Below, piece by piece: positions 1 through 64,000 of a stretch of DNA of 64,000 nt. A program made the translations under genes and the position numbers. The notes under the pieces were generated by a model. It worked only from the letters and a program-made list of their open reading frames with translations, was not told where the DNA came from and did no database searches. How positions within the stretch are numbered: the stretch's first letter is position 1; every line of letters begins with the position of its first letter. Source of the DNA: an uncultured Planctomycetia bacterium (lineage in GTDB: Bacteria; Omnitrophota; Gorgyraeia; JACOVV01); the NCBI GenBank assembly GCA_964372345.1, contig CAYJQR010000001.1, positions 36,825 to 100,824 on the forward strand, written 5' to 3'.

Positions 1-1034
1 AGACAAAAGATCTGGTTCACTTCACCCGTCAGTTGGCTACCCTTGTTTCCGCCGGACTCCCTCTTTTAAAAGCCCTTCGCACCTTGTATGACCAGCTTGA
101 AAAAGGTTATCTCAAAGAGGCGGTCGGAGAGGTTTGTAAAGAGATCGAGGGAGGAACTCATTTTTCGGCCGCCCTCTCCAGATATCCCAAGGCGTTTCCT
201 GAACTCTTTGTCAACATGGTGCGCGCCGGGGAACAGGGGGGGATGCTGGATACTATTTTAAAGCGGCTCGCGGAATTTCTGGAAAAACAGCAGCGGCTGG
301 TTGAGAAGGTCCGCGCCAGCATGATGTATCCTTCTTTTGTCATGGGGATCGCCGTTCTCATTCTGGTTCTGTTGATGATTTTCGTCGTCCCCACCTTTAC
401 CTCCATGTTCCAGGAATTAGGAGGAGCTCTCCCCTTGCCGACCCAGATTTTAATCACACTGAGCGAATTAATCCGGCATTTCTGGTATGTTCTTTTATTT
501 CTCCCTTTCGGCGCGGGGACTCTCTATCGGTGGCTCACGGCCTCTCCCGGCCGGCGCTACTATGTTGATAAGGTTAAACTGAAACTGCCGGTCGTCGGCG
601 TCCTGATGAACCAGGTCTCGGTGGCCCGTTTTTCCAGGACGCTGGGGACTCTTCTTTCCAGCGGCGTCCCGATTTTGGGGGCGCTCGATACCGTCCGCAA
701 CGTTGTCGGCAATGAAGTCGTGGCGCGGGCGATTGGCAGGGTGCGTGAGTCCATTCGCGAAGGAGAAAGTGTGGCAGGCCCTTTGGAGAAATCGAATGTC
801 TTTCCTCCTCTGGTCATCAAGATGGTCGCTGTCGGAGAAGAGACGGGCCAACTGGATAAAATGCTGGTCCAGATCGCGGATTCCTACGAGGAAGAAGTGG
901 ACGTCGCCGTTAACGGGCTCACGGCGTTACTGGAGCCGTTCCTGATCGTCACGATGGGGCTTTTGGTCGGTTTCATCGTTGTCTCGATGTTCTTGCCGCT
1001 GTTTAGTTTGACGAGATTGGTGGGAGGGGAATAA
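1..1034 (+). CDS. Type II secretion / type IV pilus platform protein, GspF/PilC family. 5' partial: the reading frame is open to base 1.
   Basis: The translation has GspF-family motifs (FTRQLATLVSAGLPLLKAL, two polytopic membrane repeats) and the C-terminal domain is complete. The frame continues upstream of the first Met with no stop. Confidence 0.85.
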   Translation, partial: TKDLVHFTRQLATLVSAGLPLLKALRTLYDQLEKGYLKEAVGEVCKEIEGGTHFSAALSRYPKAFPELFVNMVRAGEQGGMLDTILKRLAEFLEKQQRLVEKVRASMMYPSFVMGIAVLILVLLMIFVVPTFTSMFQELGGALPLPTQILITLSELIRHFWYVLLFLPFGAGTLYRWLTASPGRRYYVDKVKLKLPVVGVLMNQVSVARFSRTLGTLLSSGVPILGALDTVRNVVGNEVVARAIGRVRESIREGESVAGPLEKSNVFPPLVIKMVAVGEETGQLDKMLVQIADSYEEEVDVAVNGLTALLEPFLIVTMGLLVGFIVVSMFLPLFSLTRLVGGE

Positions 1035-1470
<436 letters not shown>

Positions 1471-1474
<4 letters not shown>

Positions 1475-2121
1475 GTCCAAATACAGAGAATGGAAAATGG
1501 AAAATGGAAAATGGATTTAGGAATTTGTTTTTCCCATTCTCCATTCTCCATTCTCCATTCTCCGCTTTTACATTGCTGGAACTTCTGATCGCCATGACGA
1601 TTCTAGTGGTGATTCTAACCAGCACTTACACTCTTTTTCGCAGCGCCTCGGGGGCCTTCTTAAAAGGGGAAGTGCGGTCGGAACTGTATCAGCAGGTCCG
1701 GATTATCTTTGGTGTGGCGGAACGCGAGATCAGCTCGGCGCTCCCTGTGCCGGGAAAGGATCGTTATTTCCAGGGAAGCGAAGACCGGCTCTTCTTTATC
1801 TGTCCCGTTTCTGAACAGGACAAAGCGGACTTAAGAGAGGTCGGTTACTGGTTGTCGAATGAAGATCAGACGCTGATGCGCCACGTGGATACCGACCCGG
1901 ATTTTGATTTCACCACGGCTGACACGAATGAAGAACTTGGGGTCCATATCCAGCGGCTGGCGTTTTCTTATTATGACGGAGAAAAATGGGGAAACTCCTG
2001 TGATTCGCAGATCGAGCAGGGGCTCCCGAAGGCGGTTAAAATGGAAATAACCATTGGGGATAGTCGTGGGAAAGAGAAGAGTGAGTTCTCAACGATTGTG
2101 CGGATTGAGACAAACCAGTAA
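1471..2121 (+). CDS. Minor pseudopilin (GspJ-like).
   Basis: Has a prepilin-like segment AFTLLELLIAMTILVVILTSTYTLF with Glu at +5. Its leader is again encoded by the heptamer element. The -1 residue is Ala/Ser rather than Gly. There is a 4-nt overlap with the upstream gene. Confidence 0.65.
1487..1562. repeat. Heptamer inverted-repeat miniature element, copy A2.
   Basis: Sequence is agaatggaaaatggaaaatggaaaatggatttaggaatttgtttttcccattctccattctccattctccattctcc. The core is nearly identical to A1, including the ggatttaggaatttgttttt spacer. Confidence 0.85.
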
Positions 2122-5100
2122 AACGTACGACGTACGACGTACGACGTACGACGAATCTGGGATCGCTCTCATTATCGTCGTCAGTGTCCTCGCGATCGCC
2201 GGCGTGATGGCGGTCAGTTTTGCCTTCAGCCAGCGGTTGGAGCTGAAAGCGGCGGTCAACTACCAGCTCTCCGTCAAGGCGGGGTATATCGCCGAAGCCG
2301 GAATTCGCCACGCGGTGCAATTGTTAAAGGAAGACAAAGGGGTTAACGCCTACGACGCCTACTCGGAGCTGTGGGCGGCCAATTTTCAGGGCGAAGACGT
2401 TGACAACAATGGGGACGGCGCGGCCGATTCCCGATGGTTCGACTTCACGGAAGAAGGGGAGACGATAGGGCGTTACGCGGTATGGGTGGTTGACGAGGCG
2501 GGAAAGGTTAACCTGAACGCCGCTGGTTTTTACAATACTTCTCCTTTGAAGATCACGGAGGGATGGACTCCTTTCGAAGTGAGTCTTGAGAAATTATTGG
2601 ATGGTTTGACCGTGAGCAACGCTAAAGGATTGATGGAATCCATCCTTGATTATCGTTACGGAGGAGAGAGGGGACTCAAAGGAGGAATGGATAGCAGGGA
2701 TAATGATTTGGACGGATTGACGGATGAAAAAGGTTATCCCGGAAAAGATGACGATTCTTTCGACGATAATGGAAACGCGCGAGTCTTGGCTTATGACGGG
2801 ACCGATAATAACGCGGATGGAGTCCGCGATGAGCCCAATGACGGGATCAATGAACCGATGGAGTACAATCCCTGGGAACCGTACGCGGATGACCGGGTTT
2901 TCTTGACTACGGAACAGATCAAGGGGGTGGAGGGGGTCACGGAAGACGTTTTTCAAAAAATCCGGAACTTTGTAGGGACCCACTCCGCGGATAAGGAATT
3001 AAATTCTTATTCCAGGAATAGAATCTGCCTGAATCTGGCGACGGTGGATCAATTGTACAAAACCTTTCGTGAACGTGGAGTGGGACAACCGGCCCTCAAG
3101 GCGGTCCGGCTGAAGGATTGGCTGGACGCCGATTTGGAGCGGAGCAGTATCGTCAGGTTTGTCAAGGATCTGCCGGTTTCCGATCTTGGCAGCATTGGGG
3201 AGTGGAAGTGGGAAGGGGCTTATTATGCCAACAAAATTCCGGGGAGTGAACCCGGTCGGTGGCGGTGGATCGGTATCCCGGAAGGAAAATATTATGTGAC
3301 CTTGCTGGCGGATAAGCCGAACGACGTCGTTGGAGACGTCACGATCGCCGGTGAAGTGGTTCAAGAGATGAAACACGGAGACGCGTTTGTGACGGCAGAT
3401 TCCAACACGGTGTCTATCGGAGGCGATAGGAGCCTGACGGTGACGATCCAAAATAATCGGCAGGGAGAAGGGAGCGAGTGCCGTTTTCAAAAGATAGAGT
3501 TAGAACCGCAGGAAGGAATCCCCGCCGGCTTTAAGTCGGCGCCGGTTTATGGAGTGGAGGGGGTCAGGATCAACGAGCTGATGGTGAGGCCGATGGTGGA
3601 ACTGAATGTCAACCAGGGTCATGACCCTGGAGGGGACTGGAATTTCGAAGAGAATGGTTACGTCAACAGGAAACCGGCGGGGGGGACCATCGGAGAAGGG
3701 GTCTGGGAGTGGGAGGGCGTTCCTAATGGAACTTACTATGTGAATCTTTACGGGAAAGAAGACGGCAAGCCGGTCGGGGATGTGGAGATTAAGGGGAAGA
3801 AGAGTAGCCATTTTAAATCGGGAGGGAGATTCTCAGACACGGTAACGGTTTCCGGGGGATACTTAAGAATCGAAATCCAAAACAATGAAGAAAGCGAAAA
3901 CTGTGCTTTTTCCAAGGTGCGGCTCAGCCAGCAGCCGGATGATGAATACATCGAGTTAATCAACATTTCCCAGGATCCGATTTCGGTGGCGGGTTGGACC
4001 CTCGAGGGACCGGGCCCCGAAGGATGGCCGGCGACGATTCCGATTGAAACGGAACCGATTCCGTCGGGGGGGTATTTGGTTCTGGCGGTTGATTTGAATG
4101 ACAGCCAAACCGGCGTCTCAGGGAATGGGATCGCTTTCCATAAGAATAAGAACTGGGCCGAAGTTGACAACGCGGCGCAATTGCTGTTCAAGAATTCCGT
4201 CTCAGAGACAGGGGATCTCCTGAAAGACGGGCTTCAAATAGGATCGGAAACAGTCCGTCTGAAAAACACGGACGGCCAGGTGGTGGACGAAGCGGAATAT
4301 ACCTCTTATCCGGAGGCGAACAAGAGTTTAGAGCGGGCCAATCCCGCCGAAGACGCGGATTCCAACTCTAACGGCATCCAGGACGGGTTCTATACCACGA
4401 CCGGCCCCGGCGGCGGAACGCCCGGTAAAGAAAACAAGAACGTGGGATTGATTAAGGAATACAACGAATTCAACGACCCTGTTTACTACGATATCAACAA
4501 GGAGATCTGGATCAGGAATCGGCCTCTTCCTAACCTGGGGGTCCTCTCTGAACTTCCGATGCCAGGATGGACTCGTTGGAACTTGAGAGATCTGGGTTTT
4601 TTTGTGGACGATATCACTCTTCACGCGCAAAGATTGGAAGCCGAAGGACATCAACAAGAGGTCTCAGGATGGGCGGAGGTTCAACAGAGCGATCCATCGT
4701 CGAGCATTTTTCGTAGTCAACGGCTTGAAGAAGTGGGAGAATGGAGATGGGACAAGACCGATTTACTCAAGAACGGCTATTACACTCTGCGAATCTTCGG
4801 CAAGCCGGGACAGGGGGTACAGTGTTCCATCCGGTTGAAGGATGGAACATGGACGGAGTTTACCCCGGCGCTGACTCCGTCCAGCGATGGGAGTGTTGTC
4901 TATGGCGTGATTGGGATTGGCACCGGTGAGGAGACCGCCGTGGGAAAAAGGGTTCTCTCCCTGAAGCTGAAAAACGCTTCAGCGTCGGGAACAGCGACGT
5001 TTGACTACATCACGCTGGAGCCGTTCCCGGTGGTCTATGGAAAAATTAATCTCAACACGGCCCCTTCGGAGGTTCTGCAGGCGCTGCCTGGAGTGGATCA

Positions 5101-5350
5101 GACCCTGGCTGAAAAAATCATCGCGGCGCGCCCCCTTGGAGATTACCAGGGGCTAAAAAGAGGGGTTGGTGATTTAGTGACGAAAGGAGTGCTGACAACA
5201 GAAGATTCAAAAAGTTTTGAACAGTTTGGAAAGATGGCCAATTTAATCACCGTTCGTTCGGACGTCTACGAAGTCATTGCCACAGGACAATGGGTGCGTC
5301 ACGGGGTTGTCTTGGCTGAAAAGAAAATTAGAGTAGTGGTGGAGCGATGA
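2054..5350 (+). CDS. Giant GspK-like minor pseudopilin (1098 aa). It has an N-terminal pseudopilin-like transmembrane helix, a lamin-tail-like domain, three Trp-rich beta-sandwich repeats and a C-terminal helix-hairpin-helix. The start codon is uncertain.
   Basis: The hydrophobic N-terminus GIALIIVVSVLAIAGVMAVSFA and the C-terminus INLNTAPSEVLQALPGVDQTLAEKIIAARP are typical of GspK. EYIELINISQDPISVAGWTLEG matches the lamin-tail-domain signature. A motif of the form GEW-W-G...G.YYV.L.GK....GDV occurs three times. No ATG lies between the upstream stop (2121) and the transmembrane helix, so the start is either ATG 2054 (a 68-nt overlap) or non-canonical. Confidence 0.6.
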   Translation: MGIVVGKRRVSSQRLCGLRQTSKTYDVRRTTYDESGIALIIVVSVLAIAGVMAVSFAFSQRLELKAAVNYQLSVKAGYIAEAGIRHAVQLLKEDKGVNAYDAYSELWAANFQGEDVDNNGDGAADSRWFDFTEEGETIGRYAVWVVDEAGKVNLNAAGFYNTSPLKITEGWTPFEVSLEKLLDGLTVSNAKGLMESILDYRYGGERGLKGGMDSRDNDLDGLTDEKGYPGKDDDSFDDNGNARVLAYDGTDNNADGVRDEPNDGINEPMEYNPWEPYADDRVFLTTEQIKGVEGVTEDVFQKIRNFVGTHSADKELNSYSRNRICLNLATVDQLYKTFRERGVGQPALKAVRLKDWLDADLERSSIVRFVKDLPVSDLGSIGEWKWEGAYYANKIPGSEPGRWRWIGIPEGKYYVTLLADKPNDVVGDVTIAGEVVQEMKHGDAFVTADSNTVSIGGDRSLTVTIQNNRQGEGSECRFQKIELEPQEGIPAGFKSAPVYGVEGVRINELMVRPMVELNVNQGHDPGGDWNFEENGYVNRKPAGGTIGEGVWEWEGVPNGTYYVNLYGKEDGKPVGDVEIKGKKSSHFKSGGRFSDTVTVSGGYLRIEIQNNEESENCAFSKVRLSQQPDDEYIELINISQDPISVAGWTLEGPGPEGWPATIPIETEPIPSGGYLVLAVDLNDSQTGVSGNGIAFHKNKNWAEVDNAAQLLFKNSVSETGDLLKDGLQIGSETVRLKNTDGQVVDEAEYTSYPEANKSLERANPAEDADSNSNGIQDGFYTTTGPGGGTPGKENKNVGLIKEYNEFNDPVYYDINKEIWIRNRPLPNLGVLSELPMPGWTRWNLRDLGFFVDDITLHAQRLEAEGHQQEVSGWAEVQQSDPSSSIFRSQRLEEVGEWRWDKTDLLKNGYYTLRIFGKPGQGVQCSIRLKDGTWTEFTPALTPSSDGSVVYGVIGIGTGEETAVGKRVLSLKLKNASASGTATFDYITLEPFPVVYGKINLNTAPSEVLQALPGVDQTLAEKIIAARPLGDYQGLKRGVGDLVTKGVLTTEDSKSFEQFGKMANLITVRSDVYEVIATGQWVRHGVVLAEKKIRVVVER
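2123..2153. repeat. (CGTACGA) heptanucleotide tandem repeat, about 4.5 units.
   Basis: Sequence is acgtacgacgtacgacgtacgacgtacgacg, directly at the gspJ-like / gspK-like junction. It lies inside the putative N-terminal coding region of the 1098-aa ORF. Confidence 0.9.
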
Positions 5351-6945
5351 GAAAAACGGAAAATGGAAAATGGAAAGTGGAAAGTGGGAAAGACAAAAAT
5401 CCATTTTCCGGGTTTTATGTCTTGTTGATTGTTTTTGCTTTATCCATTTTCCATTCTCTATTTTCCATTTTCCCTGTTTACGCCGAGGCCAGCAAAAGTT
5501 CCAAGTTCACTCTCGATGCCGGAGGATTTGTTTCTGGAGGGGGCAGCGCTGAAAGCCCGACAATCAAATCTCAAGCCGGAAACCTGGGAGATTTCGCGGG
5601 AACAACCACCACCGCGACTTCCTCTGGAACTTCCTCATCGGGCGCGGCTTCCGCCGTGACTACGGTGAATCCGGGGCTTCTCCAGGTCATCGTGGGAGAA
5701 GGCGCTCATAGTGATTATCCTTTTGATATCAAGGAAATCATTGCTAAGGATTCTCCCATGGGAAGCGCCATCACTGCCGCCGACTGGCAGAAGGATAATG
5801 ATCCCTATTTCTACTGGACGGTTTATGGTCCGCCGGAAGGAGTCATCGGTTACAGTTTTGCTCTGAACGCGATTCCCGATGAAACAGTGGATGTGAGCGA
5901 TTCCAGTTTTTCCTATGCCGGGAAGAATATCTCCGACGGCAAGCATCTTTTCCGTGTCATTGCCCAGAGCGCCGCCGGCAAATGGGGAAGAGAAGGGGCT
6001 TTTGAAATCTGGATTGACGCGACGGCTCCATCGGTGGTTTCCTTTAATCCCGGGAACAAGGCCCTGCTGAATACGGCGACACCCCAGATCCAAGTCGCTT
6101 TAAAAGATGCTGACAGCGGCGTCAACCCGGATTCCGTTGTTTTAAAGGTGAATCGCGCCACGGTTGAGGTCCCTTTTGACGACCAACAGGGGGGCGTTAC
6201 TTACACGCCTGCTTCTCCGCTAAAAGAGGGGATTAATTCGATCACGTTCGACGCGCGGGATAAAACAAATAACGTCGCGGCGACTCTAGTCTGGAGCTTC
6301 ACCATTGATACCCAAGCGCCCGGCGGAAGCGTCGTCATCAATAACGGCGACGCGTCCACCACTTCTACCTCAGTCAAATTGACGCTCGCTGCGGAAGACG
6401 CGACGACTTCGGTTAAAGAGATGATGATCAGTAATCAACCTGATTTCGGCGGGGCGCGCTGGGAACCTTTCGTTGGTTTGAAAGATTCGTGGACACTCTC
6501 TCCGGTCAGCGGGGAACGGGCTGTCTATGTTAAATTTAAAGATGAAGCGGGCAATGAATCCGGCGCCTACAGCGACCCCATCGAATTGGTGATCATCGCT
6601 CCGGACACAACCATCACCAGCGGCCCTTCCGGGGTCACCGATCAGACAGCGGCGGCTTTCACTTATTCCGCTTCTGAGTCCGGCAGTTCTTTCAGGCGTC
6701 AAATTGACGGGGGGGATTGGTCGGAGTGGGGGACTGAAACCTGGGTGACGTTCACCGATCTTAAAAGGGGAAATCACTATTTCGGCGTCAAGGCCGGTAA
6801 AGATGTGGATGGCAATGGCACGATTGACGCCGACGAGGAAGATCCGACCCCCGCGACGCGAAGCTGGACGATCAGTGAAAGCGGCGGAACAGAAGCGATT
6901 AACTTACCACCGGAAAAGCCAGTGAAATATTGGTACAAAGAATAG
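5347..6945 (+). CDS. Secreted protein with Ig-like/Big-like beta-sandwich repeats. Possible pilus-associated adhesin or T2SS substrate.
   Basis: The N-terminal signal peptide is largely encoded by heptamer element A3 (hydrophobic core FYVLLIVFALSIFHSLFSIFPVYAEA). The sequence is Thr/Ser-rich with repeated modules reminiscent of bacterial Ig-like domains. The ATGA start overlaps the upstream gene. Confidence 0.5.
   Translation: MRKTENGKWKVESGKDKNPFSGFYVLLIVFALSIFHSLFSIFPVYAEASKSSKFTLDAGGFVSGGGSAESPTIKSQAGNLGDFAGTTTTATSSGTSSSGAASAVTTVNPGLLQVIVGEGAHSDYPFDIKEIIAKDSPMGSAITAADWQKDNDPYFYWTVYGPPEGVIGYSFALNAIPDETVDVSDSSFSYAGKNISDGKHLFRVIAQSAAGKWGREGAFEIWIDATAPSVVSFNPGNKALLNTATPQIQVALKDADSGVNPDSVVLKVNRATVEVPFDDQQGGVTYTPASPLKEGINSITFDARDKTNNVAATLVWSFTIDTQAPGGSVVINNGDASTTSTSVKLTLAAEDATTSVKEMMISNQPDFGGARWEPFVGLKDSWTLSPVSGERAVYVKFKDEAGNESGAYSDPIELVIIAPDTTITSGPSGVTDQTAAAFTYSASESGSSFRRQIDGGDWSEWGTETWVTFTDLKRGNHYFGVKAGKDVDGNGTIDADEEDPTPATRSWTISESGGTEAINLPPEKPVKYWYKE
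5358..5473. repeat. Heptamer inverted-repeat miniature element, copy A3. It is longer than A1/A2 and has exact terminal inverted repeats GGAAAATGG ... CCATTTTCC.
   Basis: Sequence runs ggaaaatggaaaatggaaagtggaaagtgggaaagacaaaaatccattttccggg ... ccattttccattctctattttccattttcc. The interior has a nested palindrome (aagacaaaa / ttttatgtctt). Confidence 0.8.
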
Positions 6946-6980
6946 CGTATAGCGGTCAGCGTTCAGAAAAGACTTTTTAA

Positions 6981-7013
6981 CTGTACCCTGAACCCTGTAC
7001 CCTGTACCCTGAG
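6981..7013. repeat. (CCCTGTA/CCCTGAA) heptanucleotide tandem repeat, intergenic.
   Basis: Sequence is ctgtaccctgaaccctgtaccctgtaccctgag. A related copy cccctgtcccctgtaccctgaaac sits at 31974-31997. Confidence 0.85.
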
Positions 7014-7019
7014 TGCTAT

Positions 7020-8672
7020 ATGTCAACCTCGATCGGTCTGGATATCGGATGGCGGGCGATTAAACTGGTGCAGCTGGAGAAGTCGCCCAAAGGGATTCGC
7101 TTATTGAAGACGGGAGCGCATCTCATTCCTTACAAGGAAAAGGAAACGGAGTCCGAGCGGTTAGAGGCGATCACGAAAGGGATCGGCCAGCTGTTGTCAG
7201 AATTAAGAATCTCACCGTCCAGTTCCTTCAATTTAGCGGTGTCGGGCCAGTCTGTTTTTATCCGGACGATTCAAGTCATCGCGGTCAGCTATGAGAAATT
7301 AAGACAGCATATCCGTTTTGAAGCCGAGCAACATATCCCGTTTGCCCTCAACGAAGTTTTATGGGATTACTGTTTAGTCAATCCTGAGAGAAAGAAACAT
7401 CCGGGCCTTCAGGAAAAGAGGTCGGGGGAATGGCGGGTGATTCTGGCCGCCATTAAAAAGAACCTGGTGGACCGTCAGCGGGAGTTTATCAGCAGAATCA
7501 GAGGAAAATGCAGGCTCATTGACGTCGGCCCGATTGCTTTTCACAGCGCGTCCTGTTTCATGGACGCTCATTTTTTAAAACAGACCATCGTGTTATTGGA
7601 TATGGGGGCGAGAGGGACGAATTTAATCATCGCCGGCAATGGAGAGGTGTGGGTTCGGAGCTTTCCCCTTGGGGCTGACCGGTTCACCCAAGCGGTGAGT
7701 GAGAAGATGAAGATCGCTTTTAACGAAGCGGAGGTTTTGAAACAGCGGGTAGGGTTAGGGCCGGCGCCGGATTCTGGGGAGAGCGCCGTTGTGGAGGCGA
7801 TAAAACCGGCCGTTACCGATCTGTTGGAAGAAATCCAGCGGTCGCTGGAATATTATCATACTCAGGTGACGACGGCAGGCGCGTCCCATCCCAAGCCGGC
7901 GAAAATGGTACTGGGAGGGGGCGGAGCGCTGTTAAAGGGGATTGTGCCTCTCTTTCAGGAAAAACTGGGAACGCCGGTTGAATTATGGTCCGGGTTTCAG
8001 AATCTTTCAAGCCGCGTTTCCCCCGCTGTCTCTCAATGGCCGCAGGTGCAGTTTGGCACGGCGATGGGACTGGCCCTGCGCGGTCTGGTGACTTCCCCGA
8101 TTGAACTCAATCTTCTGCGGGAAGAGGTGAATCGTCATGCCGAGAGAAAAACCCTGCGGTTGTACGGAGGAGGATCACTTTTTCTAATATTGGGAATGCT
8201 GGGAATCATGGCTCAGGCGACTCGCAGTGAATATCAAAAGAAGGCGGGCTATCTGGAAGAGATCAAAAAGACGATAAAGACCTACCAGAGTTACGAACCC
8301 AAAATTAAGGAGCTGGAATTAAAAAACCATCTGTTAAAAAACCAGGTGAGTTCGCTCTACGGCGTTCTGCGGCAGAGGCAGACATGGCTGGATGTTCTCC
8401 AGCGTTTGGAGAAATCACTGCCCAAAGAAGTCTGGCTGATGAGCTATGAAGGAACCTTAGATCTGACTTCCGGTTCCCAGGACGCGACAGCGGGAGTCGT
8501 CAGGATTGTGGGACGATCCCTCTCCTATCAAGGGGTGACGGAGTTTGTTTCTAACCTCAAAAACTCGGTTCAATTCACTCAGGTCAAACCGGTTTCTTCC
8601 AATATTAAGAAGTCAGAAACTGGGGATGAAATTGTCGAGTTTCAAGTGGAGATGAAAATAGCATGGCAGTGA
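7020..8672 (+). CDS. PilM-PilN fusion: a PilM-like actin-fold domain, a transmembrane segment, then a PilN-like periplasmic domain.
   Basis: The N-terminus IGLDIGWRAIKLVQLE and about 370 aa match the PilM/FtsA-like fold. A transmembrane helix (LRLYGGGSLFLILGMLGIMAQA) and a coiled coil typical of PilN/GspL-M follow. Confidence 0.7.
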   Translation: MSTSIGLDIGWRAIKLVQLEKSPKGIRLLKTGAHLIPYKEKETESERLEAITKGIGQLLSELRISPSSSFNLAVSGQSVFIRTIQVIAVSYEKLRQHIRFEAEQHIPFALNEVLWDYCLVNPERKKHPGLQEKRSGEWRVILAAIKKNLVDRQREFISRIRGKCRLIDVGPIAFHSASCFMDAHFLKQTIVLLDMGARGTNLIIAGNGEVWVRSFPLGADRFTQAVSEKMKIAFNEAEVLKQRVGLGPAPDSGESAVVEAIKPAVTDLLEEIQRSLEYYHTQVTTAGASHPKPAKMVLGGGGALLKGIVPLFQEKLGTPVELWSGFQNLSSRVSPAVSQWPQVQFGTAMGLALRGLVTSPIELNLLREEVNRHAERKTLRLYGGGSLFLILGMLGIMAQATRSEYQKKAGYLEEIKKTIKTYQSYEPKIKELELKNHLLKNQVSSLYGVLRQRQTWLDVLQRLEKSLPKEVWLMSYEGTLDLTSGSQDATAGVVRIVGRSLSYQGVTEFVSNLKNSVQFTQVKPVSSNIKKSETGDEIVEFQVEMKIAWQ

Positions 8673-9418
8673 AAAAGAGAGCCGTCTCTTTTCCGGCGCT
8701 GTTGGCGGGGGTGGTTTTTCTGGCAATAGCGGGGGCGCTGGTATGGTTTGGTTTCGCGGGAGAACATAACCCCCAGGAAGTGGAAAAAGAGTTGAGCCGC
8801 AGAGAGAGAGAGATAAGGCGTTATCAGGGAGAACAAAAGACCACGCCGACGCCGGAGGCGTACGCGGTATTGCGGAAGATTAATGAAAAACTGAACAGCG
8901 ATTTAAAACAGCTTGAACAGATGATTCAAAAAACAAATCTAACCGTTCCGGAAGGGACGGTGACCGATGGGCTCTTTTTCCGGGAACAGCTCTTTAAGAC
9001 AGGCAAGGACCTTCACCTTCTGGCGTTGGATCGTGAGACGGTCCTTCCGGAGACACTGGGATTTTCTGATGAACTGCCGGACGTTAAAAGAGTTCCGCTC
9101 CTGCTCCGCCAGCTGTTGACGATACAGGAGACTGTGACCGCGTTCATCGAATCGGGAACGGGGGCGTTATCCCTGGTGAAACCGCTCGACCCGGTCGAGC
9201 ATAAGAATCAGGACACGGGCCAGGTGACTCTGGTGGAACTTCCGGTGCAGATTGCCGCGGAGTGCGATTTCCAAACTCTGTTAGCCGTTTTGATCCATCT
9301 CAGAAACAGCTCACAGGCAATCGTCGTCCGTGAACTTCAGGTAAAGACCAAGGAAGAAGAAACTCTGCAGGTTCAGATGGTGGCCAGTGGGTTTTTTATC
9401 GCGAGTAAACAAGAATGA
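8663..9418 (+). CDS. PilO-like pilus assembly protein.
   Basis: It has an N-terminal transmembrane helix, a coiled coil and a C-terminal alpha/beta domain. It sits immediately downstream of the PilM-PilN fusion and overlaps its 3' end. Confidence 0.5.
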   Translation: MAVKKRAVSFPALLAGVVFLAIAGALVWFGFAGEHNPQEVEKELSRREREIRRYQGEQKTTPTPEAYAVLRKINEKLNSDLKQLEQMIQKTNLTVPEGTVTDGLFFREQLFKTGKDLHLLALDRETVLPETLGFSDELPDVKRVPLLLRQLLTIQETVTAFIESGTGALSLVKPLDPVEHKNQDTGQVTLVELPVQIAAECDFQTLLAVLIHLRNSSQAIVVRELQVKTKEEETLQVQMVASGFFIASKQE

Positions 9419-9987
9419 GTAAACTCAAAATCGTTTTCTGGATATTGGCGGTTCTTTTTACGGCTTTTTTTATTCATCGCGCTCTCTTTACCTCCGGGGC
9501 CAGGAACGGGAAGATGCTGGATCCGGCCAAGAAAAATGTTCAGGCGCTCCTGGACAAGGCAGAGGAGAGGCTTCCTAAAGAAGTGTCGGTGCGTCTGGAT
9601 CCGTTAACAGTTCCAATTTTAGAGGACTCCTATAAAGGGCTCAAAGGAAGGAATTTGTTTGCTCAGTATCAAGTTTCTAAAAAGACCGCAGCCCCTTCAA
9701 AATCTGACAAGAAAGGGGATGAGGCAGCGAAGTCAAAGAAGAAAGAAGAACCCCCGCCGGCCGTCTTCTTTTATAAAGGGACGATTCATCTGGGAGGAAA
9801 ACAGGTGGTGATCCTGCAGGAAGAAGGGGGACGCTCTTTCTTTGTCGGGAAAGGGGATCATCTGGTGTTAAAGGGGGGGGAATCAGAGTACGAAGTCATT
9901 GACATTACAGCAGATGAGGTGATAATATTAAATTCGAAATTACCTCAGGAAGAGAAAGTTTCAGTCTCAAAAATAAAGTCCAAATGA
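9415..9987 (+). CDS. PilP-like protein.
   Basis: It has a transmembrane/signal anchor and a Lys-rich linker. The C-terminal beta domain GTIHLGGKQVVILQEEGGRSFFVGKGDHLV...YEVIDITADEVIILN matches the PilP-fold pattern. Confidence 0.5.
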   Translation: MSKLKIVFWILAVLFTAFFIHRALFTSGARNGKMLDPAKKNVQALLDKAEERLPKEVSVRLDPLTVPILEDSYKGLKGRNLFAQYQVSKKTAAPSKSDKKGDEAAKSKKKEEPPPAVFFYKGTIHLGGKQVVILQEEGGRSFFVGKGDHLVLKGGESEYEVIDITADEVIILNSKLPQEEKVSVSKIKSK

Positions 9988-11570
9988 AGAAAATGCTACT
10001 TACTTTTATCCTAGGGTGTTTATTCATGGGGGCGCAGGGTGATTGGCCCCTCATGGCCATTGACACAAAGACCCCTGCTAGCCAGAGCTTAACCGTTGAG
10101 GACCTGCGTCAACTGGAAGCGCGAGTGAAGGCGCTGGAGCAGGAGTTTGCCGGGGAAAGAGCAAAAGAGAAAAAGAGTTGGTTTGGTCAGTATCAGGAAA
10201 GACGAAAAGAAGAAAGGGCTCGTCAAGTAGAGAAGAAACGAATTCTTAAGGAGGAACGCGAAAGCTCAAAACAGCGGGCGGATCGTCTCTACGAAGAAGC
10301 CAAACAGCTGATACGAGGAAAAAGGTTTAAGGAAGCAAAGAAAGATTTGGAAGAAGTGGACCGGCTGGATCCCAATCGTCATTGGGTGAATGTTCTCTTG
10401 ATGGAGGTAGATTCGCGGATCCAGCGGGACGTCCGGAATGAGAGGGAAGAGCGGTTGCAACGACGGACTTGGCTGGTCAAACGGGAGGCCGGAACAGAAG
10501 AGCCAGAACCAGCAAAGCAAGGACCGATTCAGAAAAAGAGGGTGGAGAAAAAAGAAGGGACGGAATGGAAGAAACAAAGAGAAATAGAAGAGAAAAGGGA
10601 GAAATCAGAAAAAGATAAAAGACTTCAGGAAATAAGGGAAGAAAAACGGCGGGCCGCGGAAGAACAGAAATCGGGAAGAAAGAGAAAACAGGAAGAAAAG
10701 CGGGTTCAGGAAGAGAAAAGGAAAGAGGAGAAGACCGCCCAACTCAAAGAGAGAGCGGAGGCAAAGGCGATCTATCAAAGGGTAGCGGCGAAACGGAAGA
10801 AGAGTGACAAGAAGCGACGGGAGGAAGAGAAAGAGCAAAAACAGGCGGAAAAGGAAAGACAGGAAGCGGAGCGAGAGGAGAGGATTCAGAAAAGCCGGGA
10901 AGAAAAGAAATTAGTTGTTCTGGCCGAAGAAGACCTGAACGCGAGAGAAAGAGAAGCGAGACAATCGCGGAGCAAAGAGGCGGTAGATCCGGAGAAAGAA
11001 CAGGGCTTGGACGAAACGGCGTCTGAACAAGAGAGATTAGCGCGCGAGCAGAAGAGATTGGGAGAAGAATTCTTGAACTGGAAGGTCGCCAAGAAAAAAC
11101 CGCAGGAAAAGCCAACCTATAGTTCATTCTTAATACAGGGTGGAGAGACTGCTCTGGAAGTGAAGCAGTATAACGCGGCGATTGCCGCCTATGAAGCCGC
11201 TTTGAAGTTGGAGCCGGAATCAAGCCAAGCGCAGCGAGGAATACGCACGGCTCAAATGGCAAAAAAAGAGGAGGCAAGAAAGGCAATCCTGGCTCAATTA
11301 GATCGCCGGCAGCGAGTTGTTTCTAAACCGATTACGATTTATTTCCATGACGCAACTTTAGCTGAAATGCTCGAACATCTTCAGAAAATAAGCGGCGCCG
11401 ATTTTGTGATTTCTGATGAAGTCAAACAAGATCAGGATCGAAGAACGATCTTCATCCAGGAAGTGCCTTTAGAGGACGCCCTCCAGCAGATTCTCGAAGG
11501 ATATAAAGAATTCGTCTATTCCGTCAAAAACCAGACCGTTTCGATCACAAAACCTGTTACCGCTCACTGA
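9984..11570 (+). CDS. Lipoprotein with a long Lys/Glu-rich coiled coil, a TPR-like segment and a C-terminal secretin-N (N0/STN)-like domain. There is no secretin beta-barrel.
   Basis: Has a lipobox (FILGC), a stretch of about 250 aa of KE repeats and the TPR-like AAIAAYEAALKLEPES. The C-terminus ITIYFHDATLAEMLEHLQKISGADFVISDEVKQ...LEDALQQIL fits the secretin/TonB N-terminal short-domain pattern. Confidence 0.5.
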   Translation: MKKMLLTFILGCLFMGAQGDWPLMAIDTKTPASQSLTVEDLRQLEARVKALEQEFAGERAKEKKSWFGQYQERRKEERARQVEKKRILKEERESSKQRADRLYEEAKQLIRGKRFKEAKKDLEEVDRLDPNRHWVNVLLMEVDSRIQRDVRNEREERLQRRTWLVKREAGTEEPEPAKQGPIQKKRVEKKEGTEWKKQREIEEKREKSEKDKRLQEIREEKRRAAEEQKSGRKRKQEEKRVQEEKRKEEKTAQLKERAEAKAIYQRVAAKRKKSDKKRREEEKEQKQAEKERQEAEREERIQKSREEKKLVVLAEEDLNAREREARQSRSKEAVDPEKEQGLDETASEQERLAREQKRLGEEFLNWKVAKKKPQEKPTYSSFLIQGGETALEVKQYNAAIAAYEAALKLEPESSQAQRGIRTAQMAKKEEARKAILAQLDRRQRVVSKPITIYFHDATLAEMLEHLQKISGADFVISDEVKQDQDRRTIFIQEVPLEDALQQILEGYKEFVYSVKNQTVSITKPVTAH

Positions 11571-11574
11571 AGGT

Positions 11575-12654
11575 TTGGCCATGGACCCTCTACTCAGGGG
11601 AAAACTTTCCCAATTAACCAATCGGCTTAACGAGCTGGCGAAGCTGTTGGAGTTGGACGAAAAGAAAAAAGAGGCCGCCGGCATAGAAACGCTGATGAGC
11701 GAGCCCGGTTTCTGGAACCGGCAGGATTCTTCCAGCAAAATTTCATCGCTCAAATCGCTCAAGAAGACCATTGACGTCCTGACTCAGGCCCAGACCCACG
11801 CGAAGGAATTGGCGGAATTAGGAGAAATCGCCGAGGCCGCGGAGATGGAACGGGAGTTAATGGCGCTGGAAAAGTCGGTGGCGGAGTTGGAGTTTGCATC
11901 CCTTCTGGGAGGAAAACAGGATATCCGCCCCGCGATCATTTCGATTCACGCGGGGGCCGGAGGGACCGAGAGCTGTGATTGGACGGCGATGCTCTATCGG
12001 ATATACTCCCGATGGGCGGATAGAAAGGGATTCAAGATCCGTGAAATTGATTTTCTCGCCGGTGAAGAAGCGGGGATTAAAAGTGTCTCCGCGATGATTA
12101 CCGGAGATTACGCCTACGGTTATTTGAAGTCGGAGAGAGGTGTTCACCGGCTTGTCCGTATTTCCCCGTTTGACGCCAATAAAAAGCGGCACACCTCCTT
12201 CGCTTCCGTGGACGTTATCCCCGAGGTTTCAGAGGATATTAAAATTGATATTAAGGAAGATGACCTTCGGATTGACACCTATCGGGCCGGAGGAAAAGGG
12301 GGACAGCACGTCAACATGACCGACTCGGCGGTCCGTATCACCCACACTCCAACGGGGATCGTCGTGCAGTGCCAGAACGAACGTTCCCAGCATCAAAATA
12401 AGGAAGTGGCCATGAAGATGCTGCGGGGTAAATTATATGAGGTGGAAGAGCAGAAGCGGGAGGCCGAAATGGCCAAACATCACGGCAGTAAAAAGAAGAT
12501 CGAGTGGGGGAGCCAGATCCGCTCCTACGTTTTGCATCCCTATAATATGGTGAAAGATCATCGAACTGACACGGAGACTTCTAATACCTCCGCGGTATTG
12601 GACGGGGAGCTTGATTTATTCACGGAAGCGTATTTGAAATGGCGCCTGAGATGA
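11575..12654 (+). CDS. prfB: Peptide chain release factor 2.
   Basis: Contains the SPF tripeptide (RISPFDAN) and the GGQ motif ([19 protein letters not shown]). It aligns end to end with RF2 as one continuous ORF with no frameshift. The start is probably the ATG at 11581. Confidence 0.9.
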
Positions 12655-12664
12655 GGGGTTTTTC

Positions 12665-15370
12665 ATGCTGAGCTGGATTCTTAAAAAAATTGTCGGTACC
12701 CAGAATGAAAGAGAATTGCGCCGGTTGATCCCCGCGGCGCAAAAGATCAACGCTTTAGAACAGGAGATTCAGAAGTTATCCGATGAAGAACTCCGGAATA
12801 AAACCGAAGAATTTAAAGAACGGTTGGTTAAGAAAGTGGGCCCTGAGAAACTCTATCTCAGGCGAAAGCACTCGCCGGTGTTGGTGGAAAAAGGAGACGC
12901 GGAGTATGAAGAATACCATGCGGCGCGCGAGGCGATTCATAGCGCTTTAAACGAACTCTTGCCGGAAGCGTTCGCGGTGGTGCGGGAGGCGGGGCGGCGC
13001 GTGCTCAAAATGCGCCATTTTGACGTCCAGTTGATCGGCGGCATTGTTCTTCACCAAGGAAAAATCGCGGAGATGGCCACCGGCGAGGGAAAAACGCTCG
13101 TGGCGACCCTGACGGTTTATCTGAACGCGCTCACCGGAAAAGGGGTGCATGTCATCACGGTCAACGATTATCTGGCGCGGCGAGACCGCGCCTGGATGGG
13201 GCCGTTGTATGAATTTCTGGGACTGACGATCGGCGTGATCCAGCATGATATGGATCCCGAGGAACGCAAAAAAGCGTACGCCTGCGATATCACCTACGGG
13301 ACGAACAACGAGTACGGTTTTGATTATCTGCGCGACAACATGGTCATTCGCAAAGAGGACAGGGTCCAGCAAAGGGGACTGCACTACGCCATCGTTGATG
13401 AAGTGGACAGCATCCTGATTGACGAGGCGAGAACGCCGCTCATCATTTCCGGGCCGGCGGAGGAATCCACGGAGAAATATTACGTGATTAACCGGATCAT
13501 CCCGCGGCTTGAGAAAGAAAAAGATTATCAGATTGACGAGAAAGCCAATACGGTCAATCTCACCGAAACAGGAATTCATCAAGTGGAAGAGATGCTGGCG
13601 GTCAAGAATCTTTATGAAGACGTGAATATGGATCTAGTTCATCATGTGAATCAGGCGCTCAAAGCGCATACTCTTTTCCAGAAGGATGTGGACTACGTGG
13701 TGAAAGACGGAGAGGTGCTTATCGTTGATGAGTTTACCGGCCGTTTAATGCCGGGGCGGCGGTACTCCGACGGCCTTCATCAGGCGCTTGAAGCGAAAGA
13801 AGGGGTCGCCATTGAACGGGAAAACCAGACGCTGGCGTCCATTACTTTCCAAAACTATTTCCGCATGTACGATAAACTGGGTGGAATGACAGGGACGGCG
13901 GCGACGGAAGCCCAAGAATTTCACGCGATTTACAAATTGGATGTGGTTGTGGTTCCGGCGAATAAACCGATGAAACGGACTAATCATCCGGACGTCATTT
14001 ACCGGACCGAGCGGGAGAAATTCAACGCCGTCATCGCTGAAATCGCCCAGCTTTACAAAGAAGGGCGGCCGGTGCTGGTCGGAACCATTTCCATTGACAA
14101 GTCCGAGAAACTGAGCGCCCTATTGACACGGAAAGGAATCCCGCACCACGTCCTCAACGCGAAATACCACGAGAAAGAAGCCGAGATCATCGCGCGGGCC
14201 GGGCAGAAATTCTCCGTTACGATCTCTACCAACATGGCGGGCCGGGGAACCGACATCATTCTGGGGGAAGGAATCGCCGGCCTTGGAGGATTGCATGTTT
14301 TAGGGACGGAGCGCCATGAAGCGCGGCGGATTGATAACCAGCTTCGAGGAAGATCAGGGCGTCAAGGAGATCCCGGATCGAGCCGGTTTTATCTTTCGTT
14401 AGAGGATGATCTGATGCGGATTTTTGGCGGTGACCGGATTTCTGGAATGATGTCAAAACTAGGAATGGAAGAGGGGCAGGACATTCAGCATCCTTTAGTC
14501 ACCCGTTCCATCGAAACCGCGCAAAAACGGGTAGAGTCGAGAAACTTTGAAATACGAAAACATCTTTTGGAATACGATAACGTAATGAATAAGCAGAGAG
14601 AAGTGATTTACCAGGAAAGAAATGAAGTGATCGAAGGAGAAGATCTACGCTCACACGTTCTTGAAATGATCGAAGAGGCGATCCGGAATACTTTCGGCCG
14701 TTATGTGAACCCGCAGGTGGCGCCGGATCAGTGGGATCTGGCCGGGTTAACCGAGTGGGCGAGAAGAGGGCTGGGACTGCGGTGGGAAACGGCGAAAGAG
14801 TCGGGTTTAGAGGCGAGGCAAATCGAAGCGTCATTACTGGAGGGGGCTTTAAAATCGTATCAGGAAAAAGAGGAACAGCTGACCGCGGAACTGATGCGCC
14901 AGTTAGAGAGAAGCGTTTTATTGCAGATCATTGATTCCAAATGGAAAGACCATCTCTACGCGATGGACAATCTTCGGGAGGGGATCGGACTCAGGGCTTA
15001 TGGTCAGCGGGATCCGCTGGTGGAGTATCAGCATGAGGCGTATATCATGTTCACCGACATGGTGGAGTCGGTCAAACAGGAATCGGTGGAGATGCTGATG
15101 AAAGTCCAGTTGATGCGACGGGAACCCAAGCCGGCGCGCGGCATATTGGAGACGATTCCTCAGAAACTGGTTCATGAGACCCCCTCCGCTCTGGCGGGAA
15201 ATCCGTTGAAATCGGTGGAAGAGGCGATACCGGGGAGCGGGGCCCCATCGGCGAAATCAATGCTCGGCGGCCCGCAGCCGGTCCACCGCCAGACTCCCAA
15301 GGTGGGGCGCAATGATCCCTGCCCCTGCGGGAGCGGGAAGAAGTACAAGAAATGCTGCGGGGCTGTTTGA
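12665..15370 (+). CDS. secA: Preprotein translocase ATPase SecA.
   Basis: The full-length 901 aa product has DEAD-motor motifs ([33 protein letters not shown]) and the C-terminal zinc-binding tail [14 protein letters not shown]. Confidence 0.95.
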
Positions 15371-15372
15371 AA

Positions 15373-16935
15373 ATGAATGTATTATCGGCGCTACTACTTG
15401 TTCTTAGTTATCCCCCCTTTAATTTCTGGTGGCTGGCGTGGCTTGGATTGATTCCGTTATTCACTTCACTCACCAAAACAAAGGATAGTAAACAATCATT
15501 TCTTCGGGGGTATCTCTTTGGTTTTCTTTTTTGGCTGGGAACTATTGGGTGGGTGGGCTACGTCACTATTTTCGGCGCCTTGATGCTGATCCTTTATTTA
15601 TCTCTTTATTCAGGTATCTTTGGATGGATTTTTTGGCGATTATGGAAGAAAAAAATTAGAGATTTTCGATTCATTCTGCTCATTTCTGGCGCGTGGACAA
15701 TCCTGGAATGGATTCGTTCTCATCTCTTCACTGGTTTTGGTTGGAATCTCTTGGCGTATTCCCAGGCGCCGAATCTACCGGTGATCCAAATCGCGGATCT
15801 CGTCGGGGCGTTTGGGGTGTCGTTTTTGGTGGTGTGGGTGAATGGGGCATTATTTTTGGCTAGGAGCTGGGAGCTAGGAGCTGGGAGCAAAGGCAAAATC
15901 AAAAGTTTTTTCTCCCAGCTCTTAGCTCCTAGCTCTCAGTTGACTTTTCTTCTGGTTATTCTCGTTTGTTCCTACGGTTTCTATCGTCTCAACGAAAAGA
16001 TACCCACAATTCCCGTCTCGATTGCTGTGATCCAAGGAAACGTCCCGCAAGACATCAAATGGGAAGATCAGTATCGTGAAGCGCTATTTCAACGGTATGA
16101 ACTCTTGACAAAAACGGCGACCTTGGATCATCCGCAGTTAGTCATCTGGCCGGAAACTTCCATCGTGGAAGATTTCAGCAATCCTGAGATTCAGAACCGA
16201 ATCGCCGGCATCGCCAGAGAGGCAAACAGTTTTCTCTTGGTCGGCGCTCCCTGGTCGAGTCAAACATCGGAAAATGGAAAATGCCCGCCGGAGGCGGGTC
16301 TGCCTCTTCAGCCGAAGGCTGATCAGCCTCAGGCTGAGGCAGAGAAAATAGAAAATAAAGAAGACATCGGCGGGCACTATTTCAACAGCGCTATTTTATT
16401 TGATCCTGAGGGGAACCTCGTTCAGAAATATGACAAACTCCATTTGGTTCCCTATGGTGAGTTTATTCCTTTTGAGAAACAATTCCCGTTTCAACGGAAC
16501 TGGATCGTCACCGGAGATTTTACTAGTGGGAAAGAACACACGGTCTTTACTACTCCCAGCTCCCTTCGACTTCGCTCAGGGCAGGCCCAGCTCCCTTCGA
16601 CTTCGCTCAGGGCAGGCCCAGCTCCTAGCCAGGTGGGTTTTTCCGTCTTGATCTGTTTCGAAGACCTCTTTCCTGATTTAGTTCGTCAATTTGTCAAGAA
16701 AGGGGCGCGGCTTCTGATCAATATTTCCAACGACGCGTGGTTTGGTGAAAGCGGCGCGGCGTTTCAGCACGCGCAGGCGTCTGTTTTTCGCGCGGTAGAG
16801 AACCGGGTCCCGGTGGTGCGGGCGACGAATACCGGTTTCAGTTGTTTCATTGATTCCCGCGGCCGTATTTATGAAAAGGCGCCGCCGTTTAAGACAGGAT
16901 ATCTCACAGCAAAGGTGGAAATCCCGAGCACTTGA
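15373..16935 (+). CDS. lnt: Apolipoprotein N-acyltransferase, carrying three in-frame repeat-element insertions.
   Basis: It has an N-terminal polytopic membrane domain plus a CN-hydrolase domain with a Glu (VIWPETS), Lys (YDKLHLVPYGEFIP) and Cys (ICFEDLFP) triad. The start was moved to ATG 15373 (MNVLSALL), which overlaps the secA stop. Confidence 0.85.
   Translation: MNVLSALLLVLSYPPFNFWWLAWLGLIPLFTSLTKTKDSKQSFLRGYLFGFLFWLGTIGWVGYVTIFGALMLILYLSLYSGIFGWIFWRLWKKKIRDFRFILLISGAWTILEWIRSHLFTGFGWNLLAYSQAPNLPVIQIADLVGAFGVSFLVVWVNGALFLARSWELGAGSKGKIKSFFSQLLAPSSQLTFLLVILVCSYGFYRLNEKIPTIPVSIAVIQGNVPQDIKWEDQYREALFQRYELLTKTATLDHPQLVIWPETSIVEDFSNPEIQNRIAGIAREANSFLLVGAPWSSQTSENGKCPPEAGLPLQPKADQPQAEAEKIENKEDIGGHYFNSAILFDPEGNLVQKYDKLHLVPYGEFIPFEKQFPFQRNWIVTGDFTSGKEHTVFTTPSSLRLRSGQAQLPSTSLRAGPAPSQVGFSVLICFEDLFPDLVRQFVKKGARLLINISNDAWFGESGAAFQHAQASVFRAVENRVPVVRATNTGFSCFIDSRGRIYEKAPPFKTGYLTAKVEIPST
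15859..15939. repeat. SWELGA-type palindromic element, copy B1, inserted in frame in lnt.
   Basis: Sequence is gctaggagctgggagctaggagctgggagc, a 24-nt interior, then ctcccagctcttagctcctagctctcag. It encodes ARSWELGAGSKGKIKSFFSQLLAPSSQL. A second copy sits in metG at 38848-38932. Confidence 0.8.
16269..16357. repeat. Composite miniature element in lnt: (GGAAAAT)2, a GC hairpin cccgccggaggcggg, a GGCTGATCAGCC-type palindrome, then (GAAAATA)2.
   Basis: Heptamers bracket two hairpins. It encodes ENGKCPPEAGLPLQPKADQPQAEAEKIENKE in frame. A sister copy sits in metG at 38472-38540. Confidence 0.8.
16555..16625. repeat. 31-bp direct tandem repeat (2.3 copies) inside lnt.
   Basis: The unit cccagctcccttcgacttcgctcagggcagg is repeated. 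It encodes SSLRLRSGQAQLPSTSLRAGPAPS in frame. Confidence 0.85.
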
Positions 16936-16974
16936 CAAATGTATATGACTATGATATACCTAAAGTAGGCAGAT

Positions 16975-17286
16975 ATGGAAGAGCTCTCCCAGTGTGTTGG
17001 TTTTGAGTGGGATAAGGGAAATAGCCAGAAGAACTGGCTAAAGCATCATGTCAGTCCGATGGAGTGTGAAGAATTATTTCTAAATCGGCCGCTGGTGCTT
17101 GCCGAGGATGTAAAACATTCCCATCAAGAAAAACGTTATTACGCTTTAGGGCAGACGGATATGAAGCGGTTTCTTTATATTGTATTTGTTCTCCGAAACC
17201 GATATGTCCGAGTGATCTCTGCCAGAGACATGAGTCGAAACGAAAGAGAGGCATATCTCAATGACGAAAAGAAAACAAATCCCTAA
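16975..17286 (+). CDS. brnT: BrnT-family toxin (DUF497 ribonuclease toxin).
   Basis: The 103 aa product has the N-terminal WDxxKxxxNxxKHxV signature (FEWDKGNSQKNWLKHHVS) and R/ISAR-like C-terminal residues (VISARDMSRNE). Confidence 0.8.
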   Translation: MEELSQCVGFEWDKGNSQKNWLKHHVSPMECEELFLNRPLVLAEDVKHSHQEKRYYALGQTDMKRFLYIVFVLRNRYVRVISARDMSRNEREAYLNDEKKTNP

Positions 17287-17542
17287 TTTTCGATCCGAAG
17301 ATGAGGAACGGCGATTCTGGGATTCCCATGATTCGACTGGTTACATTAATTGGAAAAAAGCTAAGCGAATAACGTTCCCGAACTTAAAACCATCAACCCG
17401 GACAATTTCTCTGCGGCTGCCGGAATCCATGCTGGAAGAATTGAGACTCTTGGCGAATAAGCAGGATGTCCCCTATCAGTCGCTCATGAAAGTATTCCTA
17501 GCGGAAAAGATAGGAGAAAAATTAGGAACTTACAAAGCATGA
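17261..17542 (+). CDS. brnA: BrnA-family antitoxin (CopG/RHH-like).
   Basis: The 93 aa product overlaps the brnT 3' end. Its C-terminal ribbon-helix-helix segment (SLRLPESMLEELRLLANKQDVPYQSLMKVFLAE) is typical of BrnA. Confidence 0.75.
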   Translation: MTKRKQIPNFRSEDEERRFWDSHDSTGYINWKKAKRITFPNLKPSTRTISLRLPESMLEELRLLANKQDVPYQSLMKVFLAEKIGEKLGTYKA

Positions 17543-18318
17543 TCCCACTCACGCGTCCGTTAGTGTTCCTCGATTTGGAATCCACCGGCGTCTGGCCGGA
17601 GAAAGACCGGATTGTCGAGATTGCCATGATCCGGCTCACCCCCGATGGCAAGGAAGAAATTTTCGAAACCAGAGTCAACCCAGAGATGAAAATGCCAAAA
17701 GAGGTGATCGCGATTCATGGAATTACCGACGACGCGGTGAAAGACGCCCCCATTTTTTCGCGGATCGCGCCAAAGGTTGTCGAGTGGCTGACGGGGGCCG
17801 ATGTGGGAGGTTTTTCATTGGAACGGTTCGATCTATTGATGCTGGGACAGGAATTTTCGCGGGCGGGAATCAAGTTTGATTTCAGCCCTTGTTTTTTAGT
17901 GGACGCGCAGAGAATTTTTGTTCTAAAGGAACGGCGCAATCTGGAATCGGCCTGCCGTTTGTATTTGGGCAAACCGTTAGAGAACGCGCATTCGGCCATG
18001 GCCGATACGCGGGCGACGCTTGATGTTTTCAAAGCCCAGCTGGAGCGCTATCCAGACCTCCCCAGAGAAGTAAAAGGGATCCATCTCTTTACACGCCAGG
18101 AGGAAACCACTTTCGCGGACAAAACGCGGCTCTTCCGGTGGTGGAACGAAGAACTCCATTTCAACTTCGGCAAAGGGGACGTCTATGGGAGATCCCTTCG
18201 CGAAGTGGCTCAGAACAACCGGGGCTACCTGCAATGGATGATGAGCCGTGATTTCTCCCCCGAAGTCAAGAAAATCGTAGAAGACGCTCTCAATAATAAA
18301 TTCCCTGTGCAGTCGTAG
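17539..18318 (+). CDS. DnaQ-like 3'-5' exonuclease (DEDDh family).
   Basis: Has Exo I FLDLESTG, the IHGITD motif and the C-terminal motif H-x4-D (HSAMAD). The ATGA start overlaps the brnA stop. Confidence 0.75.
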   Translation: MIPLTRPLVFLDLESTGVWPEKDRIVEIAMIRLTPDGKEEIFETRVNPEMKMPKEVIAIHGITDDAVKDAPIFSRIAPKVVEWLTGADVGGFSLERFDLLMLGQEFSRAGIKFDFSPCFLVDAQRIFVLKERRNLESACRLYLGKPLENAHSAMADTRATLDVFKAQLERYPDLPREVKGIHLFTRQEETTFADKTRLFRWWNEELHFNFGKGDVYGRSLREVAQNNRGYLQWMMSRDFSPEVKKIVEDALNNKFPVQS

Positions 18319-18337
18319 ACAGATTCACCAATTTCCA

Positions 18338-18367
18338 TTGACCTAACCTCTCAATTCCCTTTATAAT
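18338..18367 (+). promoter_or_regulatory. Sigma70-like promoter upstream of lysS.
   Basis: TTGACC (18338-18343), a 17-18 nt spacer and TATAAT (18362-18367), 20 nt before the lysS ATG. Confidence 0.5.
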
Positions 18368-18386
18368 AATAAGTTGTAGAAAACCT

Positions 18387-19760
18387 ATGGAAGAGACACT
18401 GATTGAACAGCGCCGGGCAAAGCGCCAGGCGTTGCTGGAGAAGGGGTTAGAACCGTATGGCCGCCGCTTTGAGCGGTCGCAGACGATCGCTCAAATCCGG
18501 GCTCAATTCCAAGAAGGGAAAGAAGTTCGGATTGCCGGACGCGTCATGACTCTCCGGAGCCATGGGAAAAGCGCTTTTGCCGATATTCAGGATGAAAAAG
18601 GCCGCCTACAGATTTATGTCAAGCAGGAAGAGTTAGGGCCGGAACAGTACACGCTCTTTGAAATGCTGGACATGGGAGACTGGATCGGCTGTGAGGGAAA
18701 ACTGTTCACCACCAAAAAAGGGGAACAGACGGTTCACGTCGTCAAATTCTGGCTTCTCTCCAAGAATTTAAGGCCGATGCCGGAAAAATGGCATGGGCTC
18801 AAAGACGTCGAGACCCGGTTCCGCCAGCGCTATGTGGATTTGATCGTTAATGATGAGGTCCGGGAAGTTTTTCAAAAGCGGAGCGTGATCATCCGGAAAA
18901 TCCGCGAAGAGCTGGACCGGCGGGAATTCCTCGAAGTAGAGACGCCGATGATGCAGCAGATTCCCGGAGGAGCGGCGGCCCGCCCGTTTATCACGCGCCA
19001 TAACGCCCTCGGCATGGATCTCTATTTGAGGGTGGCGCCGGAACTGTATCTCAAACGGCTTTTGGTCGGCGGGATCGAGAAAGTCTATGAGATCAACCGG
19101 AATTTCAGAAACGAGGGGCTTTCGCGCCGGCATAATCCGGAATTCACGATGCTTGAGGTGTATCAGGCGTATGCCGATTACACCGACATGATGCGGCTCT
19201 GCGAGGAATTGATCGTGGCGGCGGCCGTCTCGTGCGGGAGCCCGATCGGGACCGGCGCGACGGCGGCTCCATGGAAACGAATCCCTTATTGGGAATCGTT
19301 CCGCCATTTCGCCGGCGTTGACTTAGAGAAAGAAAAAAATCTTCAGTCAGATTTTGTCAATGGGCTTTTTGAAAAAGAGGTGGAACCGAAATTGACGGCG
19401 CCAACGTTCATTACCGATTATCCTTCTTCCCTATGCCCTCTTTCAAAAACAAAGCCGGGGAGACCGGAGATCGCAGAACGATTTGAACTCTATATCGGCG
19501 GTATTGAAATCGCCAACGCCTATTCGGAACAGAATGATCCGGTGATTCAGCGGCAGAGGTTTGAGGAACAATTGGAGGAGGCGCGCCGTGACGGGAACCA
19601 CACTCCGGTGATGGATGACGATTATATCCGCGCGTTGGAGTATGGAATGCCTCCGGCGGGGGGATTGGGGATTGGCATTGACCGGCTGGTGATGCTTCTG
19701 ACGGGACAGGAGTCCATACGGGATGTGATTTTATTCCCGCAGATGAAGCCGGAGGGATAG
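18387..19760 (+). CDS. lysS: Lysine--tRNA ligase (class II).
   Basis: Has an OB-fold N-terminus and class II motifs (FRNEGLSRRHNPEFTMLEVYQAY; GGLGIGIDRLVMLLT). Confidence 0.9.
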   Translation: MEETLIEQRRAKRQALLEKGLEPYGRRFERSQTIAQIRAQFQEGKEVRIAGRVMTLRSHGKSAFADIQDEKGRLQIYVKQEELGPEQYTLFEMLDMGDWIGCEGKLFTTKKGEQTVHVVKFWLLSKNLRPMPEKWHGLKDVETRFRQRYVDLIVNDEVREVFQKRSVIIRKIREELDRREFLEVETPMMQQIPGGAAARPFITRHNALGMDLYLRVAPELYLKRLLVGGIEKVYEINRNFRNEGLSRRHNPEFTMLEVYQAYADYTDMMRLCEELIVAAAVSCGSPIGTGATAAPWKRIPYWESFRHFAGVDLEKEKNLQSDFVNGLFEKEVEPKLTAPTFITDYPSSLCPLSKTKPGRPEIAERFELYIGGIEIANAYSEQNDPVIQRQRFEEQLEEARRDGNHTPVMDDDYIRALEYGMPPAGGLGIGIDRLVMLLTGQESIRDVILFPQMKPEG

Positions 19761-19761
19761 G

Positions 19762-20932
19762 ATGCGATACGAGTTATTAATCAGCTTGCGTTATCTATTC
19801 GGTCGCCGCAAAGAACGGTTTGTTGCGATCATCAGTTGGATTTCAGTCGCTGGAATTGCCCTGGGGGTGATGGCGCTCATCGTCGTGATCTCGGTGATGA
19901 ACGGGTTTGACCGCGAATTGCGGGACCGGATGGTGGGATTCTACGCCGATCTTTCGGTGACTCAACCAGACGGCGTCAAGAATGCCGGCGAACTTGTGAA
20001 AAAAATCTTGGCTCATCCGGACGTGACGGCGGCGTCTCCCTTCATTCAGGGGCAGGCACTGGTGACTCAGCCGGGGCAAGTCATGGGAATCGTGATTCGA
20101 GGGGTGGATCCTTCCGGTGAGAAAAGGGTCACACAGTTAGACGAGTTTCTGAAGCAGGAGAACGGACTTCCAGACGACGGCATCTGGCTGGGCTGTGAAT
20201 TGGCGGCCCGGCTCGGTCTCTGGATGGGGGACAAAATCAGTTTGATCTCTCCGTCGGACCGGAAATCGTACTTATATCAGGTGACCGGAATTTTCACGTC
20301 GCAGATGTATGAGTATGACGCCAACGTCGCGGTTCTTTCTCTGCCGGCGGCAGGACAGCTTTTGGGAACGGGTGATTCGGTTACCGGCGTCGGGGTGAAA
20401 ACGAGAACGCTCGCCCTGGCTCCGCAGGTGACGCGCCAGCTTCGGCAGCAGCTGGGGCCCGGCTGTGTCGTTCGTTCCTGGATGGATTTAAACCAGGCGC
20501 TCTTTAAAGCGCTGAAACTGGAAAAGACGGTCATGTTCTTGATTCTCGCGATGATTGTGCTGGTGGCCTGTTTTAATATTTCGAGCACTTTGATTATGAT
20601 GGTGATGGAGAAAACAAAAGATATCGGAATTTTAAAAGCAATCGGCGTCGGCGCCGCCGGCGTCCAGCGGATCTTCGTCAATATGGGACTCTGGATTGGT
20701 TTGGTGGGGACGTTCGCTGGAGGAGCGGCCGGGTTGGGAGTCTGCTTTCTCCTGGAGAAATACCCGATCATTCATCTGCCGCCCGATATTTATTACATTG
20801 ACCGGCTTCCGGTGGACGTCGGATGGAGCGATATCACATGGATCACGGCGGGAGCGGTTCTGTTGACCTTAGTGTCAACGCTCTATCCCGCCGCTAAAGC
20901 GGCGAGTTTGGATCCAGTGGAAGCGCTGCGGT

Positions 20933-20940
<8 letters not shown>
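19762..20940 (+). CDS. Lipoprotein-releasing system permease, LolC/LolE (FtsX/MacB family).
   Basis: A four-transmembrane FtsX-like topology with a large periplasmic loop. It is adjacent to the LolD-like ATPase. Confidence 0.75.
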
Positions 20941-21649
<709 letters not shown>

Positions 21650-21662
21650 AAGAGGTGGTGGG

Positions 21663-22529
21663 ATGAAGATCTATTTGAACGGCCAGTGGGTGGAAAAAGA
21701 AGAAGCGAAGATCTCGATCTTTGACCATGGGCTTCTGTACGGCGACGGTGTTTTCGAAGGAATCCGTTCCTACAACGGTCTCATTTTCAAATTGAGAGAG
21801 CATATAGACCGGCTCTTTGAATCGGCCCACACGATCATGCTCAAAATTCCTCTCACCAAAGAAGGACTGACCGAGGCGGTGAAGCAGACTCTTCGCGCCA
21901 ACCAGTTGAAAGAAGCATATATCCGGCTGGTGGTGACTCGCGGAGAGGGAGATTTGGGGCTGGACCCGCGCAAATGCAAAAAGGCGACGATCTTCATCAT
22001 CGCGGACAAAATTGTTCTTTACCCGAAAGAACTCTATGAAACCGGGTTGTCAATCATCACGGTTCCGACCCGGAGAAATGTCCCGGAGGCGCTCAACCCG
22101 CAGATCAAGTCGCTCAATTACTTGAATAACATTCTGGCCAAAATCGAGGCCACTAACGCCGGTAGTGAAGAAGCGATCATGCTTAACGCGCAGGGGTACG
22201 TCGCCGAGTGCACCGGGGATAATATTTTTAGCGTCGCTAAAGGAAAATTGTTGACTCCGGCTCCTTACGTCGGCGCTTTAAAGGGAATTACCCGGGATAC
22301 GGTGATCGCTCTGGCGCAAAAAGGCCGGATGATCGTTCATGAGACTGTTCTCACAAGGCATGATTTGTTCAACTCCGATGAGTTGTTCCTGACCGGCACC
22401 GCCGCTGAGATTATTCCTGTGGTCAAAGTGGACGGCAGGGTGATCGGAACAGGAAAACCGGGGCCGGTGACGCTGCGGCTGATGAAGGAATTTCGTAAAC
22501 TAACTGAGATAGATGGAGAAAAGTACTAA
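21663..22529 (+). CDS. ilvE: Branched-chain amino acid aminotransferase (class IV PLP enzyme).
   Basis: MKIYLNGQWV...FDHGLLYGDGVFEGIR with a catalytic Lys region. About 289 aa. The start was set to ATG 21663 with the SD-like gaggtggtg. Confidence 0.8.
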   Translation: MKIYLNGQWVEKEEAKISIFDHGLLYGDGVFEGIRSYNGLIFKLREHIDRLFESAHTIMLKIPLTKEGLTEAVKQTLRANQLKEAYIRLVVTRGEGDLGLDPRKCKKATIFIIADKIVLYPKELYETGLSIITVPTRRNVPEALNPQIKSLNYLNNILAKIEATNAGSEEAIMLNAQGYVAECTGDNIFSVAKGKLLTPAPYVGALKGITRDTVIALAQKGRMIVHETVLTRHDLFNSDELFLTGTAAEIIPVVKVDGRVIGTGKPGPVTLRLMKEFRKLTEIDGEKY

Positions 22530-23020
22530 TGGTCTGCGATCTCTGCAATAAAAACGTGGCGACAGTCCACTTGACAGAAATCATCAATGATCAGATGAGA
22601 GAGCTTCATCTCTGTGAGGGGTGCGCCAGAGAAAAAGGGGCCGAGATGGAACAGCATTTCGGATTGCAGGATATGCTGGCCGGGTTGGCCGATATGGGAG
22701 AGGAGTTGGGGGAAGAGACCGGAGACCAGTTAACCTGCGGCGTCTGTGGGATGACCTACCTTGATTTCCGCAAAATAGGGCGGCTTGGCTGTCCCGCCTG
22801 TTACGACGCTTTCAAAAAGAAATTGACGAGTGTCCTGCGCCGGATTCACGGTTCGACGCGGCACGTCGGGAAAATTCCGGCCAGGACTAATCAGGATGTG
22901 TCGGATAAATTAAGAATCCAGGAGTTAAAACGAAAACTTCAGCGGTCGGTCGAAATGGAGGAATTTGAAGAAGCGGCAAGGATCCGGGATGAGATTCGGA
23001 GACTGGAGAGGAAAGCTTAG
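22529..23020 (+). CDS. mcsA: McsA-like protein arginine kinase activator (zinc-finger plus UVR domain).
   Basis: Has two CxxC pairs (CDLCNK, CEGCARE, CGVCGM, CPACY) and a C-terminal UVR-like segment (EFEEAARIRDEIRRLE). It lies upstream of mcsB and clpC. Confidence 0.8.
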   Translation: MVCDLCNKNVATVHLTEIINDQMRELHLCEGCAREKGAEMEQHFGLQDMLAGLADMGEELGEETGDQLTCGVCGMTYLDFRKIGRLGCPACYDAFKKKLTSVLRRIHGSTRHVGKIPARTNQDVSDKLRIQELKRKLQRSVEMEEFEEAARIRDEIRRLERKA

Positions 23021-23021
23021 T

Positions 23022-23124
23022 GTCATTCCGACCGAAGTCCGCCAGAGGCGGACGAAGTGGAGGAATCTAATGTCGAGGTGAGATTCCTCGACTCGCCCTT
23101 CGGGCTCGCTCGGAATGACAGTTA
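23022..23124. repeat. Nested-hairpin miniature element between mcsA and mcsB.
   Basis: An 11-bp terminal inverted repeat (tgtcattccga / tcggaatgaca) encloses inner stems (gaggaatct/agattcctc; gcccttcgggc). Confidence 0.7.
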
Positions 23125-23175
23125 TGATAACCTAAGGGACAATAGATTTGAGATAACAGGGGAAGAATTTAAACG

Positions 23176-24225
23176 ATGAAAATCAACGATCTACTCAACC
23201 AAACCAGCGAATGGCTGAAAGGAACGGGGCCGAACGCGGAGATTATCCTCTCGACGCGAATCCGCTTGGCGCGCAACATCGAGAAGAAACCGTTCTCGAA
23301 TTGGGCGACGAAAGCGCAAGCCGCGGAAATTTTTGAAGAGGCGATTCTGGGATTAAACGACGTGAAAACGCTGAAGACCGGAATGGCGCTGGCGCTCAAG
23401 GACGTCCCCTCAGTGGACCGCCAGTTTCTGGTCGAGCGGCATCTGATGAGCAAAGAACAGGCGTCGCGTCCCGAGAATAAAGGATTGGCGCTCAGTAAGG
23501 ACGAGGTTTGCAGCGTCATGGTTAATGAAGAGGATCACCTGCGGGCGCAAATCCTGGGATCGGGGTTCAACCTTCGCAAGTGCTGGGAGATGGCCGATAA
23601 GCTCGACGACCAAATCAGCGAGAAGATCACTTACGCTTTTTCATTGGAGCTCGGTTATCTGACCGCGTGTCCCACCAACACGGGAACCGCCATGAGGGCT
23701 TCGGTGATGGCTCATCTCCCCGCGCTGGTCATGACAAAACGGATCGGCAAACTTTTGGAAGCGATCACCAAATTCGGCCTGACCACCCGCGGACTTTACG
23801 GCGAGGGGACGGAAGCGAGCGGCAACATTTTTCAGGTTTCCAATTCCGTGACACTGGGACAGTCTGAAGACGACACCGTTGAATATCTGGAGCGGTTTGT
23901 GAAACAGCTCATCGGGCACGAAGAGAACGCCCGGAGAACTCTCCTGACACAGCAGAGGGCGGAATTAGAGGACCGTGTCTGGAGGGCTTACGGGGTGTTA
24001 AGAGCGGCGCACATTATCACCAGCAATGAAACGATTGATCTTTTATCGACCGTTCGCTTGGGGGTTGATTTGGGGATTATCAAAGAGATCGACCGCCGGG
24101 CGGTCAATGAACTTTTCATCGCGACGCAGCCGGCTCATCTGCAAAAAATGGAAGGGAAAGAGCTGACTCCTCCCGAGCGGGACGTCAAACGGGCGGCGAT
24201 TATTCGAACGAGGTTGGGAGAGTAA
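23176..24225 (+). CDS. mcsB: Protein arginine kinase McsB (ATP:guanido phosphotransferase family).
   Basis: Has phosphagen-kinase motifs (CPTNTGTAMRASVMAHLPAL) and is about 350 aa. Confidence 0.9.
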   Translation: MKINDLLNQTSEWLKGTGPNAEIILSTRIRLARNIEKKPFSNWATKAQAAEIFEEAILGLNDVKTLKTGMALALKDVPSVDRQFLVERHLMSKEQASRPENKGLALSKDEVCSVMVNEEDHLRAQILGSGFNLRKCWEMADKLDDQISEKITYAFSLELGYLTACPTNTGTAMRASVMAHLPALVMTKRIGKLLEAITKFGLTTRGLYGEGTEASGNIFQVSNSVTLGQSEDDTVEYLERFVKQLIGHEENARRTLLTQQRAELEDRVWRAYGVLRAAHIITSNETIDLLSTVRLGVDLGIIKEIDRRAVNELFIATQPAHLQKMEGKELTPPERDVKRAAIIRTRLGE

Positions 24226-24252
24226 GAGTTATTTTAATAAAGGGAGGCAACG

Positions 24253-26700
24253 ATGTTTAATCGTTTTACGGAGCGGGCAAGGAAAGTGGTGTTGTTGGCG
24301 AAGGAAGAAGCGAAACGGTTCAATCACGACTACATCGGGACAGAACACGTTCTGCTGGGACTTATCCGGGAAGGAGAAGGGGTGGCCGCGGCGGTTCTGC
24401 AGAAACTTGGATTGAGCCCGGACAATATTCGTTTAGAGGTGGAGAAGCTGGTCCAGCCGGGTCCAGCGACGATGGTTTCCGGCGATATCCCGTTTACTCC
24501 AAAAGCTAAAAAAGTGATCGAGCTTGCCATGGATGAAGCGCGGGCGCTGGGGCATAACTATATCGGCACTGAGCACCTCCTGCTGGGGCTTATCCGCGAG
24601 GGAGAAGGGGTTGCTTCGCAGGTTCTGCTGAACATGGGGCTGGATCTCAACAAAGTCCGCAACGAGGTGATGAATCTGCTCGGTTCCGGAATGCCGGGGC
24701 CGGCCCAGCAGCAGGGAAGCGGAGGGGGAAGCGGCGCCGCGCAGGGGCAGAGGACTAAGACGCCCGCTTTGGACGCGTTCGGCCGGGATCTCACGGCGCT
24801 GGCCCGCGAAGGAAAACTCGATCCCGTCGTGAACCGAAAAGATGAAATCGAACGGGTGATTCAAATTTTAGGACGGCGCACCAAGAATAATCCTGTCCTG
24901 CTGGGGGAAGCGGGCGTCGGCAAGACGGCCATCGTCGAAGGGTTGGCTCAGTTGATTGTTCGATCGGAAATCCCAGAGATTCTCAAAGACAAGAGAGTGG
25001 TCATCCTCGATCTGGCTTTAATGGTCGCCGGCACAAAATACCGGGGACAATTTGAAGAGCGGATCAAGGCGGTGATGGATGAACTGCGGCGTTCCGAAAA
25101 CGTCATCATCTTCATTGACGAACTGCATACCCTCGTCGGGGCCGGCGCGGCTGAAGGGGCCATTGACGCGTCGAACATCTTGAAACCGGCGCTGGCGCGG
25201 GGCGAAATTCAATGTATCGGCGCCACGACGCTGGATGAATACCGCAAGTATATTGAAAAAGACGCCGCCTTGGAACGGCGGTTTCAGACAATCATGGTGG
25301 AGCCGCCGTCGGTGGAAGAAACCGTCGAAATCCTAAAAGGGCTTCGGGATAAATATGAAGCGCATCATAAAGTAAAATTTACCGACGCCTCTTTGGAGGC
25401 GGCCGCCAAACTCTCTGACCGGTATATCAGCGGACGGTTCCTTCCGGACAAAGCGATTGACCTCATTGACGAGGCCGGATCACGGGCCCGCCTCTCGATG
25501 ATGACCGCGCCGGAAAGCTTGAAGGAATTAGAATCAAAACTGGAAACGATTCGCAAGGAAAAGGAGTCGGCCGTCAAGGGGCAGGATTTTGAGAAAGCGG
25601 CGAAGTTTCGCGATCAGGAGCGCGAGGCGAAAGAGGCGATGGACAAAGGGCGCAAAGACTGGTCTTTGGCGAAGCAAGCGACGGAACCGGAGATCTCCGT
25701 TGAGGAGATCGCTTACGTTGTCTCCAAGTGGACCGGTATCCCTCTGGCGCGTCTTGAAGAGAAAGAGACGGAACGTTTGCTCCGGATGGAAGAAGTGATT
25801 CACAAGAGAGTCGTCGGCCAGGAAGAAGCCATTCAGGCGATCGCGCGGTCCGTCCGCCGGTCTCGCTCCGGCATAAAAGACCCCAAACGCCCGATTGGTT
25901 CTTTTATCTTTTTGGGTCCGACCGGCGTCGGCAAGACGCTGTTAGCCAAGGCGCTCGCCGAATTTATCTTCGGCAGCGAAGACGCCATGATTCAAGTGGA
26001 TATGTCGGAGTACATGGAAAAATTTAACGTCTCCCGCCTGGTCGGCGCCCCTCCGGGGTATGTCGGTTATGAAGAGGGGGGGCAGTTGACCGAGAGAATC
26101 CGGAGAAAACCCTACTCGGTGGTTCTGCTGGATGAGATCGAGAAAGCGCATCCGGACGTGTTCAATATCTTGCTGCAGGTTCTTGAGGAGGGACGGCTGA
26201 CCGATAATTTGGGAAGAAAGGTCGATTTTAGAAACGCGATCTTGATCATGACTTCAAACGTGGGCGCTGAGTTATTAAAGAAGCACGGTTCTCTTGGTTT
26301 CACGCCGCAGAGCAAGGAATACAATTATGAGCAGATGAAGAAACAGTTAATGGACGAAGTCCGGAAAACTTTCAAGCCGGAATTCCTGAACCGTCTCGAT
26401 GACATTATCGTCTTCCGGGCGTTGACCAAAGACGACCTTTACAAAATCCTGGAGATCGAGCTTTCTTATTTCAGCAATCGCCTGAAAGACCAGGAGATCA
26501 AAGTCGATCTGACCCAGAAAGCGAAGGATTTTCTCATTGAAAAAGGATTCGACGAGATCTACGGCGCCAGGCCGATCAAAAGGACGTTGCAGAGATATTT
26601 GGAAGACCGTGTTTCCGAGGAGATCATCAGCGGGAAGATCGCCAAAGGGGCGGCGATTAAAGTGAGCGTCAAAGACGACTCGTTAATTTTTGAGGTGTGA
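24253..26700 (+). CDS. clpC: ATP-dependent Clp protease ATP-binding subunit ClpC.
   Basis: Has N-terminal double Clp-N repeats, two AAA+ modules (GEAGVGKTAIVEGLA; GPTGVGKTLLAKALA) and a UVR linker. 815 aa. Confidence 0.95.
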   Translation: MFNRFTERARKVVLLAKEEAKRFNHDYIGTEHVLLGLIREGEGVAAAVLQKLGLSPDNIRLEVEKLVQPGPATMVSGDIPFTPKAKKVIELAMDEARALGHNYIGTEHLLLGLIREGEGVASQVLLNMGLDLNKVRNEVMNLLGSGMPGPAQQQGSGGGSGAAQGQRTKTPALDAFGRDLTALAREGKLDPVVNRKDEIERVIQILGRRTKNNPVLLGEAGVGKTAIVEGLAQLIVRSEIPEILKDKRVVILDLALMVAGTKYRGQFEERIKAVMDELRRSENVIIFIDELHTLVGAGAAEGAIDASNILKPALARGEIQCIGATTLDEYRKYIEKDAALERRFQTIMVEPPSVEETVEILKGLRDKYEAHHKVKFTDASLEAAAKLSDRYISGRFLPDKAIDLIDEAGSRARLSMMTAPESLKELESKLETIRKEKESAVKGQDFEKAAKFRDQEREAKEAMDKGRKDWSLAKQATEPEISVEEIAYVVSKWTGIPLARLEEKETERLLRMEEVIHKRVVGQEEAIQAIARSVRRSRSGIKDPKRPIGSFIFLGPTGVGKTLLAKALAEFIFGSEDAMIQVDMSEYMEKFNVSRLVGAPPGYVGYEEGGQLTERIRRKPYSVVLLDEIEKAHPDVFNILLQVLEEGRLTDNLGRKVDFRNAILIMTSNVGAELLKKHGSLGFTPQSKEYNYEQMKKQLMDEVRKTFKPEFLNRLDDIIVFRALTKDDLYKILEIELSYFSNRLKDQEIKVDLTQKAKDFLIEKGFDEIYGARPIKRTLQRYLEDRVSEEIISGKIAKGAAIKVSVKDDSLIFEV

Positions 26701-27795
26701 ATGGGAGGAATTCGGAGAATCCGAAAGCGGATCGGGGTGGCGGGTTTTTGCCTGGCAGGATTTTTTGCCGTCAGCCACGGAGGGTTTTTAGTTTCTGTGC
26801 CCCGGCCTGTCGTGGAGAACTTAAAACCCGAATCCGTTTCGGAAACCATGCAGGGGGGATTTGATCTGGTGGATGGAGAGATGGTTCTTCATCTTGGGGG
26901 AATTGTTTTCAAAATGGGTTTGAAACCCCCCTATGCGGGACGACTCAGCATTGACCACGTCCCATTCATGGGATGGATGATCGTGGCCTCTGTGTCGTTT
27001 CAGGGAGAAAGAAGCCCCTTTAAAGGGACGTTTCAGTCAACTCAGATACTAGTGAATTACGCCCCGGCGATGTTATTTCACGGGCGGTATGAGATCGTTG
27101 ACGGGAAACTTTTGCTGTCGGATTGCGAGGTTGGAGATCTCTATCAATTGGACGGCAGTGTCGGCTTAAGCGTCCCCTATCCAGTCGCCTTGACCCTTCG
27201 GCTGAAAACATGCCAGGCCGGCGAGGTCTTCTTTGTCTCTGAACTGGCGCGGTCAGGAGCGCTGGCCGGAACCGCGAAGGGAGAGTGGCGGCTGGAGGGC
27301 CCGCTTTCGGCCTTGCGGTTCTCCGGAACGTTTGAATTAACGGATGGCCGGCTGGGAAAGAATAACCCGATTTTCTTTTCATCCTCTTTCTTCCCGGTGG
27401 CGGGGACATTGCCCGTTCTAACGATGACGGACGCGCGCGTGAATGGCGATCAAGGGGTTCTGTTGGCAAAAGGAGAGATCGACCTGCGCCAGGGCAATCC
27501 GATGGAAAAGATTAAATTCTATTCGGACACGAAAACGATGCGTTGGAAGGGATGGGATATTCAAACGGCCGATGAGGAAACTAGAGAAGGAGAGGTGAAG
27601 GTCGGCAAGAATATCAGCAAGGATATGCGCGTCAGCTTCAAGGGGTTCATGAATGACGAGCTTGAAATGCAGAGGGCGGGAAGCGGCAAGAAAGAGTTCG
27701 AGTTGGAGTACCGCTTCCAGAAAAATAAAAGGATCAAAATGCAGGTAAAGGGGCACGAAGAGTTCCTGGGGATGGAAAATCGGGTGAAATTCTAA
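26701..27795 (+). CDS. Membrane-anchored hypothetical protein. Possibly an AsmA/TamB-like fragment.
   Basis: Has an N-terminal signal anchor and a beta-rich periplasmic region. It directly precedes mlaEFD. No diagnostic motif was recognised. Confidence 0.4.
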   Translation: MGGIRRIRKRIGVAGFCLAGFFAVSHGGFLVSVPRPVVENLKPESVSETMQGGFDLVDGEMVLHLGGIVFKMGLKPPYAGRLSIDHVPFMGWMIVASVSFQGERSPFKGTFQSTQILVNYAPAMLFHGRYEIVDGKLLLSDCEVGDLYQLDGSVGLSVPYPVALTLRLKTCQAGEVFFVSELARSGALAGTAKGEWRLEGPLSALRFSGTFELTDGRLGKNNPIFFSSSFFPVAGTLPVLTMTDARVNGDQGVLLAKGEIDLRQGNPMEKIKFYSDTKTMRWKGWDIQTADEETREGEVKVGKNISKDMRVSFKGFMNDELEMQRAGSGKKEFELEYRFQKNKRIKMQVKGHEEFLGMENRVKF

Positions 27796-27796
27796 A

Positions 27797-28582
27797 ATGA
27801 ACTTCGCGCTTTGGTTTGCCAGGCTGGGGGAGAGATTTCTGGATTTGGCGGTCTACGTGGGGGGCGTAGCCATCCTTTTCGTTCGGACGATTCATTTTGC
27901 CGTCGTGGGGCCCCTCGATCGCTTTCAAGTGTTTGACCAGATGAAGAAGATCGGCATCAACAGCCTTCCCATTGTTACGTTAATCTCTCTTTTTACCGGC
28001 GTGGTGCTGGCGCTTCAGAGCGCTTATCAAATGCAGAAAATCTCCGCCCAGCTTTACATCGCCAGCCTTGTCTCTCTCTCAATGATGCGGGAGTTGGGCC
28101 CCGTTTTGACGGCCCTCATCGTCGCCGGAAGAGTGGGGGCGGCGATCACGGCGGAGTTGGGGACCATGAAGGTGACCGAACAGATTGACGCTTTAGAAAC
28201 GCTGTCGACCCATCCGGTTCGCTATCTGTCCGTTCCCCGTTTTTTAGCCCTGATGACGATGCTTCCCATTTTGACTGTCTACGCCGATCTGATAGGAGTG
28301 ATCGGGGGATACCTGGTCGGGGTCTATAAGCTGGGAATCGGCTCGGGGATTTACATCAAAATGACTTTTGAACCGCTCATGTTGAAAGATCTTTTCACCG
28401 GGCTCTCCAAATCGATCGTTTTTGGCATGGTCATCTGCATCGTCGCCTGTTATGAGGGATTTCGGACGCAGGGAGGGGCTGAAGGAGTTGGAAGGGCGAC
28501 GACTTTCTCGGTAGTGACGTCTTTTATTCTAATCATAGCGTCGGATTGCTTGTTCACGGCGCTGTTTTACTTTGCGTTTTGA
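27797..28582 (+). CDS. mlaE: Phospholipid ABC transporter permease MlaE.
   Basis: A 261 aa polytopic MlaE/YrbE-family protein (TMKVTEQIDALETL). Confidence 0.85.
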   Translation: MNFALWFARLGERFLDLAVYVGGVAILFVRTIHFAVVGPLDRFQVFDQMKKIGINSLPIVTLISLFTGVVLALQSAYQMQKISAQLYIASLVSLSMMRELGPVLTALIVAGRVGAAITAELGTMKVTEQIDALETLSTHPVRYLSVPRFLALMTMLPILTVYADLIGVIGGYLVGVYKLGIGSGIYIKMTFEPLMLKDLFTGLSKSIVFGMVICIVACYEGFRTQGGAEGVGRATTFSVVTSFILIIASDCLFTALFYFAF

Positions 28583-29346
28583 TGATTGAAATTATCAATC
28601 TTTGTAAATCATTCGGCCCGCGGCGGGTTTTTCACAACCTGAACCTGACGATTGAAACGGGAGAGACGCGGGTCATTATCGGCCGGTCCGGCGCCGGCAA
28701 GAGTGTTTTGCTGAAACATATCGTTGGATTGATTCGTCCTGATTCGGGACAGGTGCTCATTGACGGAGTGGATGTCTGCTCCATTAGAGAGAGCGCGGCA
28801 TTGGACAAAATCCGCATGAAGTTCGGAATGTTGTTTCAAGGAGCGGCTCTTTTTGATTCTCTCTCTATCTGGGAAAACGTCGGGTTCGCCCTCATCCAGC
28901 ACACCTCGATGGGGGAGGAAGAAATCCGCCACAGGGTGAGGGAGTGTTTGTCGCTGGTGGGCTTGAAAGGGATCGAGGAGATGAAGCCGGCGGAATTGAG
29001 CGGCGGAATGCGCAAACGAGTGGGGTTGGCGCGGGCCATCTGCATGAACCCGGAGACTCTTTTTTACGACGAGCCGACGACGGGAATTGATCCGATCATG
29101 GCGGACGCGATCACCGATTTGATTATTGATCTGCATGACAAACTGCGGGTCACTTCCATCGTGGTGACCCATGACATGATCAGCGCGTACAAAGTAGCGA
29201 GCAGGATCGCCATGTTGTATGCCGGCAAGATTATCGAGGTAGGAACGCCGGATCAGATTCGGAACACAAAAAACCCGATCGTGCGGCAATTTATCACGGG
29301 CGCCGCTGTGGGGCCGATTACGGAAGCAGAGGGGTTGGCGATATGA
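28582..29346 (+). CDS. mlaF: Phospholipid ABC transporter ATPase MlaF.
   Basis: Has Walker A (GRSGAGKSVL), the signature LSGGMRKRVGLARA and Walker B (FYDEPTTGIDP). The start was set to ATG 28582, overlapping the mlaE stop (TGATG). Confidence 0.85.
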   Translation: MIEIINLCKSFGPRRVFHNLNLTIETGETRVIIGRSGAGKSVLLKHIVGLIRPDSGQVLIDGVDVCSIRESAALDKIRMKFGMLFQGAALFDSLSIWENVGFALIQHTSMGEEEIRHRVRECLSLVGLKGIEEMKPAELSGGMRKRVGLARAICMNPETLFYDEPTTGIDPIMADAITDLIIDLHDKLRVTSIVVTHDMISAYKVASRIAMLYAGKIIEVGTPDQIRNTKNPIVRQFITGAAVGPITEAEGLAI

Positions 29347-29377
29347 CGCAAAAATTGGGAAGGGAGGAGAAGACTAG

Positions 29378-30094
29378 GTGATTCAACGAGAGAACGTCGA
29401 GGTCAAAGTGGGGATCTTTGTTTTTATCGGGATGCTGATTCTTTTTGTCATCGTGTTTTCAATCGGTGATTTCTATCTCTGGAATCCCGGATATTCCGTC
29501 AGGGCCGGTTTTAGGTTTATCAACGGAATCGAAGAATCCGCTCCGGTCCGTTTCGCCGGCGTCAATGCCGGCGAAGTAAAGGATATCCAGATCGTCACTG
29601 ATCCGCAGACAGGACAGACATGGGTCGAACTTGTTCTCTGGCTGAGGCAGAATGTCATGGTGAGCGAAGATTCGGTCGTGACGATCAATACGCTCGGTTT
29701 ATTAGGAGAAAAATATGTGGAAATTGCTCCCGGCACTCCCAGTGCGAAGCTTTTAAAAGAGGGGGACAGGGTCCGCGGCAAGGATCCTTTAGCGACTGAA
29801 GCCATCGCGGAGAAGGCTTACGCGGTGGCGACGAAGCTGGATCAAGTCATGACTCATGTGAATGAAGTTGTCCAGGATGCTGAATTTAAGAGTTCTTTAA
29901 AGCGGACAGTCGTCAATACAGCGGAAGCAGCCGACTCAGCCAAGTCGGTCCTGTCTCAAATCCAAAGCGGCCAGGGGACCCTCGGGAAACTCATTTATGA
30001 GGAGGCGGTTCACAAGAATCTGGAGGATCTCACCGGCGATTTAAAGGCGAATCCCTGGAAACTGCTCCAGAAGCCGAAGGAAAAAAAGAAATAG
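29378..30094 (+). CDS. mlaD: MCE-domain protein MlaD.
   Basis: Has an N-terminal transmembrane helix and an MCE domain (GAPVRFAGVNAGEV). Confidence 0.8.
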   Translation: MIQRENVEVKVGIFVFIGMLILFVIVFSIGDFYLWNPGYSVRAGFRFINGIEESAPVRFAGVNAGEVKDIQIVTDPQTGQTWVELVLWLRQNVMVSEDSVVTINTLGLLGEKYVEIAPGTPSAKLLKEGDRVRGKDPLATEAIAEKAYAVATKLDQVMTHVNEVVQDAEFKSSLKRTVVNTAEAADSAKSVLSQIQSGQGTLGKLIYEEAVHKNLEDLTGDLKANPWKLLQKPKEKKK

Positions 30095-30105
30095 GGGGTT
30101 TTATT

Positions 30106-31143
30106 ATGACATTTATTTTCATTCGTTTATTTTTTGTCGCGATGAGCGGAGTCGTCGGATACCAGCTGGGATTTTCCGTTTCTAATCTAGACGCGCAAAC
30201 CGCGTGGACATGGGCGGCGCTGGGATTGGGCAGCGGCGGAATCGTCGTGGCGTTGGAATTGCTGTTGCGCCCCATTTATGTCCGCGGCCTTTCAGCGGCG
30301 GTCTTTGGACTGCTATTCGGATTGATCCTGTCGAAGTTAATCACCAGCGCGTTTTTGCTCGTCCCGATGTCGCCGATGTTAGGGCAATCCGTGCAATTAG
30401 CGTTCACTCTTGTGTTCTGTTATCTGGGAATGATCATGGCCCTTCGGAGCAAGGACGAATTCAGCGTCATCATTCCCTATATCAAGTTTGAACAAGAGGG
30501 AAAAATCGAAGATCTTGTGTTGCTGGACACCAGCGTCATCATTGACGGCAGGATCGCCGATATCACGAAGACACGGTTCATTGACGGCAAGTTCGTTATT
30601 CCGCGGTTTGTGCTGAAGGAACTCCAGCAGATCGCCGATTCTCAGGATTCCCTGAAGCGAAACAGGGGTCGCCGGGGGCTAGACGTTCTTAATAAAATTC
30701 AAAAGAGCGCTAATATCAATGTCGTGATCCATGAAGAGGATTTTCCGGAGATTCACGAAGTGGACGCGAAACTAGTGAAGCTGGCGAAAAAGATTCAGGC
30801 GAAAGTTTTCACTAATGATTACAACCTGAACAAAGTCGCCGAACTGCAGGGAGTGACTGTCTTGAACATCAACGAATTGGCGAACGCCCTCAAACCGGTC
30901 GTCCTGCCGGGTGAAGTCATGGAAGTGCGGCTGGTCAAGGAGGGGAAGGAATATAATCAAGCGGTCGCCTATCTGGACGACGGGACCATGGTGGTCGTGG
31001 AAGGATCCAGGCGTCTCATTGGACAGCGCATCGAAGCGGAGGTCACCAGTGTCATTCAGACGGCCGCCGGCCGGATGATTTTCGCCAAGCTGACTTCTCA
31101 ACAACAGCAGATGGCTGAAAGAAATCAGTCAAAATCGGAATGA
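30106..31143 (+). CDS. YacL-like membrane protein with PIN and TRAM domains.
   Basis: Has an N-terminal transmembrane region and a PIN domain (LLDTSVIIDGRI...TND). The C-terminal TRAM domain is GEVMEVRLVKEGKEYNQAVAYLDDGTMVVVEGS. Confidence 0.75.
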   Translation: MTFIFIRLFFVAMSGVVGYQLGFSVSNLDAQTAWTWAALGLGSGGIVVALELLLRPIYVRGLSAAVFGLLFGLILSKLITSAFLLVPMSPMLGQSVQLAFTLVFCYLGMIMALRSKDEFSVIIPYIKFEQEGKIEDLVLLDTSVIIDGRIADITKTRFIDGKFVIPRFVLKELQQIADSQDSLKRNRGRRGLDVLNKIQKSANINVVIHEEDFPEIHEVDAKLVKLAKKIQAKVFTNDYNLNKVAELQGVTVLNINELANALKPVVLPGEVMEVRLVKEGKEYNQAVAYLDDGTMVVVEGSRRLIGQRIEAEVTSVIQTAAGRMIFAKLTSQQQQMAERNQSKSE

Positions 31144-31187
31144 TTGATGATCCCACCACCTGTTTTCGACTCTTTGAGCCGATGATC

Positions 31188-31248
31188 CGCCTCAGCCAAA
31201 GGCTGATCAGCCTCTTCAGCCAAAGGCTGATCAGCCTCTGGCTGAGGC
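31188..31248. repeat. GGCTGATCAGCC-type palindromic/tandem element, copy C2, intergenic.
   Basis: Sequence is gcctcagccaaaggctgatcagcctcttcagccaaaggctgatcagcctctggctgaggc. The unit is duplicated inside terminal inverted repeats. It is related to the element inside lnt at 16290-16345. Confidence 0.8.
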
Positions 31249-31272
31249 ATGATGCTACGGGGAGGATTCATT

Positions 31273-31995
31273 ATGGTTCAAGCGATTGTTCCAGCGGCCG
31301 GAAAAGGAGAGCGGCTCGGAGCTAATGTCGAAAAGCCGTATGTTTTACTGGCGGGGATACCGCTGATTGTCCACACGCTGAAGGGGCTGGAGTCGGTCAA
31401 GGAGATTGATTCGATTGTTCTCGTCGTCAGCCGTGAGTGGCTCCGGAGAGTCCGCGAAGAAATCCTGGAGCGTTATCGTCTGAAACGAATCGCGGCGGTG
31501 GTTGAGGGAGGAGCTACCCGCATGGAATCGGTCTACGCGGGGTTGTCTTCTTTGAATCAAAAAACTCGATGGGCGCTTGTCCATGACGCGGCAAGGCCGT
31601 TGGTCAGGAAGGATGAAGTTTCAAAACTCATCCAGTCGGCGTGGCGAACCGGGGCGGTTTGTCCCGGCGTCACGCCTAAGGATACGACAAAGAGAGTGAG
31701 TGAAAAGGGCTGGGTTAAAGAAACCTTGGATCGGCGCCGGCTCCGCGCCGTTCTGACTCCGCAGGTGTTCCGCAGAGATATTCTGGTGAAGGCGTATGAA
31801 CTGGCGTTTGCCAAAGGATACAGCGGCACGGATGACGCCTCATTAGTCGAGCGGATGGGGGTTAAGGTTAAGGTTGTTGAAGGAGATCTGGAAAATATTA
31901 AAATTACCACGCCGGAAGATTTATTGCTGGCGGAAGCAATTTTAAAGCGGAGAGATAAGGGCAGGGTTCAGCGTCCCCTGTCCCCTGTACCCTGA
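31273..31995 (+). CDS. ispD: 2-C-methyl-D-erythritol 4-phosphate cytidylyltransferase.
   Basis: AIVPAAGKGERLG is the IspD signature. About 240 aa. Confidence 0.9.
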   Translation: MVQAIVPAAGKGERLGANVEKPYVLLAGIPLIVHTLKGLESVKEIDSIVLVVSREWLRRVREEILERYRLKRIAAVVEGGATRMESVYAGLSSLNQKTRWALVHDAARPLVRKDEVSKLIQSAWRTGAVCPGVTPKDTTKRVSEKGWVKETLDRRRLRAVLTPQVFRRDILVKAYELAFAKGYSGTDDASLVERMGVKVKVVEGDLENIKITTPEDLLLAEAILKRRDKGRVQRPLSPVP

Positions 31996-32001
31996 AACGC
32001 G

Positions 32002-32490
32002 ATGTCCATCCGTATTGGCATTGGGTATGATATTCATCGTCTCAAAAAAGGCAAGGGTGTTCGTTTGGGCGGAGTGCTTATCCCCTGCGATCAGGAATTA
32101 ATCGGGCATTCCGACGCCGACGTCTTGATCCACGCCGTCTGCGACGCTCTTTTGGGGGCGGTCGGCGCGGGAGATATGGGAACGCATTTCCCCGATACAG
32201 AGGAGAAATTCGGAGGAAAAGAGAGCTCTTGGTTTTTGAAAGAGGTGGTTAAGAAGGTTCAAAAGAAGGGGTTTAAAATATCGCAGATTGATTCGGTCGT
32301 CATCGCGGAGAAGCCAAAACTTTCGGAGTGCCGTTCCCGGATACAAAAAAGAGTGGCCAGTTTGTTGAGAATTTCTATCGGGCAGGTGAGCGTTAAAGCG
32401 AAAACCAACGAGGGGCTCGATTCCATCGGCGGCAAGAAAGCGATCGCGGCGTGGGCTGTCTCGCTGGTAGAGAAAGTGAAAACAAAATGA
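32002..32490 (+). CDS. ispF: 2-C-methyl-D-erythritol 2,4-cyclodiphosphate synthase.
   Basis: [11 protein letters not shown]...[11 protein letters not shown] has the IspF Zn-binding D-H-H motifs. 162 aa. Confidence 0.9.
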
Positions 32491-33203
32491 CTCTATTGGC
32501 GATTCTTCTTTTCATCGGTTGTTTAGCGGCTTTGGCGCATTATTTCAGACCGGAGATTGACGCCTGCTTTGAACGGGACCCGGCGGCGGCCAATACGATA
32601 GAAGTCCTCTTAAGCTATTCCGGTCTCCACGCCTTGATAGGGCACCGCCTGGCTCATTGTCTGTATCAATGGAAAATTCCCATTCTGCCGCGGCTCATTT
32701 CCCAGTGGACCCGGTTTTTCACCGGGATAGAGATCCATCCCGGCGCCGTCATCGGGGAAGGGTGCTTTATTGATCATGGAATGGGAGTTGTCATTGGCGA
32801 AACGGCCGTCCTCGGCAAGAATGTCACCTTGTATCAGGGAGTCACGCTGGGAGGGACCGGGAAGGAAAAAGGGAAACGCCACCCGACGCTGGGGGACAAT
32901 GTTCTGGTCGGGGCCGGAGCAAAGGTGTTAGGCAGCATTCGTATCGGCAATAACGGGGTGGTCGGCGCCAACGCGGTGGTGATTCGGGATATCCCCGCTA
33001 ACTCGACCGTCGTCGGGGTTCCGGGAAGAGTCACCCAGCGCCATGGGAGACGATTCCCGGGAATCAATCTGGACCACACCACGCTTCCGGACCCTCTTGC
33101 CCAGTCTTTGGAACAGCTCCAGCACCATATTGATCATCTCGAGGAAGAACTGGAAAGATGGCGTCAGAAGGCAGGGGAGGGGAAGGAATTAGAGGAAGAG
33201 TAA
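32487..33203 (+). CDS. cysE: Serine O-acetyltransferase.
   Basis: Has a left-handed beta-helix of hexapeptide repeats with the CysE signature [21 protein letters not shown]. The start was set to ATG 32487 (ATGA overlap with the ispF stop). Confidence 0.75.
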
Positions 33204-34784
33204 ATGGGACTTAAGATTTACAATACGCTTACCGGAGAGAAAGAAGAATTTAAACCACTCCATCCTCCTCATGTCCGCATGTATGTCTGCGGCCCCACCG
33301 TTTACGATGATCCTCATATCGGGCATATCCGCGGGGCGTTTGTTTTTGACGTCATCCGCAAATATCTACAATACCGCGGCCACTCCGTAAAGTTTATCCG
33401 CAATATTACCGACGTGGATGACAAGATTATTGAGAAAGCACGGCAAGAGAGTAGGGGCGGGGTAACCCCGCCCCTACAACAGGCATGCGAACAGGTTGCC
33501 TTAAGGTACACAAATGCTTATCACGAGGCGCTAGAAAAACTCGAGATTGCTCCACCGGATGAAGAGCCAAGGGCCACTCAGTACATTCCAAAAATGATCG
33601 AGATGATTCAACATCTGATTGAGAAGGGGATAGCTTACGCGGAGGAAGGGAGTGTTTATTTTTCGGTCAACAGTTTCAAGGAATACGGAAAATTGTCCCA
33701 TCAGAGTCCGGAACAATTGTTGAAAGGGTATCGGATGGAGCCGGAGGCCGATAAAAGGGACCCGCTCGATTTTGCCCTCTGGAAAAACGCGAAACCTGAA
33801 GAACCGCAATGGCCCAGCCCCTGGGGGCCGGGGCGTCCCGGCTGGCACATTGAGTGTTCGGTGATGAGCCAGCGCCAGTTTGGCGAAACTCTCGACATCC
33901 ATGGCGGCGGAGTGGATCTGGTTTTCCCTCATCATGAGAACGAAATCGCCCAATCCGAAGCTTGCTGGGAGAAACCGTTCGCCAACTACTGGCTCCACAA
34001 CGGACTCCTCACCATCGAGGGAGAAAAGATGTCGAAGTCGGTGGGGAATGTGGTGGGGGTAAAAGACATCTTAGAGAATCCAGATGAGCGATATATAGCA
34101 GACGATCTGAAGTTATTCTTTCTGCAAAGCCATTACCGCAGTCCTGTGGATTTTAGCTGGGAGAAGATGAAAGGCATAAAAAGCAGCCGTCTAAGTTTTG
34201 ACAGATTTTTTATCAAATGTGAAGGAATTAAGAAGAAGGAAAAAGATATTATCGAAATAAATGACCTAATGGTAAAGGAAGCAAGGAAAAATTTTAAAGA
34301 AGCCATGGACGACGATTTCAACACGCCTAAGGTCCTGGCTATTTTATTTGAGCTGCTCAAGAGAGGAAATATTTGTTTAGATAGAGGGGAAGATACTCAC
34401 CTTGTGCTTGGTATTGAGCATGAACTAAAAGAAATAGGTCGCATCTTAGGGCTTTTTAAATGGGAACACTTGAAACTTTATGCAAAAGCAATCGAACGCA
34501 CTAGTAATTTCGATTATCGAGAAAGAGACTCAGAAGATCCACTTTCTTTCACGGGGATAAAAACTAGGAATGTCGCGATTGAACTTTTGTTTATGGAATT
34601 GGAATCAGAGGAAGGAAACAAGGACAAAAGAAAAGAAATAATAGATGAAATTTTAGCCATTCGTGACAACGCGCGCCGTGAAAAGGATTTTAAAAAAGCA
34701 GATGAAATTAGAGTTAGACTCGAGCAAATGGGCACCATAATCGAAGATGGAAAAGAGGGGACAACGTGGAGGCCAAAGGAATGA
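33204..34784 (+). CDS. cysS: Cysteine--tRNA ligase, carrying an in-frame palindromic insertion.
   Basis: Has HIGH (PHIGHIRG), KMSKS and a Zn-binding Cys region. The product is 526 aa. Confidence 0.9.
   Translation: MGLKIYNTLTGEKEEFKPLHPPHVRMYVCGPTVYDDPHIGHIRGAFVFDVIRKYLQYRGHSVKFIRNITDVDDKIIEKARQESRGGVTPPLQQACEQVALRYTNAYHEALEKLEIAPPDEEPRATQYIPKMIEMIQHLIEKGIAYAEEGSVYFSVNSFKEYGKLSHQSPEQLLKGYRMEPEADKRDPLDFALWKNAKPEEPQWPSPWGPGRPGWHIECSVMSQRQFGETLDIHGGGVDLVFPHHENEIAQSEACWEKPFANYWLHNGLLTIEGEKMSKSVGNVVGVKDILENPDERYIADDLKLFFLQSHYRSPVDFSWEKMKGIKSSRLSFDRFFIKCEGIKKKEKDIIEINDLMVKEARKNFKEAMDDDFNTPKVLAILFELLKRGNICLDRGEDTHLVLGIEHELKEIGRILGLFKWEHLKLYAKAIERTSNFDYRERDSEDPLSFTGIKTRNVAIELLFMELESEEGNKDKRKEIIDEILAIRDNARREKDFKKADEIRVRLEQMGTIIEDGKEGTTWRPKE
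33451..33477. repeat. Perfect palindrome with 12-bp arms (gtaggggcgggg taa ccccgcccctac), inserted in frame in cysS.
   Basis: It encodes RGGVTPPL within a segment that has no counterpart in E. coli CysRS. Confidence 0.85.
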
Positions 34785-34796
34785 CCTTTACGTTGC

Positions 34797-34830
34797 ACCG
34801 TGTTCCAACGCTCTCTCTAGGAACACGGTG
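34797..34830 (+). terminator. Hairpin downstream of cysS. A possible terminator, though it lacks a U-tract.
   Basis: accgtgttcc, a 14-nt loop, then ggaacacggt: a 10-bp stem. Confidence 0.3.
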
Positions 34831-34999
34831 GTCGTATAAAAAGCATCCCATAGTGGGAAATCATGACGATATTAAGCGGTGCCTGAAGAATCTAGGGTAG
34901 TATAGGCTTGTTCTACTACCCCTGCTGGTGAAAGCGGTCATCTTACTTATTATGATCAGCGGGCATTTCATATATTACCGATAGTAAGAAGAAAATTAT

Positions 35000-35028
35000 T
35001 TGACTTACTATTTGTGATATGGTATACT
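35000..35028 (+). promoter_or_regulatory. Near-consensus sigma70 promoter for vapBC.
   Basis: TTGACT (35000-35005), a 17-nt spacer and TATACT (35023-35028). An RBS gaggagga follows, with the ATG at 35055. Confidence 0.65.
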
Positions 35029-35054
35029 TTTCATATAAGAGAGGAGGATGTAAG

Positions 35055-35285
35055 ATGGACACTTCAGTGGTTACATCCAAAGGGCAAATTGTGATCCCAA
35101 GTAGGATCCGAGAGTATTTTCATATCCAACAGGGGACGATGGTTTGTTTTGAGCCTCGAGGCAGTGAGATCGTGTTGAAACCTCTCACTCCAGGATATTT
35201 TGACAAAATGGCAGGTATTCTTGGGACGAGCGGCAAAGTACTCAAGAGATTTCTGGATGAGAAGAAAAAGGAAAGAAGGCAATGA
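35055..35285 (+). CDS. vapB: VapB/MazE-type antitoxin (AbrB/SpoVT swapped-hairpin fold).
   Basis: MDTSVVTSKGQIVIPSRIRE is a typical AbrB/MazE N-terminus. The 4-nt overlap with the PIN gene is the usual TA arrangement. Confidence 0.75.
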   Translation: MDTSVVTSKGQIVIPSRIREYFHIQQGTMVCFEPRGSEIVLKPLTPGYFDKMAGILGTSGKVLKRFLDEKKKERRQ

Positions 35286-35689
35286 GTGGTTTGGTTCTGG
35301 ATGCCTATAGTGTTATTGCATATCTGGAGCGAGAATTCGCATATGAGAAGGTAAAGGTTCATTTAGAACAAGCAGTACAGAGTGGCCAGTATTTATTTTT
35401 ATGTACCGTAAACTGGGGAGAGGTTTATTACAGTGTCATGAAGGAAACAAATCACGCTAAGGCTGAAGAGGCTAGGCATGTTATTGCCACATTACCGATT
35501 GAATTAGTGCCGGCTGATCTGGGGTTGACTCATCAAGCGGCTCTGTATAAAGCAATCCACAAAATGTCCTACGCCGACTGTTTCGCTGCTGCTCTTGCCA
35601 AGATACGGAAAGCTACCCTCCTTACGGGTGACCGAGATTTTAAACAGCTCGATGGAGAAATCAAGGTAGAGTGGTTGCCAGAAAAATAA
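35282..35689 (+). CDS. vapC: PIN-domain VapC toxin.
   Basis: LVLDAYSVIAYL...; 135 aa with conserved acidic residues (D6, E, D, D). Translationally coupled to vapB. Confidence 0.75.
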   Translation: MSGLVLDAYSVIAYLEREFAYEKVKVHLEQAVQSGQYLFLCTVNWGEVYYSVMKETNHAKAEEARHVIATLPIELVPADLGLTHQAALYKAIHKMSYADCFAAALAKIRKATLLTGDRDFKQLDGEIKVEWLPEK

Positions 35690-35706
35690 TGTCTACTCAC
35701 TAAAAT

Positions 35707-36261
35707 TTAAGGTCGGTGTTGTAGACATCGGCTTGAAAGAGAATAGTTTTCTTGTATTTCTAGTGTAAGCGTCTGTGTTACATCTTCTTTTGACAGATAT
35801 CTTCCCTCTGACCAACCGACAACTTCCCCTATGACATTAAAATTTACTTTAAAGACTGTTATGGAAAGATGATCCGAGTGGGACGTGATACTAACCATTT
35901 CTCCTTCTTTAGGTTGGCCAGTGCCCCAGGAAGGTGAGTTGGGTGTGGTTCTTATTTGAGTGATATTTCCATTTATTTCATTAAGATCCGTAGGTGGACT
36001 ATTGATCAATTCTGGAGGTAAATTCATGCGATTCTCATTATTCACAACTTCATAGGCATTGGTAAAAATTGTTCGCGATGTAGTTACCCGAGTCCCCGAT
36101 TTATCGATGATCGTTTGTGTTTCTTGTATACCATCCCAATCGACCGTTACTACTTTATCTCCTGATGTGAGAGGCTTTAGACTATTTTTTAAAGGAGAGT
36201 ACCTTTTGAGAAAATTATCCCGATCCTGCTCATTTCGTAGGTCCGAAACATCAATGTTCAC
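35707..36261 (-). CDS. Hypothetical protein encoded in an AT-rich (foreign-looking) segment.
   Basis: A 184 aa ORF with no recognisable motifs. It is convergent with vapC and uses a GTG start. Confidence 0.35.
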   Translation of the reverse strand: MNIDVSDLRNEQDRDNFLKRYSPLKNSLKPLTSGDKVVTVDWDGIQETQTIIDKSGTRVTTSRTIFTNAYEVVNNENRMNLPPELINSPPTDLNEINGNITQIRTTPNSPSWGTGQPKEGEMVSITSHSDHLSITVFKVNFNVIGEVVGWSEGRYLSKEDVTQTLTLEIQENYSLSSRCLQHRP

Positions 36262-36452
36262 TTGAACGTGGGGTTCTTTCGCGGATGGCTTTGTTGTTTT
36301 ATTTGTAGGATTCGAGGTGAAATATTTTTAATTCTTTAATTTACAGAGTATTATGGTAAAAACTGCAAGCAACGAAACCCTTCATTGCACCCTCCTTTGG
36401 TTATGAGGGGGAGGAAGTGATACAATATGTGGAAAGGATGTGGAGGCGAGAG

Positions 36453-37082
36453 TTGATGTCCAAAGGTAAATTCATCACGTTCGAGGGCTCGGAAGGATGC
36501 GGGAAGTCTACGCAGATCAAACTGCTCTCTGAGGCGTTAATCAAGCAGGGGCGGGCCGTTTTGACGACCCGTGAGCCGGGCGGCACCGACGTCGGGGAGG
36601 AGATTCGTAAAATCCTGATGAATCCCGAACATGTCGAGCTGACCGACTTGACCGAAGTCTTTCTCTATGAGGCCGCGCGCGCCCAGCTCGTCAACGAAGT
36701 CATCATCCCGGCGCTCGATTCAGGACACATCATTCTCTGCGACCGGTTCAGCGAGTCCACCCTCGCTTATCAAGGATACGGCGGGAAAATCAGCGTGGAA
36801 TGGATCCAGAAAATAGACCAGATGGCCCGCGGGGGATTAAGTCCCGATCTAACCCTGTTCATTGACGTGGATCCCGAGGTAGGGTTGAAGCGGGCAAGAG
36901 CGAGCGAGAAAGAAATTGACCGCCTTGAGGAGAAGGATTTGGAGTATCACAAAAGAGTCTATCAGGGGTATTTGGAGTTAGCGAAAAAGAGTCCGGATCG
37001 AATCAAGATAGTGGATGGCAGGAAGGGCGTTCAAGAAGTGCATCAGGAAATATTGAAACTATGTCTTTCTCCAACATACTAG
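36453..37082 (+). CDS. tmk: Thymidylate kinase.
   Basis: FITFEGSEGCGKST P-loop, a DRF motif and an LID region. The start was set to ATG 36453. Confidence 0.9.
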   Translation: MMSKGKFITFEGSEGCGKSTQIKLLSEALIKQGRAVLTTREPGGTDVGEEIRKILMNPEHVELTDLTEVFLYEAARAQLVNEVIIPALDSGHIILCDRFSESTLAYQGYGGKISVEWIQKIDQMARGGLSPDLTLFIDVDPEVGLKRARASEKEIDRLEEKDLEYHKRVYQGYLELAKKSPDRIKIVDGRKGVQEVHQEILKLCLSPTY

Positions 37083-38059
37083 GCCAACAAACGGCGGTTT
37101 GGCTTTTTAAGAGAGCTCTCCGGGAGGAAAAGCTAGCCCACGCTTATCTTTTGACCGGGCCCGACGGCGTCGGTAAGAGAACTCTCGCTCAAGAGGCTGC
37201 GAAGGGACTGAACTGCCGGCTGGTTCATACCCAACTCGAGACTCGAGACTCGAGACTCGAGACTGAAGAAAATTGGCCCTGCGATTCCTGTCGCGAGTGC
37301 CGGCTGATCGAATCGGGACAGTACGCGGACGTCACTTTATTGACTCCTGAAAATAAAACTCTTAAGATCGAAGCCATTCGCCGCCTCCAACAGGCGGTGG
37401 CGCTGAAACCGTACGAAAGCCGTTTCCGTGTCGCGATTATTCAGGATGTGGACCAATTAACCCCCGACGCCGCCAACGCTTTCCTAAAAACGCTGGAAGA
37501 ACCGCCGCAGGGCGTTTTCTTTTTTCTAACGACCCAATACCGGGAGAGAGTTTTCGCGACGATTCAATCCCGTTGCCAGGTTGTCTCTCTGAAAGCCATT
37601 TCTAAAGAGATATTGGAGCGGAAGATGATCCCTCGTTCGGTGATTTCCTTGGCCCAGGGAAGTTTCGGCAGGGCAGACTATTGGATGGATCCCGAAGTGG
37701 GAGAGAGAAGAAAAAAAATCTTATCGGCGTTTTTCTTAAACCATTCTCTCGACGATATCAACGAAAAGGTATCCAGCAAAGAGGAGGAACGCCTGCTGAT
37801 GGAGGAAAAACTCCTTCTTCTGCAGAGCGGGCTTCGGGATTTAATCGTCTGGAAGAAAACAAAAGACGAGGCATTGCTCATTCATCGGGATTACCGGGAG
37901 CAAATCAGTCATTTTGCCTCCCGATTTGAGATGGACACTCTAGAAGATAAAATTATTTCTTTGGAACAGTTGACTCAAGGATTAGACCGCAGCGCTAACC
38001 TAAAACTAACCCGGGCGGTTCTGGAACTTGAGCTGGCGGACCTGACAAAGGCAGAATGA
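37061..38059 (+). CDS. holB: DNA polymerase III delta-prime subunit, with an in-frame heptamer tract.
   Basis: HAYLLTGPDGVGKRTLA, a Zn module (CDSCRECRL) and an SRC motif. 332 aa. It follows tmk as in Bacillus. Confidence 0.85.
   Translation: MSFSNILGQQTAVWLFKRALREEKLAHAYLLTGPDGVGKRTLAQEAAKGLNCRLVHTQLETRDSRLETEENWPCDSCRECRLIESGQYADVTLLTPENKTLKIEAIRRLQQAVALKPYESRFRVAIIQDVDQLTPDAANAFLKTLEEPPQGVFFFLTTQYRERVFATIQSRCQVVSLKAISKEILERKMIPRSVISLAQGSFGRADYWMDPEVGERRKKILSAFFLNHSLDDINEKVSSKEEERLLMEEKLLLLQSGLRDLIVWKKTKDEALLIHRDYREQISHFASRFEMDTLEDKIISLEQLTQGLDRSANLKLTRAVLELELADLTKAE
37235..37266. repeat. (CTCGAGA)4 heptanucleotide tandem repeat inside holB.
   Basis: Sequence is ctcgagactcgagactcgagactcgagactga. 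It encodes LETRDSRLETE in frame. Confidence 0.9.
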
Positions 38060-39774
38060 ATCGATACTACGTTACCACTCCTCTTTATTACGTCAACGAC
38101 AAACCCCATATCGGCCACGCCTATACCGAGATTGCGGCGGACACAATCGCTCGTTACCGTCGGTTCAGAGGGGATGAAGTTTTCTTTTTGACCGGGACCG
38201 ATGAGCATGGACAAAAAATCGAGCAGGCGGCTAAAAAAGCGGGGATGCCGGCGAAGGATTTCGCGGATCAGGTGGCTCCGCGTTTTTCGGAAGTATGGAA
38301 ACTTCTGGGGATCAGCTACGATTATTTTTTAAGGACGACGGAGCCAAGACATATTCAAACAGTGCAGAAGGTATTATCGCTCCTTTTTGAAAAAGGAGAT
38401 ATCTACATTTCTGAATACGAAGGATGGTATTGTACTCCCTGCGAGACGTTCTGGACGGAGACGCAGCTTGAAGAACAGAAAATGGAAAATGGAAAATGCC
38501 CACCGGAGGCGGGTTCGCCTCTGGCGAAGAAAATGGAAACGCCTGTTTGCATTGACTGCAAAAGACCGATTGAAAAAATCACGGAGAGTAATTACTTCTT
38601 TCGGTTATCGAAATATCAAGAGTGGCTGATGGACTACATCAATAGCCACCCTAAGTTTATCCAACCGGCAACGCGGCGGGAAGAAATCTTGAGTTTTTTG
38701 AAACAGCCGTTGAATGATCTCTGCATCTCACGTCCCAAACAGAGACTTGCATGGGGAATTCCGATTCCGTTCAGTCAAGATCATGTCACGTATGTGTGGT
38801 TTGACGCATTGATTAATTATATTAGTGGAATCGATTATCTTGAATGGGCTAAGAGCTGGGAGCTAGGAGCTAGGAGTGAAAACTCGGATTCTACCTCGCC
38901 AGCTTCCAGCTTCCAACTTCTAGCTTCTAGCCGTTTTTCAAAATTCTGGCCGGCCGATATGCACTTAATCGGCAAAGACATCCTTCGCCCTCACGCCGTC
39001 TACTGGCCCATCATGCTGCGCGCTCTCGGAATAGAACCCCCTAAACAGGTTTTTGCTCACGGCTGGTGGACGATGCAAGAGGAAAAAATGTCGAAATCCA
39101 AAGGAAATATCGTTGATCCGGTGGACGTCTGCGCCCGCTATGGCGTGGACGTTTTTCGTTATTTCCTTCTAAGAGAGGTGACCTTTGGGCTGGATGGCGC
39201 TTACTCGGAGGGGGCGTTGACTTTGAGGTTTAACAGTGATTTAGCCAACGATCTTGGTAATTTGTTTCATCGAACCCTGACGATGGTGGAGAAATACTAT
39301 GGGGGGAAAGTACCCCAGGTAGAACAGAAGGACGAGGGACGAAGGACGAGGGACGAAAGGAAATATATCCCAGAAGACTTAATCGTTCTTCTTCGATCTC
39401 TTCCGGATCGTTTGGATCAAGCGATGGAGGATCTTGATTTCGCGCGCGCTCTTTCCGCCATCTGGGAGTGCGTCAACCGGGCCAATAAATTGATTGAAGA
39501 AGTGAAACCGTGGGTTTTAGACAGGGAAAACGACCGGGAAGGGTTAAATCAAGTCATCTATTTTTTGGTGGATCTATTACGGATCATTACTCTGGCGGTG
39601 GCCCCCTTCATGCCGCGCGCGGCGGAAAAGATGTGGAAACAATTGAACCTTCCCTCGAAGTTAGAAGCGATGGGTTTTGAGGATTTGGCTCCTGGAAAAA
39701 CCGTCGGCGGTTTCCATGTGAACAAGGAAGAACCGCTCTTTCCCCGATTAGACACTAAGAAAGGAGACCGTTAA
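38056..39774 (+). CDS. metG: Methionine--tRNA ligase, carrying three in-frame repeat insertions.
   Basis: Has HIGH (PHIGHAY), KMSKS and Zn-knuckle cysteines (CTPCE...CIDCKRP). The product is 572 aa. Confidence 0.9.
   Translation: MNRYYVTTPLYYVNDKPHIGHAYTEIAADTIARYRRFRGDEVFFLTGTDEHGQKIEQAAKKAGMPAKDFADQVAPRFSEVWKLLGISYDYFLRTTEPRHIQTVQKVLSLLFEKGDIYISEYEGWYCTPCETFWTETQLEEQKMENGKCPPEAGSPLAKKMETPVCIDCKRPIEKITESNYFFRLSKYQEWLMDYINSHPKFIQPATRREEILSFLKQPLNDLCISRPKQRLAWGIPIPFSQDHVTYVWFDALINYISGIDYLEWAKSWELGARSENSDSTSPASSFQLLASSRFSKFWPADMHLIGKDILRPHAVYWPIMLRALGIEPPKQVFAHGWWTMQEEKMSKSKGNIVDPVDVCARYGVDVFRYFLLREVTFGLDGAYSEGALTLRFNSDLANDLGNLFHRTLTMVEKYYGGKVPQVEQKDEGRRTRDERKYIPEDLIVLLRSLPDRLDQAMEDLDFARALSAIWECVNRANKLIEEVKPWVLDRENDREGLNQVIYFLVDLLRIITLAVAPFMPRAAEKMWKQLNLPSKLEAMGFEDLAPGKTVGGFHVNKEEPLFPRLDTKKGDR
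38472..38540. repeat. Composite miniature element in metG: AGAACAG, (AAAATGG)3, hairpin cccaccggaggcggg, hairpin ttcgcctctggcgaa, then GAAAATGGAAAC.
   Basis: It encodes ENGKCPPEAGSPLAKKME, inserted between the two CxxC pairs of the MetRS zinc knuckle. It is a sister of the lnt copy at 16269-16357. Confidence 0.8.
38848..38932. repeat. SWELGA-type palindromic element, copy B2, inserted in frame in metG.
   Basis: Sequence is gctaagagctgggagctaggagctaggag ... ccagcttccagcttccaacttctagcttctagcc. It encodes AKSWELGARSENSDSTSPASSFQLLASS. Confidence 0.8.
39321..39360. repeat. (GAAGGAC/GAGGGAC) heptamer tandem repeat with an AGAACAGAA left terminus, inside metG.
   Basis: Sequence is agaacagaaggacgagggacgaaggacgagggacgaaagg. 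It encodes KDEGRRTRDERK in frame. Confidence 0.85.
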
Positions 39775-39782
39775 AATTTCTC

Positions 39783-39810
39783 TTGACGACTCCAGAAATA
39801 TATGTAAAAT
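39783..39810 (+). promoter_or_regulatory. Sigma70-like promoter for the DUF4143 ATPase gene.
   Basis: TTGACG (39783-39788), a 16-nt spacer and TAAAAT (39805-39810), 6 nt before the ATG at 39817. Confidence 0.45.
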
Positions 39811-39816
39811 GGAAGT

Positions 39817-40950
39817 ATGTACTCCAGATTAATTGCCCCCCCAAAGGGGAAGAGCTTCTTTCTATTCGGGCCGCGGGGGACTGGAAAAACAACGTGGGTT
39901 AAAGCGGTCTTTCCTAACGCCCTCTATCTTGATCTTCTAGAAGCGGAACTTTTTAATGACCTTTTGGCTAATCCACAACGGCTGGAGAACTTAATCCCCC
40001 AATCGTTCAGCGACTGGATTATCATTGATGAAGTGCAAAAGGTCCCTGAGCTCCTAAATGAAGTCCACCGGTTGATCGAAAAATATAAATATCAGTTCAT
40101 CTTGACTGGTTCCAGCGCTAGGAAATTAAAGAAAAAGGGGCCAAACTTATTGGCAGGCCGCGCGTTAACCTACTCGATGCATCCTCTGACAGCGATGGAA
40201 CTGGGGCGAGATTTTAACTTAGATCACTCTCTAAAATATGGACAACTTCCCTGTGTCTATAGCGAGGCAAACCCCAAAGGTTATCTGGAGAGTTATGTAA
40301 AGACTTACCTAGAGCAAGAAATCCAGCAGGAAGGACTCACAAGAAACTTGGGGGCTTTTTCGCGTTTTTTAGAATCGGCTAGTTTCTCACAGGCGGCCGT
40401 ACTCAATATTTCAGCGGTAGCGCGTGAGTGCGCTATCGAGAGAAAAGTAGTTGAGAATTATTTCACTATCTTAGAGGATTTATTAATTGCGTATCGAATT
40501 CCTGTTTTTACAAAAAAAGCTAAAAGGCGATTGGTCACCCACTCAAAGTTTTATTTTTTTGATGTTGGGGTTTATCGTGTTTTAAGACCGATGGGACCTT
40601 TGGATATGCCTGAATCCGCCGAAGGGGCGGCATTGGAGGGGCTTTTGTTTCAGGAATTGAATGCGATCAATGCCTATTTTGATCTGGGCTACAAGATCTA
40701 TTTCTGGAGGACCTCCAATCAAGTGGAGGTTGATTTTGTGTTGTATGGGAATAAGGGATTGAGAGCGTTTGAGGTGAAACGGACCCGGAAAATCTCAAAC
40801 TCTATGCTAAAAGGACTCAAGGCGTTTTTAGAAAACTATCCACTAGCTAAAGCCTATTTCCTTTATGGTGGAGAACGCCGTATGCGGGAAGGGAAAATTG
40901 AGATTATTCCAATGGATTCCGCGCTCAAAAATTTACCCTCACTTCTCTAG
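39817..40950 (+). CDS. AAA+ ATPase with a C-terminal DUF4143-like domain.
   Basis: Walker A FLFGPRGTGKTT and Walker B IIIDEVQK. The 377 aa architecture is typical of the ATPase (AAA+ superfamily)/DUF4143 family common in defense islands. Confidence 0.75.
   Translation: MYSRLIAPPKGKSFFLFGPRGTGKTTWVKAVFPNALYLDLLEAELFNDLLANPQRLENLIPQSFSDWIIIDEVQKVPELLNEVHRLIEKYKYQFILTGSSARKLKKKGPNLLAGRALTYSMHPLTAMELGRDFNLDHSLKYGQLPCVYSEANPKGYLESYVKTYLEQEIQQEGLTRNLGAFSRFLESASFSQAAVLNISAVARECAIERKVVENYFTILEDLLIAYRIPVFTKKAKRRLVTHSKFYFFDVGVYRVLRPMGPLDMPESAEGAALEGLLFQELNAINAYFDLGYKIYFWRTSNQVEVDFVLYGNKGLRAFEVKRTRKISNSMLKGLKAFLENYPLAKAYFLYGGERRMREGKIEIIPMDSALKNLPSLL
40833..40950. repeat. 118-bp direct repeat, copy 1. 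This is the 3' end of the ATPase gene.
   Basis: About 97% identical to 42527-42654. Confidence 0.9.
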
Positions 40951-40974
40951 TCTAAAAACTGAAGGAACCGTGGA

Positions 40975-42276
40975 ATGTCTGGGGCGTGGGCAAATAAAAA
41001 ATTCGCCGAAGATATCCAGTCAGTAAACCAAGACCTGAAAAATTTGAACCATGATAAACCCTTGAGGAAAGGTCTTGAAGGGAGTGATATGGCGCAAGAT
41101 TCTATAAAATGTCCTAAATGCGGGGAGGCAATCCCTCTTTCTGAGGCGTTGTCGCAGGATATTGAAGAACGCGCCCGCCGGAAATACGAGGCGCAATTAT
41201 CTGAAAAAGAAACCGAATACCAAGCTCTGCTGAGAAAACAGCGCGAAGAACTTGCGATAAAACTTAAAAAACAGGCAGAAGAAGCTGTCAGCGCTGAAAT
41301 GACCGATCTGAAAGAGCAAGCGGAAGAGACGAAACGCAAGCTGAAACAAGCCAATGAGAATGAGTTGGCGTTGCGCAAAAAACAGCGCGAATTGGAAGAG
41401 AGGGAAAAAACGCTTGAGTTGGAAACCGCCAGAAAGATAGACGAAGAACGGCGAAAGATCGAGACGGATGTTTTCACGCGACTTGAAGAACAGCATAAGC
41501 TGAAAGACGCGGAAAAAGATAAGAAACTTTCGGATGCCTTCAAGCAGGTTGAAGAATTAAAGCGAAAGATGGAGCAAGGTTCCCAGCAGATGCAGGGAGA
41601 AGTGCTTGAATTGGAACTAGAAGAATTATTTAAGCGAGAGTTTCCTTTTGATGTCATCGAACCAGTTTCCAAAGGGGTGCGGGGCGCTGATATTGTCCAA
41701 ACTGTCAAAACGCAATCCGGGCGCACGTGCGGGAAAATCCTCTGGGAAACAAAGAGAGTAAAAAACTGGAGCGACTCCTGGGTTCAAAAGTTGAAAGACG
41801 ATCAGCAAGACGCGAAAGCGGATATTGCAGTCCTCGTTTCCGAGGCGCTTCCCGCGGGGTTTCATCACTTTCGGCAGATTCACAGTGTGTGGGTAACGGA
41901 TATTCCATCGGCCGTTAGCCTGGCTTTAGCCCTGAGAGTGGTGTTGATTCAAGTGGCCAGTGCCAAGGAAATGGAGAGTGGCAAAGATGATAAAAAGGAT
42001 CTCATTTATCGTTATATAACTGGTACTGACTTCCGTAATCGGGTCACTGCGATCATCGAAGGATTTCGGACAATGAAAGAAGACCTTGAAGCGGAGAAGC
42101 GAGCCATGCAGAGGATTTGGGGAAACCGGGAAAAGCAGATCGAAAGGATCATTTTCAACACGGCCGGGATGTACGGGGATTTAGAGGGGTTGGCTGGGGC
42201 GGCCTTGCCGCAGATTAAGATTCTGGAGTTGCCAGTAGGGGAAAATATAGAAAAGAAGACAAGGGAGACAGAGTAA
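40975..42276 (+). CDS. DUF2130-like protein: an N-terminal zinc ribbon, a long coiled coil and a C-terminal PD-(D/E)xK-like motif.
   Basis: CPKCGE zinc ribbon, an EK-rich coiled coil and GADIVQTV...GKILWETKR (a D...E-x-K pattern). The start may be the ATG at 41089. Confidence 0.55.
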   Translation: MSGAWANKKFAEDIQSVNQDLKNLNHDKPLRKGLEGSDMAQDSIKCPKCGEAIPLSEALSQDIEERARRKYEAQLSEKETEYQALLRKQREELAIKLKKQAEEAVSAEMTDLKEQAEETKRKLKQANENELALRKKQRELEEREKTLELETARKIDEERRKIETDVFTRLEEQHKLKDAEKDKKLSDAFKQVEELKRKMEQGSQQMQGEVLELELEELFKREFPFDVIEPVSKGVRGADIVQTVKTQSGRTCGKILWETKRVKNWSDSWVQKLKDDQQDAKADIAVLVSEALPAGFHHFRQIHSVWVTDIPSAVSLALALRVVLIQVASAKEMESGKDDKKDLIYRYITGTDFRNRVTAIIEGFRTMKEDLEAEKRAMQRIWGNREKQIERIIFNTAGMYGDLEGLAGAALPQIKILELPVGENIEKKTRETE

Positions 42277-42432
42277 ATGCTGAAGCGAATAAAAAGGAAA
42301 AGCTCAAGCTCATGGGGAAAATAAAAGGAGGCATTTCCTCGGGACGGAACCCTTTGGATAGCCCCCCATCGTGATTCTACTATGAGTATAGCATACGAAT
42401 AACAATATCGTTGAAGATTGTTTTGAAGGTAT

Positions 42433-42654
42433 TTGTTCCTCTCCCCACCTGCCTACCCGATAAAACCTTCTGGCAAACTCCATGGGTTTGGGGGTAAAAT
42501 GAGGGGAAAAGAGAACCGGTCTCATTTCCTATTAGAAAACTATCCACTGGCTAAAGCCTATTTCCTTTACGGTGGAGAACGCCGTATGCGGGAAGGGAAA
42601 ATTGAGATTATTCCAATGGATTCCGCGCTTAAAAATTTACCTTCACTTCTCTAG
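42433..42654 (+). pseudogene. 3'-terminal remnant of a DUF4143 ATPase gene. This is the second copy of the direct repeat.
   Basis: The last 37 codons (YPLAKAYFLYGGERRMREGKIEIIPMDSALKNLPSLL) are identical to the C-terminus of the 39817-40950 gene. There is no upstream ATPase body. Confidence 0.7.
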
Positions 42655-42674
42655 GGCCTATGAGGTAACAACGA

Positions 42675-45056
42675 ATGTCAAACGAAGCAGACACTTGCAG
42701 GCGATATGTTTTACCCAAGCTCTATGCGGCTGGTTGGACAGACGATCAGATATCAGAGCAAAAATATTTTACGGATGGCCGAATAATAATAATTGGTAGC
42801 GCCTGCAAGCGAAGAAAACAAAAAAGAGCAGATTATCTTCTGCGGTATCGCCGCGACTTCCCCATAGCTATTATCGAGACCAAAGCAGATTATAAAAGCG
42901 CCGGCGACGGCATGCAGCAAGCAAAAGAGTATGCGGAAATTCTTGGGTTGAAGTTCGCGTATTCGACCAACGGAGAGAGGTTTATAGAACATGATTACAC
43001 AACTGGGATTGAGCGCGAACTTTTGGAATTGCCGTCGCCGGATGATCTGTGGCAAAGATATAGAAAGTCAGAGAGCATAACGGAAGAAACCGTTGCCGGC
43101 AAGCTTTTAACTCCGTATTATTACAATCCCGATAAAGAACCTCGTTATTATCAGCAGATAGCGATCAATAGAACCGTACAATATGTTTTAAAGGGGAAAA
43201 GACGTATTTTGATCACCCTGGCGACAGGAACAGGCAAAACAGAAGTGGCTTTTCAAATTGCCTGGAAATTGTGGAACGCGAAATGGAACAAGACGGACGA
43301 TGGAAGAAAACCAAGAATCTTATTTTTGTCAGATCGGTCTATCCTGGTTGACGATCCCAAGGATAAAACATTTATTCCGTTTGGAGACGCGCGCCATAAA
43401 ATTGACGGGGAAGCGATAAAAAGCAGGGAAGTGTATTTTTCGCTATATCAATCCATCGCTAAGGACGAAAGGCGACCGGGGCTGTATAGAGAATATTCCC
43501 CTGATTTCTTCGATCTTATCATTATTGATGAGTGCCATCGCGGGAGCGCTGCCGACGAAAGTAACTGGAGGGAGATCTTAGAATATTTTGAACCCGCGTA
43601 TCAAATCGGCATGACCGCAACTCCATTAAGGGAAGACAACAAGGACACCTATAAGTACTTTGGCAATCCAATTTATACTTACACGTTAAAACAAGGAATA
43701 GACGACGGTTTTCTCGCGCCTTACAAAGTGCACCGCGTTGTTACGGAAGTGGACGCGACCGGGTGGAGGCCCGAACAAGAACAAAAGGACCGGTATGGCA
43801 GAGAGATTCCCGATGGTGAATACAGCACAAAAGATTTTGGCCGTATTTTAGCCTTACGGCCGAGAACCGAAGCGGTTGCTCAGCATTTAACAGATTTCCT
43901 CAAAAAAAAGGACCGATTCGCCAAAACTATAGTGTTCTGTGAAGACCAGGAAGAGGCCGAAGAAATGCGCAGGATATTAAACAACCTGAATTCCGACTTA
44001 GCGCAACAATATCCTGATTTTGTAGTGAGGATTGTCTCGGAAGAAGGGTCTGTTGGACGCGGCCATTTGAGTAAATTTCAGGAGTTGGAGACATTAACCC
44101 CAGTCATTGTCACGACAAGCAAGTTATTAACGACGGGTGTTGATATTCAAATGTGCAAGAATATCGTCCTGTATAAAGTCATAAACTCGATGACTGATTT
44201 TAAGCAGATTATCGGCCGTGGAACACGAGTACGCAGCGATTACGGCAAGCTCTATTTTAACATTATTGATTATACTGGCAGCGCGACGCGCCTGTTCGCA
44301 GACCCCTCTTTTGACGGCGAACCCGCACTCTTGACACAGGAAGAAATCGACACGCTCGGTAAAGTAAAAGAAGGGAGCCAAGTGATTCTAGCTCCTGAAG
44401 AAGCCAAAGAATATAAAAAGGCCGATGAAGAAGTAACAATAGACGATCTCGTTGTCTGTGACCTCCCCGATGGACAGCGCGAAAGAAGAAAATTCTACGT
44501 GGATGACGGTAAGAGGATCAAAATTATTTACGATTATGAACAGCATTTAGACGCCAACGGCAATAAACTGCGAGTCGTAAAATACACAGAGTATACGGCT
44601 GAAAAAGTGCGTTCAATGTTCACTTCCGCGGCGGCGCTTCTTTCAAAATGGCAAGTGGCCGAAGAGCGAACGGCAATTATCGAGTTCCTACAAGATAAAG
44701 GGATTACTTTTGAAGAACTTGTCAAAGCGACAGACCAAGAAGACGCGGATCATTTCGATCTTCTCTGCCATGTAGCTTTTAATGCCCCTTTGCGCTCGCG
44801 CAGGGAGCGGGCTGAACGTTTAAGAAAAGGGAAAGTGGATTTCTTTGAATACTTTTCTCCAGAGGCCCGGCAGATCCTAAATGAAATACTGGATAAATAT
44901 GTCGAGTTCGGTACAGAACAGTTTAAAGTCCCGGATATTCTTAAAGTAGATCCAATTGCCCGCCACGGAAACGTTATTGAAATTGCATCTTTGTTTAGCG
45001 GGCCGGAAAAGCTCAGAGAGGTCTTTGAAAAGCTTCAAACACTTTTGTATAGCTAG
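42675..45056 (+). CDS. hsdR: Type I restriction enzyme R subunit.
   Basis: The N-terminal Mrr-like nuclease region (CRRYVLPKLYAAGW, IIETKADY), SF2 helicase motif I (LATGTGKT) and the DEAD-box motif IIIDECHRGS. Confidence 0.85.
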   Translation: MSNEADTCRRYVLPKLYAAGWTDDQISEQKYFTDGRIIIIGSACKRRKQKRADYLLRYRRDFPIAIIETKADYKSAGDGMQQAKEYAEILGLKFAYSTNGERFIEHDYTTGIERELLELPSPDDLWQRYRKSESITEETVAGKLLTPYYYNPDKEPRYYQQIAINRTVQYVLKGKRRILITLATGTGKTEVAFQIAWKLWNAKWNKTDDGRKPRILFLSDRSILVDDPKDKTFIPFGDARHKIDGEAIKSREVYFSLYQSIAKDERRPGLYREYSPDFFDLIIIDECHRGSAADESNWREILEYFEPAYQIGMTATPLREDNKDTYKYFGNPIYTYTLKQGIDDGFLAPYKVHRVVTEVDATGWRPEQEQKDRYGREIPDGEYSTKDFGRILALRPRTEAVAQHLTDFLKKKDRFAKTIVFCEDQEEAEEMRRILNNLNSDLAQQYPDFVVRIVSEEGSVGRGHLSKFQELETLTPVIVTTSKLLTTGVDIQMCKNIVLYKVINSMTDFKQIIGRGTRVRSDYGKLYFNIIDYTGSATRLFADPSFDGEPALLTQEEIDTLGKVKEGSQVILAPEEAKEYKKADEEVTIDDLVVCDLPDGQRERRKFYVDDGKRIKIIYDYEQHLDANGNKLRVVKYTEYTAEKVRSMFTSAAALLSKWQVAEERTAIIEFLQDKGITFEELVKATDQEDADHFDLLCHVAFNAPLRSRRERAERLRKGKVDFFEYFSPEARQILNEILDKYVEFGTEQFKVPDILKVDPIARHGNVIEIASLFSGPEKLREVFEKLQTLLYS

Positions 45057-45089
45057 AGCATAATTGTTACATTTTATGTAATAATTATG

Positions 45090-45118
45090 TTGACAAACAG
45101 CTTCTTATATGGCATATT
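45090..45118 (+). promoter_or_regulatory. Candidate promoter for abiEi-abiEii.
   Basis: TTGACA (45090-45095), a 17-nt spacer and CATATT. It overlaps the palindromic operator. Confidence 0.4.
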
Positions 45119-45147
45119 TGTTACAGAGAACGTAACAAATATGCCAT
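45109..45147. promoter_or_regulatory. Perfect 16-bp inverted-repeat operator overlapping the abiEi start codon.
   Basis: ATGGCATATTTGTTAC agagaac GTAACAAATATGCCAT. The right arm ends in the ATG at 45146. Confidence 0.7.
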
Positions 45148-45760
45148 GAGTACTCTATACGATAGAAGACAAAATCTTTATAACGTTGCCTCAACCCAAC
45201 AGGGGTATTTCTCTGCCAAGCAAGCCCTTTCTTGCGGTTATTCCCACCGTCTCCAGCATTATCATAAGGAAAAGGGCCAATGGGTTGAAATAGAGCGGGG
45301 TTTCTTCCGCCTTTCCAATTTCCCATCCTCGCCCAATGAGGATCTTGCTCGTTGGTCCTTTTGGAGCCGTAATCGTGAAGATATTCCTCAAGCTGTTGTT
45401 TCTCACGAATCGGCCCTTGCTATTCATGAACTCAGCGATGTGATTCCTTCAAAAGTTCACCTTACGATTCCACCCTTTTTCCGTAAGAAAAGCGCCGGAG
45501 GGTGCGTCCTTCATAAAAATATCCTCCTCCCGGAGGTTATAGAAAAACGAGAGGGGTTCTTTGTGACAACTCCTATGCAAACAATTATTGATGTGGCTGA
45601 TAGCGCTCTTAGCCTTGAACAGCTTGAACAAGCAGTTCGGGACGCTCTGGCCAAGGGGCTTATGGTCCCGGCCAATATCGCAAAAGCAAAGATGTCAGCC
45701 GCCGCTCGTGAAAAGATAGGTCTGATTATGGAGAACATTAAAAGAAAGCCGGTTTTATGA
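45146..45760 (+). CDS. abiEi: AbiEi-type antitoxin / transcriptional regulator (type IV TA system).
   Basis: A 204 aa product with an N-terminal winged-helix region. It is translationally coupled to the downstream nucleotidyltransferase and sits behind a palindromic operator. Confidence 0.65.
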   Translation: MSTLYDRRQNLYNVASTQQGYFSAKQALSCGYSHRLQHYHKEKGQWVEIERGFFRLSNFPSSPNEDLARWSFWSRNREDIPQAVVSHESALAIHELSDVIPSKVHLTIPPFFRKKSAGGCVLHKNILLPEVIEKREGFFVTTPMQTIIDVADSALSLEQLEQAVRDALAKGLMVPANIAKAKMSAAAREKIGLIMENIKRKPVL

Positions 45761-46632
45761 AAAACGAGAGAACGTATATGTCCGCTGCTTCTTTTCGCCA
45801 AGCCCTTGAAGAGCGCCTGCACAATATTTCCAAGGAACAGAAAGTTCCATTGGAAAGGTTGCGTAAGCGCATTGCGTTTGATCGTCTTCTGGCCCGATTG
45901 TTCGATAGAAAAGCGCATCCCGATCCTCAATGGTTGCTTAAAGGAGGTTATGCTTTAGAAATTAGGTATCTCAATATTGCCCGGGCGACTAAAGATATTG
46001 ATATGGCTATTCCCAGCATGGTCGGGCCTTCTCCTGGAACAGTAAGAGGTATTTTACAAAGGTCGGCTGAGATAAATCTCGGAGATTGGTTTGCGTTTCT
46101 TATAGGAGAACATTCTCAAGAATTAAGCCAGGCAGTTTACGGCGGTTGGCGCTATCCGGTAGAGGCGAGGTTGGCAAATAGAGAATTCACAAAATTTCAT
46201 GTTGACGTTGCCATCGGAGACGTCGTCGTTTCAGAGGCCGAGTGGTTCAAAAGCACAGAGTTATTAAGTTTCGCGGGGATTCCTCCCGCAGAGGTGGCGC
46301 TTTTCCCGAGGGATCAACAGTTCGCTGAGAAAGTTCATAGTTATACTTTCCCGCGAGACCCAAAAGAGATGTCGCGGGTTAAAGACCTTGTTGATATGGT
46401 TTTGTTGATTGAGAACGGCATGCCAAGTTCTGCGCATGTAGTAAAAGCGGTTAAGGCAACGTTTAAAAGAAGAAAAACGCATACTGTGCCTGACGCGCTC
46501 GTTTCTCCACCTGCTTCATGGGAAGCAAGTTATCGGGAAATGGCGTTAGACTGCGGAGTAAAATGCAAGACCGTTGAAGAAGCGTTTAAGTCAGTTTCTT
46601 CCTATTGGGGAAATTTATTTAAGAAGGAGTAA
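45757..46632 (+). CDS. abiEii: AbiEii/AbiGii-family nucleotidyltransferase toxin (DUF1814).
   Basis: A 291 aa product with a nucleotidyltransferase-fold GG...D.D region (LLKGGYALEIRY...TKDIDMAI). The ATGA overlap with abiEi is typical. Confidence 0.7.
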   Translation: MKNERTYMSAASFRQALEERLHNISKEQKVPLERLRKRIAFDRLLARLFDRKAHPDPQWLLKGGYALEIRYLNIARATKDIDMAIPSMVGPSPGTVRGILQRSAEINLGDWFAFLIGEHSQELSQAVYGGWRYPVEARLANREFTKFHVDVAIGDVVVSEAEWFKSTELLSFAGIPPAEVALFPRDQQFAEKVHSYTFPRDPKEMSRVKDLVDMVLLIENGMPSSAHVVKAVKATFKRRKTHTVPDALVSPPASWEASYREMALDCGVKCKTVEEAFKSVSSYWGNLFKKE

Positions 46633-46635
46633 ATA

Positions 46636-48210
46636 ATGATGACCAAAAAATCAAAAATTAAAATACCGCAAACAACGTCGGCGCAATTGAGTTCTATTAT
46701 AAAATCATGCCGCGATATCATGCGTAAAGATAAAGGATTAAACGGCGACGCGGATCGCCTTCCTATGCTTACCTGGATTATGTTCCTAAAGTTCCTCGAT
46801 GATATGGAAATGATGCGGGAAACCGAAAGCAAAATGGAAGGTAAAAAATATGTTCCGGCAGTTCACGCGCCTTATCGCTGGCGTGATTGGGCATCCAAAG
46901 AAGACGGCATTACCGGAGAAGAGCTGATTTCCTTCATCAATCATCAGGAATGCGTGCGGCCGGATGGCAGTCGCGGGCCGGGTCTGTTCACCTATTTACG
47001 GGCGCTTGAAGGCACCGGTCAAAAAAGAGATCGCCGTAACGTTGTTTCAACGGTTTTCCGCGGCACAGCAAACCGGATGCTTAATGGCTACCTTCTGCGG
47101 GATGTCATCAATAAGATCAATCAGATTCATTTTACCTCAACGGAAGAAATTCATACTCTATCCCATCTTTACGAAAGTCTTCTTAAAGAAATGCGGGACG
47201 CATCCGGAGACGCAGGCGAGTTCTATACTCCACGGGCAGTGGTCAAGTTGATGGTAGCGGTGGTCAATCCTCGGCTTGGCGAAACTGTGTTGGACCCGGC
47301 GTGCGGAACAGGCGGATTCCTTGTTGAGTCATTTGAGCATATCAAAAAACAGTGTAAAACAATTGCGGATCATAAAAAACTTCAAGAGGAGACGATCTTC
47401 GGAGGAGAGGCAAAGTCTTTACCGTATTTACTGTGTCAGATGAGTCTCCTTCTGCACGGGCTTGACTCTCCGAATATCGATCCGGGAAATTCCCTGCGGG
47501 TTCCCTTAAAAGAAATCGGTGATAAAGACCGCGTAGAGGTGATTCTGACCAATCCTCCTTTCGGAGGCGAGGAAGAAAAAGGCATTCAAGGTAATTTCCC
47601 TCAAGATAAACAGACGGCGGAAACCGCGCAACTTTTCTTACAACTGATTATGCGTAAATTGAAACGTCCCGGGCAGGGAAATAAAGGAGGCGGCCGCGCG
47701 GGCGTGATTGTTCCCAACGGCACGCTTTTTGGCGACGGCGTCTGCGCGCGGATAAAAGAAGAATTACTCAAGGAATTCAATCTTCATACGATCGTACGGC
47801 TGCCGAACGGTGTTTTCTCGCCATACACTTCCATACCGACGAATATACTCTTTTTTGACCGCGCCGGGCCGACAAAAGAAATCTGGTTTTATGAACATTT
47901 GCTTCCGGAGGGAAGAAAAAACTACACGAAAACAAAACCGATACAATTTGAAGAATTCCAATCATGCCTGGAATGGTGGGAGAAACGGGAAGAGAACGAA
48001 CGTGCCTGGAAGATCAAAGTCGAAGATGTTTTAAGATATGCCCAAGATGGTAATCTTATTTCAACCAACCTGGATATCAAAAACCCCAATACAGAGGACG
48101 CTTTTGAACATATGCCGCCGGAGAAGCTGATAGAGGATATTTTGGAGAAAGAAGAAAAAATTATGGTAATTTTGAGAGAAGTCAGTCAAATTCTAAAGGA
48201 AAAAATATGA
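46636..48210 (+). CDS. hsdM: Type I restriction-modification N6-adenine DNA methyltransferase subunit.
   Basis: An N-terminal HsdM_N helical domain, an AdoMet motif (DPACGTGGFLV) and the catalytic NPPFG. Confidence 0.9.
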   Translation: MMTKKSKIKIPQTTSAQLSSIIKSCRDIMRKDKGLNGDADRLPMLTWIMFLKFLDDMEMMRETESKMEGKKYVPAVHAPYRWRDWASKEDGITGEELISFINHQECVRPDGSRGPGLFTYLRALEGTGQKRDRRNVVSTVFRGTANRMLNGYLLRDVINKINQIHFTSTEEIHTLSHLYESLLKEMRDASGDAGEFYTPRAVVKLMVAVVNPRLGETVLDPACGTGGFLVESFEHIKKQCKTIADHKKLQEETIFGGEAKSLPYLLCQMSLLLHGLDSPNIDPGNSLRVPLKEIGDKDRVEVILTNPPFGGEEEKGIQGNFPQDKQTAETAQLFLQLIMRKLKRPGQGNKGGGRAGVIVPNGTLFGDGVCARIKEELLKEFNLHTIVRLPNGVFSPYTSIPTNILFFDRAGPTKEIWFYEHLLPEGRKNYTKTKPIQFEEFQSCLEWWEKREENERAWKIKVEDVLRYAQDGNLISTNLDIKNPNTEDAFEHMPPEKLIEDILEKEEKIMVILREVSQILKEKI

Positions 48211-49406
48211 AAAAGTGGGATAGATATAGCTTGGGAGAATTAATAACCTTAGAAAGAAGGCCTGTAGATGTTGAATTGGATAAAAGATATCAAGAAATCG
48301 GTATTTATTGTTTTGGTAGAGGAGTTTTTCATAAGCAACCGCGTACAGGATATGAAATAGGAAACAAAGCTCTCTTTTTAGTAAAAGAGAGAGATCTTAT
48401 ATTCCAAATAACATTTGCATGGGAGGGAGCCATTGCACTAATGAGTGATTCGGAAAATTGGATGTATGCGTCTACGCGTTTCCCGACTTTTCGTGCTAAT
48501 GAAAGAAAGTGCGATCCTAAATTTTTACTTTACTATTTCCGTACCCAGGAAGGGAGAGATCAGCTAGTAAAAATATCCCCTGGCTCAGCAGGAAGAAACA
48601 GAGTTCTAAGTCTCAAAAGAATGCCAGAGGTATTTATTCCACTCCCATCGCTTCCCGAGCAACACCGTCTCGTAGAATGTATCGAGGCAATCGTAGGTAA
48701 AATTGACGAGGCGAAAAGATTACGAGAAGAAGCACAGAAAGCAATAGATGCATTAATAGATGCGAAGCTACGGGGCCTAATTAATGAAAGCAACAAAAGA
48801 TACGAATGGGATTTCGGTCCTATTTCTAAATACGCAGAAGTCAATCCTTCTAGGCAAGGTCAGATCAAGTTGGCTGATAAAGATGTGGTCTCTTTTGTTC
48901 CTATGTCCGCTGTTGATGACATTACAGGTACCATCAAAGAGCGATTTATTAAACCCTACTATGAAGTTTCAAGAGGATATACATGGTTTAGAGAGGGGGA
49001 TGTTATATTCGCTAGAATTACGCCATGCATGGAGAATGGGAAATCGGCAGTTGCTGTTAATTTAGAAAACGGCCATGGATTTGGTTCCACCGAATTCCAT
49101 GTGTTAAGACCGGGGACTAAAATCTTAGCTGACTGGTTACATTTATTAATTCGCAGTAAAGATTTCAGAAGGGATGCGGAATCTTATTTCAAAGGGACAG
49201 CAGGTCAACAAAGGATCCCTCAAAGTTTTCTTGAAAAAAAAGAAATCCCCGCTCCACCGATACCAAAACAGAGGGAGTTAATAAATTATTTTAAGAAATT
49301 TACTGTGTGTCTTGCTGAAGAACACAAGATTGATGAAGAACGTCACGCCGAATTGAACGCTTTATTCCCTTCCGTATTAGACAAAGCCTTTAAAGGTGAG
49401 ACATGA
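48207..49406 (+). CDS. hsdS: Type I restriction-modification specificity subunit.
   Basis: A 399 aa product with two target-recognition domains separated by the conserved central helix (LPSLPEQHRLVECIEAIVGKIDEAKRL) and a C-terminal conserved helix. It is AT-rich, as is usual for hsdS. Confidence 0.8.
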   Translation: MKKWDRYSLGELITLERRPVDVELDKRYQEIGIYCFGRGVFHKQPRTGYEIGNKALFLVKERDLIFQITFAWEGAIALMSDSENWMYASTRFPTFRANERKCDPKFLLYYFRTQEGRDQLVKISPGSAGRNRVLSLKRMPEVFIPLPSLPEQHRLVECIEAIVGKIDEAKRLREEAQKAIDALIDAKLRGLINESNKRYEWDFGPISKYAEVNPSRQGQIKLADKDVVSFVPMSAVDDITGTIKERFIKPYYEVSRGYTWFREGDVIFARITPCMENGKSAVAVNLENGHGFGSTEFHVLRPGTKILADWLHLLIRSKDFRRDAESYFKGTAGQQRIPQSFLEKKEIPAPPIPKQRELINYFKKFTVCLAEEHKIDEERHAELNALFPSVLDKAFKGET

Positions 49407-52400
49407 TCCCTGTCTTTTTTTGCCATATCTGTGATGAGAAAGATAATTGTAGATTTGCGATTAGAATAGCTGAGAAGTTGCGAAAAGATATCACGGGAGT
49501 AGAACCATTTATTGCTTGCCAGGATGATAATTGGAACAATGCCAAAGAATTAAATACGGCATTAAATCACTGCTATCTTTTTATCGCAATAGTAAGCTCG
49601 GGGTTTCTGCAAAAGAATAATTGTGTTTCTGAATTGGAACAGGCAAGAGAAAGGAACCAAAAAAATGGGAAATTTCCTATTATTTTCCCGATACAATATC
49701 AATGCGACTCAAAAGTCATGGCCGATCTAGAGTTTTCTATAGATCAAGGTAAACAGACGGGAGAGAGATGGGTTGATTTCTCTAATGATAGCGAATATGA
49801 CGTCAAGTATGAAGAATTTTATAAAAGAATATATTCTACAATTCTTGATAGCAATCTGATAACCAACGAGGATTTTCACAAGGATTGTAAAGTTCTCGAT
49901 GTTGTTTTAAGAGAAGATGAGCCAACCTCGGGTTTCGTAAAGACAGCGATAGATTATTGCCGAAGGGGTGAAGAATATGGTTTTTATTTTTTTAAAAATC
50001 TTTCGAATCCAAAATGGCTAAGCCATTTATATGCGGCGGGATTTTTTAACAATAATCCCTCTCCTGTAGAATCTGAGAAAAATGCCGGCTACTATAATAT
50101 CAATATCCCTTTTTGGACGGTATTACCTTATCTAGAGAAAGTAGCAGAAAATCTTCGGGGTAGACCGACTTTTGTAATAATTGATATTATACGTAAGGTT
50201 ACAAGGCCGGTTGCTCCAGTAAAAAAACAAGACAACTATCACACCTGGTATTCCTTCATCAAGATCATGGCGAACCTGCCGCCTGATGTTATTCAATTGG
50301 AGGACATTGATCTCGTCGCTGACTGGCTGGAGAGTAGATTTGATGTTTCTCTTGTGATGCACGAAGTCGGCAGGACATTTTTGCCGAAACTGCTTTCCAC
50401 GCAAGGAGAAGACTTGCGGAAAGTTACGCGTCTTATCGAAATTGTTATAAATTCGATTAAGGTTGAAAAAAGACATAGCGTCGAAGTCCGTGGGCTTCAA
50501 GAGATGTTTGAACTGAATGCTTCACAATTGGGCGAGAAATGCGGCAAGGAGATTGTGGAAGTTCTTAAAAGGAAAATAGAGACAGTGATCGCCGCGGAAG
50601 ACGATACATACAGCTATATATGGCGGCCCGCTATTGAGGACCATGAGCAGAATGTTGGCGACGGCGAATACCGGCACATCTTGATTGCGGGCTTGCGGGA
50701 TGTGCTTTTAGGATTCGCCTCTAAACAAGATGCTTCAGGGATGATCCAGACGTTTTTCCAATCAGAAAAATACATTATCAGACGTATCGGATTATATGTT
50801 TTAGATAAGCTGTTTGAAAAGTTTAGGTATAAAGAATTGGCCGAACAGGCCATTCAAGATGAGATGAGAGAACTATTACTCAAGAGCAATTATCACCACG
50901 AATGGTATCTGTTTATAAAAACTCACTTTAATACTCTTTCAAAGGAGGTTCAAAAGAAGCTTATCGAGTATATCAGCACCCTAAAGGGAGATTGGCGGGA
51001 TGCCGCGGATAAGGAGAGATTTAATATAGAGCTTCGGCGCCAGTGGTTTGGCGCGATTCAATCCTCCGGATATCAACTGCCTGCCGAAATAAAACAACGA
51101 TATCGTGAAGGGATTAATGCTGAATCCGAACACCCAGAGTTTTTAGGTTATATGGGCCCTGTTTCGTGGGGGGATGAAAATGTCTTTTCCGTGAGTGAAT
51201 TATTGGCTCAAGGAAGCGCCGAAAACATTATTTCATTTCTTAATGGCTATCGGGGGAAGAACCGGTTTGGTAAACCGGCTATCCGTGAATCAGGGCAGTC
51301 TTTGAAAGCGGCCGTTAAGGCAAAACAGGATTTTTTTGAAGGAAATCTTGATAAATTTAAAGAGGTAAAATGGGAGTATTGGTACTACCTGTTGGACGCT
51401 TTTGAAGAGCTATGGGATGATAAAAAACAGATTGACTGGAATAAAGTACTAGCGTTTTGTTCGTCAATAGTCCATCAGGATTTCTTGTACCAAGAAGAGG
51501 AAAAGAAAGATAACCACCCGCTTTACCCTAAGGAAAGTTGGGTCATTTCTGTCATCGCAGACCTGATTAAGAAAGGGGTTCAGAATGATGAACGGACGAT
51601 GCCGGATGATTGTTTAGATAATGCCGAACAGATTATCAGGATCATGCTAGGGAAACAGAAAGCAGAGGCAACCGGGAAAGAAGATAGCGCTTTGAACGAA
51701 GCGATGAACACAACCAAAGGGCGCGTCTTAACGTGTTTCATCAGTTATGCCTTGCGGCGGTACAGAACTTATGAAAGGCTGCCTGAGAAAGGCATTAAAG
51801 AAAAGGAATCGTTCTGGGGAAAAATAGAACCTCTCTTCGACGAGGAGATCAAAAAAACAAAAGAAGGAAATTTTGAGTTTTCAAGCATTGCGGGGGCGTA
51901 TCTTCCCAACCTTTTTTATTTGAATAACGATTGGGCCGAGAGAAATATCAATCATATATTTTCACAAGAGGAAAAGCACTGGCGCTGCGCTATGGCGGGA
52001 TATGCGTATGTCAGTACTGTCTATTCAGTTATTTATGGCTTGTTGAAGAAGAACGGCAACCTTAAACGCGCTCTTGATACGGAATTTACCAATGACAATG
52101 TAAAAGAGCGGATCGTCGAAAATATCGCGGTCTCCTACTTAAGGGGGCAGGAGTCTTTAGACGGCGAAGGGAGTTTATTTAAGTACCTGCTTGAGAAATG
52201 GCAGGTAAAAAACATTGAAGATACTATTGATCTTTTTTGGGCTCATCGGGATGTCGAGTTAAATCGTGAACAGAGAGATCGAATATATGGCTTTTTGCGG
52301 TATTGTTTTAACCGCGTCAAAGGGCATGAAGAGGAAAACAAAGGGATCCTTTCCGATTTAAACCTGTTGGCCGTATTCTTGTGCGAAATCAACAATGAGC

Positions 52401-52702
52401 AAAAAGATTGGCTCATGCAATCTGTTCAACATGTAGAGGAACGCTATCACAGTTCATTCTTTCTGGAATACTTGGATAAATTAGCCGCTATTAACCCGAG
52501 AGAGGCGGGCGAAGTTTTCCTTGAAATGTTGAATAAAACTGTACCCCCATACAAGGAAGAAAATGTAACATCAATCGTTGAAAAAATCTACAAAGCCGGA
52601 TTCAAAGAGATAGCTAATCTAATCTGCGATAAATATAAGCGAAATGGGCATGACTTCTTAGATGACCTTTATAATCGGTATAATTCAGCTAACATTAAAT
52701 AG
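49403..52702 (+). CDS. Large (1099 aa) protein with an N-terminal TIR-like domain and a long helical repeat region of unknown function. Translationally coupled to hsdS.
   Basis: Residues 1-140 follow the TIR motif order: VFFCHICDEKD (betaA) ... VEPFIACQDD ... YLFIAIVSSGFLQKNNCVSELEQA ... KFPIIFPIQYQCDSKV. There is no P-loop or nuclease motif. GC content is about 40%. The ATGA start overlaps the hsdS stop. Confidence 0.55.
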   Translation: MIPVFFCHICDEKDNCRFAIRIAEKLRKDITGVEPFIACQDDNWNNAKELNTALNHCYLFIAIVSSGFLQKNNCVSELEQARERNQKNGKFPIIFPIQYQCDSKVMADLEFSIDQGKQTGERWVDFSNDSEYDVKYEEFYKRIYSTILDSNLITNEDFHKDCKVLDVVLREDEPTSGFVKTAIDYCRRGEEYGFYFFKNLSNPKWLSHLYAAGFFNNNPSPVESEKNAGYYNINIPFWTVLPYLEKVAENLRGRPTFVIIDIIRKVTRPVAPVKKQDNYHTWYSFIKIMANLPPDVIQLEDIDLVADWLESRFDVSLVMHEVGRTFLPKLLSTQGEDLRKVTRLIEIVINSIKVEKRHSVEVRGLQEMFELNASQLGEKCGKEIVEVLKRKIETVIAAEDDTYSYIWRPAIEDHEQNVGDGEYRHILIAGLRDVLLGFASKQDASGMIQTFFQSEKYIIRRIGLYVLDKLFEKFRYKELAEQAIQDEMRELLLKSNYHHEWYLFIKTHFNTLSKEVQKKLIEYISTLKGDWRDAADKERFNIELRRQWFGAIQSSGYQLPAEIKQRYREGINAESEHPEFLGYMGPVSWGDENVFSVSELLAQGSAENIISFLNGYRGKNRFGKPAIRESGQSLKAAVKAKQDFFEGNLDKFKEVKWEYWYYLLDAFEELWDDKKQIDWNKVLAFCSSIVHQDFLYQEEEKKDNHPLYPKESWVISVIADLIKKGVQNDERTMPDDCLDNAEQIIRIMLGKQKAEATGKEDSALNEAMNTTKGRVLTCFISYALRRYRTYERLPEKGIKEKESFWGKIEPLFDEEIKKTKEGNFEFSSIAGAYLPNLFYLNNDWAERNINHIFSQEEKHWRCAMAGYAYVSTVYSVIYGLLKKNGNLKRALDTEFTNDNVKERIVENIAVSYLRGQESLDGEGSLFKYLLEKWQVKNIEDTIDLFWAHRDVELNREQRDRIYGFLRYCFNRVKGHEEENKGILSDLNLLAVFLCEINNEQKDWLMQSVQHVEERYHSSFFLEYLDKLAAINPREAGEVFLEMLNKTVPPYKEENVTSIVEKIYKAGFKEIANLICDKYKRNGHDFLDDLYNRYNSANIK

Positions 52703-52756
52703 ACCACCGGACGTAGTTCGCAGGGGACACTATTTAAAAAAACTGAGGATTTTGGG

Positions 52757-53089
52757 ATGATCCCACCACCTCTTTGGGCTGGCGCCGTTGGAGAAATAAA
52801 ATTGCACTATGTATATTTACTTCGCAGTGTAGAGAGCGGACAACTCTATCTTGGTTGGACGACAGATCTCCAACGGCGCCTGAACGAACATAACAATGGG
52901 GATTCACTAGCGACTCGTAATAGAGGTCCTTATGAATTGATTTATTTTGAGGCATATCGGTTCAGAGAAGAAGCCGTGGCGAGGGAACAGTCGCTTAAAA
53001 AACATCCCAATGTGATAAAGCAATTAAAGGCACGATTATATCGGAGTCTCGCCACGGCTTCTTCTGTCCCCAAAGAGGTGGTGGGATGA
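52757..53089 (+). CDS. GIY-YIG nuclease superfamily small protein.
   Basis: HYVYLLRSVESGQLYLGWTTDLQRRLNEHN is the GIY-YIG signature. An alternative TTG start lies at 52802. The gene is bracketed by inverted ATCCCACCACCT motifs. Confidence 0.75.
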   Translation: MIPPPLWAGAVGEIKLHYVYLLRSVESGQLYLGWTTDLQRRLNEHNNGDSLATRNRGPYELIYFEAYRFREEAVAREQSLKKHPNVIKQLKARLYRSLATASSVPKEVVG

Positions 53090-53865
53090 TTGATACCCAC
53101 TGCCATCTTCATTTTTCCGAATACGACCAGGATCGTGAAACAGTCTTGCAAAGAAGCCGGGAGAGCGGAATTGACGCTTTGATTTTGGTGGGCTGTGATG
53201 CCGAAGATTCCACCCAGGCAATGAAGCTGTCCCAAAACTTCGATGGGGCTTTCTTTAGCGCCGGTTTTCATCCCCATGAAGCGAGCCGGTGGGATCTCCA
53301 CAAAAAGAAAAAACTGGAAGAACTCTCTCAAGAACCAAAGTGTGTCGCGATCGGAGAAGTTGGGTTAGATTATTACCGCAATCTCTCTTCAAAGGAAGAC
53401 CAGCAAAAAGTTTTTATCGAGATGTTAACCTTGGCTAAAACCAGAGAACTTCCGCTGATCATTCATTCCCGTCAAGCGGTGGAGGAGATGGTTTCGTTGT
53501 TAAAAGAACAGGGGCCTTTTCCATCGTCGGGAGTGATGCACTGTTTCTCGGGAGATTCAAAATACCTGCGGGACTGTTTAAAATTGGGATTTTACATTTC
53601 GTTCGCGGGAAATCTCACCTTTACCAATGCCCAAGAGTTGCGAGAGCGCGCGGCGGAAGTTCCGATGGAACGATTGCTGGCAGAAACGGATTCTCCTTAT
53701 CTGACGCCGGTCCCGTTTAGGGGGACCCGCAATGAACCTTGCCGTCTCACGCGCACGATCGCGAAACTGGCCGAGATCCAAAAGAAATCGCCGGAAGAAA
53801 TGGCAGAGGCGACCGCTGAAAACGCCCGGCGGCTTTTTAAATTGGATCCCAATGAAAAGCATTGA
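53086..53865 (+). CDS. tatD: TatD-family metal-dependent DNase/hydrolase.
   Basis: MIDTHCHLHF...; 259 aa with His/Glu/Asp metal ligands. Confidence 0.9.
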   Translation: MIDTHCHLHFSEYDQDRETVLQRSRESGIDALILVGCDAEDSTQAMKLSQNFDGAFFSAGFHPHEASRWDLHKKKKLEELSQEPKCVAIGEVGLDYYRNLSSKEDQQKVFIEMLTLAKTRELPLIIHSRQAVEEMVSLLKEQGPFPSSGVMHCFSGDSKYLRDCLKLGFYISFAGNLTFTNAQELRERAAEVPMERLLAETDSPYLTPVPFRGTRNEPCRLTRTIAKLAEIQKKSPEEMAEATAENARRLFKLDPNEKH

Positions 53866-54880
53866 TATTTCAGCCCTGTTTCAATGGATATGGCGCCGGA
53901 AGATTTATTGGGTCATGCTCCTGTTTATTTTCTTAATTCATGCCTTCTTTGCCCCGCCAAAGGGGGGAGAGGAACAGACCCATGAATTCTCAAAAGTCTA
54001 CCAGCAGTTCAATGAGACGATCAAGGAAGAGTTGAAAAACCCGCGAAAGATCGTTTTACTGGGCGGCCTCACATTGCTGGGATTGGGAGCGCTGGGAGTG
54101 GGGAGCGTCCTTTTCTTTACGTGGGGGTTAGGATTTATCAGACACGCCAGGGCGGACCATCTTCCTGCTCCGTGGAGATTCTGGGATCTGTTTCGCGTGG
54201 TCATCCTTTCTTTCTTTTGGGGGGAATTCGGTTTTCTGATTGTTTTAGCGGGATGCCGGCGGCTTGGCGTGGGAGTCAAGGATATCAACGAGCATTTCCT
54301 GATGTTATCGGGAACATTATGGATGGACCTCCTGATTTTTTTCTTTATTCTATCTATCGTGATCGGCCAGGCGGGGGGGACGTGTCTGCATTTAGGGTTG
54401 ACCTGCCGGCGGTTTTTCAGGAACGTGGCGACGGGGATTTTAGGATACGTTTCCGCGCTCCCCATTTTGTTGATGACTCTTTTGACGGCGCTGGCCGTGG
54501 TCCAAATTTTAAAATACGAACCTCCGCCTCAGCCAATCCAAGAGATTTTCTTTATGGAAAAGGGGGGTACTCTCCTTATCGCTTCGATCTTAGCGGCGCT
54601 GGTGGGTCCCTTCTTTGAAGAACTCTTTTTCCGCGGTTTTCTGTATAATACTCTCAAGAAACGAGTGAGTCCCATGACGGCGTTGTGGACAACCAGCGCT
54701 TTCTTCGCGGGAGTCCACGGGAACCTCTTTGGTTTCTTCCCGATCATGGTGTTGAGCGCGCTGTTGACTCTTTTATATGAAAAAACCGGCTCGCTGGTCG
54801 CATCCATTACGGTGCATGTCTTGCATAATTCTTTGATGATCGGGTTTCTTTTTTTGGCAAAGGAATTGGGAGGTTTATGA
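53852..54880 (+). CDS. CPBP-family (CAAX-type) intramembrane metalloprotease.
   Basis: A polytopic membrane protein with EELFFRGFL and H..NS...G motifs. The start was set to ATG 53852. Confidence 0.7.
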   Translation: MKSIDISALFQWIWRRKIYWVMLLFIFLIHAFFAPPKGGEEQTHEFSKVYQQFNETIKEELKNPRKIVLLGGLTLLGLGALGVGSVLFFTWGLGFIRHARADHLPAPWRFWDLFRVVILSFFWGEFGFLIVLAGCRRLGVGVKDINEHFLMLSGTLWMDLLIFFFILSIVIGQAGGTCLHLGLTCRRFFRNVATGILGYVSALPILLMTLLTALAVVQILKYEPPPQPIQEIFFMEKGGTLLIASILAALVGPFFEELFFRGFLYNTLKKRVSPMTALWTTSAFFAGVHGNLFGFFPIMVLSALLTLLYEKTGSLVASITVHVLHNSLMIGFLFLAKELGGL

Positions 54881-55920
54881 CGACTCAGTCCGCGTACTAT
54901 CAAACTGTCAGTTGGCAAAACGGGAAGGTTCGTTTAATTGACCAAACGCTTTTGCCGGCTCAATTAGTCTATATCGAATGTGACACGGTGGAATCGCTCT
55001 GGGAAGCGATTCGCTCTCTGCGGGTTCGCGGGGCTCCCGCCATCGGGATCGCGTCCGCTTTTGGCGTGGCCATAGCGGCGATTCGGGCGGCCGCTAGTGA
55101 CGCTAAAAATTTTAAGGGAGAGGTTTTGAAAGCGATCGAATACCTCCGAAGCGCCCGGCCGACGGCGGTGAATCTTTTTTGGGCGACGGAGAGAATGAAA
55201 GAAACATTACAAGCGCGCGAGCGTCAAGAACCCAAACGGCTTGCCCAAATATTGCTGGAGGAAGCTCAAGGGATTTTGGAAGAGGACAAAAATACCTGCC
55301 GCAAGATGGCCGAGTTTGGAGCTGTCCTCATTGCTCCGGGGAGTCGGGTGATGACTCATTGCAACGCCGGGGGGTTAGCGACGGCGGAATATGGAACCGC
55401 GCTGGGGGTGATCTATCGGGCGCATGAACAGGGAAAAATTAAGGAAGTTTTTGCCGGTGAGACACGGCCGTTATTGCAGGGGGCGCGGTTGACCTGCTGG
55501 GAGCTGAAACAGGCCGGAGTCCCGGTGACCCTTGTCTGCGATACCATGGCCGGTTCGGTCCTGAAACAAAAAGGGATTGATCTGGTGATTGTGGGAGCTG
55601 ACAGAATTGCCTCTAACGGCGATACTGCCAACAAGATCGGAACCTATAACCTCGCTGTCTTAGCGAAACATCACAAGATTCCGTTTTATGTCGCCGCCCC
55701 ATGGTCAACGATTGATGTGTCAATCAGTGACGGCAGTCAGATTCCGATCGAAGAACGGGATCCAAGAGAAATCACCCATTGGGGCGGAAAACAATGGGCT
55801 CCCGAAGGAATTGGAGTTTGGAATCCGGCTTTTGATGTCACGCCAGCCGAGCTGATCACCGCTTTTATCACGGAAAAAGGAATTTTGAATCCCCCGTTTA
55901 AAAACGAAGGGCTTACATGA
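54877..55920 (+). CDS. mtnA: S-methyl-5-thioribose-1-phosphate isomerase (eIF-2B alpha/beta/delta family).
   Basis: A 347 aa product with GAPAIGIASAFG and THCNAGGLAT...GADRIA motifs. Confidence 0.8.
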   Translation: MTTQSAYYQTVSWQNGKVRLIDQTLLPAQLVYIECDTVESLWEAIRSLRVRGAPAIGIASAFGVAIAAIRAAASDAKNFKGEVLKAIEYLRSARPTAVNLFWATERMKETLQARERQEPKRLAQILLEEAQGILEEDKNTCRKMAEFGAVLIAPGSRVMTHCNAGGLATAEYGTALGVIYRAHEQGKIKEVFAGETRPLLQGARLTCWELKQAGVPVTLVCDTMAGSVLKQKGIDLVIVGADRIASNGDTANKIGTYNLAVLAKHHKIPFYVAAPWSTIDVSISDGSQIPIEERDPREITHWGGKQWAPEGIGVWNPAFDVTPAELITAFITEKGILNPPFKNEGLT

Positions 55921-56825
55921 ATGAGTTCAGTTTCATCAAAAGACTTTCCCAATCCATCAAGACAAATCGCTCAGTCATCGTCGGGATTGGGGATGACGCG
56001 GCGGTTCTTCAATATAAGAAAGACCGCTATCTTCTTTTTACGACTGACATGATCGTGGAAGGAACGCATTTCCTTTTAAAGAGCGCGGCTCCTTATCAAA
56101 TCGGCTGGAAGGCGATGGCGGTGAACCTGAGTGATATTGCGGCCATGGGAGGATTGCCTCGATGGGCGGTGGTGTCGCTGGGGGGGCCGTTTCAAAGACG
56201 GAAAATGGAAAATGGAAAATGGAAAATAGAAGAATTTGTCTGGGAAATTTACCGAGGGATGAGCGCGGTGGGCAAGAAATTCGGCGTTCAGATTGTGGGA
56301 GGGGATACCGATAAGGCGGACCGGTGGACGATCAACATCGCGCTATTGGGAGAAGTAGAAAAAAAATATCTAAAACTTCGCTCAGGAGCGAAAGTGGGTG
56401 ATCGGGTCTTTGTCACGGGTTCACTCGGCGGCTCGATTCATGGGAAACACCTGACTTTCATTCCTCGAGTCAAAGAGGCCCGCTATTTAGTCACTCATTA
56501 TCCGGTGACCAGCATGATGGATCTCTCGGACGGCCTGGCGAGCGACCTTTGCCGGATCATGGAGCAGAGCAAGGTTGGAGTCCTGATTGATGAAGAAAGA
56601 ATCCCTCTTTCAAAAGAGGCAAAGGACTCGCGAAGCGCTTTCTGCGATGGGGAAGATTTTGAATTATTATTTACGGTGCCAAAATCCGCGGGCGAAAGAT
56701 TAGAGAGGAACGTCCCCTGGGCGCGTCTGATTGGAGAAGTGACGCCTGCTTCGCGAGGACTACGGATGAGAGATCGAACTGGGCAGGTGCGGACGGTCGC
56801 ATGGAAAGGGTTCGAGCACTTCTAA
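55917..56825 (+). CDS. thiL: Thiamine-monophosphate kinase, carrying an in-frame heptamer insertion.
   Basis: An AIRS-family N-terminus (FSFIKRLSQ...GIGDDAAVL). The insert RRKMENGKWKIEEF sits at 56200-56232. Confidence 0.75.
   Translation: MNEFSFIKRLSQSIKTNRSVIVGIGDDAAVLQYKKDRYLLFTTDMIVEGTHFLLKSAAPYQIGWKAMAVNLSDIAAMGGLPRWAVVSLGGPFQRRKMENGKWKIEEFVWEIYRGMSAVGKKFGVQIVGGDTDKADRWTINIALLGEVEKKYLKLRSGAKVGDRVFVTGSLGGSIHGKHLTFIPRVKEARYLVTHYPVTSMMDLSDGLASDLCRIMEQSKVGVLIDEERIPLSKEAKDSRSAFCDGEDFELLFTVPKSAGERLERNVPWARLIGEVTPASRGLRMRDRTGQVRTVAWKGFEHF
56200..56232. repeat. (GGAAAAT)3.5 heptamer array, copy A5, inside thiL.
   Basis: ggaaaatggaaaatggaaaatggaaaatagaag. Confidence 0.85.
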
Positions 56826-56836
56826 ATGAATAAAAT

Positions 56837-57265
56837 ATGAGACCCCAAACGGTTATTTCGAACAGCCCTGAAGAGACGATTCAATTTGCTTCGCGGTGGT
56901 CTGCGAAACTGCCGGCGGGGAGTGTCGTTGTCTTACGCGGCAACTTAGGAAGCGGGAAAACTGTTTTCGTCAAAGGGGTCGCCAAAGGGATTGGGGTGAA
57001 AGAGCCGGTCACAAGCCCCACGTTTGTTTTTGTCAATGTTTACCAGGGGAGAACTCCCGTCTATCATCTTGATTTATATCGTGTCGAATCGCCGGACCAA
57101 GCGGATTCAATCGGATATGAAGAATATTTTGACTCCGACGGCATCACTTTAATCGAGTGGGGCGAAAGGGTCAAACCGTTTCTTCCCAAAAAAGCGGTAT
57201 GGATTGAGTTTGAGGTATTAGGAGAGAAGAAACGAAAAATTCGCGTTCATGGAGCTGGGCGATGA
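56837..57265 (+). CDS. tsaE: tRNA threonylcarbamoyladenosine biosynthesis ATPase TsaE.
   Basis: LRGNLGSGKTVFVKG P-loop. 142 aa. Confidence 0.85.
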   Translation: MRPQTVISNSPEETIQFASRWSAKLPAGSVVVLRGNLGSGKTVFVKGVAKGIGVKEPVTSPTFVFVNVYQGRTPVYHLDLYRVESPDQADSIGYEEYFDSDGITLIEWGERVKPFLPKKAVWIEFEVLGEKKRKIRVHGAGR

Positions 57266-57957
57266 AGATACTGGCAGTGGAAACCTCTTCATTAATGGGA
57301 AGCGTCGCTCTCCTGGAAGAAGATCGGGTCTTGATCGAGATCTCGATGCGATTGGAGAGACAGCATTCCACGAATCTGGTTCCGTTGATTGAACGGCTTC
57401 TTCAAACGGCCGGGATTGGGCTTGCCGGCATTGACGGCTACGCGGTGGGGGCGGGGCCGGGGTCTTTTACCGGGATTCGGGTCGGCGTCACGACCGTGAA
57501 GGGGCTCGCCCTGGTAACCCGGAAACCGGTCGTCGCCGTTTCATCTCTCTTGGCTTTGGCGGCTTTGGCTTGCGACGGCATGAGCGGCCCCTATCCGGTA
57601 GCGCCACTGGTGGACGCCAAAAGAAATTTAATCTACTTCACCTGGTACCGTTCCGGTAAAAACGGAAAGCCGGTCCAGTTGATCGCGCCGGGCCTGGGGA
57701 CATTAAAGGAAGCTCTTGCTAAGATCAATCGGCCGACACTCTTCATCGGCGACGGCGCCCACTGTTACCGGAAACAGATCCAACGCCTTCAAGGGAAGAA
57801 AGCCTTTTTCACGGGATCGAATGATTATTTTCCAAGGGCCTCGGCAATTGGTAAAATGGCGGTAGAAAAGTTCCGTCTCGGCAAGTTCGATGATCCCGAG
57901 ACAGTGACGCCGTCGTATCTTTATTCACGATACTGTTCGATTCAAGGGAACCGATAA
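57262..57957 (+). CDS. tsaB: tRNA threonylcarbamoyladenosine biosynthesis protein TsaB.
   Basis: MKILAVETSS...; an inactive Kae1/YeaZ-family paralog, 231 aa. Coupled to tsaE. Confidence 0.8.
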   Translation: MKILAVETSSLMGSVALLEEDRVLIEISMRLERQHSTNLVPLIERLLQTAGIGLAGIDGYAVGAGPGSFTGIRVGVTTVKGLALVTRKPVVAVSSLLALAALACDGMSGPYPVAPLVDAKRNLIYFTWYRSGKNGKPVQLIAPGLGTLKEALAKINRPTLFIGDGAHCYRKQIQRLQGKKAFFTGSNDYFPRASAIGKMAVEKFRLGKFDDPETVTPSYLYSRYCSIQGNR

Positions 57958-57959
57958 TA

Positions 57960-59144
57960 ATGATGACCCTAAGACCTACTTGGGCTGAAATAAATCTGGA
58001 GGCAGTTCAAAAGAATTTTCTCTGGGTTAAAAGCATGGTTTCCAGCGATACCGCCGTAATGGGGGTGATCAAGGCGGATGGTTATGGGCATGGAGCCGTG
58101 GAAGTGGCGAAAGCGCTCGAACAGATAGAGGCCCCTTACCTGGGAGTCTCTTCGCTGGATGAGGCGGTTGAATTGCATCAGGCAGGAATCCAAACTCCAA
58201 CCTTGATTCTCGGTTCCGTTCTTCCGGATCTTAATGCCATTTCTGGAGATCCTCTGCTTCCGACCTTCACGTTCACGGTCTGCACTCTTGACGTGGCCAA
58301 AGTCCTTCAAGAGGAAGCCCGCAAACAGCAATGTCCCATCAAGATTCACGTCAAGGTTGACACAGGAATGGGGAGGTTGGGCGTTTGGTATGAACAAGCG
58401 GCGAAATGGATCAAAGAACTCGCGCAATTTGACGCTTTGCGGTTAGAGGGAATTTACACTCATTTCGCCAATATGGACGAGAGAGATCTGAATGACACGC
58501 TGGAGCAGATCGGCCGGTTCTCCTGGCTTCTTGAGATGCTGGAAGTGCAGGAGATGCCCGCGCGATACCGTCACGCCGCCAACAGTCTGGCGGTAACTCG
58601 CCTGCCGGCGTCGCATTTTAACATGGTCCGCCCCGGGATCATTCTTTACGGCGTTTGGCCGGCGTCGGAGAATCTGCCCGATTCGGAACGGGTGCCGTTG
58701 TCTCCGGTTTTTTCTTTAAAGACGCGCGTTGTTTTCCTCAAACACACTCCCGAAGGGCGGCGCCTCGGCTACAGCGGGACTTATACCACCCAACGCCCTA
58801 CGCGGATCGCGACTCTCCCGATCGGCTATGGCGACGGCTATCCGGTGGCGCTCTCCAATAAGGCGAAAGTTTTGGTAAAAGGAATCCACGCCCCTGTCGT
58901 TGGAAAAGTTTCCATGGATCAAACGTTAATTGATGTGGGGCATATTTCGGGAATTGAAGTCGGCGACGAAGTCGTTTTAATCGGTTCCCAGGGGGAGCGG
59001 CAAATCTCGGTCGAAGAAGTCAGCCGCTGGGCCGGCAGGATTCCGTATGAATTTCTCTGCGGCATTACTCAACGAGTCCCCCGCGTGTACTACAATACGG
59101 CAGTTCTGAGTAGGGGCGCAATTAATCGCGCCCCTACCAGTTGA
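57960..59144 (+). CDS. alr: Alanine racemase.
   Basis: VIKADGYGHG PLP-Lys motif. 394 aa. Confidence 0.9.
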   Translation: MMTLRPTWAEINLEAVQKNFLWVKSMVSSDTAVMGVIKADGYGHGAVEVAKALEQIEAPYLGVSSLDEAVELHQAGIQTPTLILGSVLPDLNAISGDPLLPTFTFTVCTLDVAKVLQEEARKQQCPIKIHVKVDTGMGRLGVWYEQAAKWIKELAQFDALRLEGIYTHFANMDERDLNDTLEQIGRFSWLLEMLEVQEMPARYRHAANSLAVTRLPASHFNMVRPGIILYGVWPASENLPDSERVPLSPVFSLKTRVVFLKHTPEGRRLGYSGTYTTQRPTRIATLPIGYGDGYPVALSNKAKVLVKGIHAPVVGKVSMDQTLIDVGHISGIEVGDEVVLIGSQGERQISVEEVSRWAGRIPYEFLCGITQRVPRVYYNTAVLSRGAINRAPTS

Positions 59145-59178
59145 CCCCTATAAGCGATTATGTTATGTTATTTTTTCT

Positions 59179-59907
59179 ATGGATGCCTTAATCCTTGCAG
59201 CGGGATACGCGACTCGATTGTATCCATTGACGCGGAATTTTCCGAAACCTCTCCTTCCGATAGGATCCAAGCCGATCATTGACTACATCATAGGGGGTTT
59301 GCGTAAAATTTCGGAGCTGAAAAATATTTGGGTAGTGACTAATTACGCTTTTTTCAGGCATTTCCAATGCTGGAGTAAATCTCATCCGGATAAAACAAAG
59401 GTTAAAATCGTTGACGACGGAACCCAAACGCCCGAAGGGCGATTGGGGGCGGTCAGGGACATGGAGTTTGTCATAGAGAAGGAAAAAATCAAGAGCGATT
59501 TACTGATTGTCGGCGGAGACAACCTCTTTGAGTTCGACCTGAGAAATTTCGCCGTGCAGGGACAAAGTCATAAGCCGTATCCTACCATGGGGGTCTACGA
59601 TATCGGATCCAAGGGTCTCGCCAAACGATTCGGCGTGGTGACGCTGGATTCGAAAGGAAGAGTCGCTCATTTTGTCGAGAAACCGGTCCGTCCTCATTCC
59701 ACGCTGGTGGCGATGTGTTTATACTATTTTCCCAAAGAATCGCTTCCCTGGATCCGCCGTTATCTGGATTCTGGAAAAAACGCGGATGCCCCTGGGCATT
59801 ATCTAAGCTGGCTGGCGCGTGAACAATCGGTTTATGGGTATCTCTTTGAAGGGGAGTGGGTGGATATTGGGGATTTAAAAACGTACGAAAAGATCCAGAG
59901 CAGGTAG
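59179..59907 (+). CDS. Sugar-phosphate nucleotidyltransferase (GlmU/RmlA-like fold).
   Basis: MDALILAAGYATRLYPLT...KPLLPIG. Substrate cannot be assigned. Confidence 0.65.
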   Translation: MDALILAAGYATRLYPLTRNFPKPLLPIGSKPIIDYIIGGLRKISELKNIWVVTNYAFFRHFQCWSKSHPDKTKVKIVDDGTQTPEGRLGAVRDMEFVIEKEKIKSDLLIVGGDNLFEFDLRNFAVQGQSHKPYPTMGVYDIGSKGLAKRFGVVTLDSKGRVAHFVEKPVRPHSTLVAMCLYYFPKESLPWIRRYLDSGKNADAPGHYLSWLAREQSVYGYLFEGEWVDIGDLKTYEKIQSR

Positions 59908-59942
59908 GGTAAGAAGAAGTCCAAAAAAAGGAGTTAAAGACA

Positions 59943-61085
59943 ATGGCCAAAGGAAAACATCTCTTTACGTCAGAATCAGTCACTGAAGGACATCCCGACA
60001 AAGTTTCCGATCAAATTTCAGACGCGATCGTAGACGCCATCTACCGCAAAGATCCCAGCGGCCGCGTCGCCTGTGAAGCCCTGGTCACGACAGGGCTCGC
60101 GATCGTCGCCGGCGAAGTGACGACTTCCTGCTACGTCGACATTCCTAAAATCATCCGGAAAACAATTCATGACATTGGCTATACCGACGCCGCGTACGGT
60201 TTTGACTATTTAACCTGCGGCGTCGTGACTTCAATTCAGGGACAGTCTCCTGATATCGCGTTAGGGGTTGATGTCGGCGGCGCGGGGGATCAGGGAATGA
60301 TGTTCGGCTACGCCTGCAACGAGACCTCTGAATTGATGCCGATGCCCATCATGATGGCGCATAAATTGTGCCGGCGCCTGGCTCATGCTCGCAAGGAGGG
60401 AATCATCAATTACCTGCGCCCCGATGGGAAATCACAGGTAACGGTGGAATATCATGACGGAAAACCGACCCGCATTGACACGGTTGTCGTCAGCGCCCAC
60501 CACAGCAGCAAAGTGAAGATCGAAGACGTCCGTCATGACATCAAAAAACTGGTGATTGACGAAGTGGTTCCAAAACACCTGATGGACAAGAAGACAAAAT
60601 TCTACATCAATCCGACCGGCAGGTTCGAAGTTGGAGGCCCTCAGGGGGATACCGGCGTCACCGGAAGAAAGATCATTATTGATACCTACGGCGGCGTCGG
60701 GAGCCATGGCGGAGGGGCTTTTTCGGGTAAAGACCCTTCAAAGGTGGACCGCTCAGCCAGTTATATGGCGCGCTACATCGCCAAGAACATTATCGCGGCG
60801 AAGCTCGCGGAGAAATGCGAGATTCAGCTGGCTTACGCTATCGGAGTGGCGGAACCGGTCTCCGTGATGGTGAATACCAACGGAACTGGGAAGGTTTCCG
60901 ACGAGAAATTGATCAAATTAATCCGCGAGAATTTCGATCTGACTCCCAACGGGATCATCAAGGATTTGAAACTTCGCCGGCCGATCTACTTGAAGACCGC
61001 CTGCTATGGGCATTTCGGCCGCGAGGAAGAAGGTTTCAGCTGGGAGGAAGTGGATAAGGCAAGAATATTGGCAAAACATGTTTAG
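59943..61085 (+). CDS. metK: S-adenosylmethionine synthetase.
   Basis: [22 protein letters not shown] and [16 protein letters not shown]. 380 aa. Confidence 0.95.
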
Positions 61086-61107
61086 ATAACCTGAAAGGTG
61101 GAAAAGA

Positions 61108-62373
61108 ATGAAACGCGATATTCAAAGTCTGGCTCTAGCGGATAAGGGAAAAGACCGTATCGAGTGGGCGGGACAAAGTATGCCGGTTGTTCTTTCGATC
61201 CGCAAGGATTTCTCCAGCGCCAAACCGCTCAAGGGAGTGAGGATCGGCGCTTGTCTTCACGTGACTTCCGAAACAGCCAATCTGATGATCACTTTGAAAG
61301 AAGGGGGAGCCCATGTTTCTCTCTGCGCGTCGAATCCGCTGAGCACTCAGGACGACGTGGCCGCTTCGCTGGTGAAACATTACGGCATCCCGGTCTTCGC
61401 CGTCAATGGAGAAAATTCAAAACGGTATTACCGTCATATTCAGGCGGTTCTGGCCGCCAATCCACAGGTCACTATGGACGATGGAGCCGATTTAATCTCA
61501 ACCCTCCACCGAACTCAAAACTCGAAACTCGAAACTCAAGACTCAATCTGGGGTTCTACTGAGGAAACAACAACAGGAGTCATTCGTCTCAAGAGTTTGG
61601 AAAAAGCAGGGAAACTTCGGTTCCCGGTCATCGCGGTCAATGAAGCACAAACCAAACATCTTTTCGACAATCGCTACGGCACAGGCCAGTCAACGCTCGA
61701 TGGCATTATCCGGGCGACGAATCACCTGATCGCCGGGCAAATATTCGTCGTGGCCGGCTATGGCTGGTGCGGCAAAGGGGTGGCGATGCGCGCCAAGGGA
61801 TTAGGGGCGCAGGTGGTCGTTACTGAGATAGAACCGCTCCGGGCATTGGAAGCGGTCATGGACGGCTTTTCCGTCAAGACGATGGCCGAGGCGGCTCGAA
61901 TTGGCGATATCTTTGTAACGCTGACCGGAGACCGCGACGTGATCAGAAAAGAACATTTCCTAAAGATGAAAGACGGAGCAATTCTTGCCAACTCAGGGCA
62001 TTTCGACATTGAAATTGATATTGCGGCCCTGAAAAAACTGAGCCGGAGAACCCGCAGAATCCGTTCGTTTGTGGATGAGTATGTTTTACGGGGTGGAAGG
62101 AAGATTTACGTTCTTGGGGAAGGCCGCCTCGTCAACCTAGCGGCGGCAGAGGGGCATCCTGCCAGTGTCATGGATTTAAGTTTTGCCAATCAATCGCTGT
62201 CAGTAGAATATGTGGTTTCTCACCACGAGGAATTAAGAAATAAAGTCTATGCGGTTCCTGAAGAGATTGATCGTAGTATCGCTCAATTAAAGTTACGGGC
62301 AATGAAAATTTCCATTGACGCTTTGACGCGGGAACAAAGAGATTATCTGAAGTCGTGGCAGCTTGGGACGTAA
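61108..62373 (+). CDS. ahcY: Adenosylhomocysteinase, carrying an in-frame heptamer tract.
   Basis: An NAD-binding GYGWCGKG. The 421 aa product has the insert [11 protein letters not shown]. Confidence 0.9.
61512..61549. repeat. (AACTCGA/AACTCAA) heptamer tandem repeat inside ahcY.
   Basis: aactcaaaactcgaaactcgaaactcaagactcaatc. Same ACTCGAR family as the holB tract. Confidence 0.85.
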
Positions 62374-62377
62374 GTTC

Positions 62378-63280
62378 ATGGACAATTCCAAAGACGCCGG
62401 GGCAACTCTTTTCAATTACCTCAACCTCATACGTATTCATCAGTGGATAAAAAACCTCTTTGTATTCACGCCCCTATTCTTTTCTGGCCAGGTACTTGAC
62501 AACCGTAAATTAATTTTAACTTTTTTTGCTTTCATCCTATTTTGCTTATTAACGAGCTGCGCTTATATTTTCAATGATTACGTGGATATCGAGCTGGATA
62601 AAAAGCATCCCCAGAAGAAAAATCGTCCTCTTGCCAGCGCTCAAATAAGCGTTAGAAACGCTCTTGTGCTGGGTGTTATTCTATTTCTATCCGCCGCGGC
62701 TGTCTGTTTTTATTTAAACAATCTAAAATTGACGATGATCTCAGCATCCTACCTGGCGCTTAACGCGGCATACTCACTGAAATTGAAACAGATCGCTTTA
62801 ATTGATATTTCCAGTATCGCTTTCGGATTCATTTTACGCGTGGAGGCCGGTGGAGCGGTCATCAGTATTTCCATTTCTCACTGGTTGTACATCATGACGT
62901 TTTTATTATCTCTGTTTTTAGCCCTTGCAAAACGCAGAGACGATTTGATCATCGAGGCAAGAACGGGACAGAGATTACGCCGCTCGATGGGCGGTTACAA
63001 TTTAAACTTTATATCAAACGCCATCAGTGTTCTGCTGGCGAGTTTAATCGTCGCTTATCTTTTATATATTACTTCGCCGGCGATAACGGAAAGATTTATC
63101 GGCAGACCCATGTTCCTATCGGCCTTCTTTGTTATCGTGGGAGCGTTGCGATACCTGCAAATTACATTAGTGGATGAGGAGAGCGGTTCCCCAACGAGAA
63201 TTTTGCTGAAAGACCTTTTTATACAGTTGTTGGTTGTTATGTGGCTCCTTTATTTCATGGTCAATATTTATTTCAGCTGA
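62378..63280 (+). CDS. UbiA-family prenyltransferase (decaprenyl-phosphate phosphoribosyltransferase-like).
   Basis: A polytopic protein with NDYVDIELD, the Asp-rich UbiA motif. The start was set to ATG 62378. Confidence 0.65.
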   Translation: MDNSKDAGATLFNYLNLIRIHQWIKNLFVFTPLFFSGQVLDNRKLILTFFAFILFCLLTSCAYIFNDYVDIELDKKHPQKKNRPLASAQISVRNALVLGVILFLSAAAVCFYLNNLKLTMISASYLALNAAYSLKLKQIALIDISSIAFGFILRVEAGGAVISISISHWLYIMTFLLSLFLALAKRRDDLIIEARTGQRLRRSMGGYNLNFISNAISVLLASLIVAYLLYITSPAITERFIGRPMFLSAFFVIVGALRYLQITLVDEESGSPTRILLKDLFIQLLVVMWLLYFMVNIYFS

Positions 63281-64000
63281 CCTCTTAAAAAAAAGACCCC
63301 CAGGACAGAAAAAATAAAATTGGCTCCCCACGCTCCAATAAAGGAAGGAAGAATCCCCGCCTTCCCTAAAGAAAACATCACTGAATTCAGCAGGTAGAAA
63401 AGGATTCCAATAAAAACGCACAATCCGATACCGCTGAAAATCCATCCCTGTCGCTTTGGCGGCGAAATAGCCAGTGGGATTGCTGCAAGGATCAGCGCGA
63501 AATTTGCGAAGGGGAACGCGACCCGGCTGTACAATTCGACCAAAAGCCGCCGCGTCACGTTCTTCCCAGAGACGGCGATCCGGTCAATATAATTTTCAAG
63601 CTGTTCGTACCTCATGAAAAGTACCTGCGACTCCATTTTGAGAAAACTTTGCGGGGTTTCATCCAGATCCATGGTCCGTTCTTCGTAATAAGTCGGCTTA
63701 TCAATAATTTCCCCATCAGGCCCCAGCTGATAGGAAACGCACGAATAAAGCTTCCATTTATCATTGACGATCCATTCCGCTTTCTCAGCGGCAATTTTCG
63801 CGGCCGGTCTGTGGGAGGCGTCGTCAATAAAAACAATTAAATCATACAGGGTCTTTTCATTCGGGTCGTAGCGCTTGGCATAGAACATCCGGTTTTTAGT
63901 CCCGTAAAGAGCGACATTTTCTATAACGGCTGTATGAACTTCTTGCGATTCTCTTTCCAAATGGGCTTCCTTAATGGCATGGGTGACCATCATTGCCTGT
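63268..64000 (-). CDS. LptF/LptG (YjgP/YjgQ) family permease. The N-terminus lies beyond the window end.
   Basis: The C-terminal periplasmic beta-jellyroll plus transmembrane helices (ILPSFIGAWGANFIFSVLGVFFL) match the LptF/G architecture. The ORF is open at 64000. Confidence 0.5.
   Translation of the reverse strand, partial: QAMMVTHAIKEAHLERESQEVHTAVIENVALYGTKNRMFYAKRYDPNEKTLYDLIVFIDDASHRPAAKIAAEKAEWIVNDKWKLYSCVSYQLGPDGEIIDKPTYYEERTMDLDETPQSFLKMESQVLFMRYEQLENYIDRIAVSGKNVTRRLLVELYSRVAFPFANFALILAAIPLAISPPKRQGWIFSGIGLCVFIGILFYLLNSVMFSLGKAGILPSFIGAWGANFIFSVLGVFFLRGQLK

Follow-up and report, generated by a model that had tools for sequence, protein, structure and literature searches.

Two housekeeping genes in a 64-kb stretch of DNA from a Ca. 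Omnitrophota bacterium (the window), lnt and metG, each contain in frame a short sequence with an inverted partner, and both copies encode the peptide SWELGA. An earlier note on this DNA proposed that one palindromic mini-element had been inserted into both genes. This raises the question of whether the SWELGA sites are copies of a discrete transposing element or have another origin. Our analysis suggests that they are probably part of a genome-wide population of heptanucleotide arrays and not copies of such an element.

Comparison of the two copies

The common sequence and its inverted partner were recovered at 15859-15939 and 38848-38932, as described in the earlier note (Table 1). The host ORFs match TIGR00546 (lnt, 1.3e-94) and PRK12267 (metG, 2.5e-209) and are read through in frame, which bears out the placement of both copies within these genes. 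In each copy a spacer separates four GCTRGGA units from an imperfectly matching inverted arm, with 4.1-4.7 units per arm according to TRF and our own scan. Every unit has an AGGAG motif resembling a Shine-Dalgarno sequence. The 17-mer GCTGGGAGCTAGGAGCT matches both copies exactly, and 8 matches were found when up to 3 mismatches were allowed, against 0.17 expected. The likeness between the copies is confined to the 30-nt left arm (27/30). The loops cannot be aligned, the right arms are built of different units (TCCYAGC in lnt, TTCYAGC in metG), and a search of both copies for a target-site duplication or flanking direct repeat or for sharp termini found none. The idea of one mini-element in both genes therefore holds for the unit, for the arm-spacer-inverted-arm layout and for the status of both copies as extra with respect to homologues, but it fails for the loops, the right arms and the target-site duplication.

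The description of the element as palindromic suits lnt better than metG. A strong hairpin is formed by the lnt copy (RNA, + strand, -59.3 kcal/mol, z -8.9), the RNA stem of which reaches 15856-15943. The inverted arm of metG is made of another heptamer (AGCTTCY) and pairs only by G.U pairs or mismatches; the RNA fold of this copy is -39.2 kcal/mol (z -3.3), and as DNA it folds no better than shuffles (z -0.49).

An origin of the similarity in chance, in an assembly artefact or in a segment that was duplicated and recombined is exceedingly improbable; the shortness of the common stretch is the single argument for it. The count of 8 matches was reached in 0/100 shuffles. The two copies are flanked by unrelated genes and therefore do not lie in a duplicated segment, which was part of the circumstance that the earlier note had named as fatal to its own reading. 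Public proteins are identical to the MetG and AhcY of the window, a public Lnt is identical over 99% of the query, and an independent 5.5-kb Logan contig contains an ahcY array identical to that of the window. The shuffles, the unrelated flanks and the public records refute this explanation.

Table 1. Repeat arrays, hairpins and host ORFs in the window
Feature	Position	Strand	Location and remarks
Hairpin (AAAATGG)5-TTTAGGAATTTGTTTTTC-(CCATTCT)4	1034..1118	+	Leader peptide of pseudopilin gene
Second copy of the 1034-1118 hairpin	1489..1563	+	Next pseudopilin gene
(ACGTACG) x4.4	2123..2153	+	Near N-terminus of GspK-like ORF
Longer hairpin, AAAATGG/AAAGTGG and CCATTTT units	5353..5473	+	N-terminus of Ig-like-domain protein
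(CTGTACC) x4.4 and short imperfect inverted partner	6946..7019	+	Intergenic insert
lnt ORF (apolipoprotein N-acyltransferase)	15352..16935	+	SWELGA copy 1 and two further repeat-derived inserts
lnt left arm, (GCTRGGA) x4.3	15859..15888	+	GCTAGGA GCTGGGA GCTAGGA GCTGGGA GC; translation ARSWELGAGS
lnt spacer/loop, AAAGGCAAAATCAAAAGTTTTTT, 23 nt	15889..15911	+	No relation to metG loop
lnt right arm, TCCYAGC-type units	15912..15939	+	CTCCCAGCTCTTAGCTCCTAGCTCTCAG; translation SQLLAPSSQ
lnt site 2, GGAAAAT array split by CCCGCCGGAGGCGGGTCTGCCTCT (16284-16307)	16269..16357	+	
lnt site 3, AGCTCCC/AGCTCCT units	16555..16625	+	Complement of SWELGA unit
lolD-like ABC ATPase, (GAAAATG) x4.7	21137..21169	+	In frame; ~13 aa extra vs solved LolD
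GTCCCCT/GTACCCT array	31973..31994	+	ispD C-terminal tail and stop codon; absent from L001
holB, (ACTCGAG) x4.4	37234..37264	+	In frame; degenerate versions at matching site in L001, L003
metG ORF (methionine-tRNA ligase)	38056..39774	+	SWELGA copy 2 and arrays 38478-38498, 39330-39356
metG site B, (GAAAATG) x3 split by CCCACCGGAGGCGGGTTCGCCTCTGGCG (38499-38526)	38478..38539	+	
metG left arm (site A), (GCTRRGA) x4	38848..38876	+	GCTAAGA GCTGGGA GCTAGGA GCTAGGA G; translation AKSWELGARS; aligns with relatives' resident arrays
metG spacer, TGAAAACTCGGATTCTACCTCG, 22 nt	38877..38898	+	
metG right arm, (CCAGCTT/CTAGCTT) x4.7	38899..38932	+	CCAGCTT CCAGCTT CCAACTT CTAGCTT CTAGCC; translation PASSFQLLASS
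metG site C, (GGACGAR) x3.9	39330..39356	+	In frame
thiL, (GGAAAAT) x4	56200..56227	+	In frame; matching site GGAAAGT in L001, GGAAGGT in L251
ahcY, (AACTCRA) x5	61512..61546	+	In frame

Reading frame

The shared peptide and reading phase had been taken as signs of a preferred frame or codon context. The two translations do have SWELGA in common, preceded by R or K (ARSWELGA, AKSWELGA) and not by A or K as had been stated, and both arrays do start at codon phase 0. An array of GCTAGGA is translated as ARS*ELG and, because 7 = 1 mod 3, the same cyclic heptapeptide is read whichever of the three frames is used. Shared peptide and phase are therefore uninformative about frame or codon targeting, and the SWELGA peptide is shared because the unit is shared. 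A tabulation of frames and target duplications, as the earlier note had suggested, gives phase 0 in both copies and no target duplication. Nor do both copies follow tgggc: the lnt copy is preceded by TTTTTG, giving ttGGC, while in metG the array itself begins with the "gc" of tgggc.

The R (A/G) positions of the unit reflect stop avoidance, with TAG changed to TGG or CAG. The unit with the would-be in-frame TAG is GCTGGGA in both copies, and CAG or CAA stands at the in-frame positions of the right arms, so that TGG, CAG or CAA takes the place of each TAG that would be in frame in the ARS*ELG repeat.

Heptanucleotide arrays in the window

In the window we identified 19 period-7 arrays belonging to about 7 unit families (TRF reports 23 period-7 rows). 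Arrays of at least three units number 13 at period 7, with none at periods 5, 6 and 8-15; shuffled controls yielded 0.3 such arrays for period 5 and none for periods 6-15, which leaves period 7 as the only enriched one. GGAAAAT recurs in 9 arrays, and GCTRGGA or its complement at three loci (15859, 38848 and 16555-16625). The arrays within ORFs (17/19) are in frame and on the + strand, ORFs of which make up 94% of the window; period-7 arrays are thus not excluded from coding sequence. In housekeeping proteins they fall in loops, in leader peptides and in tails, and the ribosome reads through them. At the intergenic insert at 6946-7019, merely 6 nt separate the same genes in the related genome L005.

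Arrays in related genomes

At metG site A a 4-unit array begins 9-10 nt past a conserved GAYTATCT in five genomes, and MAFFT aligned the left arm of the window to the heptamer arrays of four related genomes, in which the unit has drifted. By an alignment counted by eye, 20/27 positions are identical to L127, including a GAGT variant in unit 4. This positional homology amounts to 5/7 identity per unit, for which a binomial estimate gives roughly p 0.01-0.04; the alignment is suggestive, not proof, that the left arm is homologous by position to the relatives' arrays. The loop and right arm correspond to a 52-nt gap in the relatives and are the sole extra part there. With only these 52 nt extra and an alignable left arm, an inverted duplication in situ is indicated. 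At lnt an origin in situ is unsupported, because none of the relatives has a heptamer array at the SWELGA site, which lies in the hypervariable TM6-TM7 linker.

The other sites in these two genes also vary. metG site B is empty in L127 and in L128 has its array ~20 nt further upstream, which suggests repeated gains in a permissive loop; its insert is a second in-frame mini-insert common to lnt and metG, with the peptide ENGKCPPEAG. Site 2 of lnt, which also holds two TCAGCC-NNN-GGCTGA mini-hairpins (16308-16337), has as its counterpart in L005 a plain GGAAAGT x3 array. Site 3 of lnt contains a 31-nt unit x2.3 (CTTCGACTTCGCTCAGGGCAGGC plus 7). About 28 aa of metG site A are missing from solved MetRS structures. 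In the AlphaFold model of MetRS, pLDDT is below 50 at 146-160, 273-291 and 426-433, segments that fall within the three repeat-derived inserts (at site A, the loop and right arm), and likewise in four more segments.

In the 35-nt slot of ahcY the unit is ACTCRAR in the window, ACCCGAG in L251, ACGAAGT in L001 and CTCCAAG in L250, and the last unit, ACTCAAT, is common to the window and L251. The thiL units form the series GGAAAAT, GGAAAGT, GGAAGGT. Judged from these alignments, the array units of the relatives have drifted in concert at the same sites and at a fixed length. Cassette replacement had been considered for the ahcY units, and was weakened when the addition of L251 and L250 gave a stepwise unit series. 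The window has GGAAAAT where a relative has GGAAAGT at three separate loci, a hint of concerted change across loci that is limited to these 3, the array at 5353 having both units. Arrays and hairpins differ in presence and absence between genomes about 89% identical. Strain pairs 99.8-100% identical have no array differences, and high instability is therefore not demonstrated.

Among the matches listed in two public scans, more than 240 contigs, from many phyla, carry the AGCTRGG/GCTRGGA unit, and 13/111 and 16/73 have an inverted partner at most 150 nt away; these scans gauge ubiquity across phyla and not copy number in the source genome. Many AGCTRGG arrays of other phyla abut start codons.

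Origin of the arrays

SWELGA looks like a family of dispersed heptanucleotide repeats that expands where it lies, in protein loops that tolerate it. Heptamer arrays may arise and turn over through replication slippage and intra-array conversion, and those that survive would be stop-free, of a length that keeps the frame and situated in permissive surface segments. Strand-switch (fold-back) copying of a resident array could have made the inverted arm in situ, after which the quasi-palindrome would decay or be partially corrected. The encoded peptide would be a tolerated passenger. The recurrence of few unit families at many loci speaks against pure local slippage from random seeds.

A non-autonomous mobile mini-element similar to a MITE, REPIN or RPE, with heptamer-array arms and mobilised in trans, could instead have inserted independently into lnt and metG. 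Within this one genome the two copies agree in unit, in architecture and in phase, a small set of unit families is reused at many loci, presence and absence of arrays varies between close relatives, and the occurrence of the unit with its inverted partner across many phyla, among the matches listed, hints at horizontal spread. Another 24-28-nt palindrome (CCCRCCGGAGGCGGGT...) lies at the same point of the GGAAAAT arrays of lnt and metG and is absent from the relatives' arrays, which indicates that tiny insertions do occur here. The hairpins at 1034-1118 and 1489-1563 are identical over ~75 nt without mismatch while their flanks cannot be aligned, which suggests that whole hairpins can be copied; they occupy, however, matching positions in two neighbouring paralogous pseudopilin genes, and gene conversion would therefore explain their identity. 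We consider a mobile element unlikely, given the unrelated loops, the different right-arm units, the lack of target duplication or defined ends at either copy and the alignment of the metG left arm with arrays resident in relatives. A Pfam scan of 15 window ORFs, which took in the 13-kb island, revealed no transposase-family domain and no RAYT (IS200/IS605-like) gene.

It is also conceivable, if improbable, that selection maintains a nucleic-acid structure, either an mRNA or ssDNA signal for pausing, stability or translation control or an array of binding sites for a protein that reads heptamers. Binding to heptamer repeats is known for CspB-type proteins (PMC4679880), the arrays next to start codons in other phyla would fit such a role, and for the lnt RNA the sense-strand fold is by far the stronger (antisense -42.9 kcal/mol), the difference arising via G.U pairs. 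The preferred strand is inconsistent, though: the 1034 hairpin favours the antisense (-46.8 vs -34.5 kcal/mol) and the metG strands are equal, and sense-strand RNA structure was accordingly rejected as a general rule. Further points against selection are the metG DNA fold, the orthologues that have no hairpin, the unconserved loops and the lack of any Rfam covariance model match in the window at gathering thresholds.

A more doubtful extension of the heptanucleotide array reading is that the arrays, instead of being passive products of slippage, are seeded and re-templated by a dedicated heptamer-specific process, through a trans-acting enzyme or inter-array conversion, which would spread few units across loci and even phyla. 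Hints of such a process are the GGAAAAT/GGAAAGT change at three loci, the unit and partner in many phyla and the use of ~7 units for 19 arrays. If it exists, arrays could colonise coding sequence, because every frame yields the same peptide, and give rise to new loops, leader peptides and segments resembling signal peptides.

In genomes of this kind, a peptide such as SWELGA or ENGKWKM that recurs in unrelated proteins is no evidence of a domain or of frame-specific insertion. The essential enzymes MetRS, Lnt, HolB, AhcY, ThiL and LolD tolerate translated simple repeats together with strong mRNA hairpins. This Omnitrophota lineage offers dozens of arrays in alignable, conserved genes, and related genomes show empty or shifted sites, stepwise unit drift with length unchanged, and a hairpin after the gain of an inverted arm. 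Such comparisons make it tractable to follow by comparative genomics how heptamer arrays arise, turn over and become inverted, and bear on how genome-specific heptamer units spread and why heptamers dominate long SSRs.

Relation to known repeats

Heptamers are the most abundant class of long simple-sequence repeats, for which polymerase slippage has been proposed, and genome-specific families are known (PMC4692102, PMC4679880). Examples are the long SSRs of Mrazek et al. 2007, STRR in Calothrix/Nostoc, GGGAATC in Xanthomonas and TAACTGA in Beggiatoaceae; of roughly 170 TAACTGA sets all but 25 lie between genes, and SSRs in coding sequence are as a rule multiples of 3 (PMC4692102, PMC4679880). 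The arrays of the window resemble these families in their 7-nt unit, in copy numbers of 2-6 or more, in the use of few genome-specific units at many loci, in variation of length and sequence among close relatives and in the occasional inversion of pairs. At least three head-to-tail units, over-representation of period 7 and recurrence of units at several loci were all found. Published families are overwhelmingly intergenic, whereas 17/19 arrays here are in frame in genes, several as hairpin pairs, and the host is an Omnitrophota bacterium. What is unusual here, and the main departure from known heptamer repeats, is this in-frame embedding in housekeeping genes.

Rickettsia palindromic elements (RPEs) are ~100-nt palindromic in-frame inserts in unrelated housekeeping genes whose peptide is tolerated by the fold (PMC10969869). 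The SWELGA copies are a parallel in that they too lie in frame in unrelated genes at structurally permissive sites, and may likewise be a source of new loops, leader or signal sequences. RPE copies, however, conform to one family consensus from end to end, encode a conserved peptide and are not built of heptamer arrays, whereas the SWELGA copies have the simple-repeat arm alone in common. With MITEs and REPINs the sequence shares the form of short dispersed inverted-repeat DNA without coding capacity; terminal inverted repeats bordered by a target-site duplication, as in MITEs, were found at neither copy, and the SWELGA arms are tandem repeats that drift in place.

The formation and correction of quasipalindromes by template switching (Ripley; Lovett) is reportedly a mutational mechanism seen in E. 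coli and phage assays. The SWELGA sites resemble its products in having an inverted copy of an adjacent sequence tens of nt away, which makes an imperfect hairpin, and their inverted arms may have this origin. To our knowledge, in-frame heptamer hairpins have not previously been traced to template switching.

Palindromic sequences of 24-31 nt are nested inside heptamer arrays at 16284-16307, 38499-38526 and 16555-16625. In Nostoc, heptamer repeats reportedly have small dispersed repeats nested within them (Elhai et al. 2008). The likeness is by description only and concerns the nested inserts, not the SWELGA arms, and the Nostoc elements are cyanobacterial and mostly intergenic.

The SWELGA hairpins of lnt and metG

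The 17-mer singled out by the earlier note matches exactly at both the lnt and the metG site, and with up to three mismatches it has eight matches in the window against 0.17 expected, a number reached in none of 100 shuffles. Both copies lie in frame within long ORFs, which score as apolipoprotein N-acyltransferase (lnt, 1.3e-94) and methionine-tRNA ligase (metG, 2.5e-209), and they encode ARSWELGAGS and AKSWELGARS, respectively, so that SWELGA is indeed shared, with R or K rather than A or K before the serine. The proposal that one mini-element sits in both hosts holds for the left arm, alike at 27 of 30 positions when the copies are aligned with their flanks, but not further: past this arm the copies match at scattered positions only, neither the loops nor the flanks are related, the right arms are built of different units (TCCYAGC in lnt, TTCYAGC in metG) and no target duplication is seen in this alignment at either copy. 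The TGGGC said to precede both is present at metG, but lnt has TTGGC, and GC is already part of the first unit. The lnt copy forms a strong hairpin (RNA -59.3 kcal/mol, z -8.9, on the + strand; -42.9 on the - strand) and the metG copy a weak one (RNA about -39 kcal/mol on either strand), which folded as DNA is not above shuffles (z -0.49).

Because 7 = 1 mod 3, a one-base shift in a heptamer array is a one-unit shift, and the array reads as one and the same cyclic heptapeptide whichever frame is used (ARS*ELG for GCTAGGA, ENGKWKM for GGAAAAT). SWELGA therefore follows from the unit in any phase, and the preferred frame or codon context suggested earlier can be dropped. TAACTGA repeats translate to a repeating peptide broken by stop codons (MacGregor (2015)). 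The A/G ambiguity in GCTRGGA is stop avoidance: in both copies the single left-arm unit with an in-frame TAG position is GCTGGGA (TGG, W), and in both right arms the in-frame positions are CAG or CAA and the out-of-frame positions mostly retain TAG. Such avoidance at in-frame positions shows the inserts to be translated and not bypassed.

Heptamer arrays in the window

Tandem Repeats Finder gave 40 rows for the window, 23 of them of period 7. In our own scan there were 13 period-7 arrays of at least three units in the window and none at periods 5, 6 or 8-15, and the shuffled window gave no arrays at periods 6-15 and 0.3 at period 5; the enrichment is specific to period 7. Some seven unit families make up the 19 period-7 arrays, among them GGAAAAT with its near-complement CCATTCT (nine arrays), GCTRGGA/TCCYAGC, ACTCGAG/AACTCRA, CTGTACC, ACGTACG and GGACGAR. 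ORFs on the + strand, 94% of the window, wholly contain 17 of the 19; the hosts include holB, thiL, ahcY, a lolD-like ATPase gene, ispD and four genes of pseudopilin or secretion-related type. Beyond the SWELGA pair there are four inverted array pairs (Table). Rfam gives no hit across the 64-kb window.

Where MetG of the window has about 28-34 residues, solved MetRS structures have 3. In an AlphaFold model of this MetRS, built from 13 sequences with a mean pLDDT of 73.8, pLDDT is below 50 at 146-160, 273-291 and 426-433, all within the three repeat-derived inserts, and likewise in four further short segments. The array of the LolD-like protein accounts for about 13 extra residues, the AhcY array adds 3 aa relative to solved AdoHcyase structures and mostly overlays native residues, and the pseudopilin arrays lie ahead of the N-methylation motif, within the leader peptide. 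The arrays thus persist at positions that the protein tolerates.

Table. Repeat features and neighbouring loci of the window, with their counterparts in loci fetched from other genomes (L numbers)
Feature	Window position	Sequence in the window	Counterparts
SWELGA copy in lnt (+)	15859-15939	(GCTAGGA GCTGGGA)x2 GC, 23-nt spacer, CTCCCAGCTCTTAGCTCCTAGCTCTCAG	L005 10490-10590: GGCAGGCCCCTGTGCCTGCC, TAGGGGCGAATAATTATTCGCCCCTA, GGGCAACCACGGGGGGTTGCCC
SWELGA copy in metG, left arm (+; site A)	from 38848	GCTAAGA GCTGGGA GCTAGGA GCTAGGA G, 22-nt spacer	L001 CCACTAY x4; L003 ACTCACG x4; L127 ACGAGCY x4; L128 GGGTCAA x4.5
SWELGA copy in metG, right arm (+)	to 38932	CCAGCTT CCAGCTT CCAACTT CTAGCTT CTAGCC	
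metG site B	38478-38539	GAAAATG	L001 GAAAGTG; L003 GAAGCAA; L127 empty; L128 GRGGCAA, ~20 nt upstream
metG site C	39330-39356	GGACGAR	L001 GAAGCAA; L003 GGACGAN; L127 and L128 none
ahcY 35-nt slot	61512-61546	ACTCRAR	L251 6409-6438 ACCCGAG x4, last unit ACTCAAT as in window; L001 20058 ACGAAGT; L250 1236-1266 CTCCAAG
Intergenic array, inverted pair	6946-7019	CTGTACC	L005 987-992, no array
Intergenic junction	37055-37061	no array	L001 8922-9004 CTGTACG
GGAAAAT loci	38478; 56200; 16269	GGAAAAT	GGAAAGT at L001 10423; L001 14757; L005 10924
Mini-insert, lnt and metG	16269-16307; 38478-38526	GGAAAATGGAAAATG, then CCC(G/A)CCGGAGGCGGGT(CT/TC)GCCTCT; peptide ENGKCPPEAG(L/S)PL	
AAAATGG hairpins, inverted pairs	1034-1118; 1489-1563	(AAAATGG)n-TTTAGGAATTTGTTTTTC-(CCATTCT)n	
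Hairpin in ORF 5347-6945, inverted pair	5353-5473	purine-rich and pyrimidine-rich arms	
Tandem TCAGCC-NNN-GGCTGA, lnt (in frame)	16308-16337		
Tandem TCAGCC-NNN-GGCTGA, upstream of ispD	31189-31248		missing from L001
31-nt unit x2.3, lnt (in frame)	16555-16625	CCCAGCTCC CTTCGACTTCGCTCAGGGCAGG; peptide SSLRLRSGQAQLPSTSLRAG	
Island, 13 kb	39817-53086		missing from L001
Two small overlapping ORFs	16975-17542		

Arrays in related genomes

The nearest MetG, Lnt and AhcY proteins are metagenome proteins, followed further out by Candidatus Omnitrophota proteins. DNA identity to the window is ~88-91% for L001/L002 and L005/L006 and roughly 80-85%, where DNA was compared, for L003, L251, L127 and L250; L128 is more distant. 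The metG of the window has heptamer arrays at three loop sites (A, B and C). MAFFT aligns the left arm of its hairpin onto the site A arrays of the relatives, with 20 of 27 positions identical to L127 as counted on the alignment and a GAGT variant in unit 4 of both, and opens in the relatives one 52-nt gap, which is the loop and right arm of the window. The metG hairpin would on this alignment have arisen by a 52-nt lineage-specific addition, positional homology being argued from short, low-complexity sequence. In the simplest history a resident four-unit array would have drifted to GCTRGGA, and an inverted copy would then have been added in the window's lineage.

Arrays keep their position while their units drift. 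The ahcY slot holds different units (Table) and AhcY has an unchanged length of 421 aa across the window, L001, L251 and the protein P0244; the thiL units form the series GGAAAAT, GGAAAGT, GGAAGGT. The changes in both genes are stepwise and concerted, as expected of tandem arrays that homogenise internally. The SWELGA site of lnt is a hypervariable linker following the part aligned to E. coli Lnt residues ~185-195, which by Lnt topology is the TM6-TM7 loop. L005 (88% identical) has three unrelated GC-rich mini-hairpins there, in frame, and we therefore offer no reconstruction of ancestry at this site. Intergenic arrays differ in presence or absence with respect to the two closest genomes, and at two gene junctions (Table) segments of 70-85 nt have recently been gained or lost.

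GGAAAAT of the window corresponds at three separate loci to GGAAAGT, in all or most units, of a ~89%-identical relative. Concerted change across loci or chance could account for this, the loci being only three and the window array at 5353 mixing both variants.

Origin of the arrays

On the evidence of 64 kb of the source genome, we think it probable that the SWELGA sites are explained by heptamer arrays formed in situ. Slippage and conversion within arrays would be the motor of array turnover, the inverted arm would come from fold-back or template-switch copying, and the filter would be selection that keeps the frame, excludes stops and favours permissive sites. Mobility of an element would suit the reuse of a few heptamer units at many loci, the copying of whole hairpins and the coming and going of arrays between close relatives, and a separate palindrome of 24-28 nt is clearly inserted in the GGAAAAT arrays of lnt and metG; for the SWELGA pair, which has neither the full-length consensus that is a criterion for the RPEs of Rickettsia, the known case of in-frame palindromic insertion into housekeeping genes (PMC10969869), nor the target duplication that is a criterion for MITEs, we regard it as unlikely. 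We give still less credence to a structure selected at the RNA or DNA level, since neither strand preference nor conservation is consistent.

We therefore class the pair as a family of dispersed heptanucleotide repeats that is unusual in its coding location. Heptanucleotide repeats are reported to be the most abundant class of long SSR, for which polymerase slippage has been proposed. Examples of genome-specific families are STRR of Calothrix, GGGAATC of Xanthomonas, which also forms inverted pairs and varies from one close relative to another, and TAACTGA of Beggiatoaceae, nearly always found between genes and of a mechanism described as "not evident" (PMC4692102, PMC4679880).

A degenerate 22-mer of three GCTRGGA units has at least 120 matches in species-representative genomes, those listed including Gemmatimonadota, Acidobacteriota, Planctomycetota, Kangiellaceae, Xanthomonas, cyanobacteria and one Omnitrophica WOR_2 genome, and a stricter 24-mer has at least 120 in metagenomes. 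Among the matches listed with at least 300 nt on either side, 13 of the 111 from genomes and 16 of the 73 from metagenomes have an inverted partner no more than 150 nt away, long open frames hold only 12 and 4 of them, respectively, and many adjoin start codons. Since matches occur in many phyla and few are in long open frames, the unit and hairpin layout are widespread and the in-frame coding location is the unusual part here.

A start codon often lies within a few bases of the end of AGCTAGG/AGCTGGG arrays in Gemmatimonadota, Acidobacteriota and other phyla (fetched loci L008, L021, L025, L032, L036, L086, L097 and others). A role in translation initiation is possible there, each unit carrying a Shine-Dalgarno-like AGGAG motif.

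Other repeats and neighbouring loci

A second in-frame mini-insert common to lnt and metG, a small palindrome, is nested in GGAAAAT arrays; the GGAAAGT arrays of L001 and L005 are unbroken, and CCGGAGGCGGGT is absent from the first 248 loci fetched. It is a better candidate than SWELGA for a tiny mobile insert with target preference. Between unalignable flanks, the 1034 and 1489 hairpins share ~75 identical nt, loop included. Gene conversion is the simplest reading, because they occupy equivalent positions, within the leader peptide, in two neighbouring paralogous pseudopilin genes. The array in the 1034 hairpin supplies the ATG start of ORF 1037. At 5353-5473 the purine-rich arm encodes a charged stretch (ENGKWKVESGKDK) and the pyrimidine-rich arm a hydrophobic one (LSIFHSLFSIFPVYA), a resemblance to a signal peptide, so an export signal may owe its origin or extension to the palindromic repeat. 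The mini-hairpin TCAGCC-NNN-GGCTGA has five exact matches and one mismatched against 0.1 expected. The 31-nt unit in lnt is set among AGCTCCY units, which are complementary to the SWELGA unit, and 31 = 24 + 7 suggests that a 24-nt insert was duplicated together with one heptamer.

In L001, tatD directly follows metG; the intervening island of the window encodes a DUF4143 ATPase, DUF2130, type I restriction-modification HsdR, HsdM and HsdS, AbiEi/AbiEii and a 1099-aa TIR-domain protein and, unlike the core genes around it, has no heptamer arrays. The ORFs directly downstream of lnt (103 and 93 aa) look like a putative BrnT/BrnA-type toxin-antitoxin pair; at this spot the annotation of the relative L006 has only a 50-aa CopG-antitoxin gene.

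Follow-up and report, generated by a model that had tools for sequence, protein, structure and literature searches.

The likeness of the gene order in this 64-kb stretch of DNA (the window) to that of Bacillus subtilis is best explained, with a probability of roughly 0.75, by a conserved block common to the Omnitrophota as a whole, the two orders being alike because both lineages have kept an old neighbourhood, with no kinship to the Firmicutes (Bacillota) implied. The same order is found across Omnitrophota and partly in other diderm phyla and therefore points to an old, widely kept neighbourhood rather than to Firmicutes kinship. This neighbourhood would have comprised lysS ... mcsA-mcsB-clpC-(radA)-yacL-ispD-ispF-cysE-cysS together with tmk, holB, metG and tatD. 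The outer-membrane modules lolCD and mlaEFD lie inside the block in diderm lineages, with ctsR, disA and gltX there instead in Bacillota. Within this old gene order the locus itself is predicted to encode a module for protein quality control by phospho-arginine and ClpC, without CtsR.

The block (18.4-39.8 kb) is tightly packed and co-directional on the forward strand in the order lysS, lolCE-lolD, ilvE, mcsA-mcsB-clpC, orfX, mlaEFD, yacL, ispD-ispF, cysE-cysS, tmk-holB-metG, with a pilus/T2SS-like cluster, prfB, secA and lnt identified upstream by profile matches on the same strand (33-16935). The first gene, lysS (lysine-tRNA ligase, 18387-19760; NF001756, 623 bits against a cutoff of 468), has the best sigma70-like promoter match at 18338-18367; it belongs to the shared backbone yet lies outside the segment (22529-39774) described in the first-pass annotation. 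The lolC/E permease and lolD ATPase genes (19762-21649) are followed by ilvE (branched-chain aminotransferase, 21624-22529; NF006185, 471.7 bits, above cutoff), whose stop overlaps the start of mcsA. Downstream of the mcsA-mcsB-clpC, orfX and mlaEFD genes lie yacL (30106-31143, a protein with Pfam PIN and TRAM domains that is 47-57% identical to YacL of Paenibacillus and Alicyclobacillus), ispD (31249-31995; TIGR00453), ispF (32002-32490; TIGR00151), cysE (32451-33203; TIGR01172) and cysS (33204-34784; TIGR00435), the last four all above their cutoffs. The Bacillus-like order mcsA-mcsB-clpC ... yacL-ispD-ispF-cysE-cysS reported in the first-pass annotation is thus present on one strand, as judged by NCBIfam and Pfam matches. 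The block ends with tmk (36417-37082; TIGR00041, above cutoff), holB (37061-38059; TIGR00678, 177.8 bits, slightly below the cutoff of 180.6) and metG (38056-39774; NF008900, above cutoff), whose reading frames overlap or abut. Gaps within the block are mostly 0-32 nt or overlaps, the largest being 156 nt (mcsA-mcsB) and 106 nt (yacL-ispD), and such tight packing suggests co-transcription.

The product of mcsA (protein arginine kinase activator, 22529-23020, forward strand), directly upstream of mcsB, matches NF053706 over its full length (5e-52), scoring 176 bits against a Bacillus-tuned cutoff of 210, and its translation has two CxxC...CxxC zinc-finger pairs and a C-terminal UVR motif (PF02151). 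McsB (protein arginine kinase, 23176-24225, forward strand) exceeds the cutoff of NF002194 (433.3 against 385 bits) and falls below that of the Bacillus-tuned NF053707 (419.7 against 500 bits), with the catalytic domain matching Pfam ATP-gua_Ptrans (PF00217) at 1e-65 and the C-terminal dimerisation and phospho-arginine-sensing domain McsB_C (PF27454) found on the identical protein P0001. Residues 9-347 of McsB align full length to the solved structures 8wtb, 6tv6 and 6fh1 (4e-95); the ERD..RA..IR segment is conserved, and the NEEDH and CPTN motifs, which also served as scan patterns, are invariant in an alignment of 31 sequences. ClpC (24253-26700, forward strand), an AAA+ unfoldase assigned from its Pfam domains and from collinearity with B. 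subtilis ClpC (solved structure) over residues 1-812 (1110 bits), has two Clp_N repeats, a short middle domain of the UVR type and two AAA modules; both GTEH phospho-arginine sites are kept, and an LGF loop aligns to the VGF ClpP-docking loop of ClpC. The ClpB and ClpA models both score below their cutoffs on this protein. By analogy with these homologues, McsA would activate the kinase McsB, which would phosphorylate arginines of damaged proteins, with the N-domain of ClpC reading the mark and the protein being unfolded, presumably for ClpP. Neither clpP nor a phospho-arginine phosphatase gene was seen in the window, and both may lie elsewhere in the genome.

The order and orientation of mcsA-mcsB-clpC are those of the class III heat-shock operon of Bacillota (ctsR-mcsA-mcsB-clpC), with yacL-ispD-ispF-cysE-cysS downstream in both and with McsB and ClpC being full-length homologues of the B. 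subtilis proteins in which the catalytic, phospho-arginine-binding and ClpP-loop motifs are kept. Unlike the Bacillota operon, the locus lacks ctsR, a CtsR operator, disA and gltX, has lolCD and ilvE upstream and orfX and mlaEFD between clpC and yacL, and sits in a diderm host of the PVC group. The absence of ctsR, radA and disA reported in the first-pass annotation was borne out by tblastn with Paenibacillus proteins, which gave no match in the window, and no open reading frame there is annotated as gltX, a gene that in Bacillota we take to stand in the order radA-disA-yacL-ispD-ispF-gltX-cysE-cysS. No ctsR match was found by tblastn at the head of the operon, either in the window or at any diderm locus, and the CtsR operator (tandem heptad RGTCAAA) had no match in the window with up to two mismatches allowed. 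There being no CtsR repressor, expression would probably depend on read-through of a long transcript starting near lysS. The gap between mcsA and mcsB holds a strongly structured element of about 100 nt (23021-23125, forward strand) identified by RNA folding (minimum free energy -57.2 kcal/mol, z -6.6). This element occurs once in the window, has no match in an Rfam search, is missing from the other loci examined, and is lineage-specific; the mcsA and mcsB genes of L168, which is closely related, overlap.

The envelope genes that the first-pass annotation had listed (lnt, lolC/E-lolD, mlaEFD, lptG and a pilus/T2SS-like cluster) are all found in the window, where lnt (15352-16935, forward strand, profile match) and genes of the lolCDE, mlaEFD and lptF/G types make up a diderm toolkit; neither BamA nor lpx genes were found in these 64 kb. 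The lolC/E permease, which with LolD would release lipoproteins to the outer membrane, scores 364.9 bits against the TIGR02212 cutoff of 362, and LolD models are the best ATPase matches of lolD at scores below their cutoffs. The lptG-like LPS export permease gene (63268-63993, reverse strand; TIGR04408, 2e-30) scores below cutoff because it is truncated by the end of the window, and the pilus/T2SS-like cluster (33-11570, forward strand) includes gspF/pilC, pseudopilins and proteins of the Amuc_1101/1100 families recognised by profile matches. The genes mlaE, mlaF and mlaD (27797-30094, forward strand) are predicted to encode a minimal MlaEFD phospholipid transporter, with MlaE above the cutoff of TIGR00056 (256 bits), MlaF models among the best ATPase matches and MlaD carrying PF02470. 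They are preceded by orfX (26701-27795, forward strand), which encodes a fast-evolving, membrane-anchored, beta-rich protein of 364 aa with a marginal Pfam match to the TamB C-terminus (22.7 bits, the cutoff being 22.4) and an AlphaFold2 model (mean pLDDT 50.7) whose core, residues 53-235, is all beta. A Foldseek search with this model gave no match, so the TamB similarity was not confirmed by structure search; only seven homologues were found, and orfX holds the same position in L002-L004, L017, L024, L029 and L168. As in Veillonella parvula, MlaEFD stands here as a minimal operon with no mlaA, mlaB or mlaC nearby, and the V. parvula linkage of MlaEFD to TamB has a counterpart in the marginal TamB signature of orfX (PMC10665443). 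It differs from V. parvula in that MlaD is short (238 aa) and has no beta-barrel extension, as reported for PVC bacteria (PMC10665443), and in that orfX is merely 364 aa long.

On best matches, a single-gene McsB neighbour-joining tree and synteny, the source genome is assigned to Candidatus Omnitrophota, a group with a double-membrane envelope that phylogenomics places within the PVC superphylum (PMC10066038), together with Planctomycetes, Verrucomicrobia and Chlamydia. The named best matches of SecA, a protein whose phylogeny the first-pass annotation had proposed, are all Candidatus Omnitrophota (61-64% identity) with none from Bacillota, and those of McsB are likewise all Candidatus Omnitrophota (88% identity, the next 58-61%). 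The pilus cluster matches families of Verrucomicrobia type (the Verru_Chthon cassette and Amuc_1100/1101). Gene order shared with Omnitrophota genomes over long distances supports membership in this group; ribosomal protein, rRNA and tRNA genes do not occur in the window.

The first-pass annotation had proposed, as one of two readings, a diderm relative of Firmicutes, resembling Negativicutes or Halanaerobiales; the gene order would in that case be a Firmicutes synapomorphy. The collinearity behind this proposal is real, with the genome of Paenibacillus gansuensis (L052) having the order ctsR-mcsA-mcsB-clpC-radA-disA-(CDP-alcohol phosphatidyltransferase)-yacL-ispD-ispF. Specific kinship with Firmicutes is nevertheless extremely improbable: Bacillota was the closest group neither in the best matches of SecA and McsB nor in the McsB tree, in which the Bacillota sequences stand apart as a clade of their own (100% support), ctsR and disA are confined to Bacillota loci, and the window holds a Lol system and pilus families of Verrucomicrobia type. 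In Negativicutes, moreover, mlaEFD is part of a large outer-membrane gene cluster beside tolC and tamB and does not sit between clpC and yacL (PMC10665443). The outcome is essentially the one that the first-pass annotation had named as refuting its reading: an organism in a recognised diderm group, with a synteny that is widespread in the group and extends partly beyond it.

Gene order was compared across 80 genome loci, which are the most query-like ones and not a random sample of bacteria, with neighbours found by tblastn with window proteins such that divergent homologues are missed. An order of 17 genes is conserved among Omnitrophota metagenome-assembled genomes (MAGs) whose McsB is 45-60% identical, with the presence of single genes ranging from 10/11 up to 20/20 loci. 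Upstream, lysS is found in 16/17 Omnitrophota and 3/3 Eisenbacteria/Binatia loci, the position of lolC/E-lolD is kept in Omnitrophota, Eisenbacteria/Binatia and many Verrucomicrobiota, and ilvE immediately precedes mcsA in 17/18 Omnitrophota loci and in 20/20 loci of the Verrucomicrobiota clade, with prfB-secA-lnt-lysS also seen in L004, L006 and L017. The genes mcsA, mcsB and clpC are contiguous at most Omnitrophota and Verrucomicrobiota loci; mlaEFD fills the slot after clpC in 14 of 15 Omnitrophota loci, ispD-ispF-cysE-cysS is common to Omnitrophota loci, and tmk-holB-metG recurs in L168, L108, L146, L149 and L154. Eight Omnitrophota loci have radA directly upstream of yacL, mostly within the mlaD-yacL gap, as is the case in Bacillota, and in the source genome radA appears to have been lost from the block. 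Beyond Omnitrophota the order is lolD-ilvE-mcsAB-clpC-(gap)-mlaEFD in Verrucomicrobiota, lysS-lolCE-lolD-mcsAB-clpC in Eisenbacteria and Binatia and mcsAB-clpC-radA in anammox Planctomycetota, with McsB also present in Dependentiae and Opitutales. Among the loci compared ctsR and disA occur solely in Bacillota loci, all ten ctsR tblastn matches falling at loci that were placed in the Bacillota clade, a MAG locus (L033) among them.

Collinearity over so many genes on one strand cannot be explained by chance. Convergence, in which like orders were assembled independently in several phyla through an advantage of co-expression, would be in keeping with the very tight packing and with the functional or stoichiometric links within the pairs ispD-ispF and tmk-holB. 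It is very unlikely, since lysS, arginine-kinase quality control, radA, the PIN-TRAM protein, isoprenoid synthesis and cysS share no function that would select one order and orientation, and such functionally unlinked genes stand in one order in at least five phyla. The presence of the backbone in several distant phyla fits ancient inheritance, and to this extent upholds the alternative offered in the first-pass annotation, a deep lineage with retained order; that alternative is weakened in that an ancient transfer of the block also fits.

Such a transfer would have carried mcsA-mcsB-clpC, possibly with radA-yacL-ispDF, between early Bacillota and an ancestor of PVC and further Gracilicutes lineages, followed by vertical inheritance within each phylum. 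McsB is patchy among diderm phyla and is not known from E. coli-type genomes; its patchiness among Gracilicutes fits ancient transfer too. In Planctomycetota clpC lies beside mcsAB in only 4 of 21 loci, which implies that the unit can move or break. Chlamydia trachomatis, which like the source genome is a PVC-superphylum diderm encoding ClpC, McsA and McsB, has mcsAB apart from clpC and flanked by tRNAs, unlike the contiguous genes here, and horizontal acquisition of mcsAB was suggested because of these tRNAs (PMC10128030). The McsB tree (neighbour joining, 100 bootstraps, midpoint-rooted) groups sequences by phylum, with the window McsB in the Omnitrophota clade, several MAG labels at odds with the tree (e.g., 'uncultured Planctomycetia' and 'Bifidobacteriaceae') having been reassigned after it was seen. 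Bootstrap values out of 100 were 100 for Bacillota, 100 for Verrucomicrobiota and 85 for Planctomycetota, with 54 for the monophyly of Omnitrophota and 50 for a PVC clade. Eisenbacteria and Binatia McsB lie near Bacillota in this midpoint-rooted tree, which would suit a transfer, but each phylum has its own clade and no diderm McsB is nested inside that of Bacillota. Identities of McsA, McsB and ClpC to Bacillota (44%, 45% and 61%) are not above those to other diderm phyla (42%, 45% and 60% for Verrucomicrobiota; 47%, 46% and 61% for Eisenbacteria), and several of the backbone genes (lysS, cysS, ispDF) are essential, single-copy and of housekeeping function, which makes them improbable passengers. 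Tree and identities together suggest no recent transfer of McsAB-ClpC, and an ancient transfer of the block is considered unlikely.

In the source genome the conserved order is broken by local insertions. A vapBC-type pair, comprising a MazE-like antitoxin (35019-35285, forward strand; Pfam MazE_antitoxin) and a PIN toxin (35282-35689, forward strand; Pfam PIN), and a reverse-strand open reading frame of unassigned family (35707-36261) split cysS from tmk. In L013, L108 and L168 tmk follows cysS, and the segment 35019-36261 is a lineage-specific insertion. The order tmk-holB ... metG-tatD proposed in the first-pass annotation stands only in part, with tmk-holB-metG contiguous but tatD separated from metG by a 12.9-kb defence island (39817-52702, forward strand) encoding a DUF4143 ATPase, the immediate downstream neighbour of metG, and a DUF2130 protein, hsdR, abiEi/abiEii, hsdM, hsdS and a TIR-domain protein. 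The GC content is 0.40-0.46 in the island, 0.47-0.48 just upstream (32-40 kb) and 0.51-0.53 at 20-32 kb. Beyond the island lie a small GIY-YIG protein gene (PF01541) and tatD (together 52757-53865, forward strand), the latter (53086-53865) encoding a YchF/TatD-family nuclease (TIGR00010, 287 bits against a cutoff of 206). In L108 metG is followed directly by CPBP-thiL-tsaE-tsaB. Among 80 unrelated metagenome loci, 50 or more have metG and tatD side by side. The source genome would have gained two toxin-antitoxin pairs, the small structured intergenic element and the defence island. E. coli K-12 likewise has tmk-holB-ycfH (TatD family) and ispD-ispF adjacent, but differs in lacking McsAB and, at this locus, a ClpC-type unfoldase, and in having no metG to part holB from its TatD-family gene. 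The sub-blocks tmk-holB, ispD-ispF and metG-tatD are not Firmicutes-specific.

The window reveals no new lineage bridging Firmicutes and diderms, and public MAGs already carry automatic annotations of its proteins. McsAB together with ClpC was already known from the PVC diderm C. trachomatis, where ClpCP2P1 degrades only arginine-phosphorylated casein (PMC10128030). McsAB-ClpC is not specific to Gram-positive bacteria, the intact operon being the rule in Omnitrophota, common in Verrucomicrobiota and also present in anammox Planctomycetota, Eisenbacteria and Binatia, and this spread across diderm phyla argues against chlamydial mcsAB being an isolated horizontal oddity. Outer-membrane modules occupy slots where Bacillota have other genes, so that the locus can be used for work on gene order in the transition from diderm to monoderm. 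It is possible, if doubtful, that the backbone lysS ... mcsA-mcsB-clpC-radA-yacL-ispDF-cysES arose before Terrabacteria (Bacillota) diverged from Gracilicutes (PVC, Eisenbacteria, Binatia), with lolCD and mlaEFD aboard in a diderm ancestor and excised in monoderm Bacillota. Were this so, the locus would be a genomic scar of outer-membrane loss, and phospho-arginine tagging for ClpC would be an ancestral bacterial form of quality control and not a Gram-positive invention.

Searches with NCBIfam and Pfam models placed the genes named in the first-pass annotation, all of its envelope genes included, where it had put them, and its observation of a Firmicutes-type gene order beside diderm envelope genes is largely right. 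Nearly all genes lie on the forward strand. A pilus/T2SS-like cluster (33-11570), comprising gspF/pilC, three pseudopilins with weak Verru_Chthon-cassette and GspI/J/K matches, and Amuc_1101- and Amuc_1100-family proteins, is followed by prfB, secA and lnt, then by a BrnT/BrnA toxin-antitoxin pair with a DnaQ-like exonuclease, and then by lysS, lolC/E, lolD, ilvE, mcsA, mcsB and clpC. Next come a gene here called orfX (26701-27795), mlaE, mlaF, mlaD, a yacL-like gene encoding PIN and TRAM domains, ispD, ispF, cysE and cysS, and, past a MazE/VapC pair and one reverse ORF, tmk, holB and metG. Beyond a defence island lie a small GIY-YIG gene, tatD, a CPBP protease gene, mtnA, thiL, tsaE, tsaB, alr, a nucleotidyltransferase gene, metK, ahcY, a UbiA-type transferase gene and, on the reverse strand, lptG. 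The stretch from lysS to cysS holds 17 genes in 16.4 kb with intergenic gaps mostly of 0-32 nt or overlaps, the widest being 156 nt (mcsA-mcsB) and 106 nt (yacL-ispD); lysS belongs to this conserved block although it lay outside the region first delimited. In the pilus cluster, the Amuc_1101-family (PilM-like) and Amuc_1100-family proteins (7020-11570) belong to families known from Akkermansia, and the last gene encodes a TPR protein of 528 aa in which the secretin N-terminal (STN) domain gives a faint signal; a clear secretin was not found anywhere in the window.

The order recurs in two Omnitrophota genomes with McsB of about 58% identity (GCA_001803975.1 and GCA_964642015.1), both reading prfB-secA-lnt-lysS-lolCE-lolD-ilvE-mcsA-mcsB-clpC-X-mlaE-mlaF-mlaD-PIN-ispD-ispF-cysE-cysS, and in a close groundwater relative (L168) it runs on into tmk-holB-metG. 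A McsB scan limited to a single genome for each species gave at least 600 loci, of which the best 80, from Omnitrophota, Planctomycetota, Verrucomicrobiota, Eisenbacteria, Binatia and Bacillota, were compared. Neighbours were counted by tblastn with the window proteins at loci having enough flanking sequence, and the order proved conserved in Omnitrophota (lysS 16/17, lolD 17/18, ilvE 17/18, clpC 16/16, mlaE 14/15, yacL 11/12, ispD 10/11) and partly so in other diderm phyla. The Verrucomicrobiota clade keeps chiefly ilvE and clpC (lysS 2/16, lolD 10/20, ilvE 20/20, clpC 15/17, mlaE 3/13, yacL 0/8, ispD 0/8), and Eisenbacteria/Binatia keep lysS, lolD and clpC (3/3, 4/4 and 4/4, with ilvE 0/4 and mlaE, yacL and ispD each 0/3). 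At most Planctomycetota loci mcsAB stands without clpC, a state also reported for Chlamydia (lysS 0/20, lolD 0/22, ilvE 0/22, clpC 4/21, mlaE 1/15, yacL 0/13, ispD 0/13), with anammox genera accounting for three of the four that have it. In Bacillota clpC and often yacL and ispD are present (10/10, 5/8 and 4/7; lysS 0/6, lolD 0/8, ilvE 0/10, mlaE 0/8), with 2.1-5.1 kb separating clpC from yacL, and the genome of Paenibacillus gansuensis (L052) bears out the Bacillota order used as the comparison, reading ctsR-mcsA-mcsB-clpC-radA-disA-(CDP-alcohol phosphatidyltransferase)-yacL-ispD-ispF. The synteny was judged not to have arisen by chance. At four loci of Isosphaeraceae, Singulisphaera and Gemmataceae (L031, L044, L057, L059) two tandem mcsA-like matches precede mcsB and clpC is not adjacent.

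The first-pass annotation had also noted the absence of ctsR, radA and disA, and none of the three gave a tblastn match in the window. Among the compared loci, tblastn found ctsR and disA only at those placed in the Bacillota clade. With Paenibacillus RadA as query, radA was located directly upstream of yacL at eight Omnitrophota loci (L007, L008, L010-L013, L027, L043), in most of them within the mlaD-yacL gap. In two anammox Planctomycetota, Kuenenia and Jettenia (L019, L020), it comes immediately after clpC, matching the clpC-radA adjacency of Bacillota. The neighbour counts and the positions of radA therefore define a shared backbone, lysS ... mcsA-mcsB-clpC-radA-yacL-ispD-ispF-cysE-cysS, with lineage-specific insertions, from which the window's genome has lost radA. 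M. tuberculosis shows a comparable series, lysS-lsr2-clpC1 ... radA-disA ... ispD-ispF-cysS. In Omnitrophica GWA2_41_15 (GCA_001803975.1; L002/L003, 15332-17493) ruvC-ruvA-ruvB lies between mlaE and mlaF and splits the Mla operon, a second case, besides radA, of DNA-repair genes lodged in the block. Some sub-blocks also occur outside Firmicutes, with both tmk-holB-ycfH (TatD family) and ispD-ispF present in E. coli K-12.

The metG-tatD adjacency given in the first-pass annotation needs correcting: both genes are present, but tatD lies 13 kb downstream of metG, beyond the defence island. A metagenome scan with MetG yielded mainly distant relatives (at most 51% identity) because the pattern is a generic MetRS motif, and is informative for the metG-tatD adjacency and for one locus (L108) only; among 80 metagenome loci of diverse origin, most have tatD following metG, and L108 runs from yacL-ispD-ispF-cysE-cysS-tmk-holB-metG straight into CPBP-thiL-tsaE-tsaB without an island. 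The 12.9-kb island (39817-52702), between metG and GIY-YIG/tatD, has a GC content of 0.40-0.46 against 0.51-0.53 for the block at 20-32 kb and 0.47-0.48 just upstream. In it, genes for a DUF4143 ATPase and a DUF2130 protein are accompanied by hsdR (EcoAI-type), hsdM and hsdS, with AbiEi/AbiEii lying inside the hsdR-hsdM interval; the island also encodes a protein of 1099 aa that carries a TIR domain at its N-terminus and gives a weak Dsr1-like match. The stop of the small GIY-YIG gene (52757-53089) overlaps the tatD start; B. subtilis also has such a gene, yazA, in its holB-metS interval, so the GIY-YIG gene may be part of the old neighbourhood rather than of the island. The BrnT/BrnA pair (16975-17542) sits at the lnt-lysS junction and the MazE-like/VapC PIN pair (35019-35689) at the cysS-tmk junction, and in relatives the genes flanking each pair adjoin.

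By every sequence feature tested, the predicted McsA-McsB-ClpC module belongs to the McsAB-ClpC family. McsA combines a UVR motif with two CxxC...CxxC zinc fingers. McsB scores above an NCBIfam equivalog cutoff, can be aligned with solved McsB structures along its whole length, C-terminal domain included, and keeps the NEEDH and CPTN motifs. The alignment of ClpC with its B. subtilis counterpart spans 812 residues; the protein keeps both GTEH motifs, which in B. subtilis contain the phospho-arginine sites Glu32 and Glu106, and has an LGF loop at the position of the ClpP-docking VGF; a ClpB identity for this 815-aa ATPase was rejected. McsA-activated McsB would tag damaged proteins with phospho-arginine, and ClpC would read the tag and unfold the tagged proteins for ClpP. 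Chlamydia offers a PVC precedent for this route, having ClpC and a separate mcsAB operon, with ClpCP2P1 degrading only arginine-phosphorylated casein (PMC10128030). No description of McsB from Omnitrophota, Planctomycetes or Verrucomicrobia was found in the literature searched; public MAG annotations already name these proteins 'protein arginine kinase'.

Unlike in Bacillus, the module stands outside any CtsR regulon, and its regulation must differ because both CtsR and its operator, for which no match was found in the window, are missing. Window scans returned promoters (20 against 13.2 ± 3.4 shuffled) and terminators (27 against 23.0 ± 5.0) at numbers not above expectation. The best sigma70-like match, a lead, lies just upstream of lysS and, with the overlapping ilvE/mcsA frames, suggests read-through transcription, likewise as a lead only. 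The mcsA-mcsB gap holds an element of about 100 nt (23021-23125) with a 10-bp closing stem (GTCATTCCGA/TCGGAATGAC), a three-way junction and an RNA minimum free energy of -57.2 kcal/mol (z -6.6). The window has one copy of it, and relatives, in which mcsA overlaps mcsB, have none; Rfam gave no match in the whole window at gathering thresholds or in the gap at E<=1. The element could be either an RNA specific to this lineage or a small palindromic mobile insertion.

In Omnitrophota orfX always lies between clpC and mlaE. Its fast-evolving product, with seven homologues only, begins with a hydrophobic helix and has a core made up entirely of beta structure; a marginal Pfam match to the TamB C-terminal region is a weak lead to a TamB-like protein, the AF2 model is of low confidence (pLDDT 50.7) and Foldseek against the PDB gave no match at E<=0.001. 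A TamB-like match beside mlaE recalls the mlaEFD-tolC-tamB linkage of Veillonella. In Negativicutes mlaEFD lies beside tolC and tamB in a large outer-membrane gene cluster (PMC10665443), whereas here it sits in the lysS-cysS block.

The first-pass annotation gave a diderm relative of Firmicutes as one of two readings and proposed SecA as a marker. This reading is wrong, as the named SecA matches (61-64% identity) and McsB matches are all Omnitrophota (Candidatus Omnitrophica/Omnitrophota for McsB) and Bacillota McsB forms its own clade; the source organism is not a Firmicute. McsB has one 88%-identical match followed by hundreds at 57-63%, and several phylogenomic marker sets place Omnitrophota in the PVC superphylum (PMC10066038). 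The window itself holds no genes for rRNA, for tRNA or for ribosomal proteins. Public labels of several MAGs (L006, L007, L010, L012, L014, L017; L039, L049; L070) conflict with McsB phylogeny and synteny, including 'uncultured Planctomycetia/Planctomycetales', 'Bifidobacteriaceae/Bifidobacterium' and one 'Omnitrophota' grouping with Verrucomicrobiota; these are probably mislabelled bins.

A library clustered at 50% identity held 1747 McsB-like clusters at E<1e-30, with named neighbours including Omnitrophota, Planctomycetota, Dependentiae, Opitutales and Bacillota. Five representatives of 443-544 aa (P0145, P0178, P0205, P0221, P0226) carry N-terminal extensions of 100-200 aa and may be McsA-McsB fusions, and a 2589-aa protein (P0151) has three phosphagen-kinase-like stretches. 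A neighbour-joining McsB tree of the named loci groups them by phylum, with bootstraps (of 100) of 100 for Bacillota, Verrucomicrobiota and Eisenbacteria/Binatia, 85 for Planctomycetota, 54 for Omnitrophota and 50 for PVC, values flattered by the assignment of unnamed or oddly labelled MAGs to groups after tree inspection. Judged by sequence identity, the window's McsA, McsB and ClpC are equally far from Bacillota (44%, 45% and 61%) and Verrucomicrobiota (42%, 45% and 60%) and about equally from Eisenbacteria (47%, 46% and 61%). The grouping by phylum and identities no nearer to Bacillota rule out a recent transfer from Bacillota. Both results are compatible with very old vertical descent and with an ancient transfer of the block, and do not tell the two apart. 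The other proposal of the first-pass annotation, a deep lineage retaining an old order, is plausible. It is conceivable, though rather unlikely, that the block was ancestral to Terrabacteria and Gracilicutes, with lolCD and mlaEFD already in it in the diderm ancestor, in which case the Bacillota order would be the remnant left after loss of the outer membrane.

What the first reader, a model, noticed from the sequence alone, without database searches (positions are those of the whole stretch)
38056..39774. metG also carries three in-frame repeat insertions, one between the CxxC pairs of its zinc knuckle
- **Insertion in the zinc knuckle.** The element at 38472-38540 (ENGKCPPEAGSPLAKKME) sits between CTPCE and CIDCK, the two CxxC pairs of the MetRS zinc-binding knuckle. 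It brings its own Cys residue.
- **Second insertion.** A SWELGA copy (38848-38932) that has the same sequence as the one in lnt.
- **Third insertion.** A GAAGGAC heptamer tract (39321-39360).
- **Implication.** The same mobile sequences have hit two unrelated essential genes in frame. That implies strong selection for stop-free, length-neutral elements.
Basis: partly seen in the sequence, partly recalled or inferred. Interest (0 to 1): 0.6.

Follow-up and report, generated by a model that had tools for sequence, protein, structure and literature searches.

The report
In-frame heptamer repeats inside MetRS
The methionyl-tRNA synthetase gene of this Omnitrophota bacterium really does carry three translated copies of short DNA repeats, which belong to a lineage-wide set of repeats that sit in tolerant protein loops of many essential genes, stay at the same spots across species and keep changing sequence.

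Summary
metG (38056-39774, 572 aa; Omnitrophota MetRS are typically ~510 aa) has three extra in-frame segments at the stated coordinates.

- **Site 1**, between the invariant CTPC and CIDC pairs: (GAAAATG)3, then a 30-nt pair of 15-nt mini-palindromes, then GAAAATGGAAA.
- **Site 2**: an 85-nt imperfect hairpin of heptamer arms. Only its 5' arm matches the lnt copy.
- **Site 3**: (GGACGAR)4, with no second copy in the window.

These are not three random hits by one transposon. Period-7 tracts of about four units occur 16 times in the window, against 0-1 for other periods, almost all in frame in genes. Five related genomes carry tracts at the same MetRS loops with different 7-nt units. The closest relative has GAAAGTG wherever the window has GAAAATG, at three unrelated genes. 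Only the 30-nt mini-palindrome insert and the 42 nt by which site 2 exceeds the relative's plain tract are specific to this lineage.

An AlphaFold model keeps the MetRS fold, with confidence dipping at the inserts. I read them as tolerated, selection-filtered repeat DNA: a new, coding-region variant of heptamer simple-sequence repeats and Rickettsia-type in-frame palindromes. How the tracts spread and stay uniform is unresolved.

The parts
38056..39774 (+). metG ORF (572 aa), intact, with HIGH and KMSKS motifs and four invariant knuckle cysteines
38431..38442 (+). First CxxC pair of the zinc knuckle (C126-T-P-C129)
   Evidence: invariant columns
38478..38498 (+). Site 1, part a: (GAAAATG)3 heptamer tract, read as (K)MENGK(C)
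38499..38528 (+). Site 1, nested 30-nt element made of two 15-nt 6-3-6 mini-palindromes: CCCACC-GGA-GGCGGG (one mismatch) and TTCGCC-TCT-GGCGAA. It is a clean indel against the closest relative and is inserted right after GAAAATG.
38529..38539 (+). Site 1, part b: remainder of the interrupted heptamer tract (GAAAATGGAAA)
38548..38559 (+). Second CxxC pair of the zinc knuckle (C165-I-D-C168)
38847..38876 (+). Site 2, 5' arm: (GCTAGGA-type)4 heptamers, read as AKSWELGARS, 29/31 identical to lnt 15858-15887. The in-frame TAG position reads TGG.
38877..38898 (+). Site 2, loop of the hairpin element (unrelated to the lnt loop)
38899..38931 (+). Site 2, 3' arm: (CCAGCTT/CTAGCTT)4.7. It pairs with the 5' arm mostly through G-U wobbles, so the hairpin is degraded (z = -2.1, against -9.0 for the lnt copy). 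It ends at the same boundary as the orthologues' tract.
39327..39357 (+). Site 3: (GGACGAR)4 tract, read as QKDEGRRTRDE, unstructured as RNA. It is 30 nt longer than orthologues that lack it. The same unit family occurs at the orthologous site in L003 and at the 3' end of aspS in L092.
15858..15940 (+). lnt site A: near-perfect heptamer-arm hairpin (RNA fold z = -9.0), sister of the site 2 element. Relatives carry unrelated palindromes at this same spot.
16269..16359 (+). lnt site B: (GAAAATG)2, then the same mini-palindrome element with a further 30 nt nested in its second loop, then GAAAATAGAAAATA. The relative has plain (GAAAGTG)2 here.
31186..31249 (+). Intergenic cluster of the same 15-nt GCC-N3-GGC mini-palindromes (TCAGCC-NNN-GGCTGA), inside a 131-nt segment absent from the relative
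56200..56231 (+). (GAAAATG)4 tract in frame in the AIR-synthase-family gene. The orthologous tract in L001 is (GAAAGTG)3 with identical flanks.
37234..37264 (+). (ACTCGAG)4.4 tract in frame in holB, directly upstream of metG. The L001 copy is decayed.
61512..61546 (+). (AACTCRA)5 tract in frame in ahcY. L001 has (GTACGAA)4 at the same boundaries.
21137..21169 (+). (GAAAATG)4.7 tract in frame in an ABC-transporter ATPase. With its flanks it is 87% identical over 52 nt to 5346-5397.

Best explanation
**What the segments are.** The three extra MetRS segments are passively translated copies of a repeat system that pervades this Omnitrophota lineage. It has two components.
- (a) Tracts of about 30 nt made of roughly four tandem heptamers. 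Some occur as two inverted tracts that form a long hairpin.
- (b) 15-nt mini-palindromes (6-bp stem, 3-nt loop, GCC...GGC core). In the two coding copies they come as a 30-nt pair lodged inside a heptamer tract, and one of those pairs carries a second pair in its loop.

**Where they survive.** The genome is gene-dense, so the repeats persist mainly inside genes. They persist only where an insert is harmless: surface loops, cleaved leader peptides and C-termini. They must also be a multiple of 3 in length, free of stops and mostly hydrophilic. In MetRS the permissive places are the tip of the zinc knuckle, the junction between the connective-peptide domain and the second Rossmann half, and a loop of the anticodon-binding helical domain.

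**How they change.**
- The tracts at these sites predate the split from related species. They are kept perfectly periodic by ongoing homogenisation, that is, concerted evolution within a tract and apparently between tracts of one genome.
- New material arrives preferentially inside existing tracts, so a site persists while its sequence turns over.
- The knuckle mini-palindrome pair, and the 42 nt by which the site 2 hairpin exceeds the relative's plain tract, are specific to the window's lineage.

**Shown:** the anatomy, the dispersal, the conserved positions with unit turnover, the clean indels, the selection filter and the preserved fold.

**Inferred:** that the peptides have no function, and the copying mechanism. 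I favour structure- or sequence-targeted copy-in, plus slipped-strand mispairing or gene conversion.
For: **Heptamer tracts are specific and dense.**
- The window holds 16 period-7 tracts, against 0-1 for other periods.
- That is 25 per 100 kb, against 2.4 per 100 kb in 1.34 Mb of unrelated MetRS loci.
- Relatives have 22-90 per 100 kb.
- Most tracts are 30-33 nt long.

**They lie in frame in many genes**.

**Same sites, different units.** In the MetRS of L001, L003, L005, L006 and L007, different units sit at the same sites. L005 is empty at sites 1 and 3.

**Concerted change.**
- The window has GAAAATG where L001/L090 have GAAAGTG, in every full unit, at metG site 1, the AIR-synthase-family gene and lnt site B. 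The flanks are identical.
- At tract level, Fisher p = 0.012.
- At ahcY the whole tract has switched unit within the same boundaries.

**Nesting.**
- The 30-nt element is a clean indel inside the tract.
- The lnt copy carries a second 30-nt pair in its loop.
- There are 8 perfect GCC-core 6-3-6 palindromes, against 0.21 expected, and only with a 3-nt loop.

**Selection filter.**
- 20 of 22 units are stop-free, against 65% expected.
- TAG reads TGG at the in-frame position.
- Indels within metG are 30 and 42 nt.

**The fold is preserved.**
- AF2 mean pLDDT is 91.9. It dips to 66-80 only at residues 141-160, 271-290 and 421-440, plus a short dip at 341-350.
- TM-score is 0.90-0.94 to solved MetRS structures.
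- The four knuckle Cys, HIGH and KMSKS are conserved.

**No known RNA family** matches the window.
Against: - No mechanism is demonstrated. No transposase, RAYT-like enzyme or reverse transcriptase was found, though only part of one 64-kb window was screened.
- No population polymorphism could be examined. The metagenome scan returned only the already known relative, and the genome scan was swamped by a generic pattern.
- Perfect periodicity at a site shared by the whole clade (site 2) could instead reflect selection for some function of the repeat.
- AF2 gives the site 2 insert two helices at moderate confidence, so a structural role is not excluded.
- Coordinated unit switching between loci rests on only three orthologous loci.
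- At site 1 the L006 tract is inserted about 9 nt upstream of the others. Some shared sites are therefore recurrent independent insertions rather than inheritance.
Confidence: 0.62

Rival explanations
1. Classical non-autonomous transposons (MITE-like) have recently and independently jumped into metG and lnt. The shared sequences are copies of one active element mobilised by a transposase encoded elsewhere.
For: - Near-identical copies lie at unrelated loci: 85 nt at 95% identity (1033-1117 and 1479-1563), 39 nt at 92% and 30 nt at 93% between metG and lnt.
- 52 nt including flanks is 87% identical between 5346-5397 and 21124-21175.
- There are clean presence/absence indels against the relative: 30 nt in metG, 68 nt at 6955-7019 and 131 nt at 31141-31271.
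Against: - No terminal inverted repeats distinct from the heptamer arms were seen.
- No unambiguous target-site duplication was seen. The nested element is flanked by the tract itself.
- No transposase was found among the ORFs screened.
- Simple tracts such as site 3 have no inverted ends at all.
- Orthologous sites in five other genomes are already occupied, by different units.
- The uniform length of about four units is not a transposon property.
Confidence: 0.15
2. Purely local simple-sequence-repeat dynamics. Each tract arose in place by polymerase slippage on a chance duplicated heptamer and evolves independently. Resemblance between loci is convergence on favoured units.
For: - Heptamer repeats are over-represented in many bacteria. 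They have been attributed to polymerase slippage, commonly with four units (PMC4692102, read).
- They also occur in unrelated control loci such as Dialister and Pelotomaculum.
- (GAAAATG)n and (GAAAGTG)n tracts occur in Ignavibacteria, Moraxella and Siphonobacter.
- Unit changes within a tract are concerted.
Against: - Single-unit slippage shifts the frame by 7 nt and would be lethal in metG.
- Copies share non-periodic sequence beyond the tract: the heptamer/mini-palindrome junction GAAAATG|CCCRCCGGAGGCGGG in metG and lnt, and flanks at 5346 and 21124.
- The same unit dominates about seven loci of one genome, while the sister genome uses a variant at all three shared loci.
- The inverted-arm elements are not explained by slippage.
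Confidence: 0.12
3. The repeats are functional. Possible roles are RNA or DNA structures or protein-binding arrays that regulate translation, mRNA stability or replication, or peptide loops that give MetRS and other proteins a lineage-specific interaction. Selection would then keep them at fixed sites.
For: - Site 2 is occupied in all six members of the clade. The tracts there are still near-perfectly periodic despite 64-85% protein identity between members. A decaying relic looks different, as in holB of L001.
- The lnt hairpin is extremely stable, z = -9.
- AF2 predicts helices in the site 2 insert.
Against: - Unit sequence, and therefore the peptide and any binding motif, differs completely between close relatives at the same site.
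- Some orthologues lack the insert altogether: L005 at sites 1 and 3.
- Site 1 shows no significant structure beyond a 9-bp stem, and site 3 shows none.
- The metG hairpin is degraded relative to the lnt copy.
- There is no Rfam match.
Confidence: 0.09
4. Sequencing or assembly artefact: chimeric or mis-collapsed repeats in a metagenome-assembled genome.
For: The window comes from a metagenome-derived contig, and short repeats can confuse assemblers.
Against: - The ORF is intact, with all conserved motifs in frame.
- The tracts are far shorter than read length.
- Relatives assembled independently from different samples and pipelines carry tracts at the same sites.
- The identical P0002 protein was recovered on 5 contigs.
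Confidence: 0.02

Closest known systems
Heptanucleotide simple-sequence repeats: cyanobacterial STRR sequences (Calothrix/Nostoc) and the GGGAATC / GGGGAYT repeats of Xanthomonas and Nostoc (Rehm et al. 2015, PMC4692102; the over-representation of heptamers noted in 2007 is cited there)
   Same: - Tandem 7-nt units are dispersed at many loci.
- Several unit families coexist per genome.
- About four units is the commonest length.
- Some occur as inverted pairs able to form stem-loops.
- The same loci are occupied in related species, with variation in length and sequence.
   Different: - Those repeats are intergenic and under-represented in coding regions, and they were interpreted through G-quadruplex formation.
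- Here the units are mostly not G-rich, and most tracts lie in frame inside genes, including essential ones.
- The four-unit preference persists without G4 potential.
Small dispersed repeats (SDR) of Nostocaceae (Elhai et al. 2008, Genome Res 18:1484). This is cited from my own knowledge and from the reference list of PMC5861425. The paper itself was not held.
   Same: - Very small hairpin-forming dispersed elements.
- They are found embedded in tandem heptamer tracts and inside copies of themselves, giving nested insertions.
   Different: - A different phylum, with no sequence relation tested.
- The units here are 15-nt 6-3-6 palindromes with a GCC/GGC core, present in the two coding copies as 30-nt in-frame pairs.
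- SDRs are 21-27 nt and are not described as systematically in frame.
Rickettsia palindromic elements (RPE; Ogata et al. 2000 and 2002, as summarised in PMC10969869)
   Same: - Palindromic selfish DNA inserted in frame into unrelated housekeeping genes.
- It is translated, compatible with the host protein fold, and gives a family-specific peptide.
   Different: - RPEs are about 100-150 bp, not built of heptamers, and belong to Rickettsia-specific families.
- Positional persistence with sequence turnover, and nesting of 15-nt units, are not RPE features.
REP/BIME/REPIN elements with RAYT transposases (PMC3116915, listed but not read; the details are from my own knowledge)
   Same: - Short palindromic repeats with species-specific consensus sequences.
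- They are thought to be copied through single-stranded hairpins.
   Different: REPs are extragenic. No RAYT gene and no REP-like conserved 5' tetranucleotide were seen here. No enzyme has been identified.
Phase-variable contingency loci with 7-nt repeats, e.g. neuO and the H. influenzae hmw1A promoter (titles seen)
   Same: Tandem heptanucleotide units inside or next to genes.
   Different: - Contingency loci work by frame or promoter-spacing changes, with variable copy number, in non-essential surface genes.
- Here the tracts sit in essential genes, always in frame, with a near-constant four units.

Membership tests
Heptanucleotide SSR / STRR-type dispersed tandem repeats | Head-to-tail tandem copies of a 7-nt unit | tested here: met
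   TRF finds period 7 at 38478-38498, 38848-38876, 38899-38931 and 39330-39356. The window has 16 period-7 tracts, against 0-1 for other periods.
Heptanucleotide SSR / STRR-type dispersed tandem repeats | Many dispersed loci and several unit families in one genome | tested here: met
   At least 8 unit families at about 16 loci in 64 kb. GAAAATG occurs at 7 loci. Relatives are likewise dense.
Heptanucleotide SSR / STRR-type dispersed tandem repeats | Predominantly intergenic, under-represented in coding DNA (as described for Xanthomonas and Nostoc, PMC4692102) | tested here: not met
   Nearly all tracts lie in frame inside Pfam-identified genes. Control lineages such as Dialister and Pelotomaculum keep them intergenic and with stop codons.
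Heptanucleotide SSR / STRR-type dispersed tandem repeats | Modal length of about four units | tested here: met
   Most tracts are 3.9-4.7 units, or 30-33 nt.
SDR-like very small mobile elements (Elhai 2008) | Small hairpin-forming dispersed repeats nested within heptamer tracts or within copies of themselves | tested here: met
   The 30-nt element sits inside (GAAAATG)n in both metG and lnt. The lnt copy holds a further 30-nt pair in its loop. GCC-core 6-3-6 palindromes number 8, against 0.21 expected.
SDR-like very small mobile elements (Elhai 2008) | Sequence membership in SDR1-8; confinement to Nostocaceae | not testable with these tools
   The paper and its sequences were not held. The organism is Omnitrophota, so membership is unlikely and the resemblance is functional only.
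Rickettsia palindromic elements (RPE) | Palindromic element inserted in frame in unrelated protein-coding genes and translated with the host protein | tested here: met
   The site 2 hairpin in metG and its sister in lnt are both in frame. Translation itself is inferred from the intact ORFs.
Rickettsia palindromic elements (RPE) | About 100-150 bp elements belonging to the RPE sequence families of Rickettsia | tested here: not met
   The elements here are 30-85 nt, built of heptamers or 15-mers, in a different phylum. No RPE-family comparison was run.
MITE | Terminal inverted repeats plus target-site duplication; derivation from an IS | tested here: inconclusive
   The inverted arms are the heptamer tracts themselves. 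The clean indels show no unambiguous duplication, because the nested element is flanked by the repeated tract. No transposase was found among the ORFs screened.
REP/REPIN-RAYT | Extragenic palindromes associated with a RAYT (Y1 transposase) gene | not tested
   Only selected ORFs of one 64-kb window were scanned. The rest of the genome was not available.
Phase-variable contingency SSR | Copy-number polymorphism that switches frame or expression | tested here: inconclusive
   The identical P0002 protein occurs on 5 contigs. The L001 and L002 loci, from two sources, have identical tract lists. No strain-level read data were available, and a frame-switching role is implausible in essential metG.

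The most novel reading that the evidence does not exclude
The tracts are not passive relics. They are products of an active, genome-wide, template-directed process that writes or rewrites about 4.3 copies of a 'current' heptamer at pre-existing tract sites. Candidates are a reverse-transcriptase or telomerase-like enzyme, or a hairpin-specific ssDNA enzyme.

Such a process would explain five things at once:
- the uniform length of about 30 nt, whatever the unit;
- perfect periodicity at sites that are older than the species;
- different units at orthologous sites;
- the coordinated GAAAATG/GAAAGTG switch at three unrelated genes;
- the long-unexplained four-unit preference and excess of heptamer repeats in other bacteria.
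Probability: 0.15. Interest if true: 0.85.

Novelty: new variant of a known kind. Interest (0 to 1): 0.58.

Why it matters
**An open question becomes testable.**
- Heptamer repeats have been known to be over-represented in bacterial genomes since 2007, with no accepted origin or function.
- Here they sit inside essential genes, so every tract is under a hard frame constraint, and orthologous tracts can be aligned codon by codon between species.
- That turns the open question into a testable one. Single-unit slippage is excluded in metG, yet the units are homogenised and replaced. Some process other than simple slippage must therefore act.

**A second case of in-frame repeat colonisation.**
- After Rickettsia RPEs, this is another clear case of selfish or neutral repeats colonising protein loops. 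It occurs in a free-living or episymbiotic candidate phylum.
- It shows which loops of MetRS, including the tip of its zinc knuckle, tolerate 10-26 extra residues.

**A practical point.** These tracts inflate protein lengths, depress orthologue identity (MetRS 82% against 90-95% for its neighbours) and seed spurious small ORFs in annotation.

Tried and rejected
1. **Genome scan.** It returned only distant MetRS loci, best 49% identity. These were useless for orthologue comparison, so I reused them as a 1.34-Mb control for tract density.
2. **Metagenome scan.** A scan with a site 1 flank pattern found only the P0002 contig again and one distant Omnitrophota MetRS without inserts. No population variants were obtained.
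3. **The window's own contig.** I tried to fetch DNA beyond the window, and the accession, by exact-protein look-up. All three failed because the gene calls differ or the contig is not on record.
4. **P0005 DNA.** It was unavailable because the sample file is too large.
5. **Elhai 2008.** The paper is not held, so the SDR comparison rests on memory and on a citing paper.
6. **Known RNA or tRNA-derived elements.** Rfam gathering thresholds and ARAGORN found nothing.
7. **G-quadruplex reading (as for Xanthomonas).** Rejected as a general explanation, because most units (GAAAATG, ACTCGAG, CAGTCAC, ACTCACG and others) have no G-runs.
8. **A single large hairpin at site 1.** Rejected. Both flanking tracts are in direct orientation, and only the nested 9-bp stem folds (z = -0.8).
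10. **Repeat-coded peptide search.** A search with (ENGKWKM)6 showed that such tracts occur in other phyla. The visible hits were short spurious ORFs, so it did not reveal how many real proteins carry in-frame tracts.

Full report
**1. What is at the coordinates**

The ORF 38056..39774 (+) encodes a 572-aa protein. It is an unambiguous methionyl-tRNA synthetase:
- Pfam tRNA-synt_1g covers residues 4-408 at E=3.7e-110, followed by anticodon-binding domains.
- The best solved relative is Aquifex aeolicus MetRS (2csx, E=3e-141). The pairwise alignment opens gaps or splits at exactly three places.

Named homologues are all Candidatus Omnitrophota/Omnitrophica, and most are 506-520 aa long. In an 88-sequence Omnitrophota alignment the four knuckle cysteines (C126, C129, C165, C168) are invariant. 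The HIGH (PHIGHAYT) and KMSKS motifs are intact in the translation.

Spacer lengths at the three sites:

| Site | Interval | Window | Other Omnitrophota MetRS |
|---|---|---|---|
| 1 | C129-C165 | 35 aa (the longest) | 13 aa in 73 of 88 |
| 2 | I256-W298 | 41 aa | 15 aa in 81 of 88 |
| 3 | P420-L449 | 28 aa | modal 21 aa |

**2. Anatomy of the three segments**

*Site 1 (38478-38539).*
- The DNA reads (GAAAATG)3, then CCCACCGGAGGCGGGTTCGCCTCTGGCGAA, then GAAAATGGAAA.
- The two heptamer blocks are in direct orientation. Only the middle 30 nt folds, as a 9-bp stem, and the whole segment is not unusually structured (z = -0.8).
- The 30 nt resolves into two 15-nt mini-palindromes with a 6-bp stem and a 3-nt loop: CCCACC-GGA-GGCGGG (one mismatch) and TTCGCC-TCT-GGCGAA.
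- The 'own Cys' (Cys148, TGC) is created at the junction ...AAATG|CCC.

*Site 2 (38847-38931).*
- It has a 5' arm of four GCTAGGA-type heptamers, a 22-nt loop, and a 3' arm of 4.7 CCAGCTT/CTAGCTT units.
- It folds into an imperfect hairpin held largely by G-U pairs (z = -2.1). The sister element in lnt (15858-15940) is a near-perfect hairpin (z = -9.0).
- The two 5' arms are 29/31 identical and both read (K/R)SWELGA. The loops are unrelated and the 3' arms are only about 65% alike.

*Site 3 (39327-39357).* It is (GGACGAR)4, has no RNA structure (z = +1.5) and has no second copy in the window.

**3. The segments belong to a much larger system**
- Period-7 tandem tracts occur 16 times in the 64-kb window, against 0-1 for periods 5, 6 and 8-11.
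- That is 25 per 100 kb. The control, 1.34 Mb of unrelated MetRS loci, has 2.4 per 100 kb, most of it from two Dialister loci and Pelotomaculum.
- Almost all tracts are 30-33 nt, about 4.3 units.
- At least eight unit families are present. GAAAATG alone occupies seven loci: 20 matches to a two-unit probe, against 0.14 expected.
- About half the tracts are paired with an inverted tract and form long hairpins.

Unlike the control lineages, whose tracts are intergenic and contain stops, here they lie in frame inside identified genes:
- two pseudopilin leaders, where an 85-nt element, 95% identical between the two genes, even supplies the start codon;
- a T2SSK-like protein and a Big_13 protein;
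- lnt (three sites), an ABC ATPase, and the ispD C-terminus;
- holB, metG (three sites), an AIR-synthase-family gene and ahcY.

A second repeat class also exists. It consists of 15-nt 6-3-6 palindromes with a GCC...GGC core. There are 8 perfect copies against 0.21 expected, and only with a 3-nt loop. They lie at metG site 1, lnt site B, an intergenic cluster at 31186-31249, and 23038.

**4. Comparison with relatives changes the interpretation**

I fetched metG DNA from five related genomes with 64-85% protein identity and aligned it codon by codon.

| Locus | Site 1 | Site 2 | Site 3 |
|---|---|---|---|
| Window | (GAAAATG)3 + 30 nt + GAAAATGGAAA | hairpin element | (GGACGAR)4 |
| L001 | (GAAAGTG)4 | (CCACTAY)4 | (GAAGCAA)2 |
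| L003 | (GAAGCAA)4 | (ACTCACG)4 | (GACGASG)4 |
| L005 | empty | (ACGAGCC)4 | no tract |
| L006 | (GGGCAAG)4 | (AGGGTCA)4 | no tract |
| L007 | (CAGTCAC)4 | (AAGGTCA)4 | no tract |

- At site 2 all six sequences share the right-hand boundary (...CG|TTTT).
- At site 1 the L006 tract is inserted about 9 nt upstream of the others. Some of these are therefore independent insertions into the same loop.

lnt shows the same behaviour. Each relative carries a different palindrome or tract at each of its three variable sites.

The sites are therefore old, or recurrently used, while their content turns over.

**5. The closest relative (L001/L090)**

This genome is syntenic with the window, at 87-90% nucleotide identity. 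It gives the sharpest evidence.
- At metG site 1, in the AIR-synthase-family gene and at lnt site B, the flanks are identical or nearly so. Every full unit is GAAAATG in the window and GAAAGTG in the relative. That makes nine units with the same transition. Independent substitution cannot produce that pattern, so the tracts evolve in concert.
- All six pure tracts of this family in the window are A-type, and all three in the relative are G-type (Fisher p = 0.012). This suggests homogenisation between loci as well, though only three loci are directly orthologous.
- In ahcY the whole tract has a different unit, (AACTCRA)5 against (GTACGAA)4, inside identical boundaries.
- The holB tract of the relative is simply decaying.
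- Within metG the only length differences are two clean indels. One is the 30-nt mini-palindrome pair inside the site 1 tract. The other is 42 nt at site 2, where the relative has a plain four-unit tract and the window has the hairpin element.
- In lnt site B the same mini-palindrome element is again inserted right after GAAAATG. It carries a further 30-nt pair (TCAGCC-GAA-GGCTGA, TCAGCC-TCA-GGCTGA) in the loop of its second palindrome. The relative has none of this.

So new material lodges inside existing repeats. That gives a simple reason why a site can persist while its sequence changes.

**6. Selection filter and structural tolerance**

A tandem heptamer passes through all three reading frames every three units. 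It is translatable only if none of its seven cyclic triplets is a stop.
- 20 of 22 units seen in coding tracts meet this, against 65% expected from base composition. By my own binomial arithmetic, p is about 0.006.
- The exceptions are the two arms of the GCTAGGA/CTCCTAG element. In both metG and lnt the one in-frame TAG position reads TGG.
- The coding-strand units are purine-rich and encode hydrophilic residues (ENGKWKM, DEGRRTR).
- The pyrimidine-rich arms (PFSILHS, SQLLAPSS) occur in leader or membrane segments.

An AlphaFold2 model built from the 88-sequence alignment has mean pLDDT 91.9 and pTM 0.91.
- Confidence falls to 66-80 only at residues 141-160, 271-290 and 421-440, which are the three inserts, plus a short loop at 341-350.
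- The model superposes on solved MetRS structures with target-normalised TM 0.90-0.94.
- The site 2 insert is predicted as two short helices. This echoes the helix-hairpins described for Rickettsia palindromic elements.
- I could not inspect the coordinates, so whether Cys148 can reach the zinc site is untested.

**7. Interpretation**

*Best supported.* The segments are tolerated, selection-filtered passengers from a lineage-wide repeat system: heptamer tracts plus nested mini-palindromes. They are not adaptations of MetRS, and they are not three fresh hits by one transposon.

*Mechanism (inferred).*
- Copy-in is targeted to existing tracts or hairpins, probably on single-stranded DNA.
- Homogenisation is by slipped-strand mispairing with correction, or by gene conversion.
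- Simple one-unit slippage is excluded in metG, because it would shift the frame.

*Rivals.* These are classical MITE transposition, purely local repeat dynamics, a functional role, and assembly artefact. They are weighed in the Rival explanations section.

*Most novel reading not excluded.* An active, templated 'tract-writing' process would also explain the uniform length of about four units. The same preference in Xanthomonas was attributed to G-quadruplexes (PMC4692102), but here the units lack G-runs.

**8. Relation to what is known**
- Heptamer repeats are known to be over-represented in bacteria and remain unexplained. In Xanthomonas and Nostoc they are intergenic, mostly four units long, sometimes inverted, and variable between species at shared loci.
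- Cyanobacterial SDR elements nest in heptamer tracts and in themselves (Elhai 2008; my own knowledge, with the citation seen).
- Rickettsia RPEs are in-frame palindromes in housekeeping genes.

The present case combines these features in a different phylum and moves them into coding DNA. I file it as a new variant of a known kind, not as a member of any of those sequence families.

(GAAAATG)n and (GAAAGTG)n tracts also occur in Ignavibacteria, Moraxella bovis and Siphonobacter. There they are mostly called as spurious 30-70-aa ORFs.

**9. Limits**
- Only one 64-kb window and short loci from about six relatives were available.
- The two large-collection scans gave no population variants.
- No enzyme candidate was found among the ORFs screened.
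- Translation of the inserts is inferred from ORF integrity.

Noticed in passing
window 39817-53089: A low-GC (0.40-0.45) defence island of about 13 kb lies between metG and tatD and is absent from the syntenic relative L001. It holds an AAA_14/DUF4143 ATPase, DUF2130, type I R-M genes (HsdR 42675-45056, HsdM 46636-48210, HsdS 48207-49406), AbiEi/AbiEii (45146-46632), a 1099-aa TIR-domain protein (49403-52702) and a GIY-YIG protein (52757-53089).
   Followed up: partly
window 40828-40950 and 42532-42654: Two 123-nt direct repeats, 97% identical, flank the DUF2130 gene (family D4). This looks like a duplication made when that gene was inserted at the 3' end of the DUF4143 gene.
   Followed up: no
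window 1033-1117 and 1479-1563: Two 85-nt heptamer-arm hairpin elements, 95% identical, sit at the very 5' ends of two adjacent pseudopilin genes. The first ATG of the (GAAAATG)n arm follows a GGGAGGGG Shine-Dalgarno-like motif, so the element appears to supply the start codon and most of the cleaved leader peptide (MENGKWKMENGFRNLFFPFSILHSPFS...).
   Followed up: partly
window 16555-16625 (lnt site C): A 31-nt unit (CCCAGCTCCCTTCGACTTCGCTCAGGGCAGG) is repeated 2.3 times at 100% identity, in frame in lnt. Relatives carry other short repeats at this spot, including a TCCGCC-TCT-GGCGGA mini-palindrome in L090 and CCCAGCA heptamers in L092.
   Followed up: partly
window 33204-36416: cysS is only 64% identical to the L001 orthologue, while the neighbouring genes are 90-95% identical. 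The cysS-tmk spacer differs completely between the two genomes, and in the window it includes a PIN-domain gene at 35282-35689. This is a locally replaced or fast-evolving segment.
   Followed up: no
window 6955-7019: An intergenic 68-nt element upstream of pilM is absent from L090 as a clean indel. It consists of a GCGKTMA-type arm plus (CTGTACC)4.4. A tract of the related CTGWACG family lies upstream of holB in L001, where the window has nothing.
   Followed up: partly
L079 and L081 (Dialister sp. loci), L011 and L015 (Pelotomaculum), L023: A few unrelated lineages in the control set are also dense in heptamer tracts: up to 15 tracts in 21 kb around metG in Dialister, with units AACCCTG, GTGACTA and AGTTAGG. 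These are intergenic and contain stop codons.
   Followed up: partly
proteins P0241-P0360: A search with (ENGKWKM)6 found 842 protein clusters with E <= 10. The best hits are 30-70-aa 'hypothetical proteins' from Ignavibacteria, Moraxella bovis, Siphonobacter and many metagenomes, and they are simply translated (GAAAATG)n/(GAAAGTG)n tracts. This is an annotation artefact class, and it shows that this unit family is widespread.
   Followed up: partly
alignment A2, site 3 (P0096, P0111, P0118, P0119) and P0006 residues near KMSKS: Other Omnitrophota MetRS carry different, palindrome-like peptide inserts, e.g. RVSSFVFSAFAKASADRRRSSFV. P0006 has an extra 11-aa insert just before KMSKS. In-frame repeat insertion may therefore be common across the phylum.
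   Followed up: no
L092 8682-8708 (aspS 3' end): A (GAAGGAC)n tract of the same unit family as metG site 3 extends the C-terminus of AspRS in a related genome (…EETEGRRMKDEG*, against …KPEG* in the window).
   Followed up: yes
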